Shown: in pieces, positions 1 to 64,000 of the stretch
Position numbering within the stretch: the first letter of the stretch is position 1
How the letters are laid out: the number at the start of each line of letters is the position of its first letter
Source of the DNA: Haplodiscus bocki
Taxonomy: Eukaryota
Assembly: GCA_965655095.1 (NCBI GenBank)
Contig: OZ296652.1
Span: 57,660,001-57,724,000 of the forward strand
Length of the DNA stretch: 64,000 nt
Reading direction: 5' to 3'
The notes under the pieces: generated by a model
The model's database searches: none
Told to the model about the DNA's origin: nothing
Seen by the model: only the letters and a program-made list of their open reading frames with translations
Translations under genes and position numbers: made by a program

Positions 1-3000
1 ACTTGGCTGAAATGAAAAGAACTATGACAGCAAACCAAAACTGATTTCTATTAGAATTGAGTTCTCTGAATGGTGCTAAGTAGGAATCTAGCCACCTGCA
101 GACGTAGATTCCCGAAAAAAACACTGCCAATGGAGTAAAGGCATTACGAACTGGGCTGGAACTCTGGTCAGTTGTATCGCTCAAAAATACTTCGGCAAGT
201 TTTTGAACGGAAAAAGCATAGTGTGTGAAAGACTGATTTTTTTTTGTTAAACATTTGGAAAATTGACCCATGTTCGGGCTTAGATGTTAGGTGTTTGAAG
301 ATATAAGTTCAAACAAGCTGAGTTTTCAAATTTCTTGTTCGCAAAAAATGATTAAAGAATTTCCACTCAACCAGGAGTCGGTTTCCTGAACACTGCTGTT
401 TCCCTGGTCTTTTCGAGCCCTAACTGTGCCAATTGCAGACCTAGGTTCAGGACTTAAAAATCAATATTGACGAAACAATTCCAGGTAAACCAAGAAAGAC
501 CGCAACTCCAACTTTTTCCATTAAACATCATCTGGATGTCTTTTCACCGCGAATCTGTCTTTTTTGCCAACATATTGGAGTGTTACTGCCACGTCGATGT
601 AATGTTTCAATCACTTGAAAAAAAGGCTGCCAGGAGATTAATTACGATATAAAGAAGCGCCGTTCTCGAACGCAGTAAGAATCTGAATTCTCAAGCTCGT
701 TTCGCAAACGAAAGGCAAACCTTTTCACCGCAAGGGAATGTAATCCCTGATAGAATTAGCACTTTTCGATTCGCCTCTTCCAAAAAGAGACATTCGCAGA
801 CCTAGTTCCGAGGAGATGAACTGCAATTAACGAAGTATCTTCCAAACATCTCTACCGTCCACTATACTCAGCACAATTGTCATCGAAGTTTTTATGGCAG
901 CAACTAAACATTTTTATCCGGAAAAATAGCTTTTACTGCGATGCTTGTGCAAACTTGGGAGTTAGTCGCATACCAAGCTTCCAGGAGATAGGACTGCAAA
1001 TTAGCTAAAGATCATCATCAAAGCTTGAAAGAATGTGAGGTTTTAAGCTGTCTGCCAAAACAAGCCCTTAGTTAGTCCGCCCTCGACATTAAAGACTCCT
1101 ATGATGGAACAAGGTTTTACTAATACGCCTATGTAAATGTTTAGTCACTTGGAGCCCCAAACTCCTGGTAATACGAGCATATTTTACCGTAACGGCTTCA
1201 TCATAGCCAGGAAAGCTAAATTTCGAAGGTTTTTCTGCGTAACAACACAACGAAAACTGTAAAATGCAAGTGAAACTACTTCTCGGAAACAATGAGATCT
1301 CTTTGGTACGATTACTCAAAATTGAAGTCACTTGCAGAACTAGCGTCTGATAGACAACGTAATGGTTGGCTAAATCTCCGAACGAGCTATATACTCCACC
1401 CAACTTGGCTGAAATTAAAAGAACTATGACAGCAAACCAAAACTGATTTCTATTAGAATTGAGTTCTCTGAATGGTGCTAAGTAGGAATCTAGCCACCTG
1501 CAGACGTTGATTCCAGAAAAAAAGACTGTCAAAGGTCTAAAGGCATTACGAATTGGGCTGAAACTCTGGTCAGTTGTATCGCTCAAAAATACTTCGGCAA
1601 GTTTTTGAACGGAAAAAGCATAGTGTGTGAAAGACTGATTTATTTTGTTAAACCTTTGGAAAATTGACCCATGTTCGGGCTTAGGTGTTAGGTGTTTGAC
1701 GATAAAAATTCCAACAAGCTGAGTTTTCAAGTTTCTTTTTTGCAAAAAATGATCAAAACAATTCAACTCAACCAGAAGTTGGTTTGCTGAACACTGCTGT
1801 TCCCGTGTTCTTTTCGAGCCCTAACTGTGTCAATTGCAGACCTAGGTTCAGGATTTAAAAATCAATATTGACGAAACAATTCCAGGGAATCCAAGAAAGG
1901 CTGCAACTCCAACTTTTTCCATCAAACATCCTCTGGATGTGTTTTCACCGCAAATCTGTCTTTTTCGCCTACAATTGGAGTGTTATTGCTACGCCGATTT
2001 AATGTTTCAATCATTTGAAAAAAAGGGAGCCAGGAGATTAATTACGATATAAAGAATTGCCGTTCTAGAACGCAGTAAGAATCTGAATTCTCAAGCTCGT
2101 TTCGCAAACCAAATACAAGCCTTTTGACCGCAAAGAGAAAAAATCCCTGATACAATTGACACTTCTCCATTCGCTTTCTCCATAGAAGAGATATTTGCAG
2201 ACCTAGTTTCGAGGAGATAAACTGCAAATTAACGGAGTATCTTCCAAACATCTCTGCCTTCCACTGTACTCAGCACAATTGTCACCGAAGTTTTTATGGC
2301 CGCAACTGAACTTTTTATCCGGAGGAATAGCTTTTACTGCGATGCTTGGGCAAACTTGGGAGTCAGTCGCATACCATGATTCCTGGAGATAGGGCTGCAA
2401 ATTAGCTAAATATCATCATCAAAGCTTGAAAGAATGTGAGGTTTTGAGCTTTCTGCCAAAACCAGCCCTTAGTTAGTCCGCCCGCAACATCAAAGTTTTC
2501 TATGATGGAACGAAGTATTACTAATACGCCTATGTAAAATTTGTCACTTGGAGCCCCAAACTCCTGGTAATACGAGCATATTTTATCGTAACGGCTTCAT
2601 CAAAGCCAGGAAAGCTGAATTTCGAAGGTTTTTCTGCGTAACAACACAACGAAAATTGTAAAATGCAAGTGAAATTATTTCTCGGAAAAAATGAGGTCTC
2701 TTTGGTACGATTACTCAAAATTGAAGTCACCTGCAGAACTAGCGTCTGAGAGACAACGTAAAGGTTGGCTAAATCTCTGAACGAGTTATATACTCCACCC
2801 AGCTTGGCTGAAATGAAAAGAACTGTGACAGCAAACCAAAACTGATTTCTATTTGAAATGAGTTCTCTGAATGGTGCTAAGTAGGAATCTAGCCACCTGC
2901 AGACGTAGATTCCAGAATAAAAGACTGTCAACTGAATAAAGTCATTACGAACTGGGCTGAAATTTTGGACAGTTGTATCGCTCAAAAAGACTTCGGCAAT

Positions 3001-6000
3001 TTTTTGAACGGAAAAAGCATAGTGTGTGAAAGACTGACTTATTTTGTTAAACCTTCGGAAAATTGACCCATGTTCGGGTTAAGATGTTAGGTATTTGACG
3101 ACAAAAAATCAAACAAGCTGAGTTTTCAAGTTTCTTGTTTGCAAAAAATGATTAAAAAACTCAACTCATTCAGAAGTCGGTTTGCTTAACACTGCTGTTT
3201 CCCTGTTCTTTTCGAGCCCTAACTGTGTCAATTGAAGACCTAGGTTCAGGATTGAAAAATCAATTTTGAGGAAACAATTCCAGGACAACCAAGAAAGGCT
3301 GCAACTCCAACTTTTTCTATCAAACATCCTCTGGATGTGTTTTCAACGCGAATCTGTCTTTTTCGCCTACATATTGGAGTGTTATTGCTACGCCGATGTA
3401 ATGTTTCAATCATTTGAAAAAAGGCTGCCAGGAGATTAATTACGACAAAGAAATTCCGTTCTCGAAAGCAGTCAGAAACCTAATTCTCAAGCTCGTTTCG
3501 CAAACCAAATACAAACCTTTTGACCTTAAAGTAATATAATCCCTGATACCATTGACAATTCTCCTTTCGCTTACTCCATAGAAGAGATATTTGCAGACCT
3601 AGTTTCGAGGAGATAAACTGCAAAATAACGGAGTATCTTCCAAACATCTCTGCCTTCCACTATACTCAGCACAATTGTCATCGAAGTTTTTATGGCCGCA
3701 ACTAAACTTTTTATCCGGAAAAATAGCTTTTATTGCGATGCTTGTGCAAACTTGCGAGTCAGTCGCATACCATGATTCCAGGCGATAGGACTGGAAATTA
3801 GCTAAAAATCAACATCAAAGCTTGAATGAATGTGAGGTTTTAGACTGTCTGCCAAACTAAACCCTTAGTTAGTCCGCCCGCAACATTAAACATTTCTATG
3901 ATGGAAGGAGTTAAAACTAATACACCTATGTAAATGTTTAGTCACTTGGAGCCCCAAACTCCTGGTAATACGAGCATAATTTACCGTAACGGCTTCATCA
4001 AAGCCAGGAAAGCCGAATTTCGAAGGTTTTTCTGCGTAACAACACAACGAAAATTATAAAATGCAAGTGAAATTATTTCTCGAGAACAATGAGGTCTCTT
4101 TGGTACGATTACTCAAAATTGAAGTAACCTGCAGAACTAGCGTCTGAGAGACAACGTAATGGTTGGCTACATCTCCTCCGAACGAGCTATATACTCCACC
4201 CAACTTGGCTGAAATGAAAAGAACTATGAGAGCAAACCAAAACTGATTTCTAACAAAATTGAGTCCTATGAACGGGGCTCAATAGGAATCTAGCCACCTG
4301 CAGACGTAGATTCCAGAAAAACAAGACTGTCAACGGACTAAAGGCATTACGATCTGGGCTGAAATTCTGGACAGTTGTATCGCTCAAAAAGACTTCGGGA
4401 AGTTTTTGAACGGAAAAAGAATAGTGTGTGAAATACTGATTTATTTTGTTAAACCTTTGGAAAATTGACCCATGTTCGTGCTTAGGTGTTAGGTGTTTGA
4501 CGATATAAAGTCAAACAAGCTGAGTTTTCAAGTTTCCTGTTTGCAAAAAATGATTAAAGAAATTCAGCTCAACCAGGAGTTGGTTTGCTGAACACTGCTG
4601 TTTCCCTCTTCTTTTCGAGCCCTAACTGTGTCAATTGCAGACCTAGGTTCAGGATTGAAAAATCAATTTTGACGAAACAATTCCAGGACAACCAAGAAAG
4701 GCTGCAACTCCAACTTTTTCCATCAAACATCCTCTGGATGTGTTTTCAACGCGAATCTGTCTTTTTCGCCTACAAATTGGAGTGTTATTGCTACGCCGAT
4801 GTAATGTTTCAATCATTTGAAAAAAAGGCTACCAGGAGATTAATTACGACAAAGAAATTCCGTTCTCGAAAGCAGTCAGAAACCTAATTCTCAAGCTCGT
4901 TTCGCAAACCAAATACAAACCTTTTGACCGCAAAGTAATATAATCCCTGATACCATTGACAATTCTCCTTTCGCTTACTCCATAGAAGAGATATTTGCAG
5001 ACCTAGTTTCGAGGAGATAAACTGCAAATTAACGGAGTATCTTCCAAACATCTCTGCCTTCCACTATACTTAGCACAATTGTCATCGAAGTCTTTATGGC
5101 CGCAACTAAACTTTTTATCCGGAAAAATAGCTTTTACTGCGATTGTTGTGCAAACTTGTGAGTCAGTCGCATACCAAGCTTCCAGGCGATAGGACTGGAA
5201 ATTAGCTAAAAATCAACATCAAAGCTTGAAAGAATGTCAGGTTTTAAGCTTTCTGCCAAAAAAAGCCCTTAGTTAGTCCGCCCGCAACATTAAATGTTTC
5301 TATGATGGAACAAAGTAATACCAACACGCCTATGTAAATTTTTAGTCACTTGGAGCCCGAAACTCCTAGTAATACGAGCTTATTTTACCGTAACAGCTTC
5401 ATCAAAGCCAGGAAATCTGAATTTCGAAGGTTTTTCTGCGTAACAACACAACGAAAATTGTAAAATGCGAGTGAAATTAATTCTCGGAAACAATGAGGTC
5501 TCTTTGGTACGATTACACAAAATCGGATTCACCTGCAGAACTAGCGTCTGGGAGACAACGTAATGGTTGGCTACATCTCCTCCGAACGAGCTATATACTC
5601 CACCCAACTTGGCTGAAATGAAAAGAACTATGACAGCAAACCAAAACAGATTTCTAACAAATTTGAGTTTTATGAACGGGGCTCAGTAGGAATCTAGCCA
5701 CCTGCAGACGTAGATTCCAGAAAAAGAGACTGTCAACTGAATAAAGTCATTACGAACTGGGCTGAAATTTTGGACAGTTGTATCGCTCAAAAAGACTTCG
5801 GGAAGTCTTTGAACGGAAAAGGCATAGTGTGTGAAATACTGATTTATTTTATTAAACCTATGGAAAATTGACTCATGTTCGGGCTAAGGTTTTAGGTGTT
5901 TGACGATAAAAATTCAAACAACTTGAGTTTTCAAGTTTCTTTTTTGCAAAAAATGATCAAAACAATTCAACTCAACCAGAAGTCGACTTGCTGGACACTG

Positions 6001-6050
6001 CTGTTTCCTTGTTCTTTTCGAGCCCCAACTGTGTCAATTGCAGACCTAGG
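1..6050. repeat. Subfamily A domain: ~4.3 units, period 1399-1403 bp
   Basis: Anchor spacings are 1401, 1399, 1402 and 1403. Diagnostic strings such as gccaggagattaattacga, cccttagttagtccgccc and tatactccacccaacttggctg are absent from B-type units. Confidence 0.93.
435..1835. repeat. Example HOR unit (A type) made of 8 diverged ~175-bp monomers M1-M8
   Basis: The degenerate motif starts at 435 (gcagacctaggttcagga), 617 (gaaaaaaaggctgccaggagat), 796 (gcagacctagttccgaggagat), 968 (gcataccaagcttccaggagat), 1151 (ggagccccaaactcctggtaat), 1334 (gcagaactagcgtctga), 1500 (gcagacgttgattccagaa) and 1663 (attgacccatgttcggg, weakest). The next M1 is at 1836. Spacings are 163-183 bp. Confidence 0.85.
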
Positions 6051-9000
6051 TTCAGGATATAAGAGTCAATATTGACGAAACAAATGCAAAACCAAGAAAT
6101 GCTGCAACTTTTTCCGTCAAACATCCTATCGAACTGCTTCCACAGGGACTCAAAAATTTTTAGAGAGATTGGAGTGTCATTGCTTCGCTATGTGAAGTTT
6201 GTGCCAAATGCAGAAAGATTTCCATGAGATCAAGTACGAGTTAACGAAGTTTCTTGCTTAGTATCAAAAAACGCTGAATTTTAGGCTTTTTTTCGCAAAA
6301 AGGCTCATCAAAACCTCTGGCCGCATGGAAAAACTTTCTGAAGAATGGAGGTTCATCCTTATGTCTTATACAATGTAGGATCATTCACAGAGATAGCTGC
6401 CAGTTGATAGAAGACAAACTGACGACAATTGATCGTAACAACTTCTTCGTTGGAGCACTTTGAGGAACGATCGCTTCGCAAATTTTATGCCCGGAAATAA
6501 ACGATTTTATCCGCAAAAAAATAGCTTTCCCTGCGATGGTTGTGCAAACTTGGGAGTCCTTTGCATACCTAGCGTCCAGGATAAAAGACTGGAAAATACG
6601 ACACTCATCATCAAAGCCTGAAGAATCTAAGATTTGAGCCGTCTACGGAAATCGGTCCTTGGTTTGTTTGCCCGCAACAATAAAGGTTCTTCTGTTGAAA
6701 GGCCTTACCAGTACGCACATGTGAAATTTTAGTCGCTTGGAGACCAATTTCACAGGAAAAAAATCAGAATTTTCCGTAATGTCTGCATTGAAGCCAGAAA
6801 ATGCTGAGTTTTCGAAAGTATTCTGCAAAACGACTCTCAGAATGTTGTTAACAACAACTGGAACTGTTTCTCTCAAACAACGATCTCTATAGTATACCCA
6901 CTCAAAACTGAAGTCACTGGCTGAACTAGCGTCTAAGAGACAAAGTATAAATTGGCAAAATCTCCCCGAACGAATTCTATTTTCCAGGCTACATGGCTAA
7001 AATCGAAAAAACTATCAACGCAACTGGAAACCACATTCTGAAAAACTGGAATTCTTTCACCCTGGCTAAGCAAGAAGTTAGCCAATTTCCGAGGTAGTTC
7101 TCAGAAAAGTACGATTGTCACCGTAATAAACACACTACGATGTAGGCTGAAAAACTGAACTTTCATCGGTCAAAAAGAATTCCACAACCCTTTGAACGGA
7201 AAAAAACATAGTGTGTGACACTCTGATTCATCTTGTTAAACTCCTGGAAAAACTGATCCATATTCGAAGTTAGGGGTTGAGTGTATGAGTACATAAATTC
7301 AAACAAGCTGAGTTTTCAGGTTCCTCTCTCGCAAAAATTGATCAAAAAAAATCTAACTGAACCAAAAGTTAATTTACTGGAAACTTCTGTTTCCCTGTTC
7401 TTTTCGAGCCGTAAGTGTCAATTGCAGACATAGGTTCAGGATATAAAACGATACAAGTGCCAAACCAAGATATGCTGCAACTCCAACTTTTTCCGTCAAA
7501 CATCCTATCGAATTGCTTCCACAGCGACTCAAATACTTTTAGAGACAGATTGGAGTTTCATTGCTTCGCTATGTGAAGTTTGTGCCAATTGCAGAAAGAC
7601 TTCCACGAGATCAAGTACGGTTTAACGAAGTTTCTTGCTTAGTACCGAAAAAAACGCTGAATCTGAAGCTTTTTTTCGCAAAAAGACTCATCAAAACCTC
7701 TGGCCGCATGGAAAAACTTTCTGAAGAATGGAGGTTCATCTTTATGTCTTATACAATGTAGGATCATTCACAGAGATAGCTGCCAGTTGATAGAAGACAA
7801 ACTGACGACAATTGATCGTAACAACTTCTTCGTTGGAGCACTTTCAGGAACACTAGCTTCGCAAATTTTATGCCCGCAACTTGACAATTGTATCCACAAA
7901 AAATGGTTTTTCCAGCAATGCCTGTGCAAACTTGGGAGTCGTTTGCATACCTAGCGTCCAGGATAAAAGACTGAAAACACGACGATCGTCATAAACGCCT
8001 GAAAAATCTAAGATTTGAGCCTTCAGCGGAAATCGGTCCTTGGTTTGTTTGTCCGCAACAATAAAAGTTCTTCTGATGAAAGGCCTTACCAGTACGCCCA
8101 TGTGAATTTTTTGTCACTTGGAGACCCATTTCTCAGGAAAAAAATCAGAATTTTCCGAAACGTCTGCATTGAAGCCAGAAATCGCTGAGTTTTCGAAAGT
8201 ATTCACAAAACAACTCAGAATATTGTTAGCATCAACTCGAACTGTTCCTCTGAAACAACGACCTCTTTAGTATGCCTAGCGGCAGAACTAGGCACCTGCA
8301 GAACTAGCGTCTGAAAGCACTGTAAAAGTCGGCGAAGTCTCCATTCGACGAAATCTATCTTCCAAGCTACTTGGCTAAAATTAAAAGAACTAAGACAGAA
8401 AATCAAAAATATTCAATGTCTGGAAGATTTGGGTTTTTGACCATAGCTGAACAACAATCTAGCCAATTGCAGACATACTTTCCAGAAAAAAAGCAATTTC
8501 ATCCGACTATACACCTTGCGAAGTAGGTGGAAAAGTCTGAAAATTTTATCGCTCCAAAAGACCACCAGAACTTTTTCAACCGTAAAAATTATAGTTTTTG
8601 ACATACTGATTGAGTTTAAATTTTCGGGAAAATTTTCTATATTCGAATTTAGACATTAAGCGTATGACACCATAAATTCAAACAAGCTGAGTTTTCAGGC
8701 TCGTTCTTCGCAAAAGTTGTTTAATGAAACTGAAGGCAACGAAAAGACAGTTTGTTGAACACTACTGCTTCCCTGTTCTATCCGAGCATAACCTCTGTCA
8801 ATTCCAAACCTAGGTTCAGGATATAAAAGTCAAAATTGACGAAACAATTCCAGAAACGCCAAGATTTGCTGCATTTCAACTTTTCCCCTCAGACATCCTT
8901 TGGATATGTTTTAATCGCAAATCTGTCTTTTTTGCCAAGATATTGGAGTCTAATTTCTACGCCGATGTAATGTTTCAATGGCTTGAAAAATAGTTTGCCA

Positions 9001-12000
9001 GGAGATTAATTACCACATAGAGAATAGCGTTCTCGAACGCAGTAAGTATCTGAATTTTCAAGCTCGTTTCGCAAACCAAATCAATCCTTTTCACCGCAAA
9101 GAAATGTAATCCCTTATAGAATTGGCATTTCTCGATTCGCCTTTTCCAAAAAAAGAGATACTCGCAGACCTAGTTTTGAGGAGATAAACGGCAAATTAAC
9201 GAAGCATCTTCCAAACATCTCTGCCTTTAGTATACTCAGCACAACTGTCATCGAAGTTTTTATGGCCGCAATTAAATATTTTTATCCGGAAAAATAGCTT
9301 GTACTGCGATGCTTGTGCAAACTTGGGAGTCAGTCGCATACCAAGCTTCCAGGAGATAGGACTAGAATTTAGCTAAACATCATCATCAAAGCTTGGAAGA
9401 ATGTGAAGTTTTAGGCTTTCTGCCAAAATAAGCCCTTAGTTAGTCCGCCCGCAACATTAGCGACTTCTATGATGGAACGAGGTATTACTAATACGCCTAT
9501 GTAAATTTCTAGTCACTTAGAGCCCCAAACTCCTGGTAATACGAGCATATGTTACCAAAACGGCTTCATCAGAGCCAGGAAAGCTAAATTTCGAAGGTTT
9601 TTCTGCGTAACAACACAACGAAAATTGTAAATTGCAAGTGAAACTATTTCTCGGAAACAATGAGGTCTCTTTGGTAGGATTACTCAAAAACGAAGTCACC
9701 TGCAGAACTAGTGTCCGAAAGACAACGTAATGGTTGGCTAAATCTCCGAACGAGCTATATACTCCACCCAACTTGGCTGCAATGAAAAGAACTATGACAG
9801 CAAACCAAAACTGATTTCTAATAGAATTGAGTTCTCTGAACGGGGCTAAGTAGGAATCTTGCCACCTGCAGACGTAGATTCCAGAAAAAAAGACTCAACA
9901 GACTAGAGGCATTACCAACTGGGCTGAATTCTGGACATCGAAGCAACTCATAGAATATTGTTAACATCAGCAGGAACTGTTTCTCTGAAACCACGATTTC
10001 TTTAGTAAGCCTACTGAAAACTGGAGTCACTGGCTGAACTAGCGTCTAAGATACAAAGTATAAATTGGCGAAATCTCTCCCGAACGAATTCTCTTTTCCA
10101 GGCTCCATGGCTAAAATCGAAAGGTTTATGACCTCAACTCAAAACCACATTCTGACAATCTGGAATTCTTTCACCCTGGCTAAACAAGAATTTAGCCAAT
10201 TTCAGGGGTAGTTCTCAGAAAAGTACGATTGTCACCGTAATAAACACACTACGATGTAGGCTGAACAACTGAACTTTTTTAGCTCAAAAGGAATTCCACA
10301 ACTCTTTGAACGTCGAAAAATCATAGTGTGTGACACTCTGATTTATCTTGTTAAAATTCTGGAAAAACTGATCCATATTCGATGTTAGACGTTGAGTGTA
10401 TGAGTAAATAAGTTCAAACAAGCTGAGTTTTCAGGTTCCTCTCTCGCAAAAGTTGATCAATAAAATTGAACTGAACGAAAAGTTATTTTACTGGAAATTT
10501 CTGTTTCCCTGTTTCTTTCGCGCCTTAACTGTGTCAATTGCAGACCTACATTCAGGAGATAAAAGTCTATATTGACGAAACAATTGGAAAGCCAAGAAAT
10601 CCTGCAACTCCAACTTTCTCCGTCAAACATCCTATCGAACTGCTTCCACAGCGACCCAATTATTTTTTGAGACAGATTGGAGTGTCATTGCTTCGATATG
10701 TGACGTTTTGGCCAATTGCAGAAAGACTTCCACGAGATCAAGTACGATTTAACGAAGTTTCTTGCTTGGTATCAAAAAAACGCTGAATCTTAAGATTTTT
10801 TTTCGCGAAAAAGACTCATCACAACCTCTGGCCGCATGGTAAAACTTTCCCAAGAATGGAGCTTAATCTCTATGTCTTATCCAATGTAGGATCATTCACA
10901 GAGATAGCTGCCAGTTGATAGAAGACAAACTGACGAAAATTGATCGTAACAACTTCTTCGTTGGAGCACTTTGAGGAACACTAGCTTCGCAAATTTTATG
11001 CCCGCAACTTGACAATTCTATCCGCAAAACATATTTCCAGCGATGCCTGTGGAAACTTGGGAGTCCTTTGCATATCTAGCCTCCAGGATAAAAGACTGGA
11101 AAATAGGACACTCATCATCAAAGCCTGAAAAATCTAAGATTTGAGCCGTCTACGGAAATCGGTCCATGGTTTGTTTGCCCGCAACAATAAAGGTTCTTCT
11201 GTTGAAAGGCCTTAGCAGTACGCACATACGAAATTTTAGACGCTCGGAGACCAGTTTCACAGGGAAAAAGTCAGAATTTTCCGAAACGTCTGCATTGAAG
11301 CCAGAAATTGCTGAGTTTTCGAAAGTATTCACAAAACAACTCAGAATATTGTTAGCATCAACTCGAACTGTTCCTCTGAAACAACGACCTCTTTAGTATG
11401 CCTAGCGGCAGAACTAGGCACCTGCAGAACTAGCGTCTGAAAGCACTGTAAAAGTCGGCGAAGTCTCCATTCGACGAAATCTTTCTTCCAAGCTACTTGG
11501 CTAAAATTAAAAGAACTAAGACAGAAAATCAAAAATATTCAATGTCTGGAAGATTTGGGTTTTTGACCATAGCTGAACAACAATCTAGCCAATTGCAGAC
11601 ATACTTTCCAGTAAAAAAGCAATTTCATCCGACTATACACCTTGCGAAGTAGGTGGAAAAGTCTGAAAATTTTATCGCTCCAAAAGACCACCAGAACTTT
11701 TTCAACCGTAAAAATTATAGTTTTTGACATACTGATTGAGTTTAAATTTTCGGGAAAATTTTCTATATTCGAATTTAGACGTTAAGCGTATGACACCATA
11801 AATTCAAACAAGCTGAGTTTTCAGGCTCGTTCTTCGCAAAAGTTGTTCAATGAAACTGAAGGCAGCGAAAAGACAGTTTGTTGAACACTACTGCTTCCCT
11901 GTTCTATCCGAGCATAACCTTTGTCAATTCCAAACCTAGGTTCAGGATATAAAAGTCAAAATTGACGAAACAATTCCAGAAACGCCGAGATTTGCTGCAT

Positions 12001-15000
12001 TTCAACTTTTCCCCTCAGACATCCTTTGGATATGTTTTAACCGCAAATCTGTCTTTTTTGCCAAGATATTGGAGTCTAAGTTCTACGCCGATGTAATGTT
12101 TCAATCGCTTGAAAAATAGTTTTTCAGGAGATTAATTACCACATAGAGAATAGCGTTCTCGAACGCAGAAAGTATCTCAATTTTCAAGTTCGTTTCGCAA
12201 ACCAAATCAATCGTTTTCACCGCAAAGAAATGTAATCCCTTATAGAATTGGCACTTCTCGATTCGCCTTTTCCAAAAAAAGAGATATTCGCAGACCTAGT
12301 TTTGAGGAGATAAACGGCAAATTAACGAAGCATCTTCCAAACATCTCTGCCTTTACGGTACTCAGCACAACTGTCATGGAAGTTTTTATGGCCGCAATTA
12401 AATATTTTTATCCGGAAAAATAGCTTGTACTGCGATGCTTGTGCAAACTTGGGAGTCAGTCGCATACCAAGCTTCCAGGAGATAGGACTAGAATTTAGCT
12501 AAAGATCATCATCAAAGCTTGGAAGAATAAGCAGTTTTATGCTTTCTGCCAAAATAAGCCCTTAGTTAGTCCGCCCGCAGCATTAGCAATTTCTATGATG
12601 GAACGAGGTATTACTAATACGCCTATGTAAATTTCTAGTCACTTGGAGCCCCAAACTCCTGGTAAAACGAGCATATGTTACCATAACGGCTTCATCAGAG
12701 CCAGGAAAGCTAAATTTCGAAGGTTTTTCTGCGTAACAACACAACGAAAATTGTAAATTGCAAGTGAAACTATTTCTCGGAAACAATGAGGTCTCTTTGG
12801 TAGGATTACTCAAAAACGAAGTCACCTGCAGAACTAGTGTCCGAAAGACAACGTAATGGTTGGCTAAATCTCCGAACGAGCTATATACTCCACCCAACTT
12901 GGCTGCAATGAAAAGAACTATGACAGCAAACCAAAACTGATTTCTAATAGAATTGAGTTCTCTGAACGGGGCTAAGTAGGAATCTTGCCACCTGCAGACG
13001 TAGATTCCAGAAAAAAAGACTCAACAGACTAGAGGCATTACCAACTGGGCTGAATTCTGGACATCGAAGCAACTCATAGAATATTGTTAACATCAGCAGG
13101 AACTGTTTCTCTGAAACCACGATTTCTTTAGTAAGCCTACTGAAAACTGGAGTCACTGGCTGAACTAGCGTCTAAGATACAAAGTATAAATTGGCGAAAT
13201 CTCTCCCGAACGATTTCTCTTTTCCAGGCTCCATGGCTAAAATCGAAAGGTTTATGACCTCAACTCAAAACCACATTCTGACAATCTGGAATTCTTTCAC
13301 CCTGGCTAAACAAGAATTTAGCCAATTTCAGAGGTAGTTCTCAGAAAAGTACGATTGTCACCGTATTAAACACATTACGAAGTGGGGTGAAAACTGAAAA
13401 AAGTTACAGCTCAAAAAGAACTCCACAACTCTTGGAACGGCAAAAAATCAAAGTGTGTGACACTCTGATTGATCTTGTTAAAATTCTGGAAAAACTGATC
13501 CATATTCGATGTTAGACGTTGAGTGTATGAGTAAATAAATTCAAACAAGCTGAGTTTTCAGGTTCCTCTCTCGCAAAAGTTGATCAATAAAATTGAACTG
13601 AACGAAAAGTTATTTTACTGGAAATTTCTGTTTCCCTGTTTTTTTTCGAGCCTGAACTGTGTCAATTGCAGACCTACATTCAGGAGATAAAAGTCTATAT
13701 TGACGAAACAATTGCAAAGCCAAGAAATCCTGCAACTCCAACTTTCTCCGTCAAACATCCTATCGAACTGCTTCCACAGCGACCCAATTATTTTTAGAGA
13801 CAGATTGGAGTGTCATTGCTTCGATATGTGACGTTTTGGCCAATTGCAGAAAGACTTCCACGAGATCAAGTACGATTTAACGAAGTTTCTTGCTTGGTAT
13901 CAAAAAAACGCTGAATCTTAAGATTTTTTTTCGCGAAAAACACTCATCACAACCTCTGGCCGCATGGTAAAACTTTCCCAAGAATGGAGCTTAATCTCTA
14001 TGTCTTATCCAATGTAGGATCATTCACAGTGATAGCTGCCAGTTGATAGAAGACAAACTGACGAAAATTGATCGTAACAACTTCTTCGTTGGAGCACTTT
14101 CAGGAACACTAGCTCCGCAAATTTAATGCCCGCAAATAAACGATTTTATCCGCAATAAATGGTTTTTCCTGCGATGGTTGTGCAAACTTGGGAGACGTTT
14201 ACATACCTAGCGTCAAGGATAAAAGACTGGAAAATACTACGCTCATCATCAAAGCCTGAAAAACCTAGGATTTGAGCCTTCAGCGGAAATCGGTCCTTAG
14301 TTTGTTTGGCCGCAACAATAAAGGTTCTTCTGATGAAAGGCATAACCAGTACGCACATGTGAAATTTTAGACGCTTGGAGACCAATTTCACAGGGAAAAA
14401 AATCAGAATTTTCCGAGATGTCTGCATTAAAGCCAGAAATTGCTGAGTTTCCGAAAGTATTCTGCAAAACAACTCATACAACATTGTTAACATCAACTGG
14501 AACTTTTTCTCTGAAACAACAATCGCTTTAGTACGCCTACTCAAAACTGTAGTCAGTGGTTGAACTAGCGTCTGAGACAATGTATAAATTGGCGAAATCT
14601 CTCCCGAACGAATTCTATTTTCCAGACTACATGGCTAAAATCGAAAGAACTATGACCTCAACTGAAAATCACATTCTGACAAACTGGAACTCTTTCACCG
14701 TGGCTAAGCTGGAATTTAGCCAATTTCAGAGGTACTTCTCAGAAAAGTACGATTGTCACCGTATAAAACACATTACGAAGTAGGCTGAAAAACTGAAGTT
14801 TTAAAGCTCAAAAAAACTCCATAACTCTTTGAACGGCAAAAAAATCATAGTGTGTGACACTCTGATTTATCTTGTTAAACTTCTGGAAAATCTGATCCAT
14901 ATTCGAAGCTAGACCTTTGAGTACATAAATTCAAACAAACTGAGTTTTCAGGTTCCTCTCTCGCAAAAATTGATCAATAAAATTGAACTGAACGAAAAGT

Positions 15001-18000
15001 TATTTTACTGGAAAAATCTGTTTCCCTAGTCTTTTCGAGCCTTAACTGTGTCAATTGCAGACCTAGGTTCGGGATATAAAAGTTAAAATTGACGAAACAA
15101 ATGCAAAACCAAGAAATGCTGCAACTCCAACTTTTTAGGTCAAACATCCAATCGAACTGCTTCCACAGGGACTCAAATATTTTTAGAGACAGATTGGAGT
15201 GTCATTGCTTCGCTATCTGAAGTTTTTGCCACTTGCAGAAAGGACTTCCAGTAATCACGTAGAATTTAACGATGTTTCTTGCCTAGGATCAAAAAACGCT
15301 GAAGCTTGAGCTTTTTTTCGCAAAAAGATTCATCAAAGCCTCTGGCCGCATGGAAAAACTTTCCGAAGAATGGAGCTTCATCTTTGTGTCTTGTCCAATG
15401 TGGGATCATTCACAGAGGTATCTGAAAGTTGATAGAAGACAAACTGACGAAATTTGATCGTAACAACTTCTTCGTTGGAGCACTTTGAAGAACACGCGCC
15501 GCAAATTTCATGCCCGCAACTAAACGGTTTCATCAGCAAAAAACTGGTTTTTCCTGCGATGGTTGTGCAAACTTGGGAGTCCTTTGCATACCTAACGTCC
15601 AGGATAAAAGACTGGAAAATAGGACACTCATCATCAAAGCCTGAAGAATCTAAGATTTGAGCCGCCTACGGAAATCGGTCCTTGGTTTGTTTGCCCGCAA
15701 CAATAAAGGTTCTTCAGTTGAAAGGCCTTACAAGTACGCACATGTGATAGTTTAGTCGCTTGGAGACCAATTTCCCAGGAAAGAAAGTCAGAATTTTCCG
15801 TAATGTCTGCATTGAAGCCAGAAAATGCTGAGTTTTCGAAAGTATTCTGCAAAACAACTCTTAGAATGTTGTTAACAACAACTGGAACTGTTTCTCTCAA
15901 ACAACGATCCTTAGTACGCCTACTCAAAACTGAAGTCACTGGCTGAACTAGCGTCTAAGAGACAAAGTATAAATTGGCAAAATCTCTCCCGAACGAATTC
16001 CACTTTCCAGGCTACATGGCTAAAATCGAAAGAACTATGACCGCAACTGGAAACCACATTCTGACAAACTGGAATTTTTTCAACCTGGCTCAGCAAGAAT
16101 TTAGCCAAATTTAGAGGTAGTTCTCAGAAAAGTAGGACTGTCACCGTAGTAAACACACTACCAAGTAGGCTGAACAACTGAACTTTTTTAGCTCGAAAGG
16201 AATTCCACAACTCTTTGAACGTCGAAAAATCATAGTGTGTGACACTCTGATTTTTCTTGTTAAACTTCTGGAAAAACTGATCCATATTCGATGTTAGACG
16301 TTGAGTGTATGAGTAAATAAATTCAAACAAGCTGAGTTTTCAGGTTCTTCTCTCGCAAAAGTTGATCAATAAAATTGAACTGAACGAAAAGTTATTTTAC
16401 TGGAAAGTTCTGTTTCCCTGTTCTTTTCGAACCTTAACTATGTCAATTGCAGACCTAGGTTCAGGATATAACAGTCAATATTGGCGAAACAAATGCAAAA
16501 CCAAGAAATGCTGCAACTCCAACTTTTTCCGTCAAACATCCTATCGAACTGCTTCCCCAGGGACTCAAATATTTTTAGAGACAGATTGGAGTGTCATTGC
16601 TTCGCTATGTGAAGTTTGTGCCAAGTGCAGAAAGACTTCCAAGAGATCAAGTACGAGTTAACGAAGTTTCTTGCTTAGTATCAATAAACGCTGAATTTTA
16701 GGCTTTTTTCCGCAAAAAGGCTCATCAAAACCTCTGGCCCCATGGAAAAACTTTCTGAAGAATGCAGGTTCATCTTTATGTCTTATACAATGTAGGATCA
16801 TTCACAGAGATAGCTGCCAGTTGATAGAAGACAAACTGACGACAATTGATCGTAACAACTTCTTCGTTGGAGCACTTTGAGGAACAATCGCTTCGCAAAT
16901 TTTATGCCCGGAAAAAAAAGATTTTATCCGCAAAAAAATAGCATTTCCTGCGATGGTTGTGCAAACTTGGGAGTCCTATGCATACCTAGCGTCCAGGATA
17001 AAAGACTGGACAATACGACGATCATCATCGAAGGCTAAAAAATCCAAGATTTGAGCCTTCTGCGGAAATCAGTCCTTGGTTTGTTTGCCCGCAACAATAA
17101 AGGTTCTTCTGTTGAAAGGCCTTACCAGTACGCACATGTGAAATTTTAGACGCTCGGAGACCAACTTCACAGGGAAAAAATCAGAATTTTCCGTAACGTC
17201 TGCATTAAAGCCAGAAATTGCTGACTTTTCGAAAGTAGTCGGCAAAACAAGTCATAAAATATTGTTAACATCAACTGGAACTGTTTCTCTCAAACAACGA
17301 TCTTCAGTACGCCTACTCAAAAATGAAGTCACTGGCTGAACAAGCGTCTAAGAGACAAAGTATAAACTGGCAGAATCTCTCTCGAACGAATTCTATTTTC
17401 CAGGCTACATGGCTAAAATCGAAAGAACTATGACCGCAACTGAAAACCACATTCTGACAAACTGAAATTCTATCACCCTGGCTAAGCAAGAAGTTGGCCA
17501 ATTTCAAAGGTAGTTCTCAGAAAATTAGGATTGTCATCGTATTAAACACATTACGAAGTAGGCTGAAAAACGGGAAACTTTTTATAGCTCAAAACGAACT
17601 ACACAATTCTTTGAACGGCAAAAAATCAAAGTGTGTGACACTCTGATTGATCTTGTTAAAATTCTGGAAAAACTGATCCATATTCGATGTTAGACGTTGA
17701 GTGTATGAGTAAATAAATTCAAACAAGCTGAGTTTTCAGGTTCCTCTCTCGCAAAAGTTGATCAATAAAATTGAACTGAACGAAAAGTTATTTTACTGGA
17801 AATTTCTGTTTCCCTGTTTTTTTCGAGCCTTAACTGTGTCAATTGCAGACCTAGGTTCAGGATACAAAAGTTAAAATTGACGAAACAAATGCAAAACCAA
17901 GAAATGCTGCAATTCCAACTTTTTAGGTCAAACATCCAATCGAACTGCTTCCACAGGGACTCAAATATTTTTAGATACAGATTGGAGTGTCATTGCTTCG

Positions 18001-21000
18001 CTATGTGAAGTTTGTGCCAATTGCAGAAAGACTTCCACGAGATCAAGTACGGTTTAACGAAGTTTCTTGCTTAGTACCAAAAAAAACGCTGAATCTGAAG
18101 CTTTTTTTCGCAAAAAGACTCATCAAAACCTCTGGCCGCATGGAAAAATTTTCCCAAGAATGGAGGTTCATCTTTATGTCTTATCCAATGTAGGATCATT
18201 CACAGAGATAGCTGCCACTTGATAGAAGACAAACTGACGATAATTGATCGTAACAACTTCTTCGTTGGAGCACTTTCAGGAACACTAGCTTCGCAAATTT
18301 TATGCCCGCAACTTGACAATTCTATCCACAAAAAATGGTTTTTCCAGCGATGCCTGTGCAAACTTGGGAGTCGTTTGCATACCTAGCGTCCAGGATAAAA
18401 GACTGGAAAATACGACGATCCTCATCGAAGCCTGAAAAATCTAAGAATTGAGCCTTCAGCGGAAATCGGTCCTTGGTTTGTTTGCCCGCAACAATAAAAG
18501 TTCTTCTGTTGAAAGGCCTTACCAGTACGCACATGTGAAATTTTAGTCGCTTGGAGACCAATTTCACAGGAAAAAAATCAGAATTTTCCGTAATGTCTGC
18601 ATTGAAGCCAGAAAATGCTGAGTTTTCGAAAGTATTCTGCAAAACAACTCTTAGAATATTGTTAACATCAACTGGAATTGTTTCTCTCAAACAACGATCT
18701 TTAGTACGCCTACTCAAAACTGAAGTCACTGGCTGAACTGGCGTCTGAGACAAAGCAAAAATTGGCGAAACCTCTCCAGAACGAATTCTACTTTCCAGGC
18801 TACATGGCTAAAATCGAAAGAGCCATGACCGCAGCTGGAAACCACATTCTGACAAACTGGAATTTTTTCAACCTGGCTAAGCAAGAATTTAGCCAAATTT
18901 AGAGGTAGTTCTCAGAAAAGTAGGACTGTCACCGTAAAAAACACGTTACGAAGTAGGCTGAAAAACTGAACTTTTATAGCTCAAAAGGAATTCCACAACT
19001 CTTTGAACGTCAAAAAATCATAGTGTGTGACATTCTGATTTTTCTTGTTAAACTTCTGGAAAAACTGATCCATATTCGATGTTAGACGTTGAGTGTATGA
19101 GTAAATAAATTCAAACAAGCTGAGTTTTCAGGTTCCTCTCTCGCAAAAGTCGATCAATAAAATTGAACTGAACGAAAAGTTATTTTACTGGAAATTTCTG
19201 TTTCCCTGTTTTTTTCGAGCCTTAACTGTGTCAATTGCAGACCTAGGTTCAGGATGTAAGAGTCAGTATTGACGAAACAAATGCAAAACCAAGAAATGCT
19301 GCAACTCCAACTTTTTCCGTCAAACATCCTGTCGAACTGCTTCCACAGGGACTCAAATATTTTTAGAGACAGATTGGAGTGTCATTGCTTCGCTATGTGA
19401 AGTTTGTGCCAATTGCAGAAAGACTTCCACGAGATCAAGTACGGTTTAACGAAGTTTCTTGCTTAGTACCAAAAAAAACGCTGAATCTGAAGCTTTTTTT
19501 CGCAAAAAGACTCATCAAAACCTCTGGCCGCATGGAAAAATTTTCCCAAGAATGGAGGTTCATCTTTATGTCTTATCCAATGTAGGATCATTCACAGAGA
19601 TAGCTGCCACTTGATAGAAGACAAACTGACGATAATTGATCGTAACAACTTCTTCGTTGGAGCACTTTCAGGAACACTAGCTTCGCAAATTTTATGCCCG
19701 CAACTTGACAATTCTATCCACAAAAAATGGTTTTTCCAGCGATGCCTGTTCAAACTTGGGAGTCCTTTGCATACCTAGCGTCCAGGATAAAAGACTGGAC
19801 AATACGACGATCATCATCGAAGCCTGAAAAATCTAAGAATTGAGCCTTCAGCGGAAATCGGTCTTTGGTTTGTTTGCCCGCAACAATAGGGGTCCTTCTG
19901 ATGAAAGGCCTTACCAGTACGCACATGTGAAATTTTAGTCGCTTGGAGACCAGTTTCACAGGGAAAAAAATCAGAATTTTCCTTAATTTCTGCATTAAAG
20001 CCAGAAACTGCTGACTTTACGAAATTATTCTGCGAAACAACTCATAGAATATTGTTAACATCAACTGGAACTGTTTCTCTCAAACAACGATCCTCAGTAC
20101 GCCTACTCAAAAATGAAGTCACTGGCTGAACAAGCGTCTAAGAGACAAAGTATAAATAGGCAGAATCTCTCCAGAACGATTTCTATTTTCCAGGCTACAT
20201 GCCTAAAATCGAAAGAATAATGACCGCAACTGGAAACCACATTCTGACAAACTGGAATTCTTTCACCCTGGCTAAGCAAGAAGTTAGCCAATTTCAAAGG
20301 TAGTTCTCAGAAAAGTAGGATTGTCATCGCATTAGACACATTACGAAGTAGGCTGAAAAACGGGAAACTTTTTATAGCTCAAAACGAACTACACAACTCT
20401 TTGAACGGCAAAAAAATCATAGTTGTTGACACTCTGATTTATCTTGTTAAAAATCTACAAAAACTTATCCATATTCGAAGTTAGACGTTGAGTGTATGAG
20501 TAAATAAATTCAAACAAGCTGAGTTTTCAGGTTCCTCTCTCGCAAAAGTTGATCAATAAAATTGAACTGAACGAAAAGTTATTTTACAGGAAAATTCTGT
20601 TTCCCTGTTCTTTTCGAGCCTTAACTGTGTCAATTGTAGACCTAGGTTCAGGATATAAAAGTCAAAATTGACGAAACAAATGCAAAACCAAGAAATGCTG
20701 CAACTCCAACTTTTTAGGTCAAACATCCAATCGAACTGCTTCCACAAGGACTCAAATATTTTTAGAGACAGATTGGAGTGTCATTGCTTCGCTATGTGAA
20801 GTTTGTGCCAATTGCAGAAAGACTTCCACGAGATCAAGTACGGTTTAACGAAGTTTCTTCCTTAGTACCAAAAAAAACGCTGAATCTGAAGCTTTTTTTC
20901 GCAAAAAGACTCATCAAAACCTCTGGCCGCATGGAAAAATTTTCCCAAGAATGGAGGTTCATCTTTATGTCTTATCCAATGTAGGATCACTCACAGAGAT

Positions 21001-21380
21001 AGCTGCCACTTGATAGAAGACAAACTGACGATAATTGATCGTAACAACTTCTTCGTTGGAGCACTTTCAGGAACACTAGCTTCGCAAATTTTATGCCCGC
21101 AACTTGACAATTCTATCCACAAAAAATGGTTTTTCCAGCGATGCCTGTTCAAACTTGGGAGTCCTTTGCATACCTAGCGTCCAGGATAAAAGACTGGACA
21201 ATACGACGATCATCATCGAAGCCTGAAAAAACTAAGATTTGAGCCTTCAGCGGAAATCGGTCTTTGGTTTGTTTGCCCGCAACAATAGGGGTCCTTCTGA
21301 TGAAAGGCCTTACCAGTACGCACATGTGAAAGTTTAGTCGCTTGGAGACCAATTTCACAGGGAAAAAAATCAGAATTTTC
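6051..21380. repeat. Left flank: heterogeneous, mosaic B-type units (mostly 1379-1399 bp) with embedded A-like and divergent D segments
   Basis: B-diagnostic strings are gatcaagtacg(a/g)tttaacgaag and acttcttcgttggagcac. Most units keep gttagacgttgagtgtatgag and aaaagtcaatattgacg. Neighbouring units differ visibly. Confidence 0.88.
8150..14095. repeat. Tandem duplication with a 3126-bp period (one 1736-bp unit plus one 1390-bp unit); shared block ~8150-10970 and ~11275-14095
   Basis: ORF pairs are offset by exactly 3126: 8215/11341, 8413/11539, 9771/12897 and 9818/12944. Both copies share the private junction ctggacatcgaagcaactc and the allele cagacctacattcaggagat. Confidence 0.93.
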
Positions 21381-24300
21381 CGTAATGTCTTCATTAAAGC
21401 CAGAAATTGCTGAGTTTTCGAAAGTATTCTGCAAAACAACTCATACAATATTGTTAACATCAACTGGAACTGTTTCTCTGAAACAACGATCTCTATAGTA
21501 TGCCTACTCAAAACTGAAGTCACTGGCTGAACTAGCGTCTAAGAGACAAAGTATAAATTGGCAGAATCTCTCCCGAACGAATTCTATTTTCCAGGCTACA
21601 TGGCTGAAATCGAAAAAACTATCTACGCAACTGGAAACCACATTCTGACAAACTGGAATTCTTTCACCCTGGCTAAGCAAGAAGTTAGCCAATTTTAGAG
21701 GTAGTTCTCAGAAAAGTAGGATTGTCACCGTATTAAGCACATTACGAAGTAGGCTGAAAAACTGAAGTTTTAAAGCTCAAAAAAACTCCATAACTCTTTG
21801 AACGGCAAAAAAATCATAGTGTGTGACACTCTGATTTATCTTGTTAAACTTCTGGAAAAACTGATCCATATTCGAAGCTAGACGTATGAGGACATAAATT
21901 CAAACAAGCTGAGTTTTCAGGTTCCTCTCTCGCAAAAATTGATCAATAAAATTGAACTGAACCAAAAGTTATTTTACTGGAAACTTCTGTTCCCCTGTTC
22001 TTTTCGAGCCTTAAGTGTCAATTGCAGACATAGGTTCAGGATATAAAACGAAACAATTGCAAAACCAAGAAATGCTGCAACCCCAACTTTTTCCGTCAAA
22101 CATCTTATCGAATTGCTTCCACAGCGACTCAAATACTTTTAGAGACAGATTGGAGTGCCATTGCTTCGCTATGTGAAGTTTTTGCCAATTGCAGAAGGAC
22201 TTCCACGAGATCAAAAAAGATTTAACCAAGTTTCTTGCTTAGTATCAAAAAACACTGAATCTTGAGCTTTTTTCGCAAAAAGACTCATGAAAACCTCTGG
22301 CCGCATGGAAAAACTTTCCGAAGAATGGAGCTTCATCTTTGTGTCTTATCCAATGTATGATCACTCACAAAGATAGCTGCCAGTTAATAGAAGATAAACT
22401 GACGAGATTTGATCGTAACAACTTCTTCGTTGGAGCACTTCGAGGAACACTCGCATCACAAACTTCATGCCCGCAACTAAACGATTTTATCGGCAAAAAA
22501 GTTTTTCCTGCGTTGGTTGTGCAAACTTGGGAGTCGTTTGCATACCTAGCGTCCAGGATAAAAGACTGGAAAATACGACGATCCTCATCAAAGCCTGAAA
22601 AATCTAAGAATTGAGCCTTCAGCGGAAATCGGTCCTTGGTTTTTTTGCCCGCAACAATAAGGGTTCTTCTGATGAAAGGCCTTACCAGTACGCACATGTG
22701 AAACTTTAGTCGCTTGGAGACCAATTTCACAGGGAAAAAAATCAGAATATTCCGTAATGTCTTCATTAAAGCCAGAAATTGCTGAGTTTTCGAAAGTATT
22801 CTGCAAAACATTTCATACAATATTGTTAACATCAACTGGAACTGTTTCTCTGAAACAACGATCTCTATAGTATGCCTACTCAAAACTGAAGTCACTGGCT
22901 GAACTAGCGTCTAAGAGACAAAGTATAAATTGGCAAAATCTCTCCCGAACGAATTCTATTTTCCAGGCTACATGGCTAAAATCGAAAAAACTATCAACGC
23001 AACTGGAAACCACATTCTGACAAACTGGAATTCTTTCACCCTGGCTAAGCAAGAAGTTAGCCAATTTTAGAGGTAGTTCTCAGAAAAGTAGGATTGTCAC
23101 CGTATTAAACACATTACGAAGTCGGCTGAAAAACTGAAGTTTTAAAGCTCAAAAAACCTCCATAACTCTTTGAACGGCAAAAAAATCATAGTGTGTGACA
23201 CTCTGATTTATCTTGTTAAACTTCTGGAAAACTGATCCATATTCGAAGCTAGACGTATGAGTACATAAATTCAAACAAGCTGAGTTTTCAGGTTCCTCTC
23301 TCGCAAAAATTGATCAATAAAATTGAACTGAACCAAAAGTTAATTTACTGGAAACTTTTGTTCCCCTGTTCTTTTCGAGCCTTAAGTGTCAATTGCAGAC
23401 ATAGGTTCAGCATATAAAACGAAACAATCGCAAAACCAAGAAATGCTGCAACCCCAACTTTTTCCGTCAAACATCCTATCGAATTGCTTCCACAGCGACT
23501 CAAAAACTTTTAGAGACATATTGGAGTGTCATTGCTTCGCTATGTGAAGTTTTTGCCAATTGCAGAAGGACTTCCACGAGATCAAAAAAGATTTAACCAA
23601 GTTTCTTGCCTAGTATCAAAAAACGCTGAATCTTGAGCTTTTTCGCAAAAAGACTCATGAAAACCTCTGGCCGCATGGAAAAACTCTCCGAAGAATGGAG
23701 CTTCATCTCTGTGTCTTATCCAATGTATGATCAATCATAAAGATAGCTGCCAGTTGATAGAAGATAAACTGACGAGATTTGATCGTAACAACTTCTTCGT
23801 TGGAGCACTTCGAGGAACACTCGCATCACAAACTTCATGCCCGCAACTAAACGATTTTATGGGCAAAAAAGTTTTTCCTGCGATGGTTGTGCAAACTTGG
23901 GAGTCGTTTGCATAACTAGCGTCCAGGATAAAAGACTGGAAAGTACGACGATCCTCATCAAAGCCTGAAAAATCTAGGAATTGAGCCTTCAGCGGAAATC
24001 GGTCCTTGGTTTTTTTGCCCGCAACAATAAGGGTTCTTCTGATGAAAGGCCTTACCAGTACGCACATGTGAAACTTTAGTCGCTTGGAGACCAATTTCAC
24101 AGGGAAAAAAATCAGAATATTCCGTAATGTCTTCATTAAAGCCAGAAATTGCTGAGTTTTCGAAAGTATTCTGCAAAACAACTCATACAATATTGTTAAC
24201 ATCAACTGGAACTGTTTCTCTGAAACAACGATCTCTATAGTATGCCTACTCAAAACTGAAGTCACTGGCTGAACTAGCGTCTAAGAGACAAAGTATAAAT

Positions 24301-27300
24301 TGGCAAAATCTCTCCCGAACGAATTCTATTTTCCAGGCTACATGGCTAAAATCGAAAAAACTATCAACGCAACTGGAAACCACATTCTGACGAACTGGAA
24401 TTCTTTCACCCTGGCTAAGCAAGGAGTTAGCCAATTTTAGAGGTAGTTCTCAGAAAAGTAAGATTGTCACCGTATTAAACACATTACGAAGTAGGCTGAA
24501 AAACTGAAGTTTTAAAGCTCAAAAAAACTCCATAACTCTTTGAACGGCAAAAAAACATAGTGTGTGACACTCTGATTTATCTTGTTAAACTTCTGGAAAA
24601 TCTGATCCATATTCGAAGCTAGACCTTTGAGTACATAAATTCAAACAAGCTGAGTTTTCAGGTTCCTCTCTCGCAAAAATTGATCAATAAAATTGAACTG
24701 AACCAAAAGTTATTTTACTGGAAACTTCTGTTCCCCTGTTCTTTTCGAGCCTTAAGTGTCAATTGCAGACATAGGTTCAGGATATAAAACGAAACAATTG
24801 CAAAACCAAGAAATGCTGCAACCCCAACTTTTTCCGTCAAACATCCTATCGAATTGCTTCCACAGCGACTCAAAAACTTTTAGAGACATATTGGAGTGTC
24901 ATTGCTTCGCTATGTGAAGTTTTTGCCAATTGCAGAAGGACTTCCACGAGATCAAAAAAGATTTAACCAAGTTTCTTGCTTAGTATCAAAAAACGCTGAA
25001 TCTTGAGCTTTTTTCGCAAAAAGACTCATGAAACCCTCTGGCCGCATGGAAAATTTTTCTGAAGAATGGAGCTTCATCTTTGTGTCTTATCCAATGTAGG
25101 ATCAATCACAGAGATAGCTGCCAGTTGATAGAAGACAAACTGACGAGATTTGATCGTAACAACTTCTTCGTTGGAGCACTTTGAGGAACACTCGGTTCAC
25201 AAATTTCATGCCCGCAACTAAACGATTTTATCGGCAAAAAAGTTTTTCCTGCGATGGTTGTGCAAACTTGGGAGTCGTTTGCATACGTAGCGTCCAGGAT
25301 AAAAGACTGGAAAATACGACGATTCTCATCAAAGCCTGAAAAATCTAAGAATTGAGCCTTCAGCGGAAATCGGTCCTTGGTTTTTTTGCCAGCAACAATA
25401 AGCGTTCTTCTGATGAAAGGCCTTACCAGTACGCACATATGAAACTTTAGTCGCTTGGAGACCAATTTCACAGGGAAAAAAATCCGAATTTTCCGTAATG
25501 TCTTCATTAAAGCCAGAAATTGCTGAGTTTTCCAAAGTATTCTGCAAAACAACTCATACAAAATTGTTAACATCAACTGGAACTGTTTCTCTGAAACAAC
25601 GATCTCTATAGTATGCCTACTCAAAACTGAAGTCACTGGCTGAACTAGCGTCTAAGAGACAAAGTATAAATTGGCAAAATCTCTCCCGAACGAATTCTAT
25701 TTTCCAGGCTACATGGCTAAAATCGAAAAAACTATCAACGCAACTGGAAACCACATTCTGACAAACTGGAATTCTTTCACCCTGGCTAAGCAAGAAGTTA
25801 GCCAATTTTAGAGTTAGTTCTCAGAAAAGTAGGATTGTCACCGTATTAAGCACATTACGAAGTAGGCTGAAAAACTGAAGTTTTAAAGCTCAAAAAAACT
25901 CCATAACTCTTTGAACGGCAAAAAATTATAGTGTGTGACACTCTGATTTATCTTGTTAAACTTCTGGGAAAACTGATCCATATTCGAAGCTAGACGTATG
26001 AGTACATAAATTCAAACAAGATGAGTTTTCAGGTTGCTCTCTCGCAAAAATTGATCAAAAAAATTGAACTGAACCAAAAGTTATTTTACTGGAAACTTCT
26101 GTTTCCCTGTTCTTTTCGAGCCTTAAGTGTGAATTGCAGACAGAGGTTCAGCATATAAAACGAAACAATTGCAAAACCAAGAAATGCTGCAACCCCAACT
26201 TTTTCCGTCAAACATCCTATCGAATTGCTTCCACAGCGACTCAAATACTTTTAGAGACAGATTGGAGTGCCATTGCTTCGCTATGTGAAGTTTTTGCCAA
26301 TTGCAGAAGGACTTCCACGAGATCAAAAAAGATTTAACCAAGTTTCTTGCTTAGTATCAAAAAACGCTGAATCTTGAGCTTTTTTCGCAAAAAGACTCAT
26401 GAAAACCTCTGGCCGCATGGAAAAACTCTCCGAAGAATGGAGCTTCATCTCTGTGTCTTATCCAATGTATGATCAATCACAAAGATAGCTGCCAGTTGAT
26501 AGAAGATAAACTGACGAGATTTGATCGTAACAACTTCTTCGTTGGAGCACTTCGAGGAACACTCGCATCACAAACTTCATGCCCGCAACTAAACGATTTT
26601 ATGGGCAAAAAAGTTTTTCCTGCGATGGTTGTGCAAACTTGGGAGTCGTTTGCATAACTAGCGTCCAGGATAAAAGACTGGAAAATACGACGATCCTCAT
26701 CAAAGCCTGAAAAATCTAAGAATTGAGCCTTCAGCGGAAATCGGTCCTTGGTTTTTTTGCCCGCAACAATAAGGGTTCTTCTGATGAAAGGCCTTACCAG
26801 TACGCACATGTGAAACTTTAGTCGCTTGGAGACCAATTTCACAGGGAAAAAAATCAGAATATTCCGTAATGTCTTCATTAAAGCCAGAAATTGCTGAGTT
26901 TTCGAAAGTATTCTGCAAAACAACTCATACAATATTGTTAACATCAACTGGAACTGTTTCTCTGAAACAACGATCTCTATAGTATGCCTACTCAAAACTG
27001 AAGTCACTGGCTGAACTAGCGTCTAAGAGACAAAGTATAAATTGGCAAAATCTCTCCCGAACGAATTCTATTTTCCAGGCTACATGGCTAAAATCGAAAA
27101 AACTATCAACGCAACTGGAAACCACATTCTGACGAACTGGAATTCTTTCACCCTGGCTAAGCAAGGAGTTAGCCAATTTTAGAGGTAGTTCTCAGAAAAG
27201 TAAGATTGTCACCGTATTAAACACATTACGAAGTAGGCTGAAAAACTGAAGTTTTACAGCTCAAAAAAACTCCATAACTCTTTGAACGGCAAAAAAATCA

Positions 27301-30300
27301 TAGTGTGTGACACTCTGATTTATCTTGTTAAACTTCTGGAAAATCTGATCCATATTCGAAGCTAGACGTATGAGTACATGAATCCAAACAATATGAGTTT
27401 TCAGGTTCCTCTCCCGCAAAAATTGATCAAAAAAATTGAACTGAACCAAAAGTTATTTTACTGGAAACTTCTGTTTCCCTGTTCTCTTCGAGCCTTAAGT
27501 GTCAATTGCAGACATAGGTTCAGGATATAAAACGAAACAATTGCAAAACCAAGAAATGCTGCAACCCCAACTTTTTCCGTCAAACATCCTATCGAATTGC
27601 TTCCACAGCGACTCAAATACTTTTAGAGACAGATTGGAGTGCCATTGCTTCGCTATGTGAAGTTTTTGCCAATTGCAGAAGGACTTCCACGAGATCAAAA
27701 AAGATTTAACCAAGTTTCTTGCTTAGTATCAAAAAACGCTGAATCTTGAGCTTTTTTCGCAAAAAGACTCGTGAAAACCTCTGGCCGCATGGAAAAACTC
27801 TCCGAAGAATGGAGCTTCATCTCTGTGTCTTATCCAATGTATGATCAATCACAAAAATAGCTGCCAGTTGATAGAAGATAAACTGACGAGATTTGATCGT
27901 AACAACTTCTTCGTTGGAGCACTTCGAGGAACACTCGCATCACAAACTTCATGCCCGCAACTAAACGATTTTATCGGCAAAAAAGTTTTTCCTGCGATGG
28001 TTGTGCAAACTTGGGAGTCGTTTGCATAACTAGCGTCCAGGATAAAAGACTGGAAAATACGACGATCCTCATCAAAGCCTGAAAAATCTAAGAATTGAGC
28101 CTTCAGCGGAAATCGGTCCTTGGTTTTTTTGCCCGCAACAATAAGGGTTCTTCTGATGAAAGGCCTTACCAGTACGCACATGTGAAACTTTAGTCGCTTG
28201 GAGACCAATTTCACAGGGAAAAAAATCAGAATTTTCCGTAATGTCTTCATTAAAGCCAGAAATTGCTGAGTTTTCCAAAGTATTCTGCAAAACAACTCAT
28301 ACAATATTGTTAACATCAACTGGAACTGTTTCTCTGAAACAACGATCTCTATAGTATGCCTACTCAAAACTGAAGTCACTGGCTGAACTAGCGTCTAAGA
28401 GACAAAGTATAAATTGGCAAAATCTCTCACGAACGAATTCTATTTTCCAGGCTACATGGCTGAAATCGAAAAAACTATCAACGCAACTGGAAACCACATT
28501 CTGACAAACTGGAATTCTTCCACCCTGGCTAAGCAAGAAGTTAGCCAATTTTAGAGTTAGTTCTCAGAAAAGTAGGATTGTCACCGTATTAAACACATTA
28601 CGAAGTAGGCTGAAAAACTGAAGTTTTAAAGCTCAAAAAAACTCCATAACTCTTTGAACGGCAAAAAAAACATAGTGTGTGACACTCTGATTTATCTTGT
28701 TAAACTTCTGGAAAATCTGATCCATATTCGAAGCTAGACCTTTGAGTACATAAATTCAAACAAGATGAGTTTTCAGGTTGCTCTCTCGCAAAAATTGATC
28801 AAAAAAATTGAACTGAACCAAAAGTTATTTTACTGGAAACTTCTGTTTCCCTGTTCTTTTCGAGCCTTAAGTGTCAATTGCAGACAGAGGTTCAGCATAT
28901 AAAACGAAACAATTGCAAAACCAAGAAATGCTGCAACCCCAACTTTTTCCGTCAAACATCCTATCGAATTGCTTCCACAGCGACTCAAAAACTTTTAGAG
29001 ACATATTGGAGTGTCATTGCTTCGCTATGTGAAGTTTTTGCCAATTGCAGAAGGACTTCCACGAGATCAAAAAAGATTTAACCAAGTTTCTTGCTTAGTA
29101 TCAAAAAACGCTGAATCTTGAGCTTTTTTCGCAAAAAGACTCATGAAAACCTCTGGCCGCATGGAAAAACTTTCTGAAGAATGGAGCTTCATCTTTGTGT
29201 CTTATCCAATGTAGGATCAATCACAGAGATAGCTGCCAGTTGATAGAAGACAAACTGACGAGATTTGATCGTAACAACTTCTTCGTTGGAGCACTTTGAG
29301 GAACACTCGCTTCACAAATTTCATGCCCGCAACTAAACGATTTTATCGGCAAAAAAGTTTTTCCTGCGATGGTTTTGCAAACTTGGGAGTCGTTTGCATA
29401 CCTAGCGTCCAGGATAAAAGACTGGAAAATACGACGATCCTCATCAAAGCCTGAAAAATCTAAGAATTGAGCCTTCAGCGGAAATCGGTCCTTGGTTTTT
29501 TTGCCCGCAACAATAAGGGTTCTTCTGATGAAAGGCCTTACCAGTACGCACATGTGAAACTTTAGTCGCTTGGAGACCAATTTCACAGGGAAAAAAATCA
29601 GAATATTCCGTAATGTCTTCATTAAAGCCAGAAATTGCTGAGTTTTCGAAAGTATTCTGCAAAACAACTCATACAATATTGTTAACATCAACTGGAACTG
29701 TTTCTCTGAAACAACGATCTCTATAGTATGCCTACTCAAAACTGAAGTCACTGGCTGAACTAGCGTCTAAGAGACAAAGTATAAATTGGCAAAATCTCTC
29801 CCGAACGAATTCTATTTTCCAGGCTACATGGCTAAAATCGAAAAAACTATCAACGCAACTGGAAACCACATTCTGACAAACTGGAATTCTTTCACCCTGG
29901 CTAAGCAAGAAGTTAGCCAATTTTAGAGGTAGTTCTCAGAAAACTAGGATTGTCACCCTATTAAGCACATTACGAAGTAGGCTGAAAAACTGAAGTTTTA
30001 AAGCTCAAAAAAACTCCATAACTCTTTGAACGGCAAAAAAATTATAGTGTGTGACACTCTGATTTATCTTGTTAAACTTCTGGAAAAACTGATCCATATT
30101 CGAAGCTAGACGTATGAGTACATGAATTCAAACCAGATGAGTTTTCAGGTTCCTCTCTCGCAAAAATTGATCAAAAAAATTGAACTGAACCAAAAGTTAT
30201 TTTACTGGAAACTTCTGTTTCCCTGTTCTTTTCGAGCCTTAAGTGTGAATTGCAGACAGAGGTTCAGCATATAAAACGAAACAATTGCAAAACCAAGAAA

Positions 30301-33300
30301 TGCTGCAACCCCAACTTTTTCCGTCAAACATCCTATCGAATTGCTTCCACAGCGACTCAAATACTTTTAGAGACAGATTGGAGTGCCATTGCTTCGCTAT
30401 GTGAAGTTTTTGCCAATTGCAGAAGGACTTCCACGAGATCAAAAAAGATTTAACCAAGTTTCTTGCTTAGTATCAAAAAACGCTGAATCTTGAGCTTTTT
30501 TCGCAAAAAGACTCATGAAAACCTCTGGCCGCATGGAAAAACTTTCTGAAGAATGGAGCTTCATCTTTGTGTCTTATCCAATGTAGGATCAATCACAGAG
30601 ATAGCTGCCAGTTGATAGAAGACAAACTGACGAGATTTGATCGTAACAACTTCTTCGTTGGAGCACTTTGAGGAACACTCGCTTCACAAATTTCATGCCC
30701 GCAACTAAACGATTTTATCGGCAAAAAAGTTTTTCCTGCGATGGTTTTGCAAACTTGGGAGTCGTTTGCATACCTAGCGTCCAGGATAAAAGACTGGAAA
30801 ATACGACGATCCTCATCAAAGCCTGAAAAATCTAAGAATTGAGCCTTCAGCGGAAATCGGTCCTTGGTTTTTTTGCCCGCAACAATAAGGGTTCTTCTGA
30901 TGAAAGGCCTTACCAGTACGCACATGTGAAACTTTAGTCGCTTGGAGACCAATTTCACAGGGAAAAAAATCAGAATATTCCGTAATGTCTTCATTAAAGC
31001 CAGAAATTGCTGAGTTTTCGAAAGTATTCTGCAAAACAACTCATACAATATTGTTAACATCAACTGGAACTGTTTCTCTGAAACAACGATCTCTATAGTA
31101 TGCCTACTCAAAACTGAAGTCACTGGCTGAACTAGCGTCTAAGAGACAAAGTATAAATTGGCAAAATCACTCCCGAACGAATTCTATTTTCCAGGCTACA
31201 TGGCTAAAATCGAAAAAACTATCAACGCAACTGGAAACCACATTCTGACAAACTGGAATTCTTTCACCCTGGCTAAGCAAGAAGTTAGCCAATTTTAGAG
31301 GTAGTTCTCAGAAAAGTAGGATTGTCACCGTATTAAGCACATTACGAAGTAGGCTGAAAAACTGAAGTTTTAAAGCTCAAAAAAACTCCATAACTCTTTG
31401 AACGGCAAAAAAATTATAGTGTGTGACACTCTGATTTATCTTGTTAAACTTCTGGAAAAACTGATCCATATTCGAAGCTAGACGTATGAGTACATGAATT
31501 CAAACAAGATGAGTTTTCAGGTTCCTCTCTCGCAAAAATTGATCAAAAAAATTGAACTGAACCAAAAGTTATTTTACTGGAAACTTCTGTTTCCCTGTTC
31601 TTTTCGAGCCTTAAGTGTCAATTGCAGACATAGGTTCAGCATATAAAACGAAACAATTGCAAAACCAAGAAATGCTGCAACCCCAACTTTTTCCGTCAAA
31701 CATCCTATCGAATTGCTTCCACAGCGACTCAAATACTTTTAGAGACAGATTGGAGTGTCATTGCTTCGCTATGTGAAGTTTTTGCCAAATGCAGAAGGAC
31801 TTCCACGAGATCAAAAAAGATTTAACCAAGTTTCTTGCTTAGTATCAAAAAACGCTGAATCCTGAGCTTTTATCGCAAAAAGGCTCACGAAAACCTCTGG
31901 CCGCATGGAAAAACTCTCCGAAGAATGGAGCTTTATCTTTGTGTCTTATCCAATGTAGGATCAATCACAGAGATAGCTGCCAGTTGATAGAAGACAAATT
32001 AACGAGATTTGATCGTAACAACTTCTTCGTTGGAGCACTTTGAGGAACACTCGCTTCACAAATTTCATGCCCGCAACTTGACAATTCTATCCACAAAAAA
32101 TGGTTTTTCCAGCGATGCCTGTGCAAACTTGGGAGTCGTTTGCATACCTAGCGTCCAGGATAAAAGACTGGAAAATACGACGATCCTCATCAAAGCCTGA
32201 AAAATCTAAGAATTGAGCCTTCAGCGGAAATCGGTCCTTGGTTTTTTTGCCCGCAACAATAAGGGTTCTTCTGATGAAAGGCCTTACCAGTACGCACATG
32301 TGAAACTTTAGTCGCTTGGAGACCAATTTCACAGGGAAAAAAATCAGAATATTCCGTAATGTCTTCATTAAAGCCAGAAATTGCTGAGTTTTCGAAAGTA
32401 TTCTGCAAAACAACTCATACAATATTGTTAACATCAACTGGAACTGTTTCTCTGAAACAACGATCTCTATAGTATGCCTACTCAAAACTGAAGTCACTGG
32501 CTGAACTAGCGTCTAAGAGACAAAGTATAAATTGGCAAAATCACTCCCGAACGAATTCTATTTTCCAGGCTACATGGCTAAAATCGAAAAAACTATCAAC
32601 GCAACTGGAAACCACATTCTGACAAACTGGAATTCTTTCACCCTGGCTAAGCAAGAAGTTAGCCAATTTTAGAGGTAGTTCTCAGAAAAGTAGGATTGTC
32701 ACCGTATTAAGCACATTACGAAGTAGGCTGAAAAACTGAAGTTTTAAAGCTCAAAAAAACTCCATAACTCTTTGAACGGCAAAAAAATTATAGTGTGTGA
32801 CACTCTGATTTATCTTGTTAAACTTCTGGAAAAACTGATCCATATTCGAAGCTAGACGTATGAGTACATGAATTCAAACAAGATGAGTTTTCAGGTTCCT
32901 CTCTCGCAAAAATTGATCAAAAAAATTGAACTGAACCAAAAGTTATTTTACTGGAAACTTCTGTTTCCCTGTTCTTTTCGAGCCTTAAGTGTCAATTGCA
33001 GACATAGGTTCAGCATATAAAACGAAACAATTGCAAAACCAAGAAATGCTGCAACCCCAACTTTTTCCGTCAAACATCCTATCGAATTGCTTCCACAGCG
33101 ACTCAAATACTTTTAGAGACAGATTGGAGTGTCATTGCTTCGCTATGTGAAGTTTTTGCCAAATGCAGAAGGACTTCCACGAGATCAAAAAAGATTTAAC
33201 CAAGTTTCTTGCTTAGTATCAAAAAACGCTGAATCCTGAGCTTTTATCGCAAAAAGGCTCACGAAAACCTCTGGCCGCATGGAAAAACTCTCCGAAGAAT

Positions 33301-36300
33301 GGAGCTTTATCTTTGTGTCTTATCCAATGTAGGATCAATCACAGAGATAGCTGCCAGTTGATAGAAGACAAATTAACGAGATTTGATCGTAACAACTTCT
33401 TCGTTGGAGCACTTTGAGGAACACTCGCTTCACAAATTTCATGCCCGCAACTAAACGATTTTATCGGCAAAAAAGTTTTTCCTGCGATGGTTGTGCAAAC
33501 TTGGGAGTCGTTTGCATACCTAGCGTCCAGGATAAAAGACTGGAAAATACGACGATTCTCATCAAAGCCTGAAAAATCTAAGAATTGAGCCTTCAGCGGA
33601 AATCGGTCCTTGATTTTATTGCCAGCAACAATAAGCGTTCTTCTGATGAAAGGCCTTACCAGTACGCACATGTGAAACTTTAGTCGCTTGGAGACCAATT
33701 TCACAGGGAAAAAAATCAGACTTTTCCGTAATGTCTTCATTAAAGCCAGAAATTGCTGAGTTTTCGAAAGTATTCTGCAAAACAACTCATACAATATTGT
33801 TAACATCAACTGGAACTGTTTCTCTGAAACAACGATCTCTATAGTATGCCTACTCAGAACTGAAGTCACTGGCTGAACTAGCGTCTAAGAGACAAAGTAT
33901 AAATTGGCAAAATCTCTCCCGAACGAATTCTATTTTCCAGGCTACATGGCTAAAATCGAAAAAACTATCAACGCAACTGGAAACCACATTCTGACAGACT
34001 GGAATTCTTTCACCCTGGCTAAGCAAGAAGTTAGCCAATTTTAGAGGTAGTTCTCAGAAAAGTAAGATTGTCACCGTATTAAACATATTACGAAGTAGGC
34101 TGAAAAACTGAAGTTTTAAAGCTCAAAAAAACTCTTAGAACGGCAAAAAAATTATAGTGTGTGACACTCTGATTTATCTTGTTAAACTTCTGGAAAAACT
34201 GATCCATATTCGAAGCTAGACGTATGAGTACATAAATTCAAACAAGCTGAGTTTTCAGGTTCCTCTCTCGCAAAAATTGATCAAAAAAACTGAACTGAAC
34301 CAAAAGTTATTTTACTGGAAACTTCTGTTTCCCTGTTCTTTTCGAGCCTTAAGTGTCAATTGCAGACATAGGTTCAGCATATAAAACGAAATAATTGCAA
34401 AACCAAGAAATGCTGCAACCCCAAATTTTTCCGTCAAACATCCTATCGAATTGCTTCCACAGCGACTCAAAAACTTTTAGAGACATATTGGAGTGTCATT
34501 GCTTCGCTATGTGAAGTTTTTGCCAATTGCAGAAGGACTTCCACGAGATCAAAAAAGATTTAACCAAGTTTCTTGCTTAGTATCAAAAAACGCTGAATCC
34601 TGAGCTTTTATCGCAAAAAGACTCACGAAAACCTCTGGCCGCATGGAAAAACTCTCCGAAGAATGGAGCTTTATCTTTGTGTCTTATCCAATGTAGGATC
34701 AATCACAGAGATAGCTGCCAGTTGATAGAAGACAAATTAACGAGATTTGATCGTAACAACTTCTTCGTTGGAGCACTTTGAGGAACACTCGCTTCACAAA
34801 TTTCATGCCCGCAACTAAACGATTTTATCGGCAAAAAAGTTTTTCCTGCGATGGTTGTGCAAACTTGGGAGTCGTTTGCATACCTAGCGTCCAGGATAAA
34901 AGACTGGAAAATACGACGATTCTCATCAAAGCCTGAAAAATCTAAGAATTGAGCCTTCAGCGGAAATCGGTCCTTGATTTTATTGCCAGCAACAATAAGC
35001 GTTCTTCTGATGAAAGGCCTTACCAGTACGCACATGTGAAACTTTAGTCGCTTGGAGACCAATTTCACTGGGAAAAAAATCAGACTTTTCCGTAATGTCT
35101 TCATTAAAGCCAGAAATTGCTGAGTTTTCGAAAGTATTCTGCAAAACAACTCATACAATATTGTTAACATCAACTGGAACTGTTTCTCTGAAACAACGAT
35201 CTCTATAGTATGCCTACTCAGAACTGAAGTCACTGGCTGAACTAGCGTCTAAGAGACAAAGTATAAATTGGCAAAATCTCTCCCGAACGAATTCTATTTT
35301 CCAGGCTACATGGCTAAAATCGAAAAAACTATCAACGCAACTGGAAACCACATTCTGACAGACTGGAATTCTTTCACCCTGGCTAAGCAAGAAGTTAGCC
35401 AATTTTAGAGGTAGTTCTCAGAAAAGTAAGATTGTCACCGTATTAAACATATTACGAAGTAGGCTGAAAAACTGAAGTTTTAAAGCTCAAAAAAACTCTT
35501 AGAACGGCAAAAAAATTATAGTGTGTGACACTCTGATTTATCTTGTTAAACTTCTGGAAAAACTGATCCATATTCGAAGCTAGACGTATGAGTACATAAA
35601 TTCAAACAAGCTGAGTTTTCAGGTTCCTCTCTCGCAAAAATTGATCAAAAAAACTGAACTGAACCAAAAGTTATTTTACTGGAAACTTCTGTTTCCCTGT
35701 TCTTTTCGAGCCTTAAGTGTCAATTGCAGACATAGGTTCAGCATATAAAACGAAATAATTGCAAAACCAAGAAATGCTGCAACCCCAAATTTTTCCGTCA
35801 AACATCCTATCGAATTGCTTCCACAGCGACTCAAAAACTTTTAGAGACATATTGGAGTGTCATTGCTTCGCTATGTGAAGTTTTTGCCAATTGCAGAAGG
35901 ACTTCCACGAGATCAAAAAAGATTTAACCAAGTTTCTTGCTTAGTATCAAAAAACGCTGAATCCTGAGCTTTTATCGCAAAAAGACTCATGAAAACCTCT
36001 GGCCGCATGGAAAAACTCTCCGAAGAATGGAGCTTTATCTTTGTGTCTTATCCAATGTAGGATCAATCACAGAGATAGCTGCCAGTTGATAGAAGACAAA
36101 TTAACGAGATTTGATCGTAACAACTTCTTCGTTGGAGCACTTTGAGGAACACTCGCTTCACAAATTTCATGCCCGCAACTAAACGATTTTATCGGCAAAA
36201 AAGTTTTTCCTGCGATGGTTGTGCAAACTTGGGAGTCGTTTGCATACCTAGCGTCCAGGATAAAAGACTGGAAAATACGACGATCCTCATCAAAGCCTGA

Positions 36301-39300
36301 AAAATCTAAGAATTGAGCCTTCAGCGGAAATCGGTCCTTGATTTTATTGCCAGCAACAATAAGCGTTCTTCTGATGAAAGGCCTTACCAGTACGCACATG
36401 TGAAACTTTAGTCGCTTGGAGACCAATTTCACAGGGAAAAAAATCAGACTTTTCCGTAATGTCTTCATTAAAGCCAGAAATTGCTGAGTTTTCGAAAGTA
36501 TTCTGCAAAACAACTCATACAATATTGTTAACATCAACTGGAACTGTTTCTCTGAAACAACGATCTCTATAGTATGCCTACTCAAAACTGAAGTCACTGG
36601 CTGAACTAGCGTCTAAGAGACAAAGTATAAATTGGCAAAATCTCTCACGAACGAATTCTATTTTCCAGGCTACATGGCTGAAATCGAAAAAACTATCAAC
36701 GCAACTGGAAACCACATTCTGACAAACTGCAATTCTTCCACCCTGGCTAAGCAAGAAGTTAGCCAATTTTAGAGTTAGTTCTCAGAAAAGTAGGATTGTC
36801 ACCGTATTAAACACATTACGAAGTAGGCTGAAAAACTGAAGTTTTAAAGCTCAAAAAAACTCCATAACTCTTTGAACGGCAAAAAAATTATAGTGTGTGA
36901 CACTCTGATTTATCTTGTTAAACTTCTGGAAAAACTGATCCATATTCGAAGCTAGACGTATGAGTACATAAATTCAAACAAGCTGAGTCTTCAGGTTCCT
37001 CTCTCGCAAAAATTGATCAATAAAATTGAACTGAACCAAAAGTTATTTTACTGGAAACTTCTGTTTCCCTGTTCTTTTCGAGCCTTAAGTGTCAATTGCA
37101 GACATAGGTTCAGCATATAAAACGAAATAATTGCAAAACCATGAAATGCTGCAACCAACTTCTTCCGTCAAACATCCTATCCAATTGCTTCTACAGCGAC
37201 TCAAAAACTTTCAGAGACATATTGGAGTGTCATTGCTTCGCTATGTGAAGTTTTTGCCAATTGCAGAAGGACTTCCACGAGATCAAAAAAGATTTAACCA
37301 AGTTTCTTGCTTAGTATCAAAAAACGCTGAATCCTGAGCTTTTATCGCAAAAAGACTCACGAAAACCTCTGGCCGCATGGAAAAACTCTCCGAAGAATGG
37401 AGCTTTATCTTTGTGTCTTATCCAATGTAGGATCAATCACAGAGATAGCTGCCAGTTGATAGAAGACAAATTAACGAGATTTGATCGTAACGACTTCTTC
37501 GTTGGAGCACTTTGAAGAACACTCGCTTCACAAATTTCATGCCCGCAACTAAACGATTTTATCGGCAAAAAAGTTTTTCCTGCGATGGTTGTGCAAACTT
37601 GGGAGTCGTTTGCATACCTAGCGTCCAGGATAAAAGACTGGAAAATACGACGATCCTCATCAAAGCCTGAAAAATCTAAGAATTGAGCCTTCAGCGGAAA
37701 TCGGTCCTTGATTTTATTGCCAGCAACAATAAGCGTTCTTCTGATGAAAGGCCTTACCAGTACGCACATGTGAAACTTTAGTCGCTTGGAGACCAATTTC
37801 ACAGGGAAAAAAATCAGACTTTTCCGGAATGTCTTCATTAAAGCCAGAAATTGCTGAGTTTTCGAAAGTATTCTGCAAAACAACTCATACAATATTGTTA
37901 ACATCAACTGGAACTGTTTCTCTGAAACAACGATCTCTATAGTATGCCTACTCAAAACTGAAGTCACTGGCTGAACTAGCGTCTAAGAGACAAAGTATAA
38001 ATTGGCAAAATCTCTCACGAACGAATTCTATTTTCCAGGCTACATGGCTGAAATCGAAAAAACTATCAACGCAACTGGAAACCACATTCTGACAAACTGG
38101 AATTCTTCCACCCTGGCTAAGCAAGAAGTTAGCCAATTTTAGAGTTAGTTCTCAGAAAAGTAGGATTGTCACCGTATTAAACACATTACGAAGTAGGCTG
38201 AAAAACTGAAGTATTAAAGCTCAAAAAAACTCCGTAACTCTTTGAACGGCAAAAAAATTATAGTGTGTGACACTCTGATTTATCTTGTTAAACTTCTGGA
38301 AAAACTGATCCATATTCGAAGCTAGACGTATGAGTACATAAATTCAAACAAGCTGAGTCTTCAGGTTCCTCTCTCGCAAAAATTGATCAATAAAATTGAA
38401 CTGAACCAAAAGTTATTTTACTGGAAACTTCTGTTTCCCTGTTCTTTTCGAGCCTTAAGTGTCAATTGCAGACATAGGTTCAGCATATAAAACGAAATAA
38501 TTGCAAAACCAAGAAATGCTGCAACCAACTTTTTCCGTCAAACATCCTATCCAATTGCTTCTACAGCGACTCAAAAACTTTTACAGACATATTGGAGTGT
38601 CATTGCTTCGCTATGTGAAGTTTTTGCCAATTGCAGAAGGACTTCCACGAGATCAAAAAAGATTTAACCAAGTTTCTTGCTTAGTATCAAAAAACGCTGA
38701 ACCTTGAGCTTTTTTCGCAAAAAGACTCATGAAAACCTCTGGCCGCATGGAAAAACTCTCCGAAGAATGGAGCTTCATCTTTGTGTCTTATCCAATGTAG
38801 GATCAATCACAGAGATAGCTGCCAGTTGATAAAAGACAAATTGACGAGATTTGATCGTAACAACTTCTTCGTTGGAGCACTTTGAGGAACACTCGCATCA
38901 CAAACTTCATGCCCGCAACTAAACGATTTTATCGGCAAAAAAGTTTTTCCTGCGATGGTTGTGCAAACTTGGGAGTCGTTTGCATAACTAGCGTCCAGGA
39001 TAAAAGACTGGAAAATACGACGATCCTCATCAAAGCCTGAAAAATCTAAGAATTGAGCCTTCAGCGGAAATCGGTCCTTGGTTTTTTTGCCCGCAACAAT
39101 AAGGGTTCTTCTGATGAAAGGCCTTACCAGTACGCACATGTGAAACTTCAGTCGCTTGGAGACCAATTTCACAGGGAAAAAATCAGAATTTTCCGTAATG
39201 TCTTCATTAAAGCCAGAAATTGCTGAGTTTTCGAAAGTATTCTGCAAAACAACTCATACAATATTGTTAACATCAACTGGAACTGTTTCTCTGAAACAAC

Positions 39301-42300
39301 GATCTCTATAGTATGCCTACTCAAAACTGAAGTCACTGCTGAACTAGCGTCTAAGAGACAAAGTATAAATTGTCAGAATCTCTCCCGAACGAATTCCATT
39401 TTCCAGGCTACATGGCTGAAATCGAAAAAACTATCAACGCAACTGGAAACCATATTCTGACAAACTGGAATTCTTTCACCCTGGCTAAGCAAGAAGTTAG
39501 CCAATTTTGGAGGTAGTTCTCAGAAAAGTAGGATTGTCACCGTATTAAACACATTACGAATTAGGCTGAAAAACTGAAGTTTTAAAGCTCAAAAAAACTC
39601 CATAACTCTTTGAACGGCAAAAAAATCATAGTGTGTGACACTCTGATTTATCTTGTTAAAATTCTGGAAAAACTAATCCATATTCGAAGCTAGACGTATG
39701 AGTACATAAATTCAAACAAGCTGAGTTTTCAGGTTCCTCTCTCGCAAAAATTGATCAAAAAAATTGAACTGAACCAAAAGTTATTTTACTGGAAACTCCT
39801 GTTTCCCTGTTCTTTTCGAGCCTTAAGTGTCAATGGCAGACATAGGTTCAGGATAAAAAACGAAACAATTGCAAAACCAAGAAATGCTGCAACCCCAACT
39901 TTTTTCGTCAAACAACCTATCGAATTGCTTCCAGAGCGACTCAAATACTTTTAGAGACAGACTGGAGTGTCATTGCTTCGCTATATGTAGTTTTTGCCAA
40001 TTGCAGAAGGACTTCCACGAGATCAAAAAAGGTTTAACCAAGTTTCTTGCTTAGTATCAAAAAACGCTGAATCTTGAGCTTTTTTCGCAAAAAGACTCAT
40101 GAAAACCTCTGGCCGCATGGAAAAACTCTCCGAAGAATGGAGCTTCATCTTTGTGTCTTATCCAATGTAGGATCAATCACAAAGATAGCTGCCAGTTGAT
40201 AGAAGACAAACTGAAGACATTTGATCGTAACAACTTCTTCGTTGGAACACTTTGAGGAACACTCGCATCAAACTTCATGCCCGCAACTAAACGATTTTAT
40301 CGGCAAAAAAGTTTTTCCTGCGATGGTTGTGCAAACTTGGGAGTCGTTTGCATACCTAGCGTCCAGGATAAAAGACTGGAAAATACGACGATCCTCATCA
40401 AAGCCTGAAAAATCTAACAATTGAGCCTTCAGCGGAAATCGGTCCTTGGTTTTTTTGCCAGCAACAATAAGCGTTCTTCTGATGAAAGGCCTTACCAGTA
40501 CGCACATGTGAAACTTTAGTCGCTTGGAGACCAATTTCACAGGGAAAAAAATCAGAATTTTCCCTAATGTCTTCATTAAAGCCAGAAATTGCTGAGTTTT
40601 CGAAAGTATTCTGCAAAACAACTCATACAATATTGTTAACATCAACTGGAACTGTTTCTCTGAAACAACGATCTCTATAGTATACCTACTCAAAACTGAA
40701 GTCACTGGCTGAACTAGCGTCTAAGAGACAAAGTATAAATTGGCAAAATCTCTCCCGAACGAATTCTATTTTCCAGGCTACATGGCTAAAATCGAAAAAA
40801 CTATCAACGCAACTGGAAACCACATTCTGACAAACTGGAATTCTTTCACCCTGGCTAAGCAAGAAGTTAGCCAATTTCAGAGGCAGTTCTCAGAAAAGTA
40901 GGATTGTCACCGTAATAAACACATTACGAAGTAGGCTGAAAAACTGAAGTTTTAAAGCTCAAAAAAACTCCATAACTCTTTGAACGGCAAAAAAATCATA
41001 GTGTGTGACACTCTGATTTATCTTGTTAAACTTCTGGAAAAACTGATCCATATTCGAAGCTAGACGTATGAGTACATGAATTCAAACAAGATGAGTTTTC
41101 AGGTTCCTCTCTCGCAAAAAATGATCCAAAAAAATGAACTGAACCAAAAGTTATTTTACTGGAAACTTCTGTTTCCCTGTTCTTTTCGAGCCTTAAGTGT
41201 CAATTGCAGACATAGGTTCAGCATATAAAACGAAACAATTGCAAAACCAAGAAATGCTGCAACCCCAACTTTTTCCGTCAAACATCCTATCGATTTGCTT
41301 CCACAGCGACTCACATACTTTTAGAGACAGATTGGAGTGTCATTGCTTCGCTATGTGAAGTTTTTGCCAATTGCAGAAGGACTTCCACGAGATCAAAAAA
41401 GATTTAACCAAGTTTTTGCTTAGTATCAAAAAACGCTGAATCTTGAGCTTTTTTCGCAGAAAGACTCATGAAAACCTCTGGCCGCATGGAAAAACTCTCC
41501 GAAGAATGGAGCTTCATCTTTGTGTCTTATCCAATGTAGGATCAATCACAAAGATAGCTGCCAGTTGATAGAAGACAAACTGAAGACATTTGATCGTAAC
41601 AACTTCTTCGTTGGAGCAATTTGAGGAACACTCGCATCAAACTTCATGCCCGCAACTAAACGATTTTATCGGCAAAAAAGTTTTTCCTGCGATGGTTGTG
41701 CAAACTTGGGAGTCGTTTGCATACCTAGCGTCCAGGATAAAAGACTGGAAAATACGACGATCCTCATCAAAGCCTGAAAAATCTAAGAATTGAGCCTTCA
41801 GCGGAAATCGGTCCTTGGTTTTTTTGCCAGCAACAATAAGCGTTCTTCTGATGAAAGGCCTTACCAGTACGCACATGTGAAACTATAGTCGCTTGGAGAC
41901 CAATTTCACAGGGAAAAAAATCAGAACTTTCCGTAATGTCTTCATTAAAGCCAGAAATTGCTGAGTTTTCGAAAGTATTCTGCAAAACAACTCATACAAT
42001 ATTGTTAACATCAAATGGAACTGTTTCTTTGAAACAACGATCTCTATAGTATACCCACTCAAAACTGAAGTCACTGGCTGAACTAGCGTCTAAGAGACAA
42101 AGTATAAATTGGCAAAATCTCCCCGAACGAATTCTATTTTCCAGGCTACATGGCTAAAATCGAAAAAACTATCAACGCAACTGGAAACCACATTCTGAAA
42201 AACTGGAATTCTTTCACCCTGGCTAAGCAAGAAGTTAGCCAATTTCAGAGGTAGTTCTCAGAAAAGTAGGATTGTCACCGTAATAAACACATTACGAAAT

Positions 42301-45300
42301 AGGCTGAAAAACTGAAGTTTTAAAGCTCAAAAAAACTCCATAACTCTTTGAACGGCAAAAAAATCATAGTGTGTGACACTCTGATTTATCTTGTTAAACT
42401 TCTGGAAAAACTGATCCATATTCGAAGCTAGACGTATGAGTACATGAATTCAAACAAGATGAGTTTTCAGGTTCCTCTCTCGCAAAAATTGATCAAAAAA
42501 ATTGAACTGAACCAAAAGTTATTTTACTGGAAACTTCTGTTTCCCTGTTCTTTTCGAGCCTTAAGTGTCAATTGCAGACATAGGTTCAGGATATAAAACG
42601 AAACAATTGCAAAACCAAGAAATGCTGCAACCCCAACTGTTTCCGTCAAACATCCTATCGAATTGCTTCCACAGCGACTCAAATACTTTTAGAGACAGAT
42701 TGGAGTGTCATTGCTTCGCTATGTGAAGTTTTTGCCAATTGCAGAAGGACTTCCACGAGATCAAAAAAGATTTAACCAAGTTTCTTGCTTAGTATCAAAA
42801 AACGCTGAATCTTGAGCTTTTTTCGCAAAAAGACTCATGAAAACCTCTGGCCGCATGGAAAAACTCTCCGAAGAATGGAGCTTCATCTTTGTGTCTTATC
42901 CAATGTAGGACCAATCACAAAGATAGCTGCCAGTTGATAGAAGACAAACTGACGAGATTTGATCGTAACAACTTCTTCGTTGGAGCACTTTGAGGAACAC
43001 TCGCATCACAAACTTCATGCCCGCAACTAAACGATTTTATCTGCAAAAAAGTTTTTCCTGCGATGGTTGTGCAAACTTGGGAGTCGTTTGCATAACTAGC
43101 GTCCAGGATAAAAGACTGGAAAATACGACGATCCTCATCAAAGCCTGAAAAATCTAAGAATTGAGCCTTCAGCGGAAATCGGTCCTTGGTTTTTTTGCCC
43201 GCAACAATAAAGGTTCTTCTGATGAAAGGCCTTACCAGTACGCACATGTGAAACTTTAGTCGCTTGGAGACCAATTTCATAGGGAAAAGAAATCAGAATT
43301 TTCCGTGATGTCTTCATTAAAGCCAGAAATTGCTGAGTCTTTGAAAGTATTCCGCAAAACAACTCAAATAATATTGTTAACATCAACTGGAACTGTTTCT
43401 CTGAAACAACGATCACTATAGTATGCCTACTCAAAACTGAAGTCACTGGCTGAACTAGCATCTAAGAGACAAAGTATAAATTGGCAAAATCTCTCCCGAA
43501 CGTATTCTATTTTCCAGGCTACATGGCTAAAATCGAAAAAACTATAAACGCAACTGGAAACCACATTCTGACAAACTGGAATTCTTTCACCCTGGTTAAG
43601 CAAGAAGTTAGCCAATTTTAGAGGTAGTTCTCAGAAAAGTAGGATTGTAACCGTATTGAACACATCAAGAGGTAGGCTGAAAAACAGAAAACTTTCAGAG
43701 CTCAAAAAAACTCCATAACTCTTTGAACGGCAAAAAAATCATAGTGTGTGACACTCTGATTTATCTTGTTAAACTTCTGGAAAAACTGATCCATATTCGA
43801 AGCTAGACGTATGAGTACATGAATCCAAACAATATGAGTTTTCAGGTTCCTCTCCCGTAAAAATTGATCAAAAAAATTGAACTGAACCAAAAGTTATTTT
43901 ACTGGAAACTTCTGTTTCCCTGTTCTGTTCGAGCCTTAAGTGTCAATTGCAGACATAGGTTCAGCATATAAAACGAAACAATTGCAAAACCAAGAAATGC
44001 TGCAACCCCAACTTTTTCCGTCAAACATCCTATCGAATTGCTTCCACAGCGACTCAAATACTTTTAGAGACAGATTGGAGTGTCATTGCTTCGCTATGTG
44101 AAGTTTTTGCCAATTGCAGAAGGACTTCCACGAGATCAAAAAAGATTTAACCAAGTTTCTTGCTTAGTATCAAAAAACGATGAATCTTGAGCTTTTTTTG
44201 CAAAAAGACTCATGAAAACCTCTGGCCGCATGGAAAAACTCTCCGAAGAATGGAGCTTCATCTTTGTGTCTTATCCAATGTAGGACCAATCACAAAGATA
44301 GCTGCCAGTTGATAGAAGACAAACTGACGAGATTTGATCGTAACAACTTCTTCGTTGGAGCACTTTGAGGAACACTCGCATCACAAACTTCATGCCCGCA
44401 ACTAAACGATTTTATCTGCAAAAAAGTTTTTCCTGCGATGGTTGTGCAAACTTGGGAGTCGTTTGCATACCTAGCGTCCAGGATAAAAGACTGGAAAATA
44501 CGACGATCCTCATCAAAGCCTGAAAAATCTAAGAATTGAGCCTTCAGCGGAAATCGGTCCTTGGTTTTTTTGCCCGCAACAATAAGGGTTCTTCTGATGA
44601 AAGGCCTTAGCAGTACGCACATGTGAAACTTTAGTCGCTTGGAGACCAATTTCATAGGGAAAAGAAATCAGAATTTTCCGTAATGTCTTCATTAAAGCCA
44701 GAAACTGCTGAGTCTTTGAAAGTATTCCGCAAAACAACTCAAACAATATTGTTAACATCAACTGGAACTGTTTCTCTGAAACAACGATCACTATAGTATG
44801 CCTACTCAAAACTGAAGTCACTGGCTGAACTAGCGTCTAAGAGACAAAGTATAAATTGGCAAAATCTCTCCCGAACGTATTCTATTTTCCAGGCTACATG
44901 GCTAAAATCGAAAAAAACTATAAACGCAACTGGAAACCACATTCTGACAAACTGGAATTCTTTCACCCTGGTTAAGCAAGAAGTTAGCCAATTTTAGAGG
45001 TAGTTCTCAGAAAAGTAGGATTGTAACCGTATTGAACACATCAAGATGTAGGCTGAAAAACTGAAAACTTTCAGAGCTCAAAAAAACTCCATAACTCTTT
45101 GAACGGCAAAAAAATCGTAGTGTGTGACACTCTGATTTATCTTGTTAAACTTCTGGAAAAACTGATCCATATTCGAAGCTAGACGTATGAGTACATAAAT
45201 TCAAACAAGCTGAGTTTTCAGGTTCCTCTCTCGCAAAAATTGATCAAAAAAATTGAACTGAACCAAAAGTTATTTTACTGGAAACTTCTTTTTCCCTGTT

Positions 45301-48300
45301 CTGTTCGAGCCTTAAGTGTCAATTGCAGACATAGGTTCTGCATATAAAACCAAATATTTGCAAAACCAAGAAATGCTGCAACCCCAACTTTTTCCGTCAA
45401 ACATCCTTTCGAATTGCTTCCACAGCGACTCAAAAACTTTTAGAGACATATTGGAGTGTCATTGCTTCGCTATGTGAAGTTTTTGCCAATTGCAGAAGGA
45501 CTTCCACGAGATCAAAAAAGATTTAACCAAGTTTCTTGCTTAGTATCAAAAAACGCTGAATCTTGAGCTTTTTTCGCAAAAAGACTCATGAAAACCTCTG
45601 GCCGCATGGAAAAACTCTCCGAAGAATGGAGCTTCATCTTTGTGTCTTATCCAATGTAGGACCAATCATAAAGATAGCTGCCAGTTGATAGAAAACAAAC
45701 TGACGAGATTTGATCGTAACAACTTCTTCGTTGGAGCACTTTGAGGAACACTCGCATCACAAACTTCATGCCCGCAACTAAACGATTTTATCTGCAAAAA
45801 AGTTTTTCCTGCGATGGTTGTGCAAACTTGGGAGTCGTTTGCATACCTAGCGTCCAGGATAAAAGACTGGAAAATAAGGCGATCCTCATCAAAGCCTGAA
45901 AAATCTAAGAATTGAGCCTTCAGCGGAAATCGGTCCTTGGTTTTTTTGCCCGCAACAATAAGGGTTCTTCTGATGAAAGGCCTTACCAGTACGCACATGT
46001 GAAACTTTAGTCGCTTGGAGACCAATTTCACAGGGAAAAGAAATCAGAATTTTCCCTAATGTCTTCATTAAAGCCAGAAATTGCTGAGTTTTTGAAAGTA
46101 TTCCGCAAAACAACTCAAATAATATTGTTAACATCAACTGGAACTGTTTCTCTGAAACAACGATCTCTATAGTATGCCTACTCAAAACTGAAGTCACTGG
46201 CTGAACTAGCGTCTAAGAGACAAAGTATAAATTGGCAAAATCTCTCCCGAACGAATTCTATTTTCCAGGCTACATGGCTAAAATCGAGAAAACTATAAAC
46301 GCAAATGGAAACCACATTCTGACAAACTGGAATTCTTTCACCCTGGTTAAGCAAGAAGTTAGCCAATTTTAGAGGTAGTTCTCAGAAAAGTAGGATTGTA
46401 ACCGTATTGAACACATCAAGAGGTAGGCTGAAAAACTGAAAACTTTCAGAGCTCAAAAAAACTCCATAACTCTTTGAACGGCAAAAAAATCGTAGTGTGT
46501 GACACTCTAATTTATCTTGTTAAACTTCTGGAAAAACCGATCCATATTCGAAGCTAGACGTATGAGTACATAAATTCAAACAAGCTGAGTTTTCAGGTTC
46601 CTCTCTCGCAAAAAATTGATCAATAAAATTGAACTGAACCAAAAGTTATTTTACTGGAAACGTCTGTTTCCCTGTTCTGTTCGAGCCTTAAGTGTCAATT
46701 GCAGACATAGGTTCAGCATATAAAACGAAACAATTGCAAAACCAAGAAAGGCTGCAACCCCAACTTTTTTCGTCAAACAACCTATCGAATTGCTTCCAGA
46801 GCGACTCAAATACTTTTAGAGACAGACTGGAGTGTCATTGCTTCGCTATGTGTAGTTTTTGCCAATTGCAGAAGGACTTCCACGAGATCAAAAAAGGTTT
46901 AACCAAGTTTCTTGCTTAGTATCAAAAAACGCTGAATCTTGAGCTTTTTTCGCAAAAAGACTCATGAAAACCTCTGGCCGCATGGAAAAACTCTCCGAAG
47001 AATGGAGCTTCATCTTTGTGTCTTATCCAATGTAGGATCAATCACAAAGATAGCTGCCAGTTGATAGAAGACAAACTGAAGACATTTGATCGTAACAACT
47101 TCTTCGTTGGAGCACTTTGAGGAACACTCGCATCAAAATTCATGCCCGCAACTAAACGATTTTATCGGCAAAAAAGTTTTTCCTGCGATGGTTGTGCAAA
47201 CTTGGGAGTCGTTTGCATACCTAGCGTCCAGGATAAAAGACTGGAAAATACGACGATCCTCATCAAAGCCTGAAAAATCTAAGAATTGAGCCTTCAGCGG
47301 AAATCGGTCCTTGATTTTATTGCCAGCAACAATAAGCGTTCTTCTGATGAAAGGCCTTACCAGTACGCACATGTGAAACTTTAGTCGCTTGGAGACCAAT
47401 TTCACAGGGAAAAAAATCAGAATTTTCCGTAATGTCTTCATTAAAGCCAGAAACTGCTGAGTTTTCGAAAGTATTCTGCAAAACAACTCATACAACATTG
47501 TTAACATCAACTGGAACTGTTTCTCTAAAACAACGATCTCTATAGTATGCCTACTCAAAACTGAAGTCACTGGCTGAACTAGCGTCTAAGAGACAAAGTA
47601 TAAATTGGCAAAATCTCTCCCGAACGAATTCTATTTTCCAGGCTACATGGCTAAAATCGAAAAAACTATCAACGCAACTGGAAACCACATTCTGACAAAC
47701 TGGAATTCTTTCACCCTGGCTAAGCAAGAAGTTAGCCAATTTCAGAGGTAGTTCTCAGAAAAGTAGGATTGTCACCGTAATAAACACATTACGAAGTAGG
47801 CTGAAAAACTGAAGTTTTAAAGCTCAAAAAAACTCGATAACTCTTTGAACGGCAAAAAAATCACAGTGTGTGACACTCTGATTTATCTTGTTAAACTTCT
47901 GGAAAAACTGATCCATATTGGAAGCTAGACGTATGAGTACATGAATTCAAACAAGATGAGTTTTCAGGTTCCTCTCTCGCAAAAAATGATCAAAAAAATT
48001 GAACTGAACCAAAAGTTATTTCACTGGAAACTTCTGTTTCCCTGTTCTGTTCGAGCCTTAAGTGTCAATTGCAGACATAGGTTCAGCATATAAAACGAAA
48101 CAATTGCAAAACCAAGAAAGGCTGCAACCCCAACTTTTTCCGTCAAACATCCTATCGAATTGCTTCCACAGCGACTCAAATACTTTTAGAGACAGATTGG
48201 AGTGTCATTGCTTCGCTATGTGAAGTTTTTGCCAATTGCAGAAGGACTTCCACGAGATCAAAAACGATTTAACCAAGTTTCTTGCTAAGTATCAAAAAGC

Positions 48301-49540
48301 GCTGAATCTTGAGCTTTTTTCGCAAAAAGACTCATGAAAACCTCTGGCCGCATGGAAAAACTCTCCGAAGAATGGAGCTTCATCTTTGTGTCTTATCCAA
48401 TGTAGGATCAATCACAAAGATAGCAGCCAGTTGATAGAAGACAAACTGACGAGCTTTGATCGTAACAACTTCTTCGTGGCAGCACTTTGAGGAACACTCG
48501 CATCACAAACTTCATGCCCGCAACTAAACGATTTTATCGGCAAAAAATTTTTTCCTGCGATGGTTGTGCAAACTTGGGAGTCGTTTGCATACCTAGCGTC
48601 CAGGATAAAAGACTGGAAAATACGACGATCCTCATCAAAGCCTGAAAAATCTAAGAATTGAGCCTTCAGCGGAAATCGGTCCTTGGTTTTTTTGCCCGCA
48701 ACAATAAGGGTTCTTCTGATGAAAGGCCTTACCAGTACGCACATGTGAAACTTTGGTCGCTTGGAGACCAATTTCACAGGGAAAAAAATCAGAATTTTCC
48801 GTAATGTCTTCATCAAAGCCAGAAATTGCTGAGTTTTCGAAAGTATTCTGCAAAACAACTCATACAATATTGTTAACATCAACTGGAACTGTTTCTCTGA
48901 AACAACGATCTCTATAGTATGCCTACTCAAAACTGAAGTCACTGGCTGAACTAGCGTCTAAGAGACAAAGTATAAATTGGCAAAATCTCTCCCGAACGAA
49001 TTCTTTTTTCCAGGCTACATGGCTAAAATCGAAAATACTATCAACGCAACTGGAAACCACATTCTGACAAACTGGAATTCTTTCACCCTGGCTAAGCAAG
49101 AAGTTAGCCAATTTCCGAGGTAGTTCTCAGAAAAGTAGGATTGTCACCGTATTAAACACATTACGAAGTAGGCTGAAAAACTGAAGTTTTAAAGCTCAAA
49201 AAAACTCCATAACTCTTTGAACGGCAAAAAAATCATAGTGTGTGACACTCTGATTTATCTTGTTAATTTTCTGGAAAAACTGATCCATATTCGAAGCTAG
49301 ACGTATGAGTACATAAATTCAAACAAGCTGAGTTTTCAGGTTCCTCTCTCGCAAAAGTTGATCAATAAAATTGAACTGAACGAAAAGTTATTTTACTGGC
49401 AAAATCTGTTTCCCTGTTCTTTTCGAGCCTTAAGTGTCAATTGCAGACATAGGTTCAGGATATAAAACGAAATAATTGCAAAACCAAGAAATGCTGCAAC
49501 CCCAACTTTTTCCGTCAAAAATCCTATCGAATTGCTTCCA
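21381..49540. repeat. Homogeneous core subfamily, ~20 units, period 1364-1376 bp
   Basis: Anchor spacings from 21902 to 49321 are all 1364-1376. Diagnostic strings are gatcaaaaaagatttaaccaag, gctagacgtatgag, ccttaagtgtcaa and atataaaacgaaac. Confidence 0.93.
24765..26135. repeat. Example HOR unit (core type) made of the same 8 monomers
   Basis: Motif starts at 24765 (gcagacatagg), 24932 (gcagaaggacttcc), 25108 (acagagatagctgcc), 25281 (gcatacgtagcgtcc), 25457 (ggagaccaatttc), 25639 (gctgaactagcgtc), 25808 (ttagagttagttctc) and 25972 (actgatccatattc). The next M1 is at 26136. Confidence 0.85.
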
Positions 49541-52500
49541 CAGTGACTCAAATATTTTTAGAGACAGATTGGAGTGTCATTGCTTCGCTATGTGAAGTTT
49601 GTGCTAATTGCAGAAAGACTTCCACGAGATCAAGTACGGTTTAACGAAGTTTCTTGCTTAGTACCGAAAAAAAACGCTGAATCTGAAGCTTTTTTTTCGC
49701 AAAAAGACTCATCAAAACCTCTGGCCGCATGGAAAAACTTTACCAGGAATGGAGCTTCATCTTTATGTCTTATCCAATGTAGGATCATTCACAGAGATAG
49801 CTGCCAGTTGATACAAGACGAACTGACGATAATTGATCGTAACAAATTCTTCGTTGGAGGACTTTGAGGAACACTCGCATCACAAACTTCATGCCCGCAA
49901 CTAAACGATTTTATCGGCAAAAAAGTTTTTCCTGCGATGGTTGTGCAAACTTGGGAGTCGTTTGCATAACTAGCGTCCAGGATAAAAGACTGGAAAACAT
50001 GACGCTCATCATCGAAGCCTGAAAAATCTAAGACTTGAGCCTTCAGCGGAAATCGGTCCTGGAATTGTTCGCCCGCAACAATAAAGGTTCTTCTGATGAA
50101 AGGCCTTACCAGTACGCACATGTGATAATTTAGTCGCTTGGAGACCAATTTTCCAGTAAAGAAAATCAGAATTTTCCGTAATGTCTGCAATAAAGCCAGA
50201 AATTGCTGACTTTTCGAAAGTATTCTGCAAAACAACTCATAGAATATTGTCAACATCAACTGGAACTGTTTCTCTCAAACAACGATCTTCAGTACGCCTA
50301 CTCAAAACTGATGTCACTGGCTGAACCAGCGTCTAAGAGACAAAGTATAAATTGGCGAAATCTCTCCCGGACGAATTCTATTTTCCAGGCTACATGGCTG
50401 AAATCGAAAGAACTATGACCTCAACTGAAAACCACATTCTGACAATCTGGAATTCTTTCACCCTGGCTAAACAAGAATTTAGCCCATTTCAGAGGTAGTT
50501 CTAAGGAAAGTACGATTGTCACCGTATTAGACACATTACGAAGTGGGCTGAAAAACTGAAAACTTTCATAGCTCAAAAAGAATTCCACAACTCTTTGAAC
50601 GGCAAAAAAACATAGTGTGTGACACTCTGATTTATCTTGTTAAACTTCTGGAAAAACTGATCCATATGCGAAGTTAGACGTTGAGTGTATGAGTACCTAA
50701 ATTCAAATAAGCTGAGTTTTCAGGTTCCTCTATCGCAAAAATTAATCAATAAAATTGAACTGAACCAAAAGTTATTTTACTGGAAACTTCTGTTTCCCTA
50801 TTCTTTTCGAGCCTTAACTGTGTCAATTGCACACCTAGGTTCAGGATATAAAACGAAACAATTGCAAAACCAAGCAATGCTGCAACTCCAACTTTTTCCG
50901 TCAAAAATCCTGTCAAATTGTTTCCACAGCGACTGAAATACTTTTAGAGACATATTGGAGTGTCATTGCTTCGCTATGTGAAGTTTTTGCCATATGCAGA
51001 AGGACTTCCAGGAGATCAAATACGATTTAACGAAGTTTCTTGCTTAGTATCAAAAAACCGTTGAATTTAAAGCTTTTTTTCGCAAGAAGACTCATCAAAA
51101 CGTCTGGCCGCATGGAAAAACTTTCTCAAGAATGGAGCTTCATCTTTATGTCTTATCCAATGTAGCATCATTCGCAGAGATAGCTGCCAGTTGATAGAAG
51201 ACAAATTGACGAAACTTGATCGTAACAAGTTCTTAGCTGGAGCACTTTGAGGAACACTCGCTTGGTAAATTTTATGCCCGCAACTAAACGAGTTTATCCG
51301 CAAAAAAAGGTTTTCCTGCGATGGTTGTGCAAACCTGGTAGTCACATGCATACCTAGCGTCCAGGATAAAAGACTGGAAAATACGACGATCCTCATCAAA
51401 GCCTGAAAAATCTAAGATTTGAGCCTTCAGCGGAAATCGGTCCTTGGTTTGTTTGCCCACAACAATAAAAGTTCTTCTGATCAAAAGCCTTACCAGTACG
51501 CCCATGTGAACGTTTTGTCACTTGGAGACCCATTTCCCAGGAAAAAAAAATCAGAATTTTCCGTAATGTCTTCATTAAAGCCAGAAAGTGCTGAGTTTTC
51601 GAAAGTATTCTGCAAAACAACTCATACATATTGTTAACATCAACTGGAACTGTTTCTCTGAAACAACGATCTCTTTAGTACGCCTACTCAAGACTCAAGT
51701 CACCGGCTGAACTAGCGTCTCAGAGACAAAGTAAAAATTGGCAAAATCTCTCCCAAACGAATTCTGTTCTCCAGGCTACATGGCTAAAATCGAAAGAACT
51801 ATGACAGCAACTGAAAACCACATTCTGACAAACTGGAATTCTTTCACCATGGCTAAGCAAGAATTTGGCCAAGTTTAGAGGTAGTTCTCAGAACAGTAAG
51901 ATGTTCACCGTATTAAACACATTAAGAGGTAGGGGGAAAAACTGAAAACTTTCATAGCTCAAAAAGAATTCCACAACTCTTTGAACGGCAAAAAAACATA
52001 GTGTGTGACACTCTGATTTATCTTGTTAAACTTCTGGAAAAACTGATCCATATGCGAAGTTAGACGTTGAGTGTTTGAGTACCTAAATTCAAATAAGCTG
52101 AGTTTTTAGGTTCCTCTATCGCAAAAAATAATCAATAAAATTGAGCTGAACCAAAAGTTATTTTACTGGAAACTTCTGTTTCCCTATTCTTTTCGAGCCT
52201 TAACTGTGTCAATTGCACACCTAGGTTCAGGATATAAAACGAAACAATTGCAAAACCAAGGAAAGCTGCAACTCCAACTTTTTCCGTCAAACATTCTATC
52301 GAATTGTTTCCACAGCGACTGAAATACTTTTAGACATATTGGAGTGTCATTGCTTCGCTATGTGAAGTTTTCGCCATATGCAGAAGGACTTCCAGGAGAT
52401 CAAGTACGATTTAACAAAGTTTCTTGCTTAGTATCAGAAAACCGCTGAATCTAAAGCTTTTTTTCGCAAGAAGACTCATCAAAACGTCTGGCCGTATGGA

Positions 52501-55500
52501 AAAACTTTCCCAAGAATGGAGCTTCATCTTTATGTCTTATCCAATGTAGCATCATTCGCAGAGATAGCTGCCAGTTGATAGAAGACAAGCGGACGAAACT
52601 TGATCGTAACAAGTTCTTAGCTGGAGCACTTTGAGGAACACTCGCTTGGTAAATTTTATGCCCGCAACTAAACGAGTTTATCCGCAAAAAAAGGTTTTCC
52701 TGCAATGGTTGTGCAAACCTGGTAGTCACATGCATACCTAGCGTCCAGGATAAAAGACTGGAAAATACGACGATCCTCATCAAAGCCTGAAAAATCTAAG
52801 ATTTGAGCCTTCAGCGGAAATCGGTCCATGGTTTGTTTGCCCAAAACAATAAATGTTCTTCTGATGAAAAGCCTTACCAGTACGCCCATGTGAACGCTTT
52901 GTCACTTGGAGACCCATTTCCCCGAAAAATAAACAGAATTTTCCCAAATGTCAGCATTAAAGCCAGAAATTGCTGAGTTTTCAAAAGTATTCTGCAAAAC
53001 AACTCATAGAATATTGTTAATATCAACTGGAACCGTTTCTCTGAAACAATGATCTCTTTAGTACGCCTACTCAAAACTGAAGTCACCGGCAGAACTAGCG
53101 TCTAAGAGACAAAGTATACATTGGCAAAACCTCTCCCGAACGAATTCTGTTTTCCAGGCTACATGGCTAAAATCGAAAGAACTATGACAGCAACGGCAAA
53201 CCACATTCTGACAAACTGGAATACTTTCAGCCTGACTAAGCAAAAATTTGGACAGTTTTAGTGGTAGTTCTCAGAAAAGTAGGATTGTCACCGTATTAAA
53301 CACATTTTGAGGTTGGCTGGAAAACTGAAAATTTTGATAGGTCAAAAAGAAATCCACAACTCTGTGAACGGAAAAAAACATAGTGTGTGACACTCTGATT
53401 TATCTTGTTAAACTCCTGGAAAAACTGATCCATATTCGAAGTTAGGCGTTGAGTGTATGAGTACATAAATTCAAACAAGCTGAGTTTTCAGGTTCCTCTC
53501 TCGCAAATGTTGACCAATGAAATTGAACTGAACCAAAAGTTATTTTACTGGAAACTTCTGTTCCTCTGTTCTTCTCGAGCCCTAACTGTGTCAATTGCAG
53601 ACCTAGTTCCAGGATATAAAAGTCAATATTGACAAAACAATTGCAAAGCCAAGAAATGCTGCAACTCCAACTTTTTCCGTCAAACATCCTATCGAACTGC
53701 TTCCACAGCGACTCAAATAGTTTTAGAGACAGATTGGAGTGTCATTCCTTCGCTATGTGAAGTTTTTGCCACTTGCAGAAATGACTTCCAGTTATCACGT
53801 ACGATTTAACGAAGTTTCTTCCTTAGTATCAAAAAAATGCCGGATCTAAAGCTTTTTTCACAAAAAGACTCATCAAAACCTCTGGCCGCATGGAAAAAAT
53901 TCTGAAGAATGGGGTTTCATCATTATGTCTTATCTAAAGTAGGATGATTAACAGAGCTAGCTGCCAGTTGATAAAAAACAAACTGACGAGGTTTGATCGT
54001 AACAACTTTTACCTTGGAGCACTTTCAGGAAAACTCACCTCGCACTTTTCATGCCCGCAACTAAACATTATATTGCCAAAAAAAGTTATTATTGGGCAAT
54101 GCTTGTTCAAACTTGGAGTCATTCGCATACCTATCTTCCAGCAGATGAGACTGGAAACTACCTGAAGATCCTCATCAAACCCTGAAACAATATAAGCTTT
54201 AAGTCGTCAGCGTAAATTGGTCCTTGGTTTGTTTGCGAGCAAGATTAAGGTTCTTCTGATGAAAGGCCTTACCAGTACGCCCATGTGAAACTTTAGTTAC
54301 TTGGAGACCCATTTCCCAGGAAAAAATCAGAATTTTCCGTAATGTCAGCGTTAAAGGCAGAAATTGCTGAGTTTTCAAAAGTATTCTGCAAAACAACTCG
54401 TAGAATCTTGTTAACATCAACTGGAACTGTTTCCCTGAAACAATGATCTCTTGAGTACGCCTACTCAAAACTGAAGTCACTGGCAGAACTAGCGTCTAAG
54501 AGACAAAAAAGAAATTGGCGAAGTCTCTCCCTAACGAATTCTATTTTCCAGGCTACATGGCTAAAATCGAAAGAACTACGACAGCAACGGAAAACCACAT
54601 TCTGAAAAACTGGAGTTCTTTCACCATGGCTAAGCAAGAATTTGGCCAATTTTAGAGGTTGTTCTCAGAAAAGTAGTATTGTCACCGTATTAAACACATT
54701 ACGAAGTAGGCTGAAAAACTGAAGTTTTAAAGCTCAAAAAAACTCCATAACTCTTTGAACGGCAAAAAAATCATAGTGTGTGACACTCTGTTTCATCTTG
54801 TTAAACTTCTGGAAAAACTGATCCATATTCGAAGTTAGACGTTGAGTGTATGAGTACATAAATTCAAACAAGCTGAGTTTTCAGGTTCCTCTCTCGCAAA
54901 AGTTGATCAATGAAATTGAACTGAACCAAAAGTTATTTTACTGGAAACTTCTGTTCCTCTGTTCTTCTCGAGCCCTAACTGTGTCAATTGCAGACCTAGT
55001 TCCAGGATATAAAAGTCAATATTGACAAAACAATTGCAAAGCCAAGAAATGCTGCAACTCCAACTTTTTCCGTCAAACATCCTTTGGAACTGCTTCCACA
55101 GCCACTCAAATATTTTTAGAGACAGATTGGAGTGTCATTGCTTCGCTAGGTGAAGTTTTTGTCACTTGCAGAAAAGACTTCCAGTAATCGCGAACGATTT
55201 AACGAAGTCTCTTCATTAGTATCAAATAAATGCCGAATCTGAAACTTTTTTTCCCAAAAAGACTCATTAAACCCTCTGGCCGCATGGAAAAACTTTCCGA
55301 AGAAGGGAGCTTCATCTTTGTGTCTTATCCAATGTAGGATCAATCACAGAGATAGCTGCCAGTTGATAGAAGACAAACTGACGAAATTTGATCGTAACAA
55401 CTTCTTCGTTGGAGCACTTTCAAGAACACTAGCTTCGCAAATTTTATGCCCGCAACTTGACAAATTTATCCGCAAAAAATTGTTTTTCCAGCGATGCTTG

Positions 55501-55860
55501 TGCAAAATTTGGGAGTCGTTTGCATACCTAGCGTCCAGGATAAAAGTCTGGAAAATACGACGATCATCATTGAAGCCTGAAAAATCTAAGATTTGAGCCT
55601 TCAGCGGAAATCGGTCCTTGGTTTGTTTGTCCGCAACAATAAAAGTTCTTCTGACGAAAGGTCTTACCAGTACGCCAATGTGGAACTTTAGTTACTTGGA
55701 GACCCATTACCCCGGAAAAAAAACAGAATTTTCCGAAATGTCAGCATTAAAGCCAGAAATTGCTGAGTTTTCAAAATTATTCTGCAAAACAACTCCTAGA
55801 AAAATGTTAACATGAACTGGAACTATTTCTCTGAAACAATGATCTATTTAGTACGCCTAC
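49541..55860. repeat. Right flank: heterogeneous B-type units, period 1382-1396 bp
   Basis: Flank alleles return (gttagacgttgagtgtatgag, aactgtgtcaa, gatcaagtacg). Anchor spacings are 1384, 1386, 1382, 1393 and 1396. Confidence 0.85.
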
Positions 55861-58800
55861 TCAAGACTGAAGTCACCGGCAGAACTAGCGTCTAAGAGAC
55901 AAAGTATACATTGGCAAAACCTCTCCCGAACGAATTCTGTTTTCCAGGCTACATGGCTAAAATCGAAAGAACTATGACAGCAACGGTAAACCACATTCTG
56001 ACAAAATGGAGTTCTTTCACCATGGCTAAGCAAAAATTTGGCCAATTTTGGAGGTAATTCTCAGAAAACTAGGATTGTCACCGTTTTAAACACATTAAGA
56101 AGTAGGCTGAAAAACTAAAAACTTTCCTAGCCCAAAAAGAGTTCCACAACTCTTTGAACGGCAAAAAAACAGTGTGTGACACTCTGTTTCATCTTGTTAA
56201 ACTTCTGGAAAAACTGATCCCTATTCGAAGTTAGACGTTGAGTGTATGAGTACATAAATTCAAACAAGCTGAGTTTTCAGGTTCCTCTCACGCAGAAGTT
56301 GATCAATATAATTGAACTGAACGAAAAGCTATTTTACTGGAAACTTCAGTTTCCCTGTTCCAGCCGTAACTGTGTCAATTGCAGACCTAGTTTCAGGATA
56401 TAAAAGTCACTATTGACAAAACAATTGCAAAGCCAAGAAATGCTGCAACTCCAACTTTTTCCGTCAAACATCCTATCGAACTGCTTCCACAGCGACTCAA
56501 ATATTTTTAGAGACAGATTGGAGTGTCAATGCTTCGCTCTGTGAAGTTTTTGCCACTTGCAGAAATGAGTTCCAATTATCACGTACTATTTAACGAAGTT
56601 TCTTCCTTAGTATCAAAAAAATGCCGAATCTAAAGCTTTTTTCACAAAAAGACTCATCAAAACCTCTGGCCGCACGGAAAAACTTTCTGAGGAATGGAGC
56701 TTCATCATTCTCTCATCGATTGTAGGATCATTCACAGAGCTAGCTTCCAGTTGATAAAAAACAAACTGAAGATGTTTGATCGTAACAACTTTCACATTGG
56801 AGCACTTCCAGGAACTCACCTCGCACTTTTTATGCCCGCAACCAAACATTATATTGCCAAAAAAAAAGAATTTTGGGCAATGCTTGTTCAATCTCGGAGT
56901 CATTCGCATACCTAGCTTCCAGCAGATGAGACTGGAAACTACCTGAAGACCCTCATCAAACCCTGAAACAATATAAGGTTTAAGTCTTCAGCGTAAATTG
57001 GTCCCCGGTTTGTTTGCGAGCAAGATTAAAGGTTCTTCTGATGCATGGCCTTACCGGTACGCCCATGTGAAACTTTAGTTACTTGGAGACCGATTGCCCC
57101 GAAAAATAAACAGAATTTTCCCAAATGTCAGCATTAAAGCCAGAAATTGCTGAGTTTTCAAAAGTATTCTGCAAAACAACTCATAGAATATTGTTAATAT
57201 CAACTGGAACTGTTTCTCTGAAACAATGATCTCTTTAGTACGCCTACTCAAAACTGAAGTCACCGGCAGAACTAGCGTCTAAGAGACAAAGTATACATTG
57301 GAAAAACCTCTCCCGAACGAATTCTGTTTTCCAGGCTACATGGCTAAAATCGAAAGAACTATGACAGCAACGGTAAACCACATTCTGACAAAATGGAGTT
57401 CTTTCACCATGGCTAAGCAAAAATTTGGCCAATTTTGGAGGTAATTCTCAGAAAACTAGGATTGTCACCGTTTTAAACACATTAAGAAGTAGGCTGAAAA
57501 ACTAAAAACTTTCCTAGCCCAAAAAGAGTTCCACAACTCTTTGAACGGCAAAAAAACAGTGTGTGACACTCTGTTTCATCTTGTTAAACTTCTGGAAAAA
57601 CTGATCCCTATTCGAAGTTAGACGTTGAGTGTATGAGTACATAAATTCAAACAAGCTGAGTTTTCAGGTTCCTCTCACGCAGAAGTTGATCAATATAATT
57701 GAACTGAACGAAAAGCTATTTTACTGGAAACTTCAATTTCCCTGTTCCAGCCGTAACTGTGTCAATTGCAGAACTAGTTTCAGGATATAAAAAGTCACTA
57801 TTGACAAAACAATTGCAAAGCCAAGAAATGCTGCAACTCCAACTTTTTCCGTCAAACATCCTATCGAACTGCTTCCACAGCGACTCAAATATTTTTAGAG
57901 ACAGATTGGAGTGTCAATGCTTCGCTATGTGAAGTTTTTGCCACTTGCAGAAATGAGTTCCAATTATCACGTACTATTTAACGAAGTTTCTTCCTTAGTA
58001 TCAAAAAAATGCCGAATCTAAAGCTTTTTTCACAAAAAGACTCATCAAAACCTCTGGCCGCATGGAAAAACTTTCTGAAGAATGGAGCTTCATCATTGTC
58101 TCATCGATTGTAGGATTATTCACAGAGCTAGCTTCCAGTTGATAAAAAACAAACTGAAGATGTTTGATCGTAACAACTTTCACATTGGAGCACTTCCAGG
58201 AACTCACCTCGCACTTTTTATGCCCGCAACCAAACATTATATTGCCAAAAAAAAGAATTTTGGGCAACGCTTGTTCAATCTCGGAGTCATTCGCATACCT
58301 AGCTTCCAGCAGATGAGACTGGAAACTACCTGAAGACCCTCATCAAACCCTGAAACAATATAAGGTTTAAGTCTTCAGCGTAAATTGGTCCCCGGTTTGT
58401 TTGCGAGCAAGATTAAAGGTTCTTCTGATGCATGGCCTTACCGGTACGCCCATGTGAAACTTTAGTTACTTGGAGACCGATTGCCCCGAAAAATAAACAG
58501 AATTTTCCCAAATGTCAGCATTAAAGCCAGAAATTGCTGAGTTTTCAAAAGTATTCTGCAAAACAACTCATAGAATATTGTTAATATCAACTGGAACTGT
58601 TTCTCTGAAACAATGATCTCTTTAGTACGCCTACTCAAAACTGAAGTCACCGGCAGAACTAGCGTTTAAGAGACAAAGTATACATTGGCAAAACCTCTCC
58701 CGAACGAATTCTGTTTTCCAGGCTACATGGCTAAAATCGAAAGAACTATGACAGCAACGGCAAACCACATTCTGACAAAATGGAGTTCTTTCACCATGGC

Positions 58801-61800
58801 TAAGCAAAAATTTGGCCAATTTTGGAGGTAATTCTCAGAGAACTAGGATTGTCACCGTTTTAAACACATTAAGAAGTAGGCTGAAAAACTAAAAACTTTC
58901 CTAGCCCAAAAAGAGTTCCACAACTCTTTGAACGGCAAAAAAACAGTGTGTGACACTCTGTTTCATCTTGTTAAACTTCTGGAAAAACTGATCCCTATTC
59001 GAAGTTAGACGTTGAGTGTATGAGTACATAAATTCAAACAAGCTGAGTTTTCAGGTTCCTCTCACGCAGAAGTTGATCAATATAATTGAACTGAACGAAA
59101 AGCTATTTTACTGGAAACTTCAATTTCCCTGTTCCAGCCGTAACTGTGTCAATTGCAGAACTAGTTTCAGGATATAAAAAGTCACTATTGACAAAACAAT
59201 TGCAAAGCCAAGAAATGCTGCAACTCCAACTTTTTCCGTCAAACATCCTATCGAACTGCTTCCACAGCGACTCAAATATTTTTAGAGACAGATTGGAGTG
59301 TCAATGCTTCGCTATGTGAAGTTTTTGCCACTTGCAGAAATGAGTTCCAATTATCACGTACTATTTAACGAAGTTTCTTCCTTAGTATCAAAAAAATGCC
59401 GAATCTAAAGCTTTTTTCACAAAAAGACTCATCAAAACCTCTGGCCGCATGGAAAAACTTTCTGAGGAATGGAGCTTCATCATTGTCTCATCGATTGTAG
59501 GATCATTCACAGAGCTAGCTTCCAGTTGATAAAAAACAAACTGAAGATGTTTGATCGTAACAACTTTCACATTGGAGCACTTCCAGGAACTCACCTCGCA
59601 CTTTTTATGCCCGCAACCAAACATTATATTGCCAAAAAAAAGAATTTTGGGCAATGCTTGTTCAATCTCGGAGTCATTCGCATACCTAGCTTCCAGCAGA
59701 TGAGACTGGAAACTACCTGAAGACCCTCATCAAACCCTGAAACAATATAAGGTTTAAGTCTTCAGCGTAAATTGGTCCCCGGTTTGTTTGCGAGCAAGAT
59801 TAAAGGTTCTTCTGATGCATGGCCTTACCGGTACGCCCATGTGAAACTTTAGTTACTTGGAGACCGATTGCCCCGAAAAATAAACAGAATTTTCCCAAAT
59901 GTCAGCATTAAAGCCAGAAATTGCTGAGTTTTCAAAAGTATTCTGCAAAACAACTCATAGAATATTGTTAATATCAACTGGAACAGTTTCTCTGAAACAA
60001 TGATCTCTTTAGTACGCCTACTCAAAACTGAAGTCACCGGCAGAACTAGCGTTTAAGAGACAAAGTATACATTGGCAAAACCTCTCCCGAACGAATTCTG
60101 TTTTCCAGGCTACATGGCTAAAATCGAAAGAACTATGACAGCAACGGCAAACCACATTCTGACAAAATGGAGTTCTTTCACCATGGCTAAGCAAAAATTT
60201 GGCCAATTTTGGAGGTAATTCTCAGAAAACTAGGATTGTCACCGTTTTAAACACATTAAGAAGTAGGCTGAAAAACTAAAAACTTTCCTAGCCCAAAAAG
60301 AGTTCCACAACTCTTTGAACGGCAAAAAAACAGTGTGTGACACTCTGTTTCATCTTGTTAAACTTCTGGAAAAACTGATCCCTATTCGAAGTTAGACGTT
60401 GAGTGTATGAGTACATAAATTCAAACAAGCTGAGTTTTCAGGTTCCTCTCACGCAGAAGTTGATCAATATAATTGAACTGAACGAAAAGCTATTTTACTG
60501 GAAACTTCAATTTCCCTGTTCCAGCCGTAACTGTGTCAATTGCAGAACTAGTTTCAGGATATAAAAAGTCACTATTGACAAAACAATTGCAAAGCCAAGA
60601 AATGCTGCAACTCCAACTTTTTCCGTCAAACATCCTATCGAACTGCTTCCACAGCGACTCAAATATTTTTAGAGACAGATTGGAGTGTCAATGCTTCGCT
60701 ATGTGAAGTTTTTGCCACTTGCAGAAATGAGTTCCAATTATCACGTACTATTTAACGAAGTTTCTTCCTTAGTATCAAAAAAATGCCGAATCTAAAGCTT
60801 TTTTCACAAAAAGACTCATCAAAACCTCTGGCCGCATGGAAAAACTTTCTGAGGAATGGAGCTTCATCATTGTCTCATCGATTGTAGGATCATTCACAGA
60901 GCTAGCTTCCAGTTGATAAAAAACAAACTGAAGATGTTTGATCGTAACAACTTTCACATTGGAGCACTTCCAGGAACTCACCTCGCACTTTTTATGCCCG
61001 CAACCAAACATTATATTGCCAAAAAAAAAGAATTTTGGGCAATGCTTGTTCAATCTCGGAGTCATTCGCATACCTAGCTTCCAGCAGATGAGACTGGAAA
61101 CTACCTGAAGACCCTCATCAAACCCTGAAACAATATAAGGTTTAAGTCTTCAGCGTAAATTGGTCCCTGGTTTGTTTGCGAGCAAGATTAAAGGTTCTTC
61201 TGATGCATGGCCTTACCGGTACGCCCATGTGAAACTTTAGTTACTTGGAGACCGATTGCCCCGAAAAATAAACAGAATTTTCCCAAATGTCAGCATTAAA
61301 GCCAGAAATTGCTGAGTTTTCAAAAGTATTCTGCAAAACAACTCGTAGAATATTGTTAATATCAACTGGAACCGTTTCTCTGAAACAATGATCTCTTCAG
61401 TACGCCTACTCAAAACTGAAGTCACCGGCAGAACTAGCGTTTAAGAGACAAAAAATAAATTGGCGAAGTCTCTCCCTAACGAAATATTTTCCAGGCTACA
61501 TGGCTAAAATCGAAAGAACTATGACAGCAACGGAAAACCACATTCTGACAAACTGGAGTTCTTTCACCATGGCTAAGCAAGAATTTGGCCAATTTTAGAG
61601 GTAGTTCTCAGAAAACTAGGATTGTCACCGTTTTAAACACATTAAGAAGTAGGCTGAAAAACTAAAAACTTTCATAGCTCAAAAAGAGTTCCACAACTCT
61701 TTGAACGGCAAAAAAACACAGTGTGTGACACTCTGTTTCATCTTGTTAAACTTCTGGAAAAACTGATCCCTATTCGAAGTTAGACGTTGAGTGTATGAGT

Positions 61801-64000
61801 ACATAAATTCAAACAAGCTGAGTTTTCAGGTTCCTCTCACGCAGAAGTTGATCAATATAATTGAACTGAACGAAAAGCTATTTTACTGGAAACTTCAGTT
61901 TCCCTGTTCCAGCCGTAACTGTGTCAATTGCAGAACTAGTTTCAGGATATAAAAGTCACTATTGACAAAACAATTGCAAAGCCAAGAAATGCTGCAACTC
62001 CACCTTTTTCCGTCAAACATCCTATCGAACTGCTTCCACAGCGACTCAAATATTTTTAGAGACAGATTGGAGTGTCAATGCTTCGCTATGTGAAGTTTTT
62101 GCCACTTGCAGAAATGAGTTCCAATTATCACGTACTATTTAACGAAGTTTCTTCCTTAGTATCAAAAAAATGCCGAATCTAAAGCTTTTTTCACAAAAAG
62201 ACTCATCAAAACCTCTGGCCGCATGGAAAAACTTTCTGAAGAATGGAGCTTCATCATTGTCTCATCGATTGTAGGATCATTCACAGAGCTAGCTTCCAGT
62301 TGATAAAAAACAAACTGAAGATGTTTGATCGTAACAACTTTTACATTGGAGCACTTCCAGGAACTCACCTCGCACTTTTTATGCCCGCAACCAAACATTA
62401 TATTGCCAAAAAAAAAGAATTTTGGGCAATGCTTGTTCAATCTCGGAGTCATTCGCATACCTAGCTTCCAGCAGATGAGACTGGAAACTACCTGAAGACC
62501 CTCATCAAACCCTGAAACAATATAAGGTTTAAGTCTTCAGCGTAAATTGGTCCCCGGTTTGTTTGCGAGCAAGATTAAAGGTTCTTCTGATGCATGGCCT
62601 TACCGGTACGCCCATGTGAAACTTTAGTTACTTGGAGACCGATTGCCCCGAAAAATAAACAGAATTTTCCCAAATGTCAGCATTAAAGCCAGAAATTGCT
62701 GAGTTTTCAAAAGTATTCTGCAAAACAACTCATAGAATATTGTTAATATCAACTGGAACTGTTTCTCTGAAACAATGATCTCTTTAGTACGCCTACTCAA
62801 AACTGAAGTCACCGGCAGAACTAGCGTCTAAGAGACAAAGTATACATTGGCAAAACCTCTCCCGAACGAATTCTGTTTTCCAGGCTACATGGCTAAAATC
62901 GAAAGAACTATGACAGCAACGGTAAACCACATTCTGACAAAATGGAGTTCTTTCACCATGGCTAAGCAAAAATTTGGCCAATTTTGGAGGTAATTCTCAG
63001 AAAACTAGGATTGTCACCGTTTTAAACACATTAAGAAGTAGGCTGAAAAACTAAAAACTTTCCTAGCCCAAAAAGAGTTCCACAACTCTTTGAACGGCAA
63101 AAAAACAGTGTGTGACACTCTGTTTCATCTTGTTAAACTTCTGGAAAAACTGATCCCTATTCGAAGTTAGACGTTGAGTGTATGAGTACATAAATTCAAA
63201 CAAGCTGAGTTTTCAGGTTCCTCTCACGCAGAAGTTGATCAATATAATTGAACTGAACGAAAAGCTATTTTACTGGAAACTTCAGTTTCCCTGTTCCAGC
63301 CGTAACTGTGTCAATTGCAGACCTAGTTTCAGGATATAAAAGTCACTATTGACAAAACAATTGCAAAGCCAAGAAATGCTGCAACTCCAACTTTTTCCGT
63401 CAAACATCCTATCGAACTGCTTCCACAGCGACTCAAATATTTTTAGAGACAGATTGGAGTGTCAATGCTTCGCTATGTGAAGTTTTTGCCACTTGCAGAA
63501 ATGAGTTCCAATTATCACGTACTATTTAACGAAGTTTCTTCCTTAGTATCAAAAAAATGCCGAATCTAAAGCTTTTTTCACAAAAAGACTCATCAAAACC
63601 TCTGGCCGCATGGAAAAACTTTCTGAAGAATGGAGCTTCATCATTGTCTCATCGGTTGTAGGATCATTCACAGAGCTAGCTTCCAGTTGATAAAAAACAA
63701 ACTGAAGATGTTTGATCGTAACAACTTTTACATTGGAGCACTTCCAGGAACTCACCTCGCACTTTTTATGCCCGCAACCAAACATTATATTGCCAAAAAA
63801 AGAATTTTGGGCAATGCTTGTTCAATCTCGGAGTCATTCGCATACCTAGCTTCCAGCAGATGAGACTGGAAACTACCTGAAGACCCTCATCAAACCCTGA
63901 AACAATATAAGGTTTAAGTCTTCAGCGTAAATTGGTCCCTGGTTTGTTTGCGAGCAAGATTAAAGGTTCTTCTGATGCATGGCCTTACCGGTACGCCCAT
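55861..64000. repeat. Subfamily E: ~6 near-identical units, period 1387-1388 bp
   Basis: Anchors at 56262, 57649, 59036, 60423, 61811 and 63198. Diagnostic strings are gcagaaatgagttccaattatcacgtac, cagcagatgagactggaaactacctgaag and ctgttccagccgtaac. Confidence 0.93.

What the first reader, a model, noticed from the sequence alone, without database searches (positions are those of the whole stretch)
435..63200. The 1.4-kb repeat is a cryptic 8-mer higher-order repeat of an ancient ~173-bp monomer
Seen: within each unit a degenerate motif (consensus roughly aaacttnagtcacttgcagacctagnttccagganaaa) recurs eight times at 163-183 bp spacing, in both A (435, 617, 796, 968, 1151, 1334, 1500, 1663) and core units (24765, 24932, 25108, 25281, 25457, 25639, 25808, 25972). 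A second motif follows about 55-60 bp later in several monomers: gctgagttttcg..ctgcaaaacaactc (M5), gctgagttttcag..ctcgcaaaaattg (M8), gctgaatcttgag..ttcgcaaaaagactc (M2) and gctgaaaaactg..gctcaaaaaaactc (M7). Monomers are barely alignable to each other while whole units are nearly identical. Established: nucleosome-length monomers grouped in HORs define primate alpha satellite (171 bp), and ~178-bp monomers form Arabidopsis centromeric satellite. Inference: this is a very old HOR in which homogenisation moved from monomer to 8-mer level. I do not recognise the family, so it may be undescribed.
Basis: partly seen in the sequence, partly recalled or inferred. Interest (0 to 1): 0.88.

Follow-up and report, generated by a model that had tools for sequence, protein, structure and literature searches.

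The report
Old eight-monomer satellite repeat, confirmed
The whole window is non-coding satellite DNA whose 1.4-kb repeat unit is built from eight very old, strongly diverged copies of a ~172-bp piece. This layout resembles human centromere repeats, but nothing here shows that it forms a centromere.

Summary
The window is one head-to-tail array of 45 full units of 1,364-1,404 bp. Units are 96-99.6% alike in a young core (21598-49016) and fall to about 65% between subfamilies. Each unit holds eight homologous monomers of 159-185 bp.

- The best off-diagonal self-alignments of the unit consensus all lie at whole multiples of ~172-175 bp.
- Each monomer is recovered by a profile built from the other seven (0-2 of 200 shuffles do as well).
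- Monomers at different positions are 44% identical, against 28% for shuffles.
- In a tree of 40 monomers from five subfamilies they form eight position-specific clades. The 8-mer therefore predates the subfamily split.

A monomer profile tiles the window with 370 plus-strand hits and no gaps.

I found no tRNA, Rfam or Pfam match, no CENP-B box and no codon-position bias. The only protein hits are mis-called ORFs of this satellite on two contigs of one metagenome assembly. Evidence for constraint on the motif is weak.

The array runs about 15 kb beyond the window start, with units decaying towards the edge. A second, colinear A-type array lies on another contig.

Verdict: an ancient higher-order-repeat satellite, a new member of a known kind. 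Centromere function is untested. Other first-reader notes report similar hidden repeats elsewhere in this genome; I did not check them.

The parts
1..64000 (+). One continuous head-to-tail satellite array: 45 full units of 1,364-1,404 bp plus partial units, tiled by 370 monomers.
   Evidence: BLAST of one unit against the window. The monomer profile gives 370 plus-strand and 0 minus-strand hits, spaced 151-184 bp with no gaps.
1..5606 (+). Subfamily A: four units of ~1,402 bp, 90-93% alike and 67% identical to the core.
5607..6990 (+). Mosaic unit B at the A/C border. M1, M2 and M8 group with A; M3-M7 group with C.
   Evidence: monomer tree; identities
8369..14620 (+). Two copies of a 3,126-bp super-repeat. 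Each copy holds an A2 unit, then 167 bp of a further A-type unit, then a jump to C-unit position ~1201, then a C unit. The jump at 9937-9941 (and 13063-13067) is near in-phase, from M1 phase ~104 to M7 phase ~113.
   Evidence: (lag 3126). Short contigs from two samples bridge 8368/8369 and 9937-9941 with no differences.
13232..21597 (+). Older C-type units, 87-89% identical to the core reference unit.
21598..49016 (+). Young homogeneous core: 20 units of 1,364-1,376 bp. Neighbours are 96-99.6% alike, and identity falls smoothly with distance.
49017..55950 (+). Transition zone of older C units, plus one D-like unit (53161).
55951..64000 (+). Subfamily D: units of ~1,387 bp, 98-99.6% alike and 82-85% identical to the core. 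It runs off the window end.
34009..35372 (+). Representative core unit cut into eight monomers. M1 34009, M2 34177, M3 34336, M4 34503, M5 34681, M6 34852, M7 35023, M8 35207-35372. Each starts 20 nt before motif 1.
   Evidence: boundaries mapped from the consensus
34877..34896 (+). Best-kept copy of motif 1 in the core (M6): TGCATACCTAGCGTCCAGGA.
   Evidence: 56 matches at up to 3 mismatches, all on the plus strand; 0 expected
34703..35233 (-). 176-aa open frame over M5-M7, probably not a gene. The A-type counterpart is 1089-1766 (-), 225 aa.

Best explanation
This is a non-coding satellite whose 1.37-1.40-kb unit is an ancient higher-order repeat of eight ~172-bp monomers.

The likely history is as follows. 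A tandem array of ~172-bp monomers diverged. A block of eight adjacent monomers then became the unit that unequal crossing-over and gene conversion copy and homogenise. Since then the eight positions have drifted apart to about 44% identity, roughly one substitution per site. Whole units were kept alike locally.

Later rounds produced subfamilies A, A2, B, C, D and an edge type. The youngest expansion is the 27-kb core. Older, more diverged units lie on both sides, and units decay at the array edge.

What is shown: the homology of the eight monomers, the position-specific clades, the identity gradient, and the mosaic and jump units. What is inferred: the mechanism (unequal exchange and conversion in register with the 8-mer), the order of events, and any chromatin role.
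For: - Offsets of self-alignments fall at whole multiples of unit/8, with scores above all shuffles.
- Leave-one-out profile recovery works for all eight monomers in three subfamilies, and for most of them after motif 1 is removed.
- Monomers at different positions are 44% identical, against 28% for shuffles; same-position monomers are 74%.
- Eight position clades have support 93-100 across five subfamilies.
- The core is 96-99.6% identical and identity decays with distance in units. Units decline from 93% to 76% identity to the A consensus towards the left array edge, where two decayed monomers follow the last recognisable unit.
- Unit B is a mosaic of A and C, and the near in-phase M1-to-M7 jump is confirmed by independent contigs.
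- There is no tRNA, Rfam or Pfam match. Substitutions show no codon-position bias.
- The two halves of the monomer are not homologous, so ~172 bp is the basic period.
Against: - Plain autocorrelation and Fourier power at unit/8 are not significant on their own.
- M1 is not recovered once motif 1 is removed, and M2's motif 1 is weak.
- Two minus-strand open frames (181 and 206 codons) are longer than shuffles give and remain unexplained.
- A monomeric (non-HOR) array of the ancestral 172-bp repeat was not found. Only ~600 bp of flank could be read.
Confidence: 0.85

Rival explanations
1. The satellite is a fossil of a tandem-repeat protein gene on the minus strand (about 57 aa per repeat) that was amplified and is now decaying.
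For: Minus-strand stop-free stretches of 181 codons (core, M5-M7) and 206 codons (A, M7-M2) share a frame in M7/M8. They exceed dinucleotide shuffles (2/300 and 0/300). Two monomers are 171 bp, which is 57 codons. First-reader notes on other arrays of this genome suggest gene-born satellites.
Against: Substitutions are spread evenly over codon positions within and between subfamilies (p 0.44-0.96). There is no Pfam match. The Atlas feature score of 0.77 is at noise level. Searches of 5.8 billion proteins returned only ORFs called on this satellite itself, on two contigs of one assembly; those checked read through stops. Four other subfamilies have open frames within the null range, and coverage by open segments is not significant except in A. 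Monomer lengths of 159-185 bp mostly break the frame.
Confidence: 0.06
2. The 1.4-kb unit was born from a mobile element that already carried ~170-bp internal tandem repeats, as in MITE- or Helitron-linked satellites. On this view the eight parts come from the element and not from an old free-standing satellite.
For: Transposon-borne tandem repeats are a known source of satellites (review PMC5615363, section 3.1). Other arrays in this genome are reported as transposon-derived.
Against: The unit contains nothing except the eight homologous monomers, and the profile tiles it without gaps. I saw no transposon protein domain, inverted terminal structure or extra sequence. The array edge fades into decayed monomers and shows no element end.
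Confidence: 0.07
3. Only a short protein-binding or nucleosome-positioning motif recurs every ~172 bp, through selection or convergence, and the rest of each segment is unrelated.
For: Motif 1 is the best-kept block. WW dinucleotides show extra ~10-bp periodicity (p 0.016 and 0.002). Columns conserved among monomers vary slightly less among units (pi 0.063 vs 0.078, p 0.007).
Against: With motif 1 removed, M2, M3, M4 and M7 are still recovered in nearly every test, and M5, M6 and M8 in part. Conserved blocks are spread over the whole monomer. Tests of constraint on independent lineages are weak (p 0.02-0.32).
Confidence: 0.02

Closest known systems
Primate alpha satellite higher-order repeats
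   Same: Both have head-to-tail monomers of ~170 bp grouped in multimeric units that are homogenised as blocks. Both have position-specific monomer types and a young homogeneous core flanked by older, more diverged layers.
   Different: Alpha-satellite monomers within a unit are 70-90% identical (PMC5615363); here they are 33-55%. There is no CENP-B box. Sequence relatedness was not tested and is not expected. Centromere location is unknown. The units here also split into subfamilies only 65-85% alike within a single array.
Higher-order and complex satellites of beetles and non-primate mammals
   Same: These are HOR organisation outside primates, often with rearranged or truncated units (PMC5615363). 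The 10-monomer and fragment variants here are comparable.
   Different: Beetle HORs are usually dimers; this one is a regular 8-mer. Its monomers are also far more diverged than the 70-90% the review gives for alpha-satellite HORs.
Satellites whose unit keeps remnants of older sub-repeats (mouse, tilapia and sparid centromeric satellites)
   Same: In both, the present unit arose by duplication and divergence of a shorter repeat, now visible only as degenerate internal periodicity (PMC5615363).
   Different: Those sub-repeats are short (9 bp in the review's examples). Here the sub-repeat is of nucleosome length and there are eight in a 1.4-kb unit.

Membership tests
Higher-order-repeat (HOR) satellite | The unit is made of two or more adjacent homologous monomers in head-to-tail order. 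| tested here: met
   Eight monomers are recovered by leave-one-out profiles. 370 plus-strand hits tile the window.
Higher-order-repeat (HOR) satellite | Monomers at the same position in different units are much more alike than monomers at different positions in one unit. | tested here: met
   Identity is 74% (across subfamilies) and 96-99.6% (core units), against 44% for different positions. Eight position clades have support 93-100.
Higher-order-repeat (HOR) satellite | Homogenisation acts at the multimer period. | tested here: met
   The strongest autocorrelation lies at 1370-1387 bp and its multiples. Identity decays with distance in units.
Primate alpha satellite (sequence family) | Sequence homology to the alpha-satellite monomer. 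| not tested
   No alpha-satellite reference was available from a tool, and Dfam/Repbase are not on hand. I do not file this as a member.
Primate alpha satellite (sequence family) | CENP-B box (TTCGNNNNANNCGGG) in a subset of monomers. | tested here: not met
   0 matches on either strand.
Centromeric satellite | Association with the centromeric histone, or location at the primary constriction. | not testable with these tools
   No chromatin or cytogenetic data are available. The window's place on its chromosome is not given.
Centromeric satellite | Dyad symmetry or other non-B-DNA potential above background. | tested here: inconclusive
   DNA folding of the two halves of a core unit gives z +1.5 and -2.0 against 20 shuffles each.
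Gene-derived satellite (fossil coding repeat) | Detectable protein homology or a codon-position pattern in substitutions. | tested here: not met

The most novel reading that the evidence does not exclude
This array may be one member of a genome-wide superfamily of very old HORs built on one nucleosome-length (~167-177 bp) monomer. Other first-reader notes report 8-, 10- and 12-mer units on other pieces. That would be an invertebrate counterpart of the alpha-satellite suprachromosomal families, possibly marking centromeres, with motif 1 kept as a binding site for a sequence-specific protein.
Probability: 0.15. Interest if true: 0.65.

Novelty: new member of a known kind. Interest (0 to 1): 0.4.

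Why it matters
Higher-order repeats of nucleosome-length monomers are best documented in primates. Clear, regular multimers outside mammals are fewer, and those in beetles are mostly dimers.

This array shows how far such a structure can age. The monomers have drifted to about 44% identity while the 8-mer register has been kept through several rounds of subfamily formation. That makes it a useful test case for HOR-detection tools and for models of how the homogenisation period shifts.

If this animal's centromeres were mapped here, the array would also give a new system for studying layered centromere evolution. As it stands, it is a well-supported but ordinary kind of satellite.

Tried and rejected
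- **Tandem Repeats Finder:** it missed the array because its longest period is 500.
- **Rayleigh period scan:** the scan of alignment offsets was not significant because monomer lengths vary.
- **Half-period control:** the out-of-phase control was uninformative, because cheap end gaps let alignments slide back into phase.
- **A ~86-bp sub-repeat:** Fourier harmonic 16 has z 4.4 in the core. The two halves of the monomer show no homology, so the signal is compositional.
- **Coding origin:** Pfam, the Atlas, two large protein searches and codon-position counts were all negative.
- **RNA genes:** none found.
- **CENP-B box:** none.
- **Dyad symmetry:** inconsistent.
- **Constraint on conserved columns:** weak only. 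All tests point the same way, with p from 0.007 to 0.32. The first test was circular and I discard it.
- **Literature:** no paper on the family was found, including a search by motif string and by the assembly accession.
- **Right flank:** it could not be reached, because no genes are called in the D-type stretch read (window 55851-60256) and products read through stops cannot be looked up.
Full report
**Array structure**

The window has no N and is 39% G+C, with the plus strand A-rich. Match frequency against lag peaks at 1370-1387 bp and its multiples. BLAST of one unit against the window shows one uninterrupted head-to-tail array.

An alignment of the 45 full units gives five groups:

| Group | Window position | Identity |
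|---|---|---|
| A | 1-5606 | ~93% within the group |
| A2 | 8369 and 11495 | 81% to A |
| B | 5607 | single unit |
| C | 6991-55950 (except the A2 units and one D-like unit at 53161) | |
| D | 53161 and 55951 to the window end | 85% to C |

A and C are only 67% alike. Inside C, a young core (21598-49016, 20 units) has neighbours 96-99.6% alike, and identity falls smoothly from 0.978 at one unit apart to 0.968 at seven. Units on both sides of the core are older, at 82-92% to the core reference unit.

**The eight-monomer substructure**

I built consensus units for the core (1,372 bp) and for A (1,403 bp).

- **Autocorrelation.** Circular autocorrelation gives band maxima near 174, 346 and 524 bp, but none passes the multiple-test threshold.
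- **Self-alignment.** Alignment-based tests are decisive. In a sensitive self-BLAST, the eight best off-diagonal alignments of the core consensus lie at 3.06, 1.04, 2.01, 6.88, 0.97, 4.01, 2.10 and 2.90 times unit/8. The ten best of the A consensus lie at 0.99, 2.08, 3.06, 7.05, 1.92, 3.99, 2.86, 1.03, 1.03 and 6.00. If offsets were uniform, the summed deviations would have a probability of about 1.5e-5 and 2e-7 (my calculation). The best scores exceed all 200 dinucleotide shuffles.
- **Monomer lengths.** Cutting the unit 20 nt before each motif gives monomers of 176, 159, 167, 178, 171, 171, 184 and 166 bp in the core and 163-185 bp in A.
- **Leave-one-out test.** Profiles built from seven positions (using three subfamilies) recover the eighth in every case; 0-2 of 200 shuffles reach the observed score.
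- **Motif removed.** With the first 58 nt (motif 1) cut off, M2, M3, M4 and M7 are still recovered in nearly every test, M5, M6 and M8 in part, and M1 not. Homology therefore covers most of the monomer.
- **Conserved blocks.** The alignment shows several conserved blocks: GTCACTTGCAGACCTAG..TCCAGGAG, GCTGAR plus a T-run, CGCAAAAA, GCCCGCAAC and TTCTGA.
- **Identity.** Monomers at different positions are 44% identical (33-55%), against 28% for shuffles under the same procedure (z 7-10). Same-position monomers of different subfamilies are 74% identical.
- **Tiling.** A profile of all monomers tiles the window with 370 plus-strand hits and none on the minus strand, spaced 151-184 bp.
- **Basic period.** The two halves of the monomer are not homologous, so ~172 bp is the basic period. 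A compositional harmonic near 86 bp exists.

**Age and order of events**

A maximum-likelihood tree of 40 monomers (five subfamilies, eight positions) gives eight position-specific clades with support 93-100. The 8-mer therefore existed before the subfamilies split.

By Jukes-Cantor correction (my calculation), monomers at different positions differ by about 1.0 substitution per site, A and C by about 0.44, and core units by about 0.03.

**Signs of exchange**

- Unit B (5607-6990), at the A/C border, is a mosaic: M1, M2 and M8 group with A and M3-M7 with C. M2 of A2 groups with C/D.
- At 9937-9941 the sequence jumps from A-unit position ~170 (M1, phase ~104) to C-unit position ~1201 (M7, phase ~113). 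This adds two monomers. The block of A2 unit, two monomers and C unit (3,126 bp) occurs twice.
- Short contigs from runs of two samples bridge 8368/8369 and 9937-9941 without differences, so these joints are not assembly errors.

**What it is not**

- No tRNA.
- No Rfam family at gathering score over 30 kb, nor at E up to 1 over two units.
- No Pfam domain in the five longest ORFs.
- No CENP-B box.
- No consistent excess of dyad symmetry.

The minus strand carries stop-free stretches of 181 codons (core) and 206 codons (A), both longer than shuffles give. Against a coding origin:

- Substitutions are spread evenly over codon positions.
- The other subfamilies lie within the null range.
- The Atlas gives noise-level scores.
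- Two searches of 5.8 billion proteins return only ORFs called on this satellite itself, on two contigs of one assembly. Those checked read through TGA.

I treat the fossil-gene idea as unsupported. The two long frames remain unexplained.

**Constraint**

Columns conserved among the eight monomers vary slightly less among units. This holds when conservation and variation are measured on independent lineages, but the effect is small and mostly non-significant. WW dinucleotides show extra ~10-bp periodicity (p 0.016 and 0.002). That would suit wrapping on nucleosomes but does not prove it.

**Surroundings**

The window is identical to part of an ENA metagenome-assembly contig (ERZ26859043, ctg84688, 184,182 bp), with window position = 123318 minus contig position.

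The array continues to the left of the window start. The stretch read (L003, 14.5 kb beyond the start) is array throughout. By colinearity with the second contig, where the array edge is seen, I place the end about 15 kb out. A-type units there fall from 93% to 85%, 80% and ~76% identity to the A consensus, with a few rearranged fragments.

A second contig (ctg88551, 534,263 bp) carries a colinear A-type array of at least 35 kb, 94% identical over 16 kb. It is either the other haplotype or a duplicate locus. It ends with two decayed monomers (E 5e-9 and 8e-3) followed by about 300 bp of unlike sequence. Core-type ORFs were found only on the first contig. The right side of the array could not be reached.

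**Comparison and verdict**

The layout matches the definition of a higher-order repeat and resembles alpha satellite in monomer length, multimer homogenisation and layering (PMC5615363). It differs in three ways: the monomers are far more diverged (44% against 70-90%), there is no CENP-B box, and one array holds deeply split subfamilies.

No paper on this family was found. Repeat databases could not be searched and the organism is coded.

Other first-reader notes report similar hidden repeats of ~167-177-bp monomers on other pieces of this genome. I could not check them. If they share this monomer, the finding would grow into a superfamily.

I rate it a new member of a known kind, of moderate interest.

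Noticed in passing
window 5607-6990: Unit B is a recombinant between subfamilies. M1, M2 and M8 are A-like and M3-M7 are C-like, exactly at the A/C border. M2 of the A2 units is C/D-like.
   Followed up: partly
window 8369-14620: A two-copy 3,126-bp super-repeat (18 monomers) containing a near in-phase M1-to-M7 jump. The A2 parts are 97.7% alike but the C parts only 91.4%, so the two halves have different histories.
   Followed up: partly
window 34703-35233 (-) and 1089-1766 (-): Minus-strand open frames of 176-225 aa are longer than shuffles give. They show no coding signature and no homologues.
   Followed up: yes
L001-L005 (ENA ERZ26859043 contigs ctg84688 and ctg88551): This animal satellite sits in a public metagenome assembly. 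Of the ORFs called on it, those checked (P0001, P0002) read through stops, so protein databases carry spurious 'proteins' (P0001-P0010) made from satellite DNA.
   Followed up: partly
L004 1-20016 and L005 (ctg88551, 317311-352731): A second A-type array of at least 35 kb is colinear with the left flank of this one (94% over 16 kb, with the same rearranged fragments). No core-type ORFs were found on it. It is either the other haplotype with a large structural difference or a duplicated locus.
   Followed up: partly
whole unit, for example window 33944-35307: There is a compositional periodicity at half the monomer length (~86 bp; z 4.4 in the core) without sequence homology between the halves. 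WW dinucleotide periodicity near 10 bp is also enriched.
   Followed up: partly
window 16899-16938: A small 20-bp tandem duplication (1.9 copies) inside one older C unit. It is the only repeat that Tandem Repeats Finder reported.
   Followed up: no

What the first reader, a model, noticed from the sequence alone, without database searches (positions are those of the whole stretch)
6051..55860. Layered, mirror-symmetric array: homogeneous core inside older flanks that match each other (candidate centromeric satellite)
Seen: units on both sides of the 21.4-49.5 kb core share alleles the core lacks. gatcaagtacggtttaacgaagtttcttgcttagtaccgaaaaaaa occurs at ~7610 and ~49630. The 7-bp tgagtgt and 11-bp gtcaatattga segments occur on both sides, and cacttgcagaa..cttccagtaatc occurs at ~15230 and ~55165. 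Established: layered expansion, where a new variant amplifies inside an array and pushes older layers outward, is described for human centromeric alpha satellite. Inference: the same process acted here, and the locus may be centromeric or pericentromeric. The core is small (~28 kb), so it could equally be a non-centromeric or relic array.
Basis: partly seen in the sequence, partly recalled or inferred. Interest (0 to 1): 0.7.

Follow-up and report, generated by a model that had tools for sequence, protein, structure and literature searches.

The report
Single-locus layered 1.4-kb satellite array
This is a real 92-kb block of non-coding tandem repeats with a young, uniform middle inside older copies, but the two sides do not mirror each other and nothing shows it is a centromere, so it looks like an ordinary locus-specific satellite.

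Summary
All quoted motifs sit where stated, and a homogeneous core (window 21773-49191, 20 units, 96.9% mean identity) lies between more diverged units.

The array is larger than the finding. The whole window, and 91.6 kb of contig C5 in all, is one uninterrupted head-to-tail array of 1.37-1.40-kb units. Each unit is an ancient octamer of ~175-bp monomers.

Mirror symmetry fails:
- Of 42 columns where both flanks agree against the core, 39 are ancestral states that the core lost.
- Left-right identity (88.4%) is lower than left-core (91.0%) or right-core (89.6%).
- An AU test rejects a left+right clade (p = 3e-7).
- The left flank groups with the core, and the right side forms an age ladder.
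- Only the unit at 49192 carries a small patch of left-type derived alleles.

The core is not the youngest block. A 7-unit block starting at 56129 is 98.5% identical.

The 1.4-kb unit was found only at this locus. An intact PNUTS-like gene lies 9.4 kb away. The one point for a centromere is position, at 48% of a 119-Mb contig.

My reading is a locus-specific higher-order-repeat satellite shaped by local unequal exchange. Earlier notes of this scan describe similar layered arrays elsewhere in this genome.

The parts
1..5782 (+). D-type units: one partial and four full (starts 177, 1579, 2978, 4380). They are 90-94% alike and about 67% identical to the core. The block continues leftward outside the window to about -11000.
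5783..7166 (+). Hybrid unit. About the first 250 columns are D-type and the rest is A-lineage (89% to the core). It marks the D/A boundary.
7167..13407 (+). Two copies of a ~3.1-kb superunit. Each is an A-type unit (7167, 10280), a D-type unit (8550, 11676; 98% alike) and a 340-bp repeat of the last two monomers (9939-10279, 13065-13398). That is 18 monomers per copy.
   Evidence: (period 3126)
13408..21772 (+). Left flank: six units, 88-95% alike and 90-93% identical to the core. The last one (20376) is a recombinant, left-type in its 5' part and core-type in its 3' part.
21773..49191 (+). Homogeneous core: 20 units of 1364-1375 bp, mean pairwise identity 96.9%, monophyletic. Derived markers include a 7-bp deletion and AAAAAA in place of AGTACG.
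49192..50569 (+). Mosaic border unit. It shares 25 derived columns with the core and 9 with left-flank units 17586-21772.
50570..56128 (+). Right flank: four heterogeneous units (86-95% alike). They branch successively deeper than the left flank. The unit at 53339 groups with the far-right block.
56129..64000 (+). Far-right homogeneous block: 7 units, continuing to 65832 beyond the window. Mean identity is 98.5%, and 85% to the core. It is the youngest multi-unit block in the array.

Best explanation
This is a non-coding, locus-specific satellite array of 91.6 kb on contig C5. Its 1.37-1.40-kb unit is an ancient higher-order repeat of eight strongly diverged ~175-bp monomers.

The array evolves by local, mostly in-register unequal exchange and short segmental duplication between neighbouring units. 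Several stretches have been re-amplified independently and at different times:
- the 20-unit core;
- a younger 7-unit block to its right;
- a 5-unit D-type block to its left;
- two two-copy superunits.

Units towards the array ends escape homogenisation and are the most diverged. The alleles that both flanks share against the core are ancestral states that the founder of the core had lost.

Shown here: the anatomy, the phylogeny, the polarity of the shared alleles, and the hybrid border units. Inferred: the exchange mechanism, and the absence of centromere function.
For: - The whole window tiles with units on the + strand, with no gap over 36 bp.
- The full extent is 91.6 kb: 61 full and 13 partial units.
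- Rfam, tRNA and long-ORF scans find nothing conserved.
- Internal matches occur only at multiples of ~175 bp, with none in shuffles, and there are eight monomer hits per unit in all five subfamilies.
- Block identities are core 96.9%, far-right 98.5%, outer-right superunit 99.8% and D block 95.6%.
- The core is monophyletic. The flanks are paraphyletic and the right side forms a ladder in physical order.
- 39 of 42 flank-shared columns are core-derived.
- Hybrid units sit at block borders: 5783, 20376 and 49192.
- The two superunits arose by near in-phase jumps of 2 and 4 monomers.
- The 1.4-kb unit was found only at this locus.
- Short contigs from four public runs of one study cover 27-30 of the 30 bins of window 19000-24999. 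One contig in each run bridges the 21773 junction.
Against: - The array lies at 48.4% of a 119-Mb contig.
- It is built of nucleosome-length monomers.
- It is free of TE insertions.
- A second, unrelated satellite lies 39 kb away.

All four are compatible with a (peri)centromeric setting. No chromatin, FISH or Hi-C data could be consulted. The genome search tool scores only the best candidates, so 'single locus' is a lower bound.
Confidence: 0.75

Rival explanations
1. The array is the functional centromere, or inner pericentromere, of chromosome C5. It would be evolving by kinetochore-associated layered expansion as in human alpha satellite.
For: - Mid-contig position, 57.66 of 119.1 Mb.
- A higher-order repeat of ~175-bp monomers.
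- A young monophyletic core inside older units, with divergence rising outward.
- Uniform orientation without interruptions.
- Another satellite nearby.
Against: - Only 91.6 kb in total, with a 27-kb core.
- The unit was found at one locus only.
- An intact PNUTS-like ORF lies 9.4 kb from the edge, and an ABL-like exon 75 kb away on the other side.
- No mirror symmetry.
- The youngest block is off-centre.
- The old layers lack the TE insertions and inversions seen in human flanks.
- Layering also occurs in non-centromeric arrays.
- Earlier, unchecked scan notes list many similar arrays in this genome, one of them on the same contig.
Confidence: 0.08
2. The array was seeded from a short run of ~175-bp monomers carried by a dispersed mobile element. 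Earlier scan notes suggest Helitron-type elements. The run then grew in place. This concerns origin only and is compatible with the best explanation.
For: - The best-conserved 26-nt monomer motif, at up to 3 mismatches, occurs at about 39 sites outside the array on at least 11 large contigs. The reversed control gives 1.
- One of those sites (C2:16.53 Mb) also keeps the second motif at monomer spacing.
- Three degenerate monomers lie 1.7 kb beyond the left edge.
- Short dispersed repeats match the left margin.
- Earlier notes report the same monomer size class in mobile elements (not checked here).
Against: - No transposase or helicase ORF and no terminal structure was seen next to the array.
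- The first 1.7 kb of the right flank is unique.
- The dispersed motif sites could not be fetched, so their context is unknown.
Confidence: 0.25
3. The layered pattern is an assembly artefact, from collapsed or mis-joined repeats.
For: Tandem arrays are error-prone in assemblies. An N gap lies 52 kb left of the array's left edge, 68 kb left of the window.
Against: - There are no N in the window.
- The graded, phylogenetically ordered divergence and the hybrid border units are not what collapse produces.
- Contigs from four runs cover the left flank/core junction at 97% identity or more, though these runs may come from the assembled sample.
Confidence: 0.03

Closest known systems
Human alpha-satellite higher-order-repeat arrays with layered expansion (Altemose et al., bioRxiv 10.1101/2021.07.12.452052)
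   Same: - Nucleosome-length monomers are stacked into a kilobase higher-order repeat.
- A younger homogeneous block is nested in older, more diverged copies.
- Divergence rises towards the array ends.
   Different: - 92 kb instead of megabases.
- The higher-order repeat was found on one chromosome only.
- Monomers are about 42% alike, against 50-70% or more.
- The flanks are not mirror images.
- The youngest block is off-centre.
- There are no TE insertions or inversions in the old layers.
- No kinetochore evidence exists.
Locus-specific macrosatellites such as human D4Z4 and DXZ4 (own knowledge)
   Same: - A kilobase-sized unit in a single-locus array of tens of copies.
- It lies next to ordinary genes.
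- It is shaped by unequal exchange.
   Different: - This unit carries no ORF or known RNA.
- It is itself a fossil octamer of a 175-bp satellite.
- No epigenetic role is known.
Euchromatic and dispersed satellite DNAs linked to mobile elements (review PMC10048060, seen only in the listing)
   Same: The monomer motif is scattered over many chromosomes, while long arrays are local.
   Different: A link to a mobile element was not shown for this array.

Membership tests
Layered-expansion centromeric array (alpha-satellite type) | A young, homogeneous, monophyletic core nested inside older repeats of the same family | tested here: met
   The core clade has 100/100 support and 96.9% identity. The flanks are 88-92%.
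Layered-expansion centromeric array (alpha-satellite type) | Mirror symmetry: layers on the two sides belong to the same variant or age class | tested here: not met
   The AU test rejects a left+right clade (p = 2.9e-7). Left-right identity of 88.4% is below flank-core identity. 39 of 42 shared columns are ancestral. The outer layers are different lineages. The single exception is the mosaic unit at 49192.
Layered-expansion centromeric array (alpha-satellite type) | Older flanks decay: TE insertions, inversions, other satellites | tested here: not met
   All units are on the + strand and no gap exceeds 36 bp over 91.6 kb.
Layered-expansion centromeric array (alpha-satellite type) | CENP-A or kinetochore on the youngest layer | not testable with these tools
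   No chromatin data. The four runs found have no library type on record and none is on record as RNA.
Layered-expansion centromeric array (alpha-satellite type) | The family forms the main array at one site per chromosome | tested here: not met
   Three unit queries (core, left edge, right edge) hit only C5:57.64-57.74 Mb. Only a short monomer motif is dispersed. The tool's counts are lower bounds.
Higher-order-repeat satellite | The unit is built of several diverged copies of a shorter monomer, and units are more alike than monomers | tested here: met
   Internal hits occur only at multiples of ~175 bp, with 0 in shuffles. There are eight hits per unit. Identity is 42% between slots and 71% for the same slot across subfamilies.
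Locus-specific macrosatellite | A tandem unit of 1 kb or more confined to one locus | tested here: met
   Unit 1.37-1.40 kb, 61 full units, one locus.

The most novel reading that the evidence does not exclude
The array is the centromere of this chromosome in a non-bilaterian animal. Earlier scan notes call the genome a stony coral. That would give the first sequence-level cnidarian centromere. It would show that higher-order repeats of nucleosome-length monomers with nested young cores arise at centromeres far outside vertebrates and plants.
Probability: 0.07. Interest if true: 0.75.

Novelty: new member of a known kind. Interest (0 to 1): 0.25.

Why it matters
The result is mainly a caution. 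A homogeneous core between flanks that share alleles looks like centromeric layered expansion, but shared ancestral alleles give the same picture in any tandem array that has had a local re-amplification. Polarising the alleles with outgroup units and testing the flank clade separates the two cases.

The array is also a clean, uninterrupted example of how a kilobase satellite records its own history of local amplifications. It adds to a pattern of many such arrays in this genome.

Tried and rejected
- Tandem Repeats Finder missed the array because its period limit is 500 bp.
- Rfam, tRNA and ORF scans found nothing in the unit. A gene array (rDNA, histone, tRNA) is therefore rejected.
- A left+right flank clade was tested and rejected. 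A narrower version, left flank plus the units at 49192, 50570 and 51956, was also rejected (p = 0.008).
- A ten-monomer (~137 bp) reading of the unit was not supported. Internal matches fall at multiples of ~175 bp.
- A sequence-only covariance model of the monomer (R1) could not be run on the genome. The tool failed three times.
I did not try to get them another way.
- The strict two-motif pattern was too insensitive. It gave 2 hits outside the array, one of them at control level.
- No run on record as RNA holds the stretch, so transcription is untested.
- The neighbouring 1.70-kb satellite shows no relation to this monomer and no internal periodicity.
- CpG observed/expected (0.70-0.87) is close to the flanks (0.88-0.94). 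There is no clear methylation-decay signal.
- The organism was not identified here. Run and organism names are coded.
Full report
**What is there.** A k-mer spacing scan and a BLAST of one unit against the window show that all 64 kb, not only 6051-55860, is one head-to-tail array on the + strand. The units are 1.37-1.40 kb. A profile of the unit tiles the window with 45 full units, two end fragments and two 340-bp pieces.

The window is C5:57660001-57724000 of a 1.50-Gb assembly, and contig C5 is 119.1 Mb. With 30 kb fetched on each side, the array runs from -15598 to 76046 in window coordinates. That is 91.6 kb, with 61 full and 13 partial units. It is uninterrupted: one strand only, and no gap over 36 bp. 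Rfam, tRNA and ORF scans find nothing in the unit.

**Fine structure of the unit.** Single-sequence nhmmer searches used 176-bp pieces of five subfamily consensuses against their own unit. They give 10-37 internal hits each, all at offsets near 175, 350, 525, 700, 875, 1050 or 1225 bp. Shuffled units give none.

An iterated monomer profile finds exactly eight hits per unit in every subfamily, and the aligned monomers share clear motifs. Slots are about 42% alike within a unit. The same slot is about 71% alike across subfamilies. The unit is therefore a very old octamer of a ~175-bp monomer.

This agrees with another first-reader note on this window (s1-381258). It does not support a ten-monomer base unit. 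It does fit the 8+2-monomer variant flagged at 9920-9965 (s1-381348).

**Blocks, from left to right**:
- two very diverged edge units;
- D-type units (about 67% to the core), with a 5-unit stretch at 95.6%;
- a D/A hybrid unit at 5783;
- two copies of a 3.1-kb superunit, each an A unit, a D unit and a repeat of the last two monomers;
- six left-flank units (91.2% alike);
- the 20-unit core, 21773-49191 (96.9%);
- a mosaic unit at 49192;
- four heterogeneous right-flank units;
- a 7-unit far-right block from 56129 (98.5%);
- one intermediate unit;
- two copies of a 3.5-kb superunit (99.8%);
- one last old unit.

The two superunits come from jumps back by about 340 and 707 bp, near in-phase with 2 and 4 monomers. 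With only two events this is weak evidence that monomer homology guides exchange.

The claim that the flanks match each other does not hold.
- Mean identity is 88.4% left-right, 91.0% left-core and 89.6% right-core.
- I polarised the alignment columns with the outer subfamilies. Of 42 columns where both flank consensuses agree against the core, 39 are core-derived, 2 are ambiguous and 1 is flank-derived.
- The 7-bp tgagtgt segment is present in all non-core lineages, including both array ends. It is missing only in the core, the unit at 49192 and the unit at 14804. So it is a deletion on the core's stem.
- In the 45-mer region the core has derived changes, AAAAAA for AGTACG and C for G.

**Trees.** In the 45-unit ML tree the core is monophyletic (100/100) and the flanks are paraphyletic. 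An AU test rejects a left+right flank clade at p = 2.9e-7. A narrower version is rejected at p = 0.008.

In the 61-unit tree the left flank, the A units of the 3.1-kb superunit, the hybrid at 5783 and the unit at 49192 group with the core (SH-aLRT 99). The right side is a ladder whose branching order follows physical order out to the array end. The D-type lineage plus the left edge is the other main branch. The two sides are therefore not the same layer.

**What remains of the layering idea.** The core is a recent amplification nested in older units, and identity to it falls outward on both sides.

The border units are recombinants. The unit at 20376 switches from left-type to core-type. The unit at 49192 shares 25 derived columns with the core and 9 with units 17586-21772, in separate patches. 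This one unit shows that left-type sequence also lies to the right of the core. It fits a core that expanded inside a left-type stretch, but the mirrored layer is one unit thick.

The core is not the youngest part of the array. The array looks like a patchwork of independent local amplifications, not one expanding centre.

**Centromere question.**

For:
- The array lies at 48.4% of the contig.
- It has nucleosome-length monomers.
- It is clean of insertions.
- An unrelated 1.70-kb satellite of about 28 kb lies 39 kb to the right.

Against:
- Three unit queries (core, left edge, right edge) find the family only at this locus.
- The array is small.
- An intact 892-aa ORF with a TFIIS-type N-terminal domain and a C-terminal CCCH finger lies 9.4 kb from the left edge. 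I read this architecture as PNUTS/PPP1R10-like from my own knowledge.
- A 660-aa ORF ending in an F-actin-binding domain lies 75 kb to the right. I read it, also from my own knowledge, as an ABL-like last exon.
- The paper that documents layered expansion describes mirror symmetry and decaying flanks with TE insertions and inversions. It also says that expansion patterns occur in non-centromeric arrays.
- Earlier, unchecked scan notes describe many similar layered kilobase satellites in this genome, one of them 36 Mb away on the same contig.

No chromatin data are available. The only runs holding the sequence are four from one study with no library type on record. Their short contigs cover 27-30 of the 30 bins of window 19000-24999, and one contig in each run bridges the 21773 junction.

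**Origin.** The most conserved 26-nt monomer motif, at up to 3 mismatches, occurs 86 times in the genome. About 39 of these lie outside the array, on at least 11 large contigs, against 1 for the reversed control. One of those sites also keeps a second motif at monomer spacing. Three degenerate monomers lie 1.7 kb beyond the left edge.

Relatives of the monomer are therefore dispersed. Whether they sit in mobile elements, as earlier notes suggest, could not be tested.

**Limits.**
- The organism is coded and was not identified here. 'Coral' comes only from earlier notes.
- The genome search scores only the best candidates.
- The N gap at C5:57592316-57592515 was noted and left alone.

**Verdict.** The mirror symmetry is an effect of shared ancestral alleles, and the centromere reading is unsupported.

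Noticed in passing
L001:2290-4968 (-), C5:57632290-57634968: An intact 892-aa single-exon ORF with a TFIIS-type helical domain (Med26, residues 100-150) and a C-terminal CCCH zinc finger. I read the architecture as PNUTS/PPP1R10-like. Its 5' end faces the array, 9.4 kb away.
   Followed up: partly
L015-L017, about C5:57.775-57.803 Mb: An unrelated satellite array of about 28 kb with a 1.70-kb unit and further spacings of 3.38 and 4.71 kb. GC is 0.42-0.43. It shows no match to the 175-bp monomer profile and no internal periodicity.
   Followed up: partly
L008:8414-9214 (+) and L009:5334-6134 (-), around the N gap at C5:57592316-57592515: Two nearly identical 267-aa ORFs without a Pfam match lie in inverted orientation on either side of an assembly gap, next to a 1.77-kb tandem spacing. 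This may be a palindromic duplication or an assembly effect. The gap was left as it is.
   Followed up: no
L018:7076-9055 (-), C5:57811076-57813055: A 660-aa ORF ending in an F-actin-binding domain (PF08919, E = 4e-4, just under the curated cut-off). It looks like the large last exon of an ABL-type kinase gene.
   Followed up: no
L012:5505-7512 (-), C5:57625505-57627512: A reverse-transcriptase fragment (RVT_1, E = 1.5e-18) with adjacent ORFs. It is a decayed retrotransposon 17 kb left of the array.
   Followed up: no
L002:2311-2735 (window -17689 to -17265): Three degenerate ~175-bp monomers sit 1.7 kb outside the left end of the array. The stretch between them and the array matches short repeats dispersed on many contigs.
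   Followed up: partly
window 9939-10279 and 13065-13398; L004:4636-6744: The structural variants of the unit arise from jumps back of about 340 bp (2 monomers) and about 707 bp (4 monomers). Both are near in-phase with the fossil 175-bp periodicity.
   Followed up: partly
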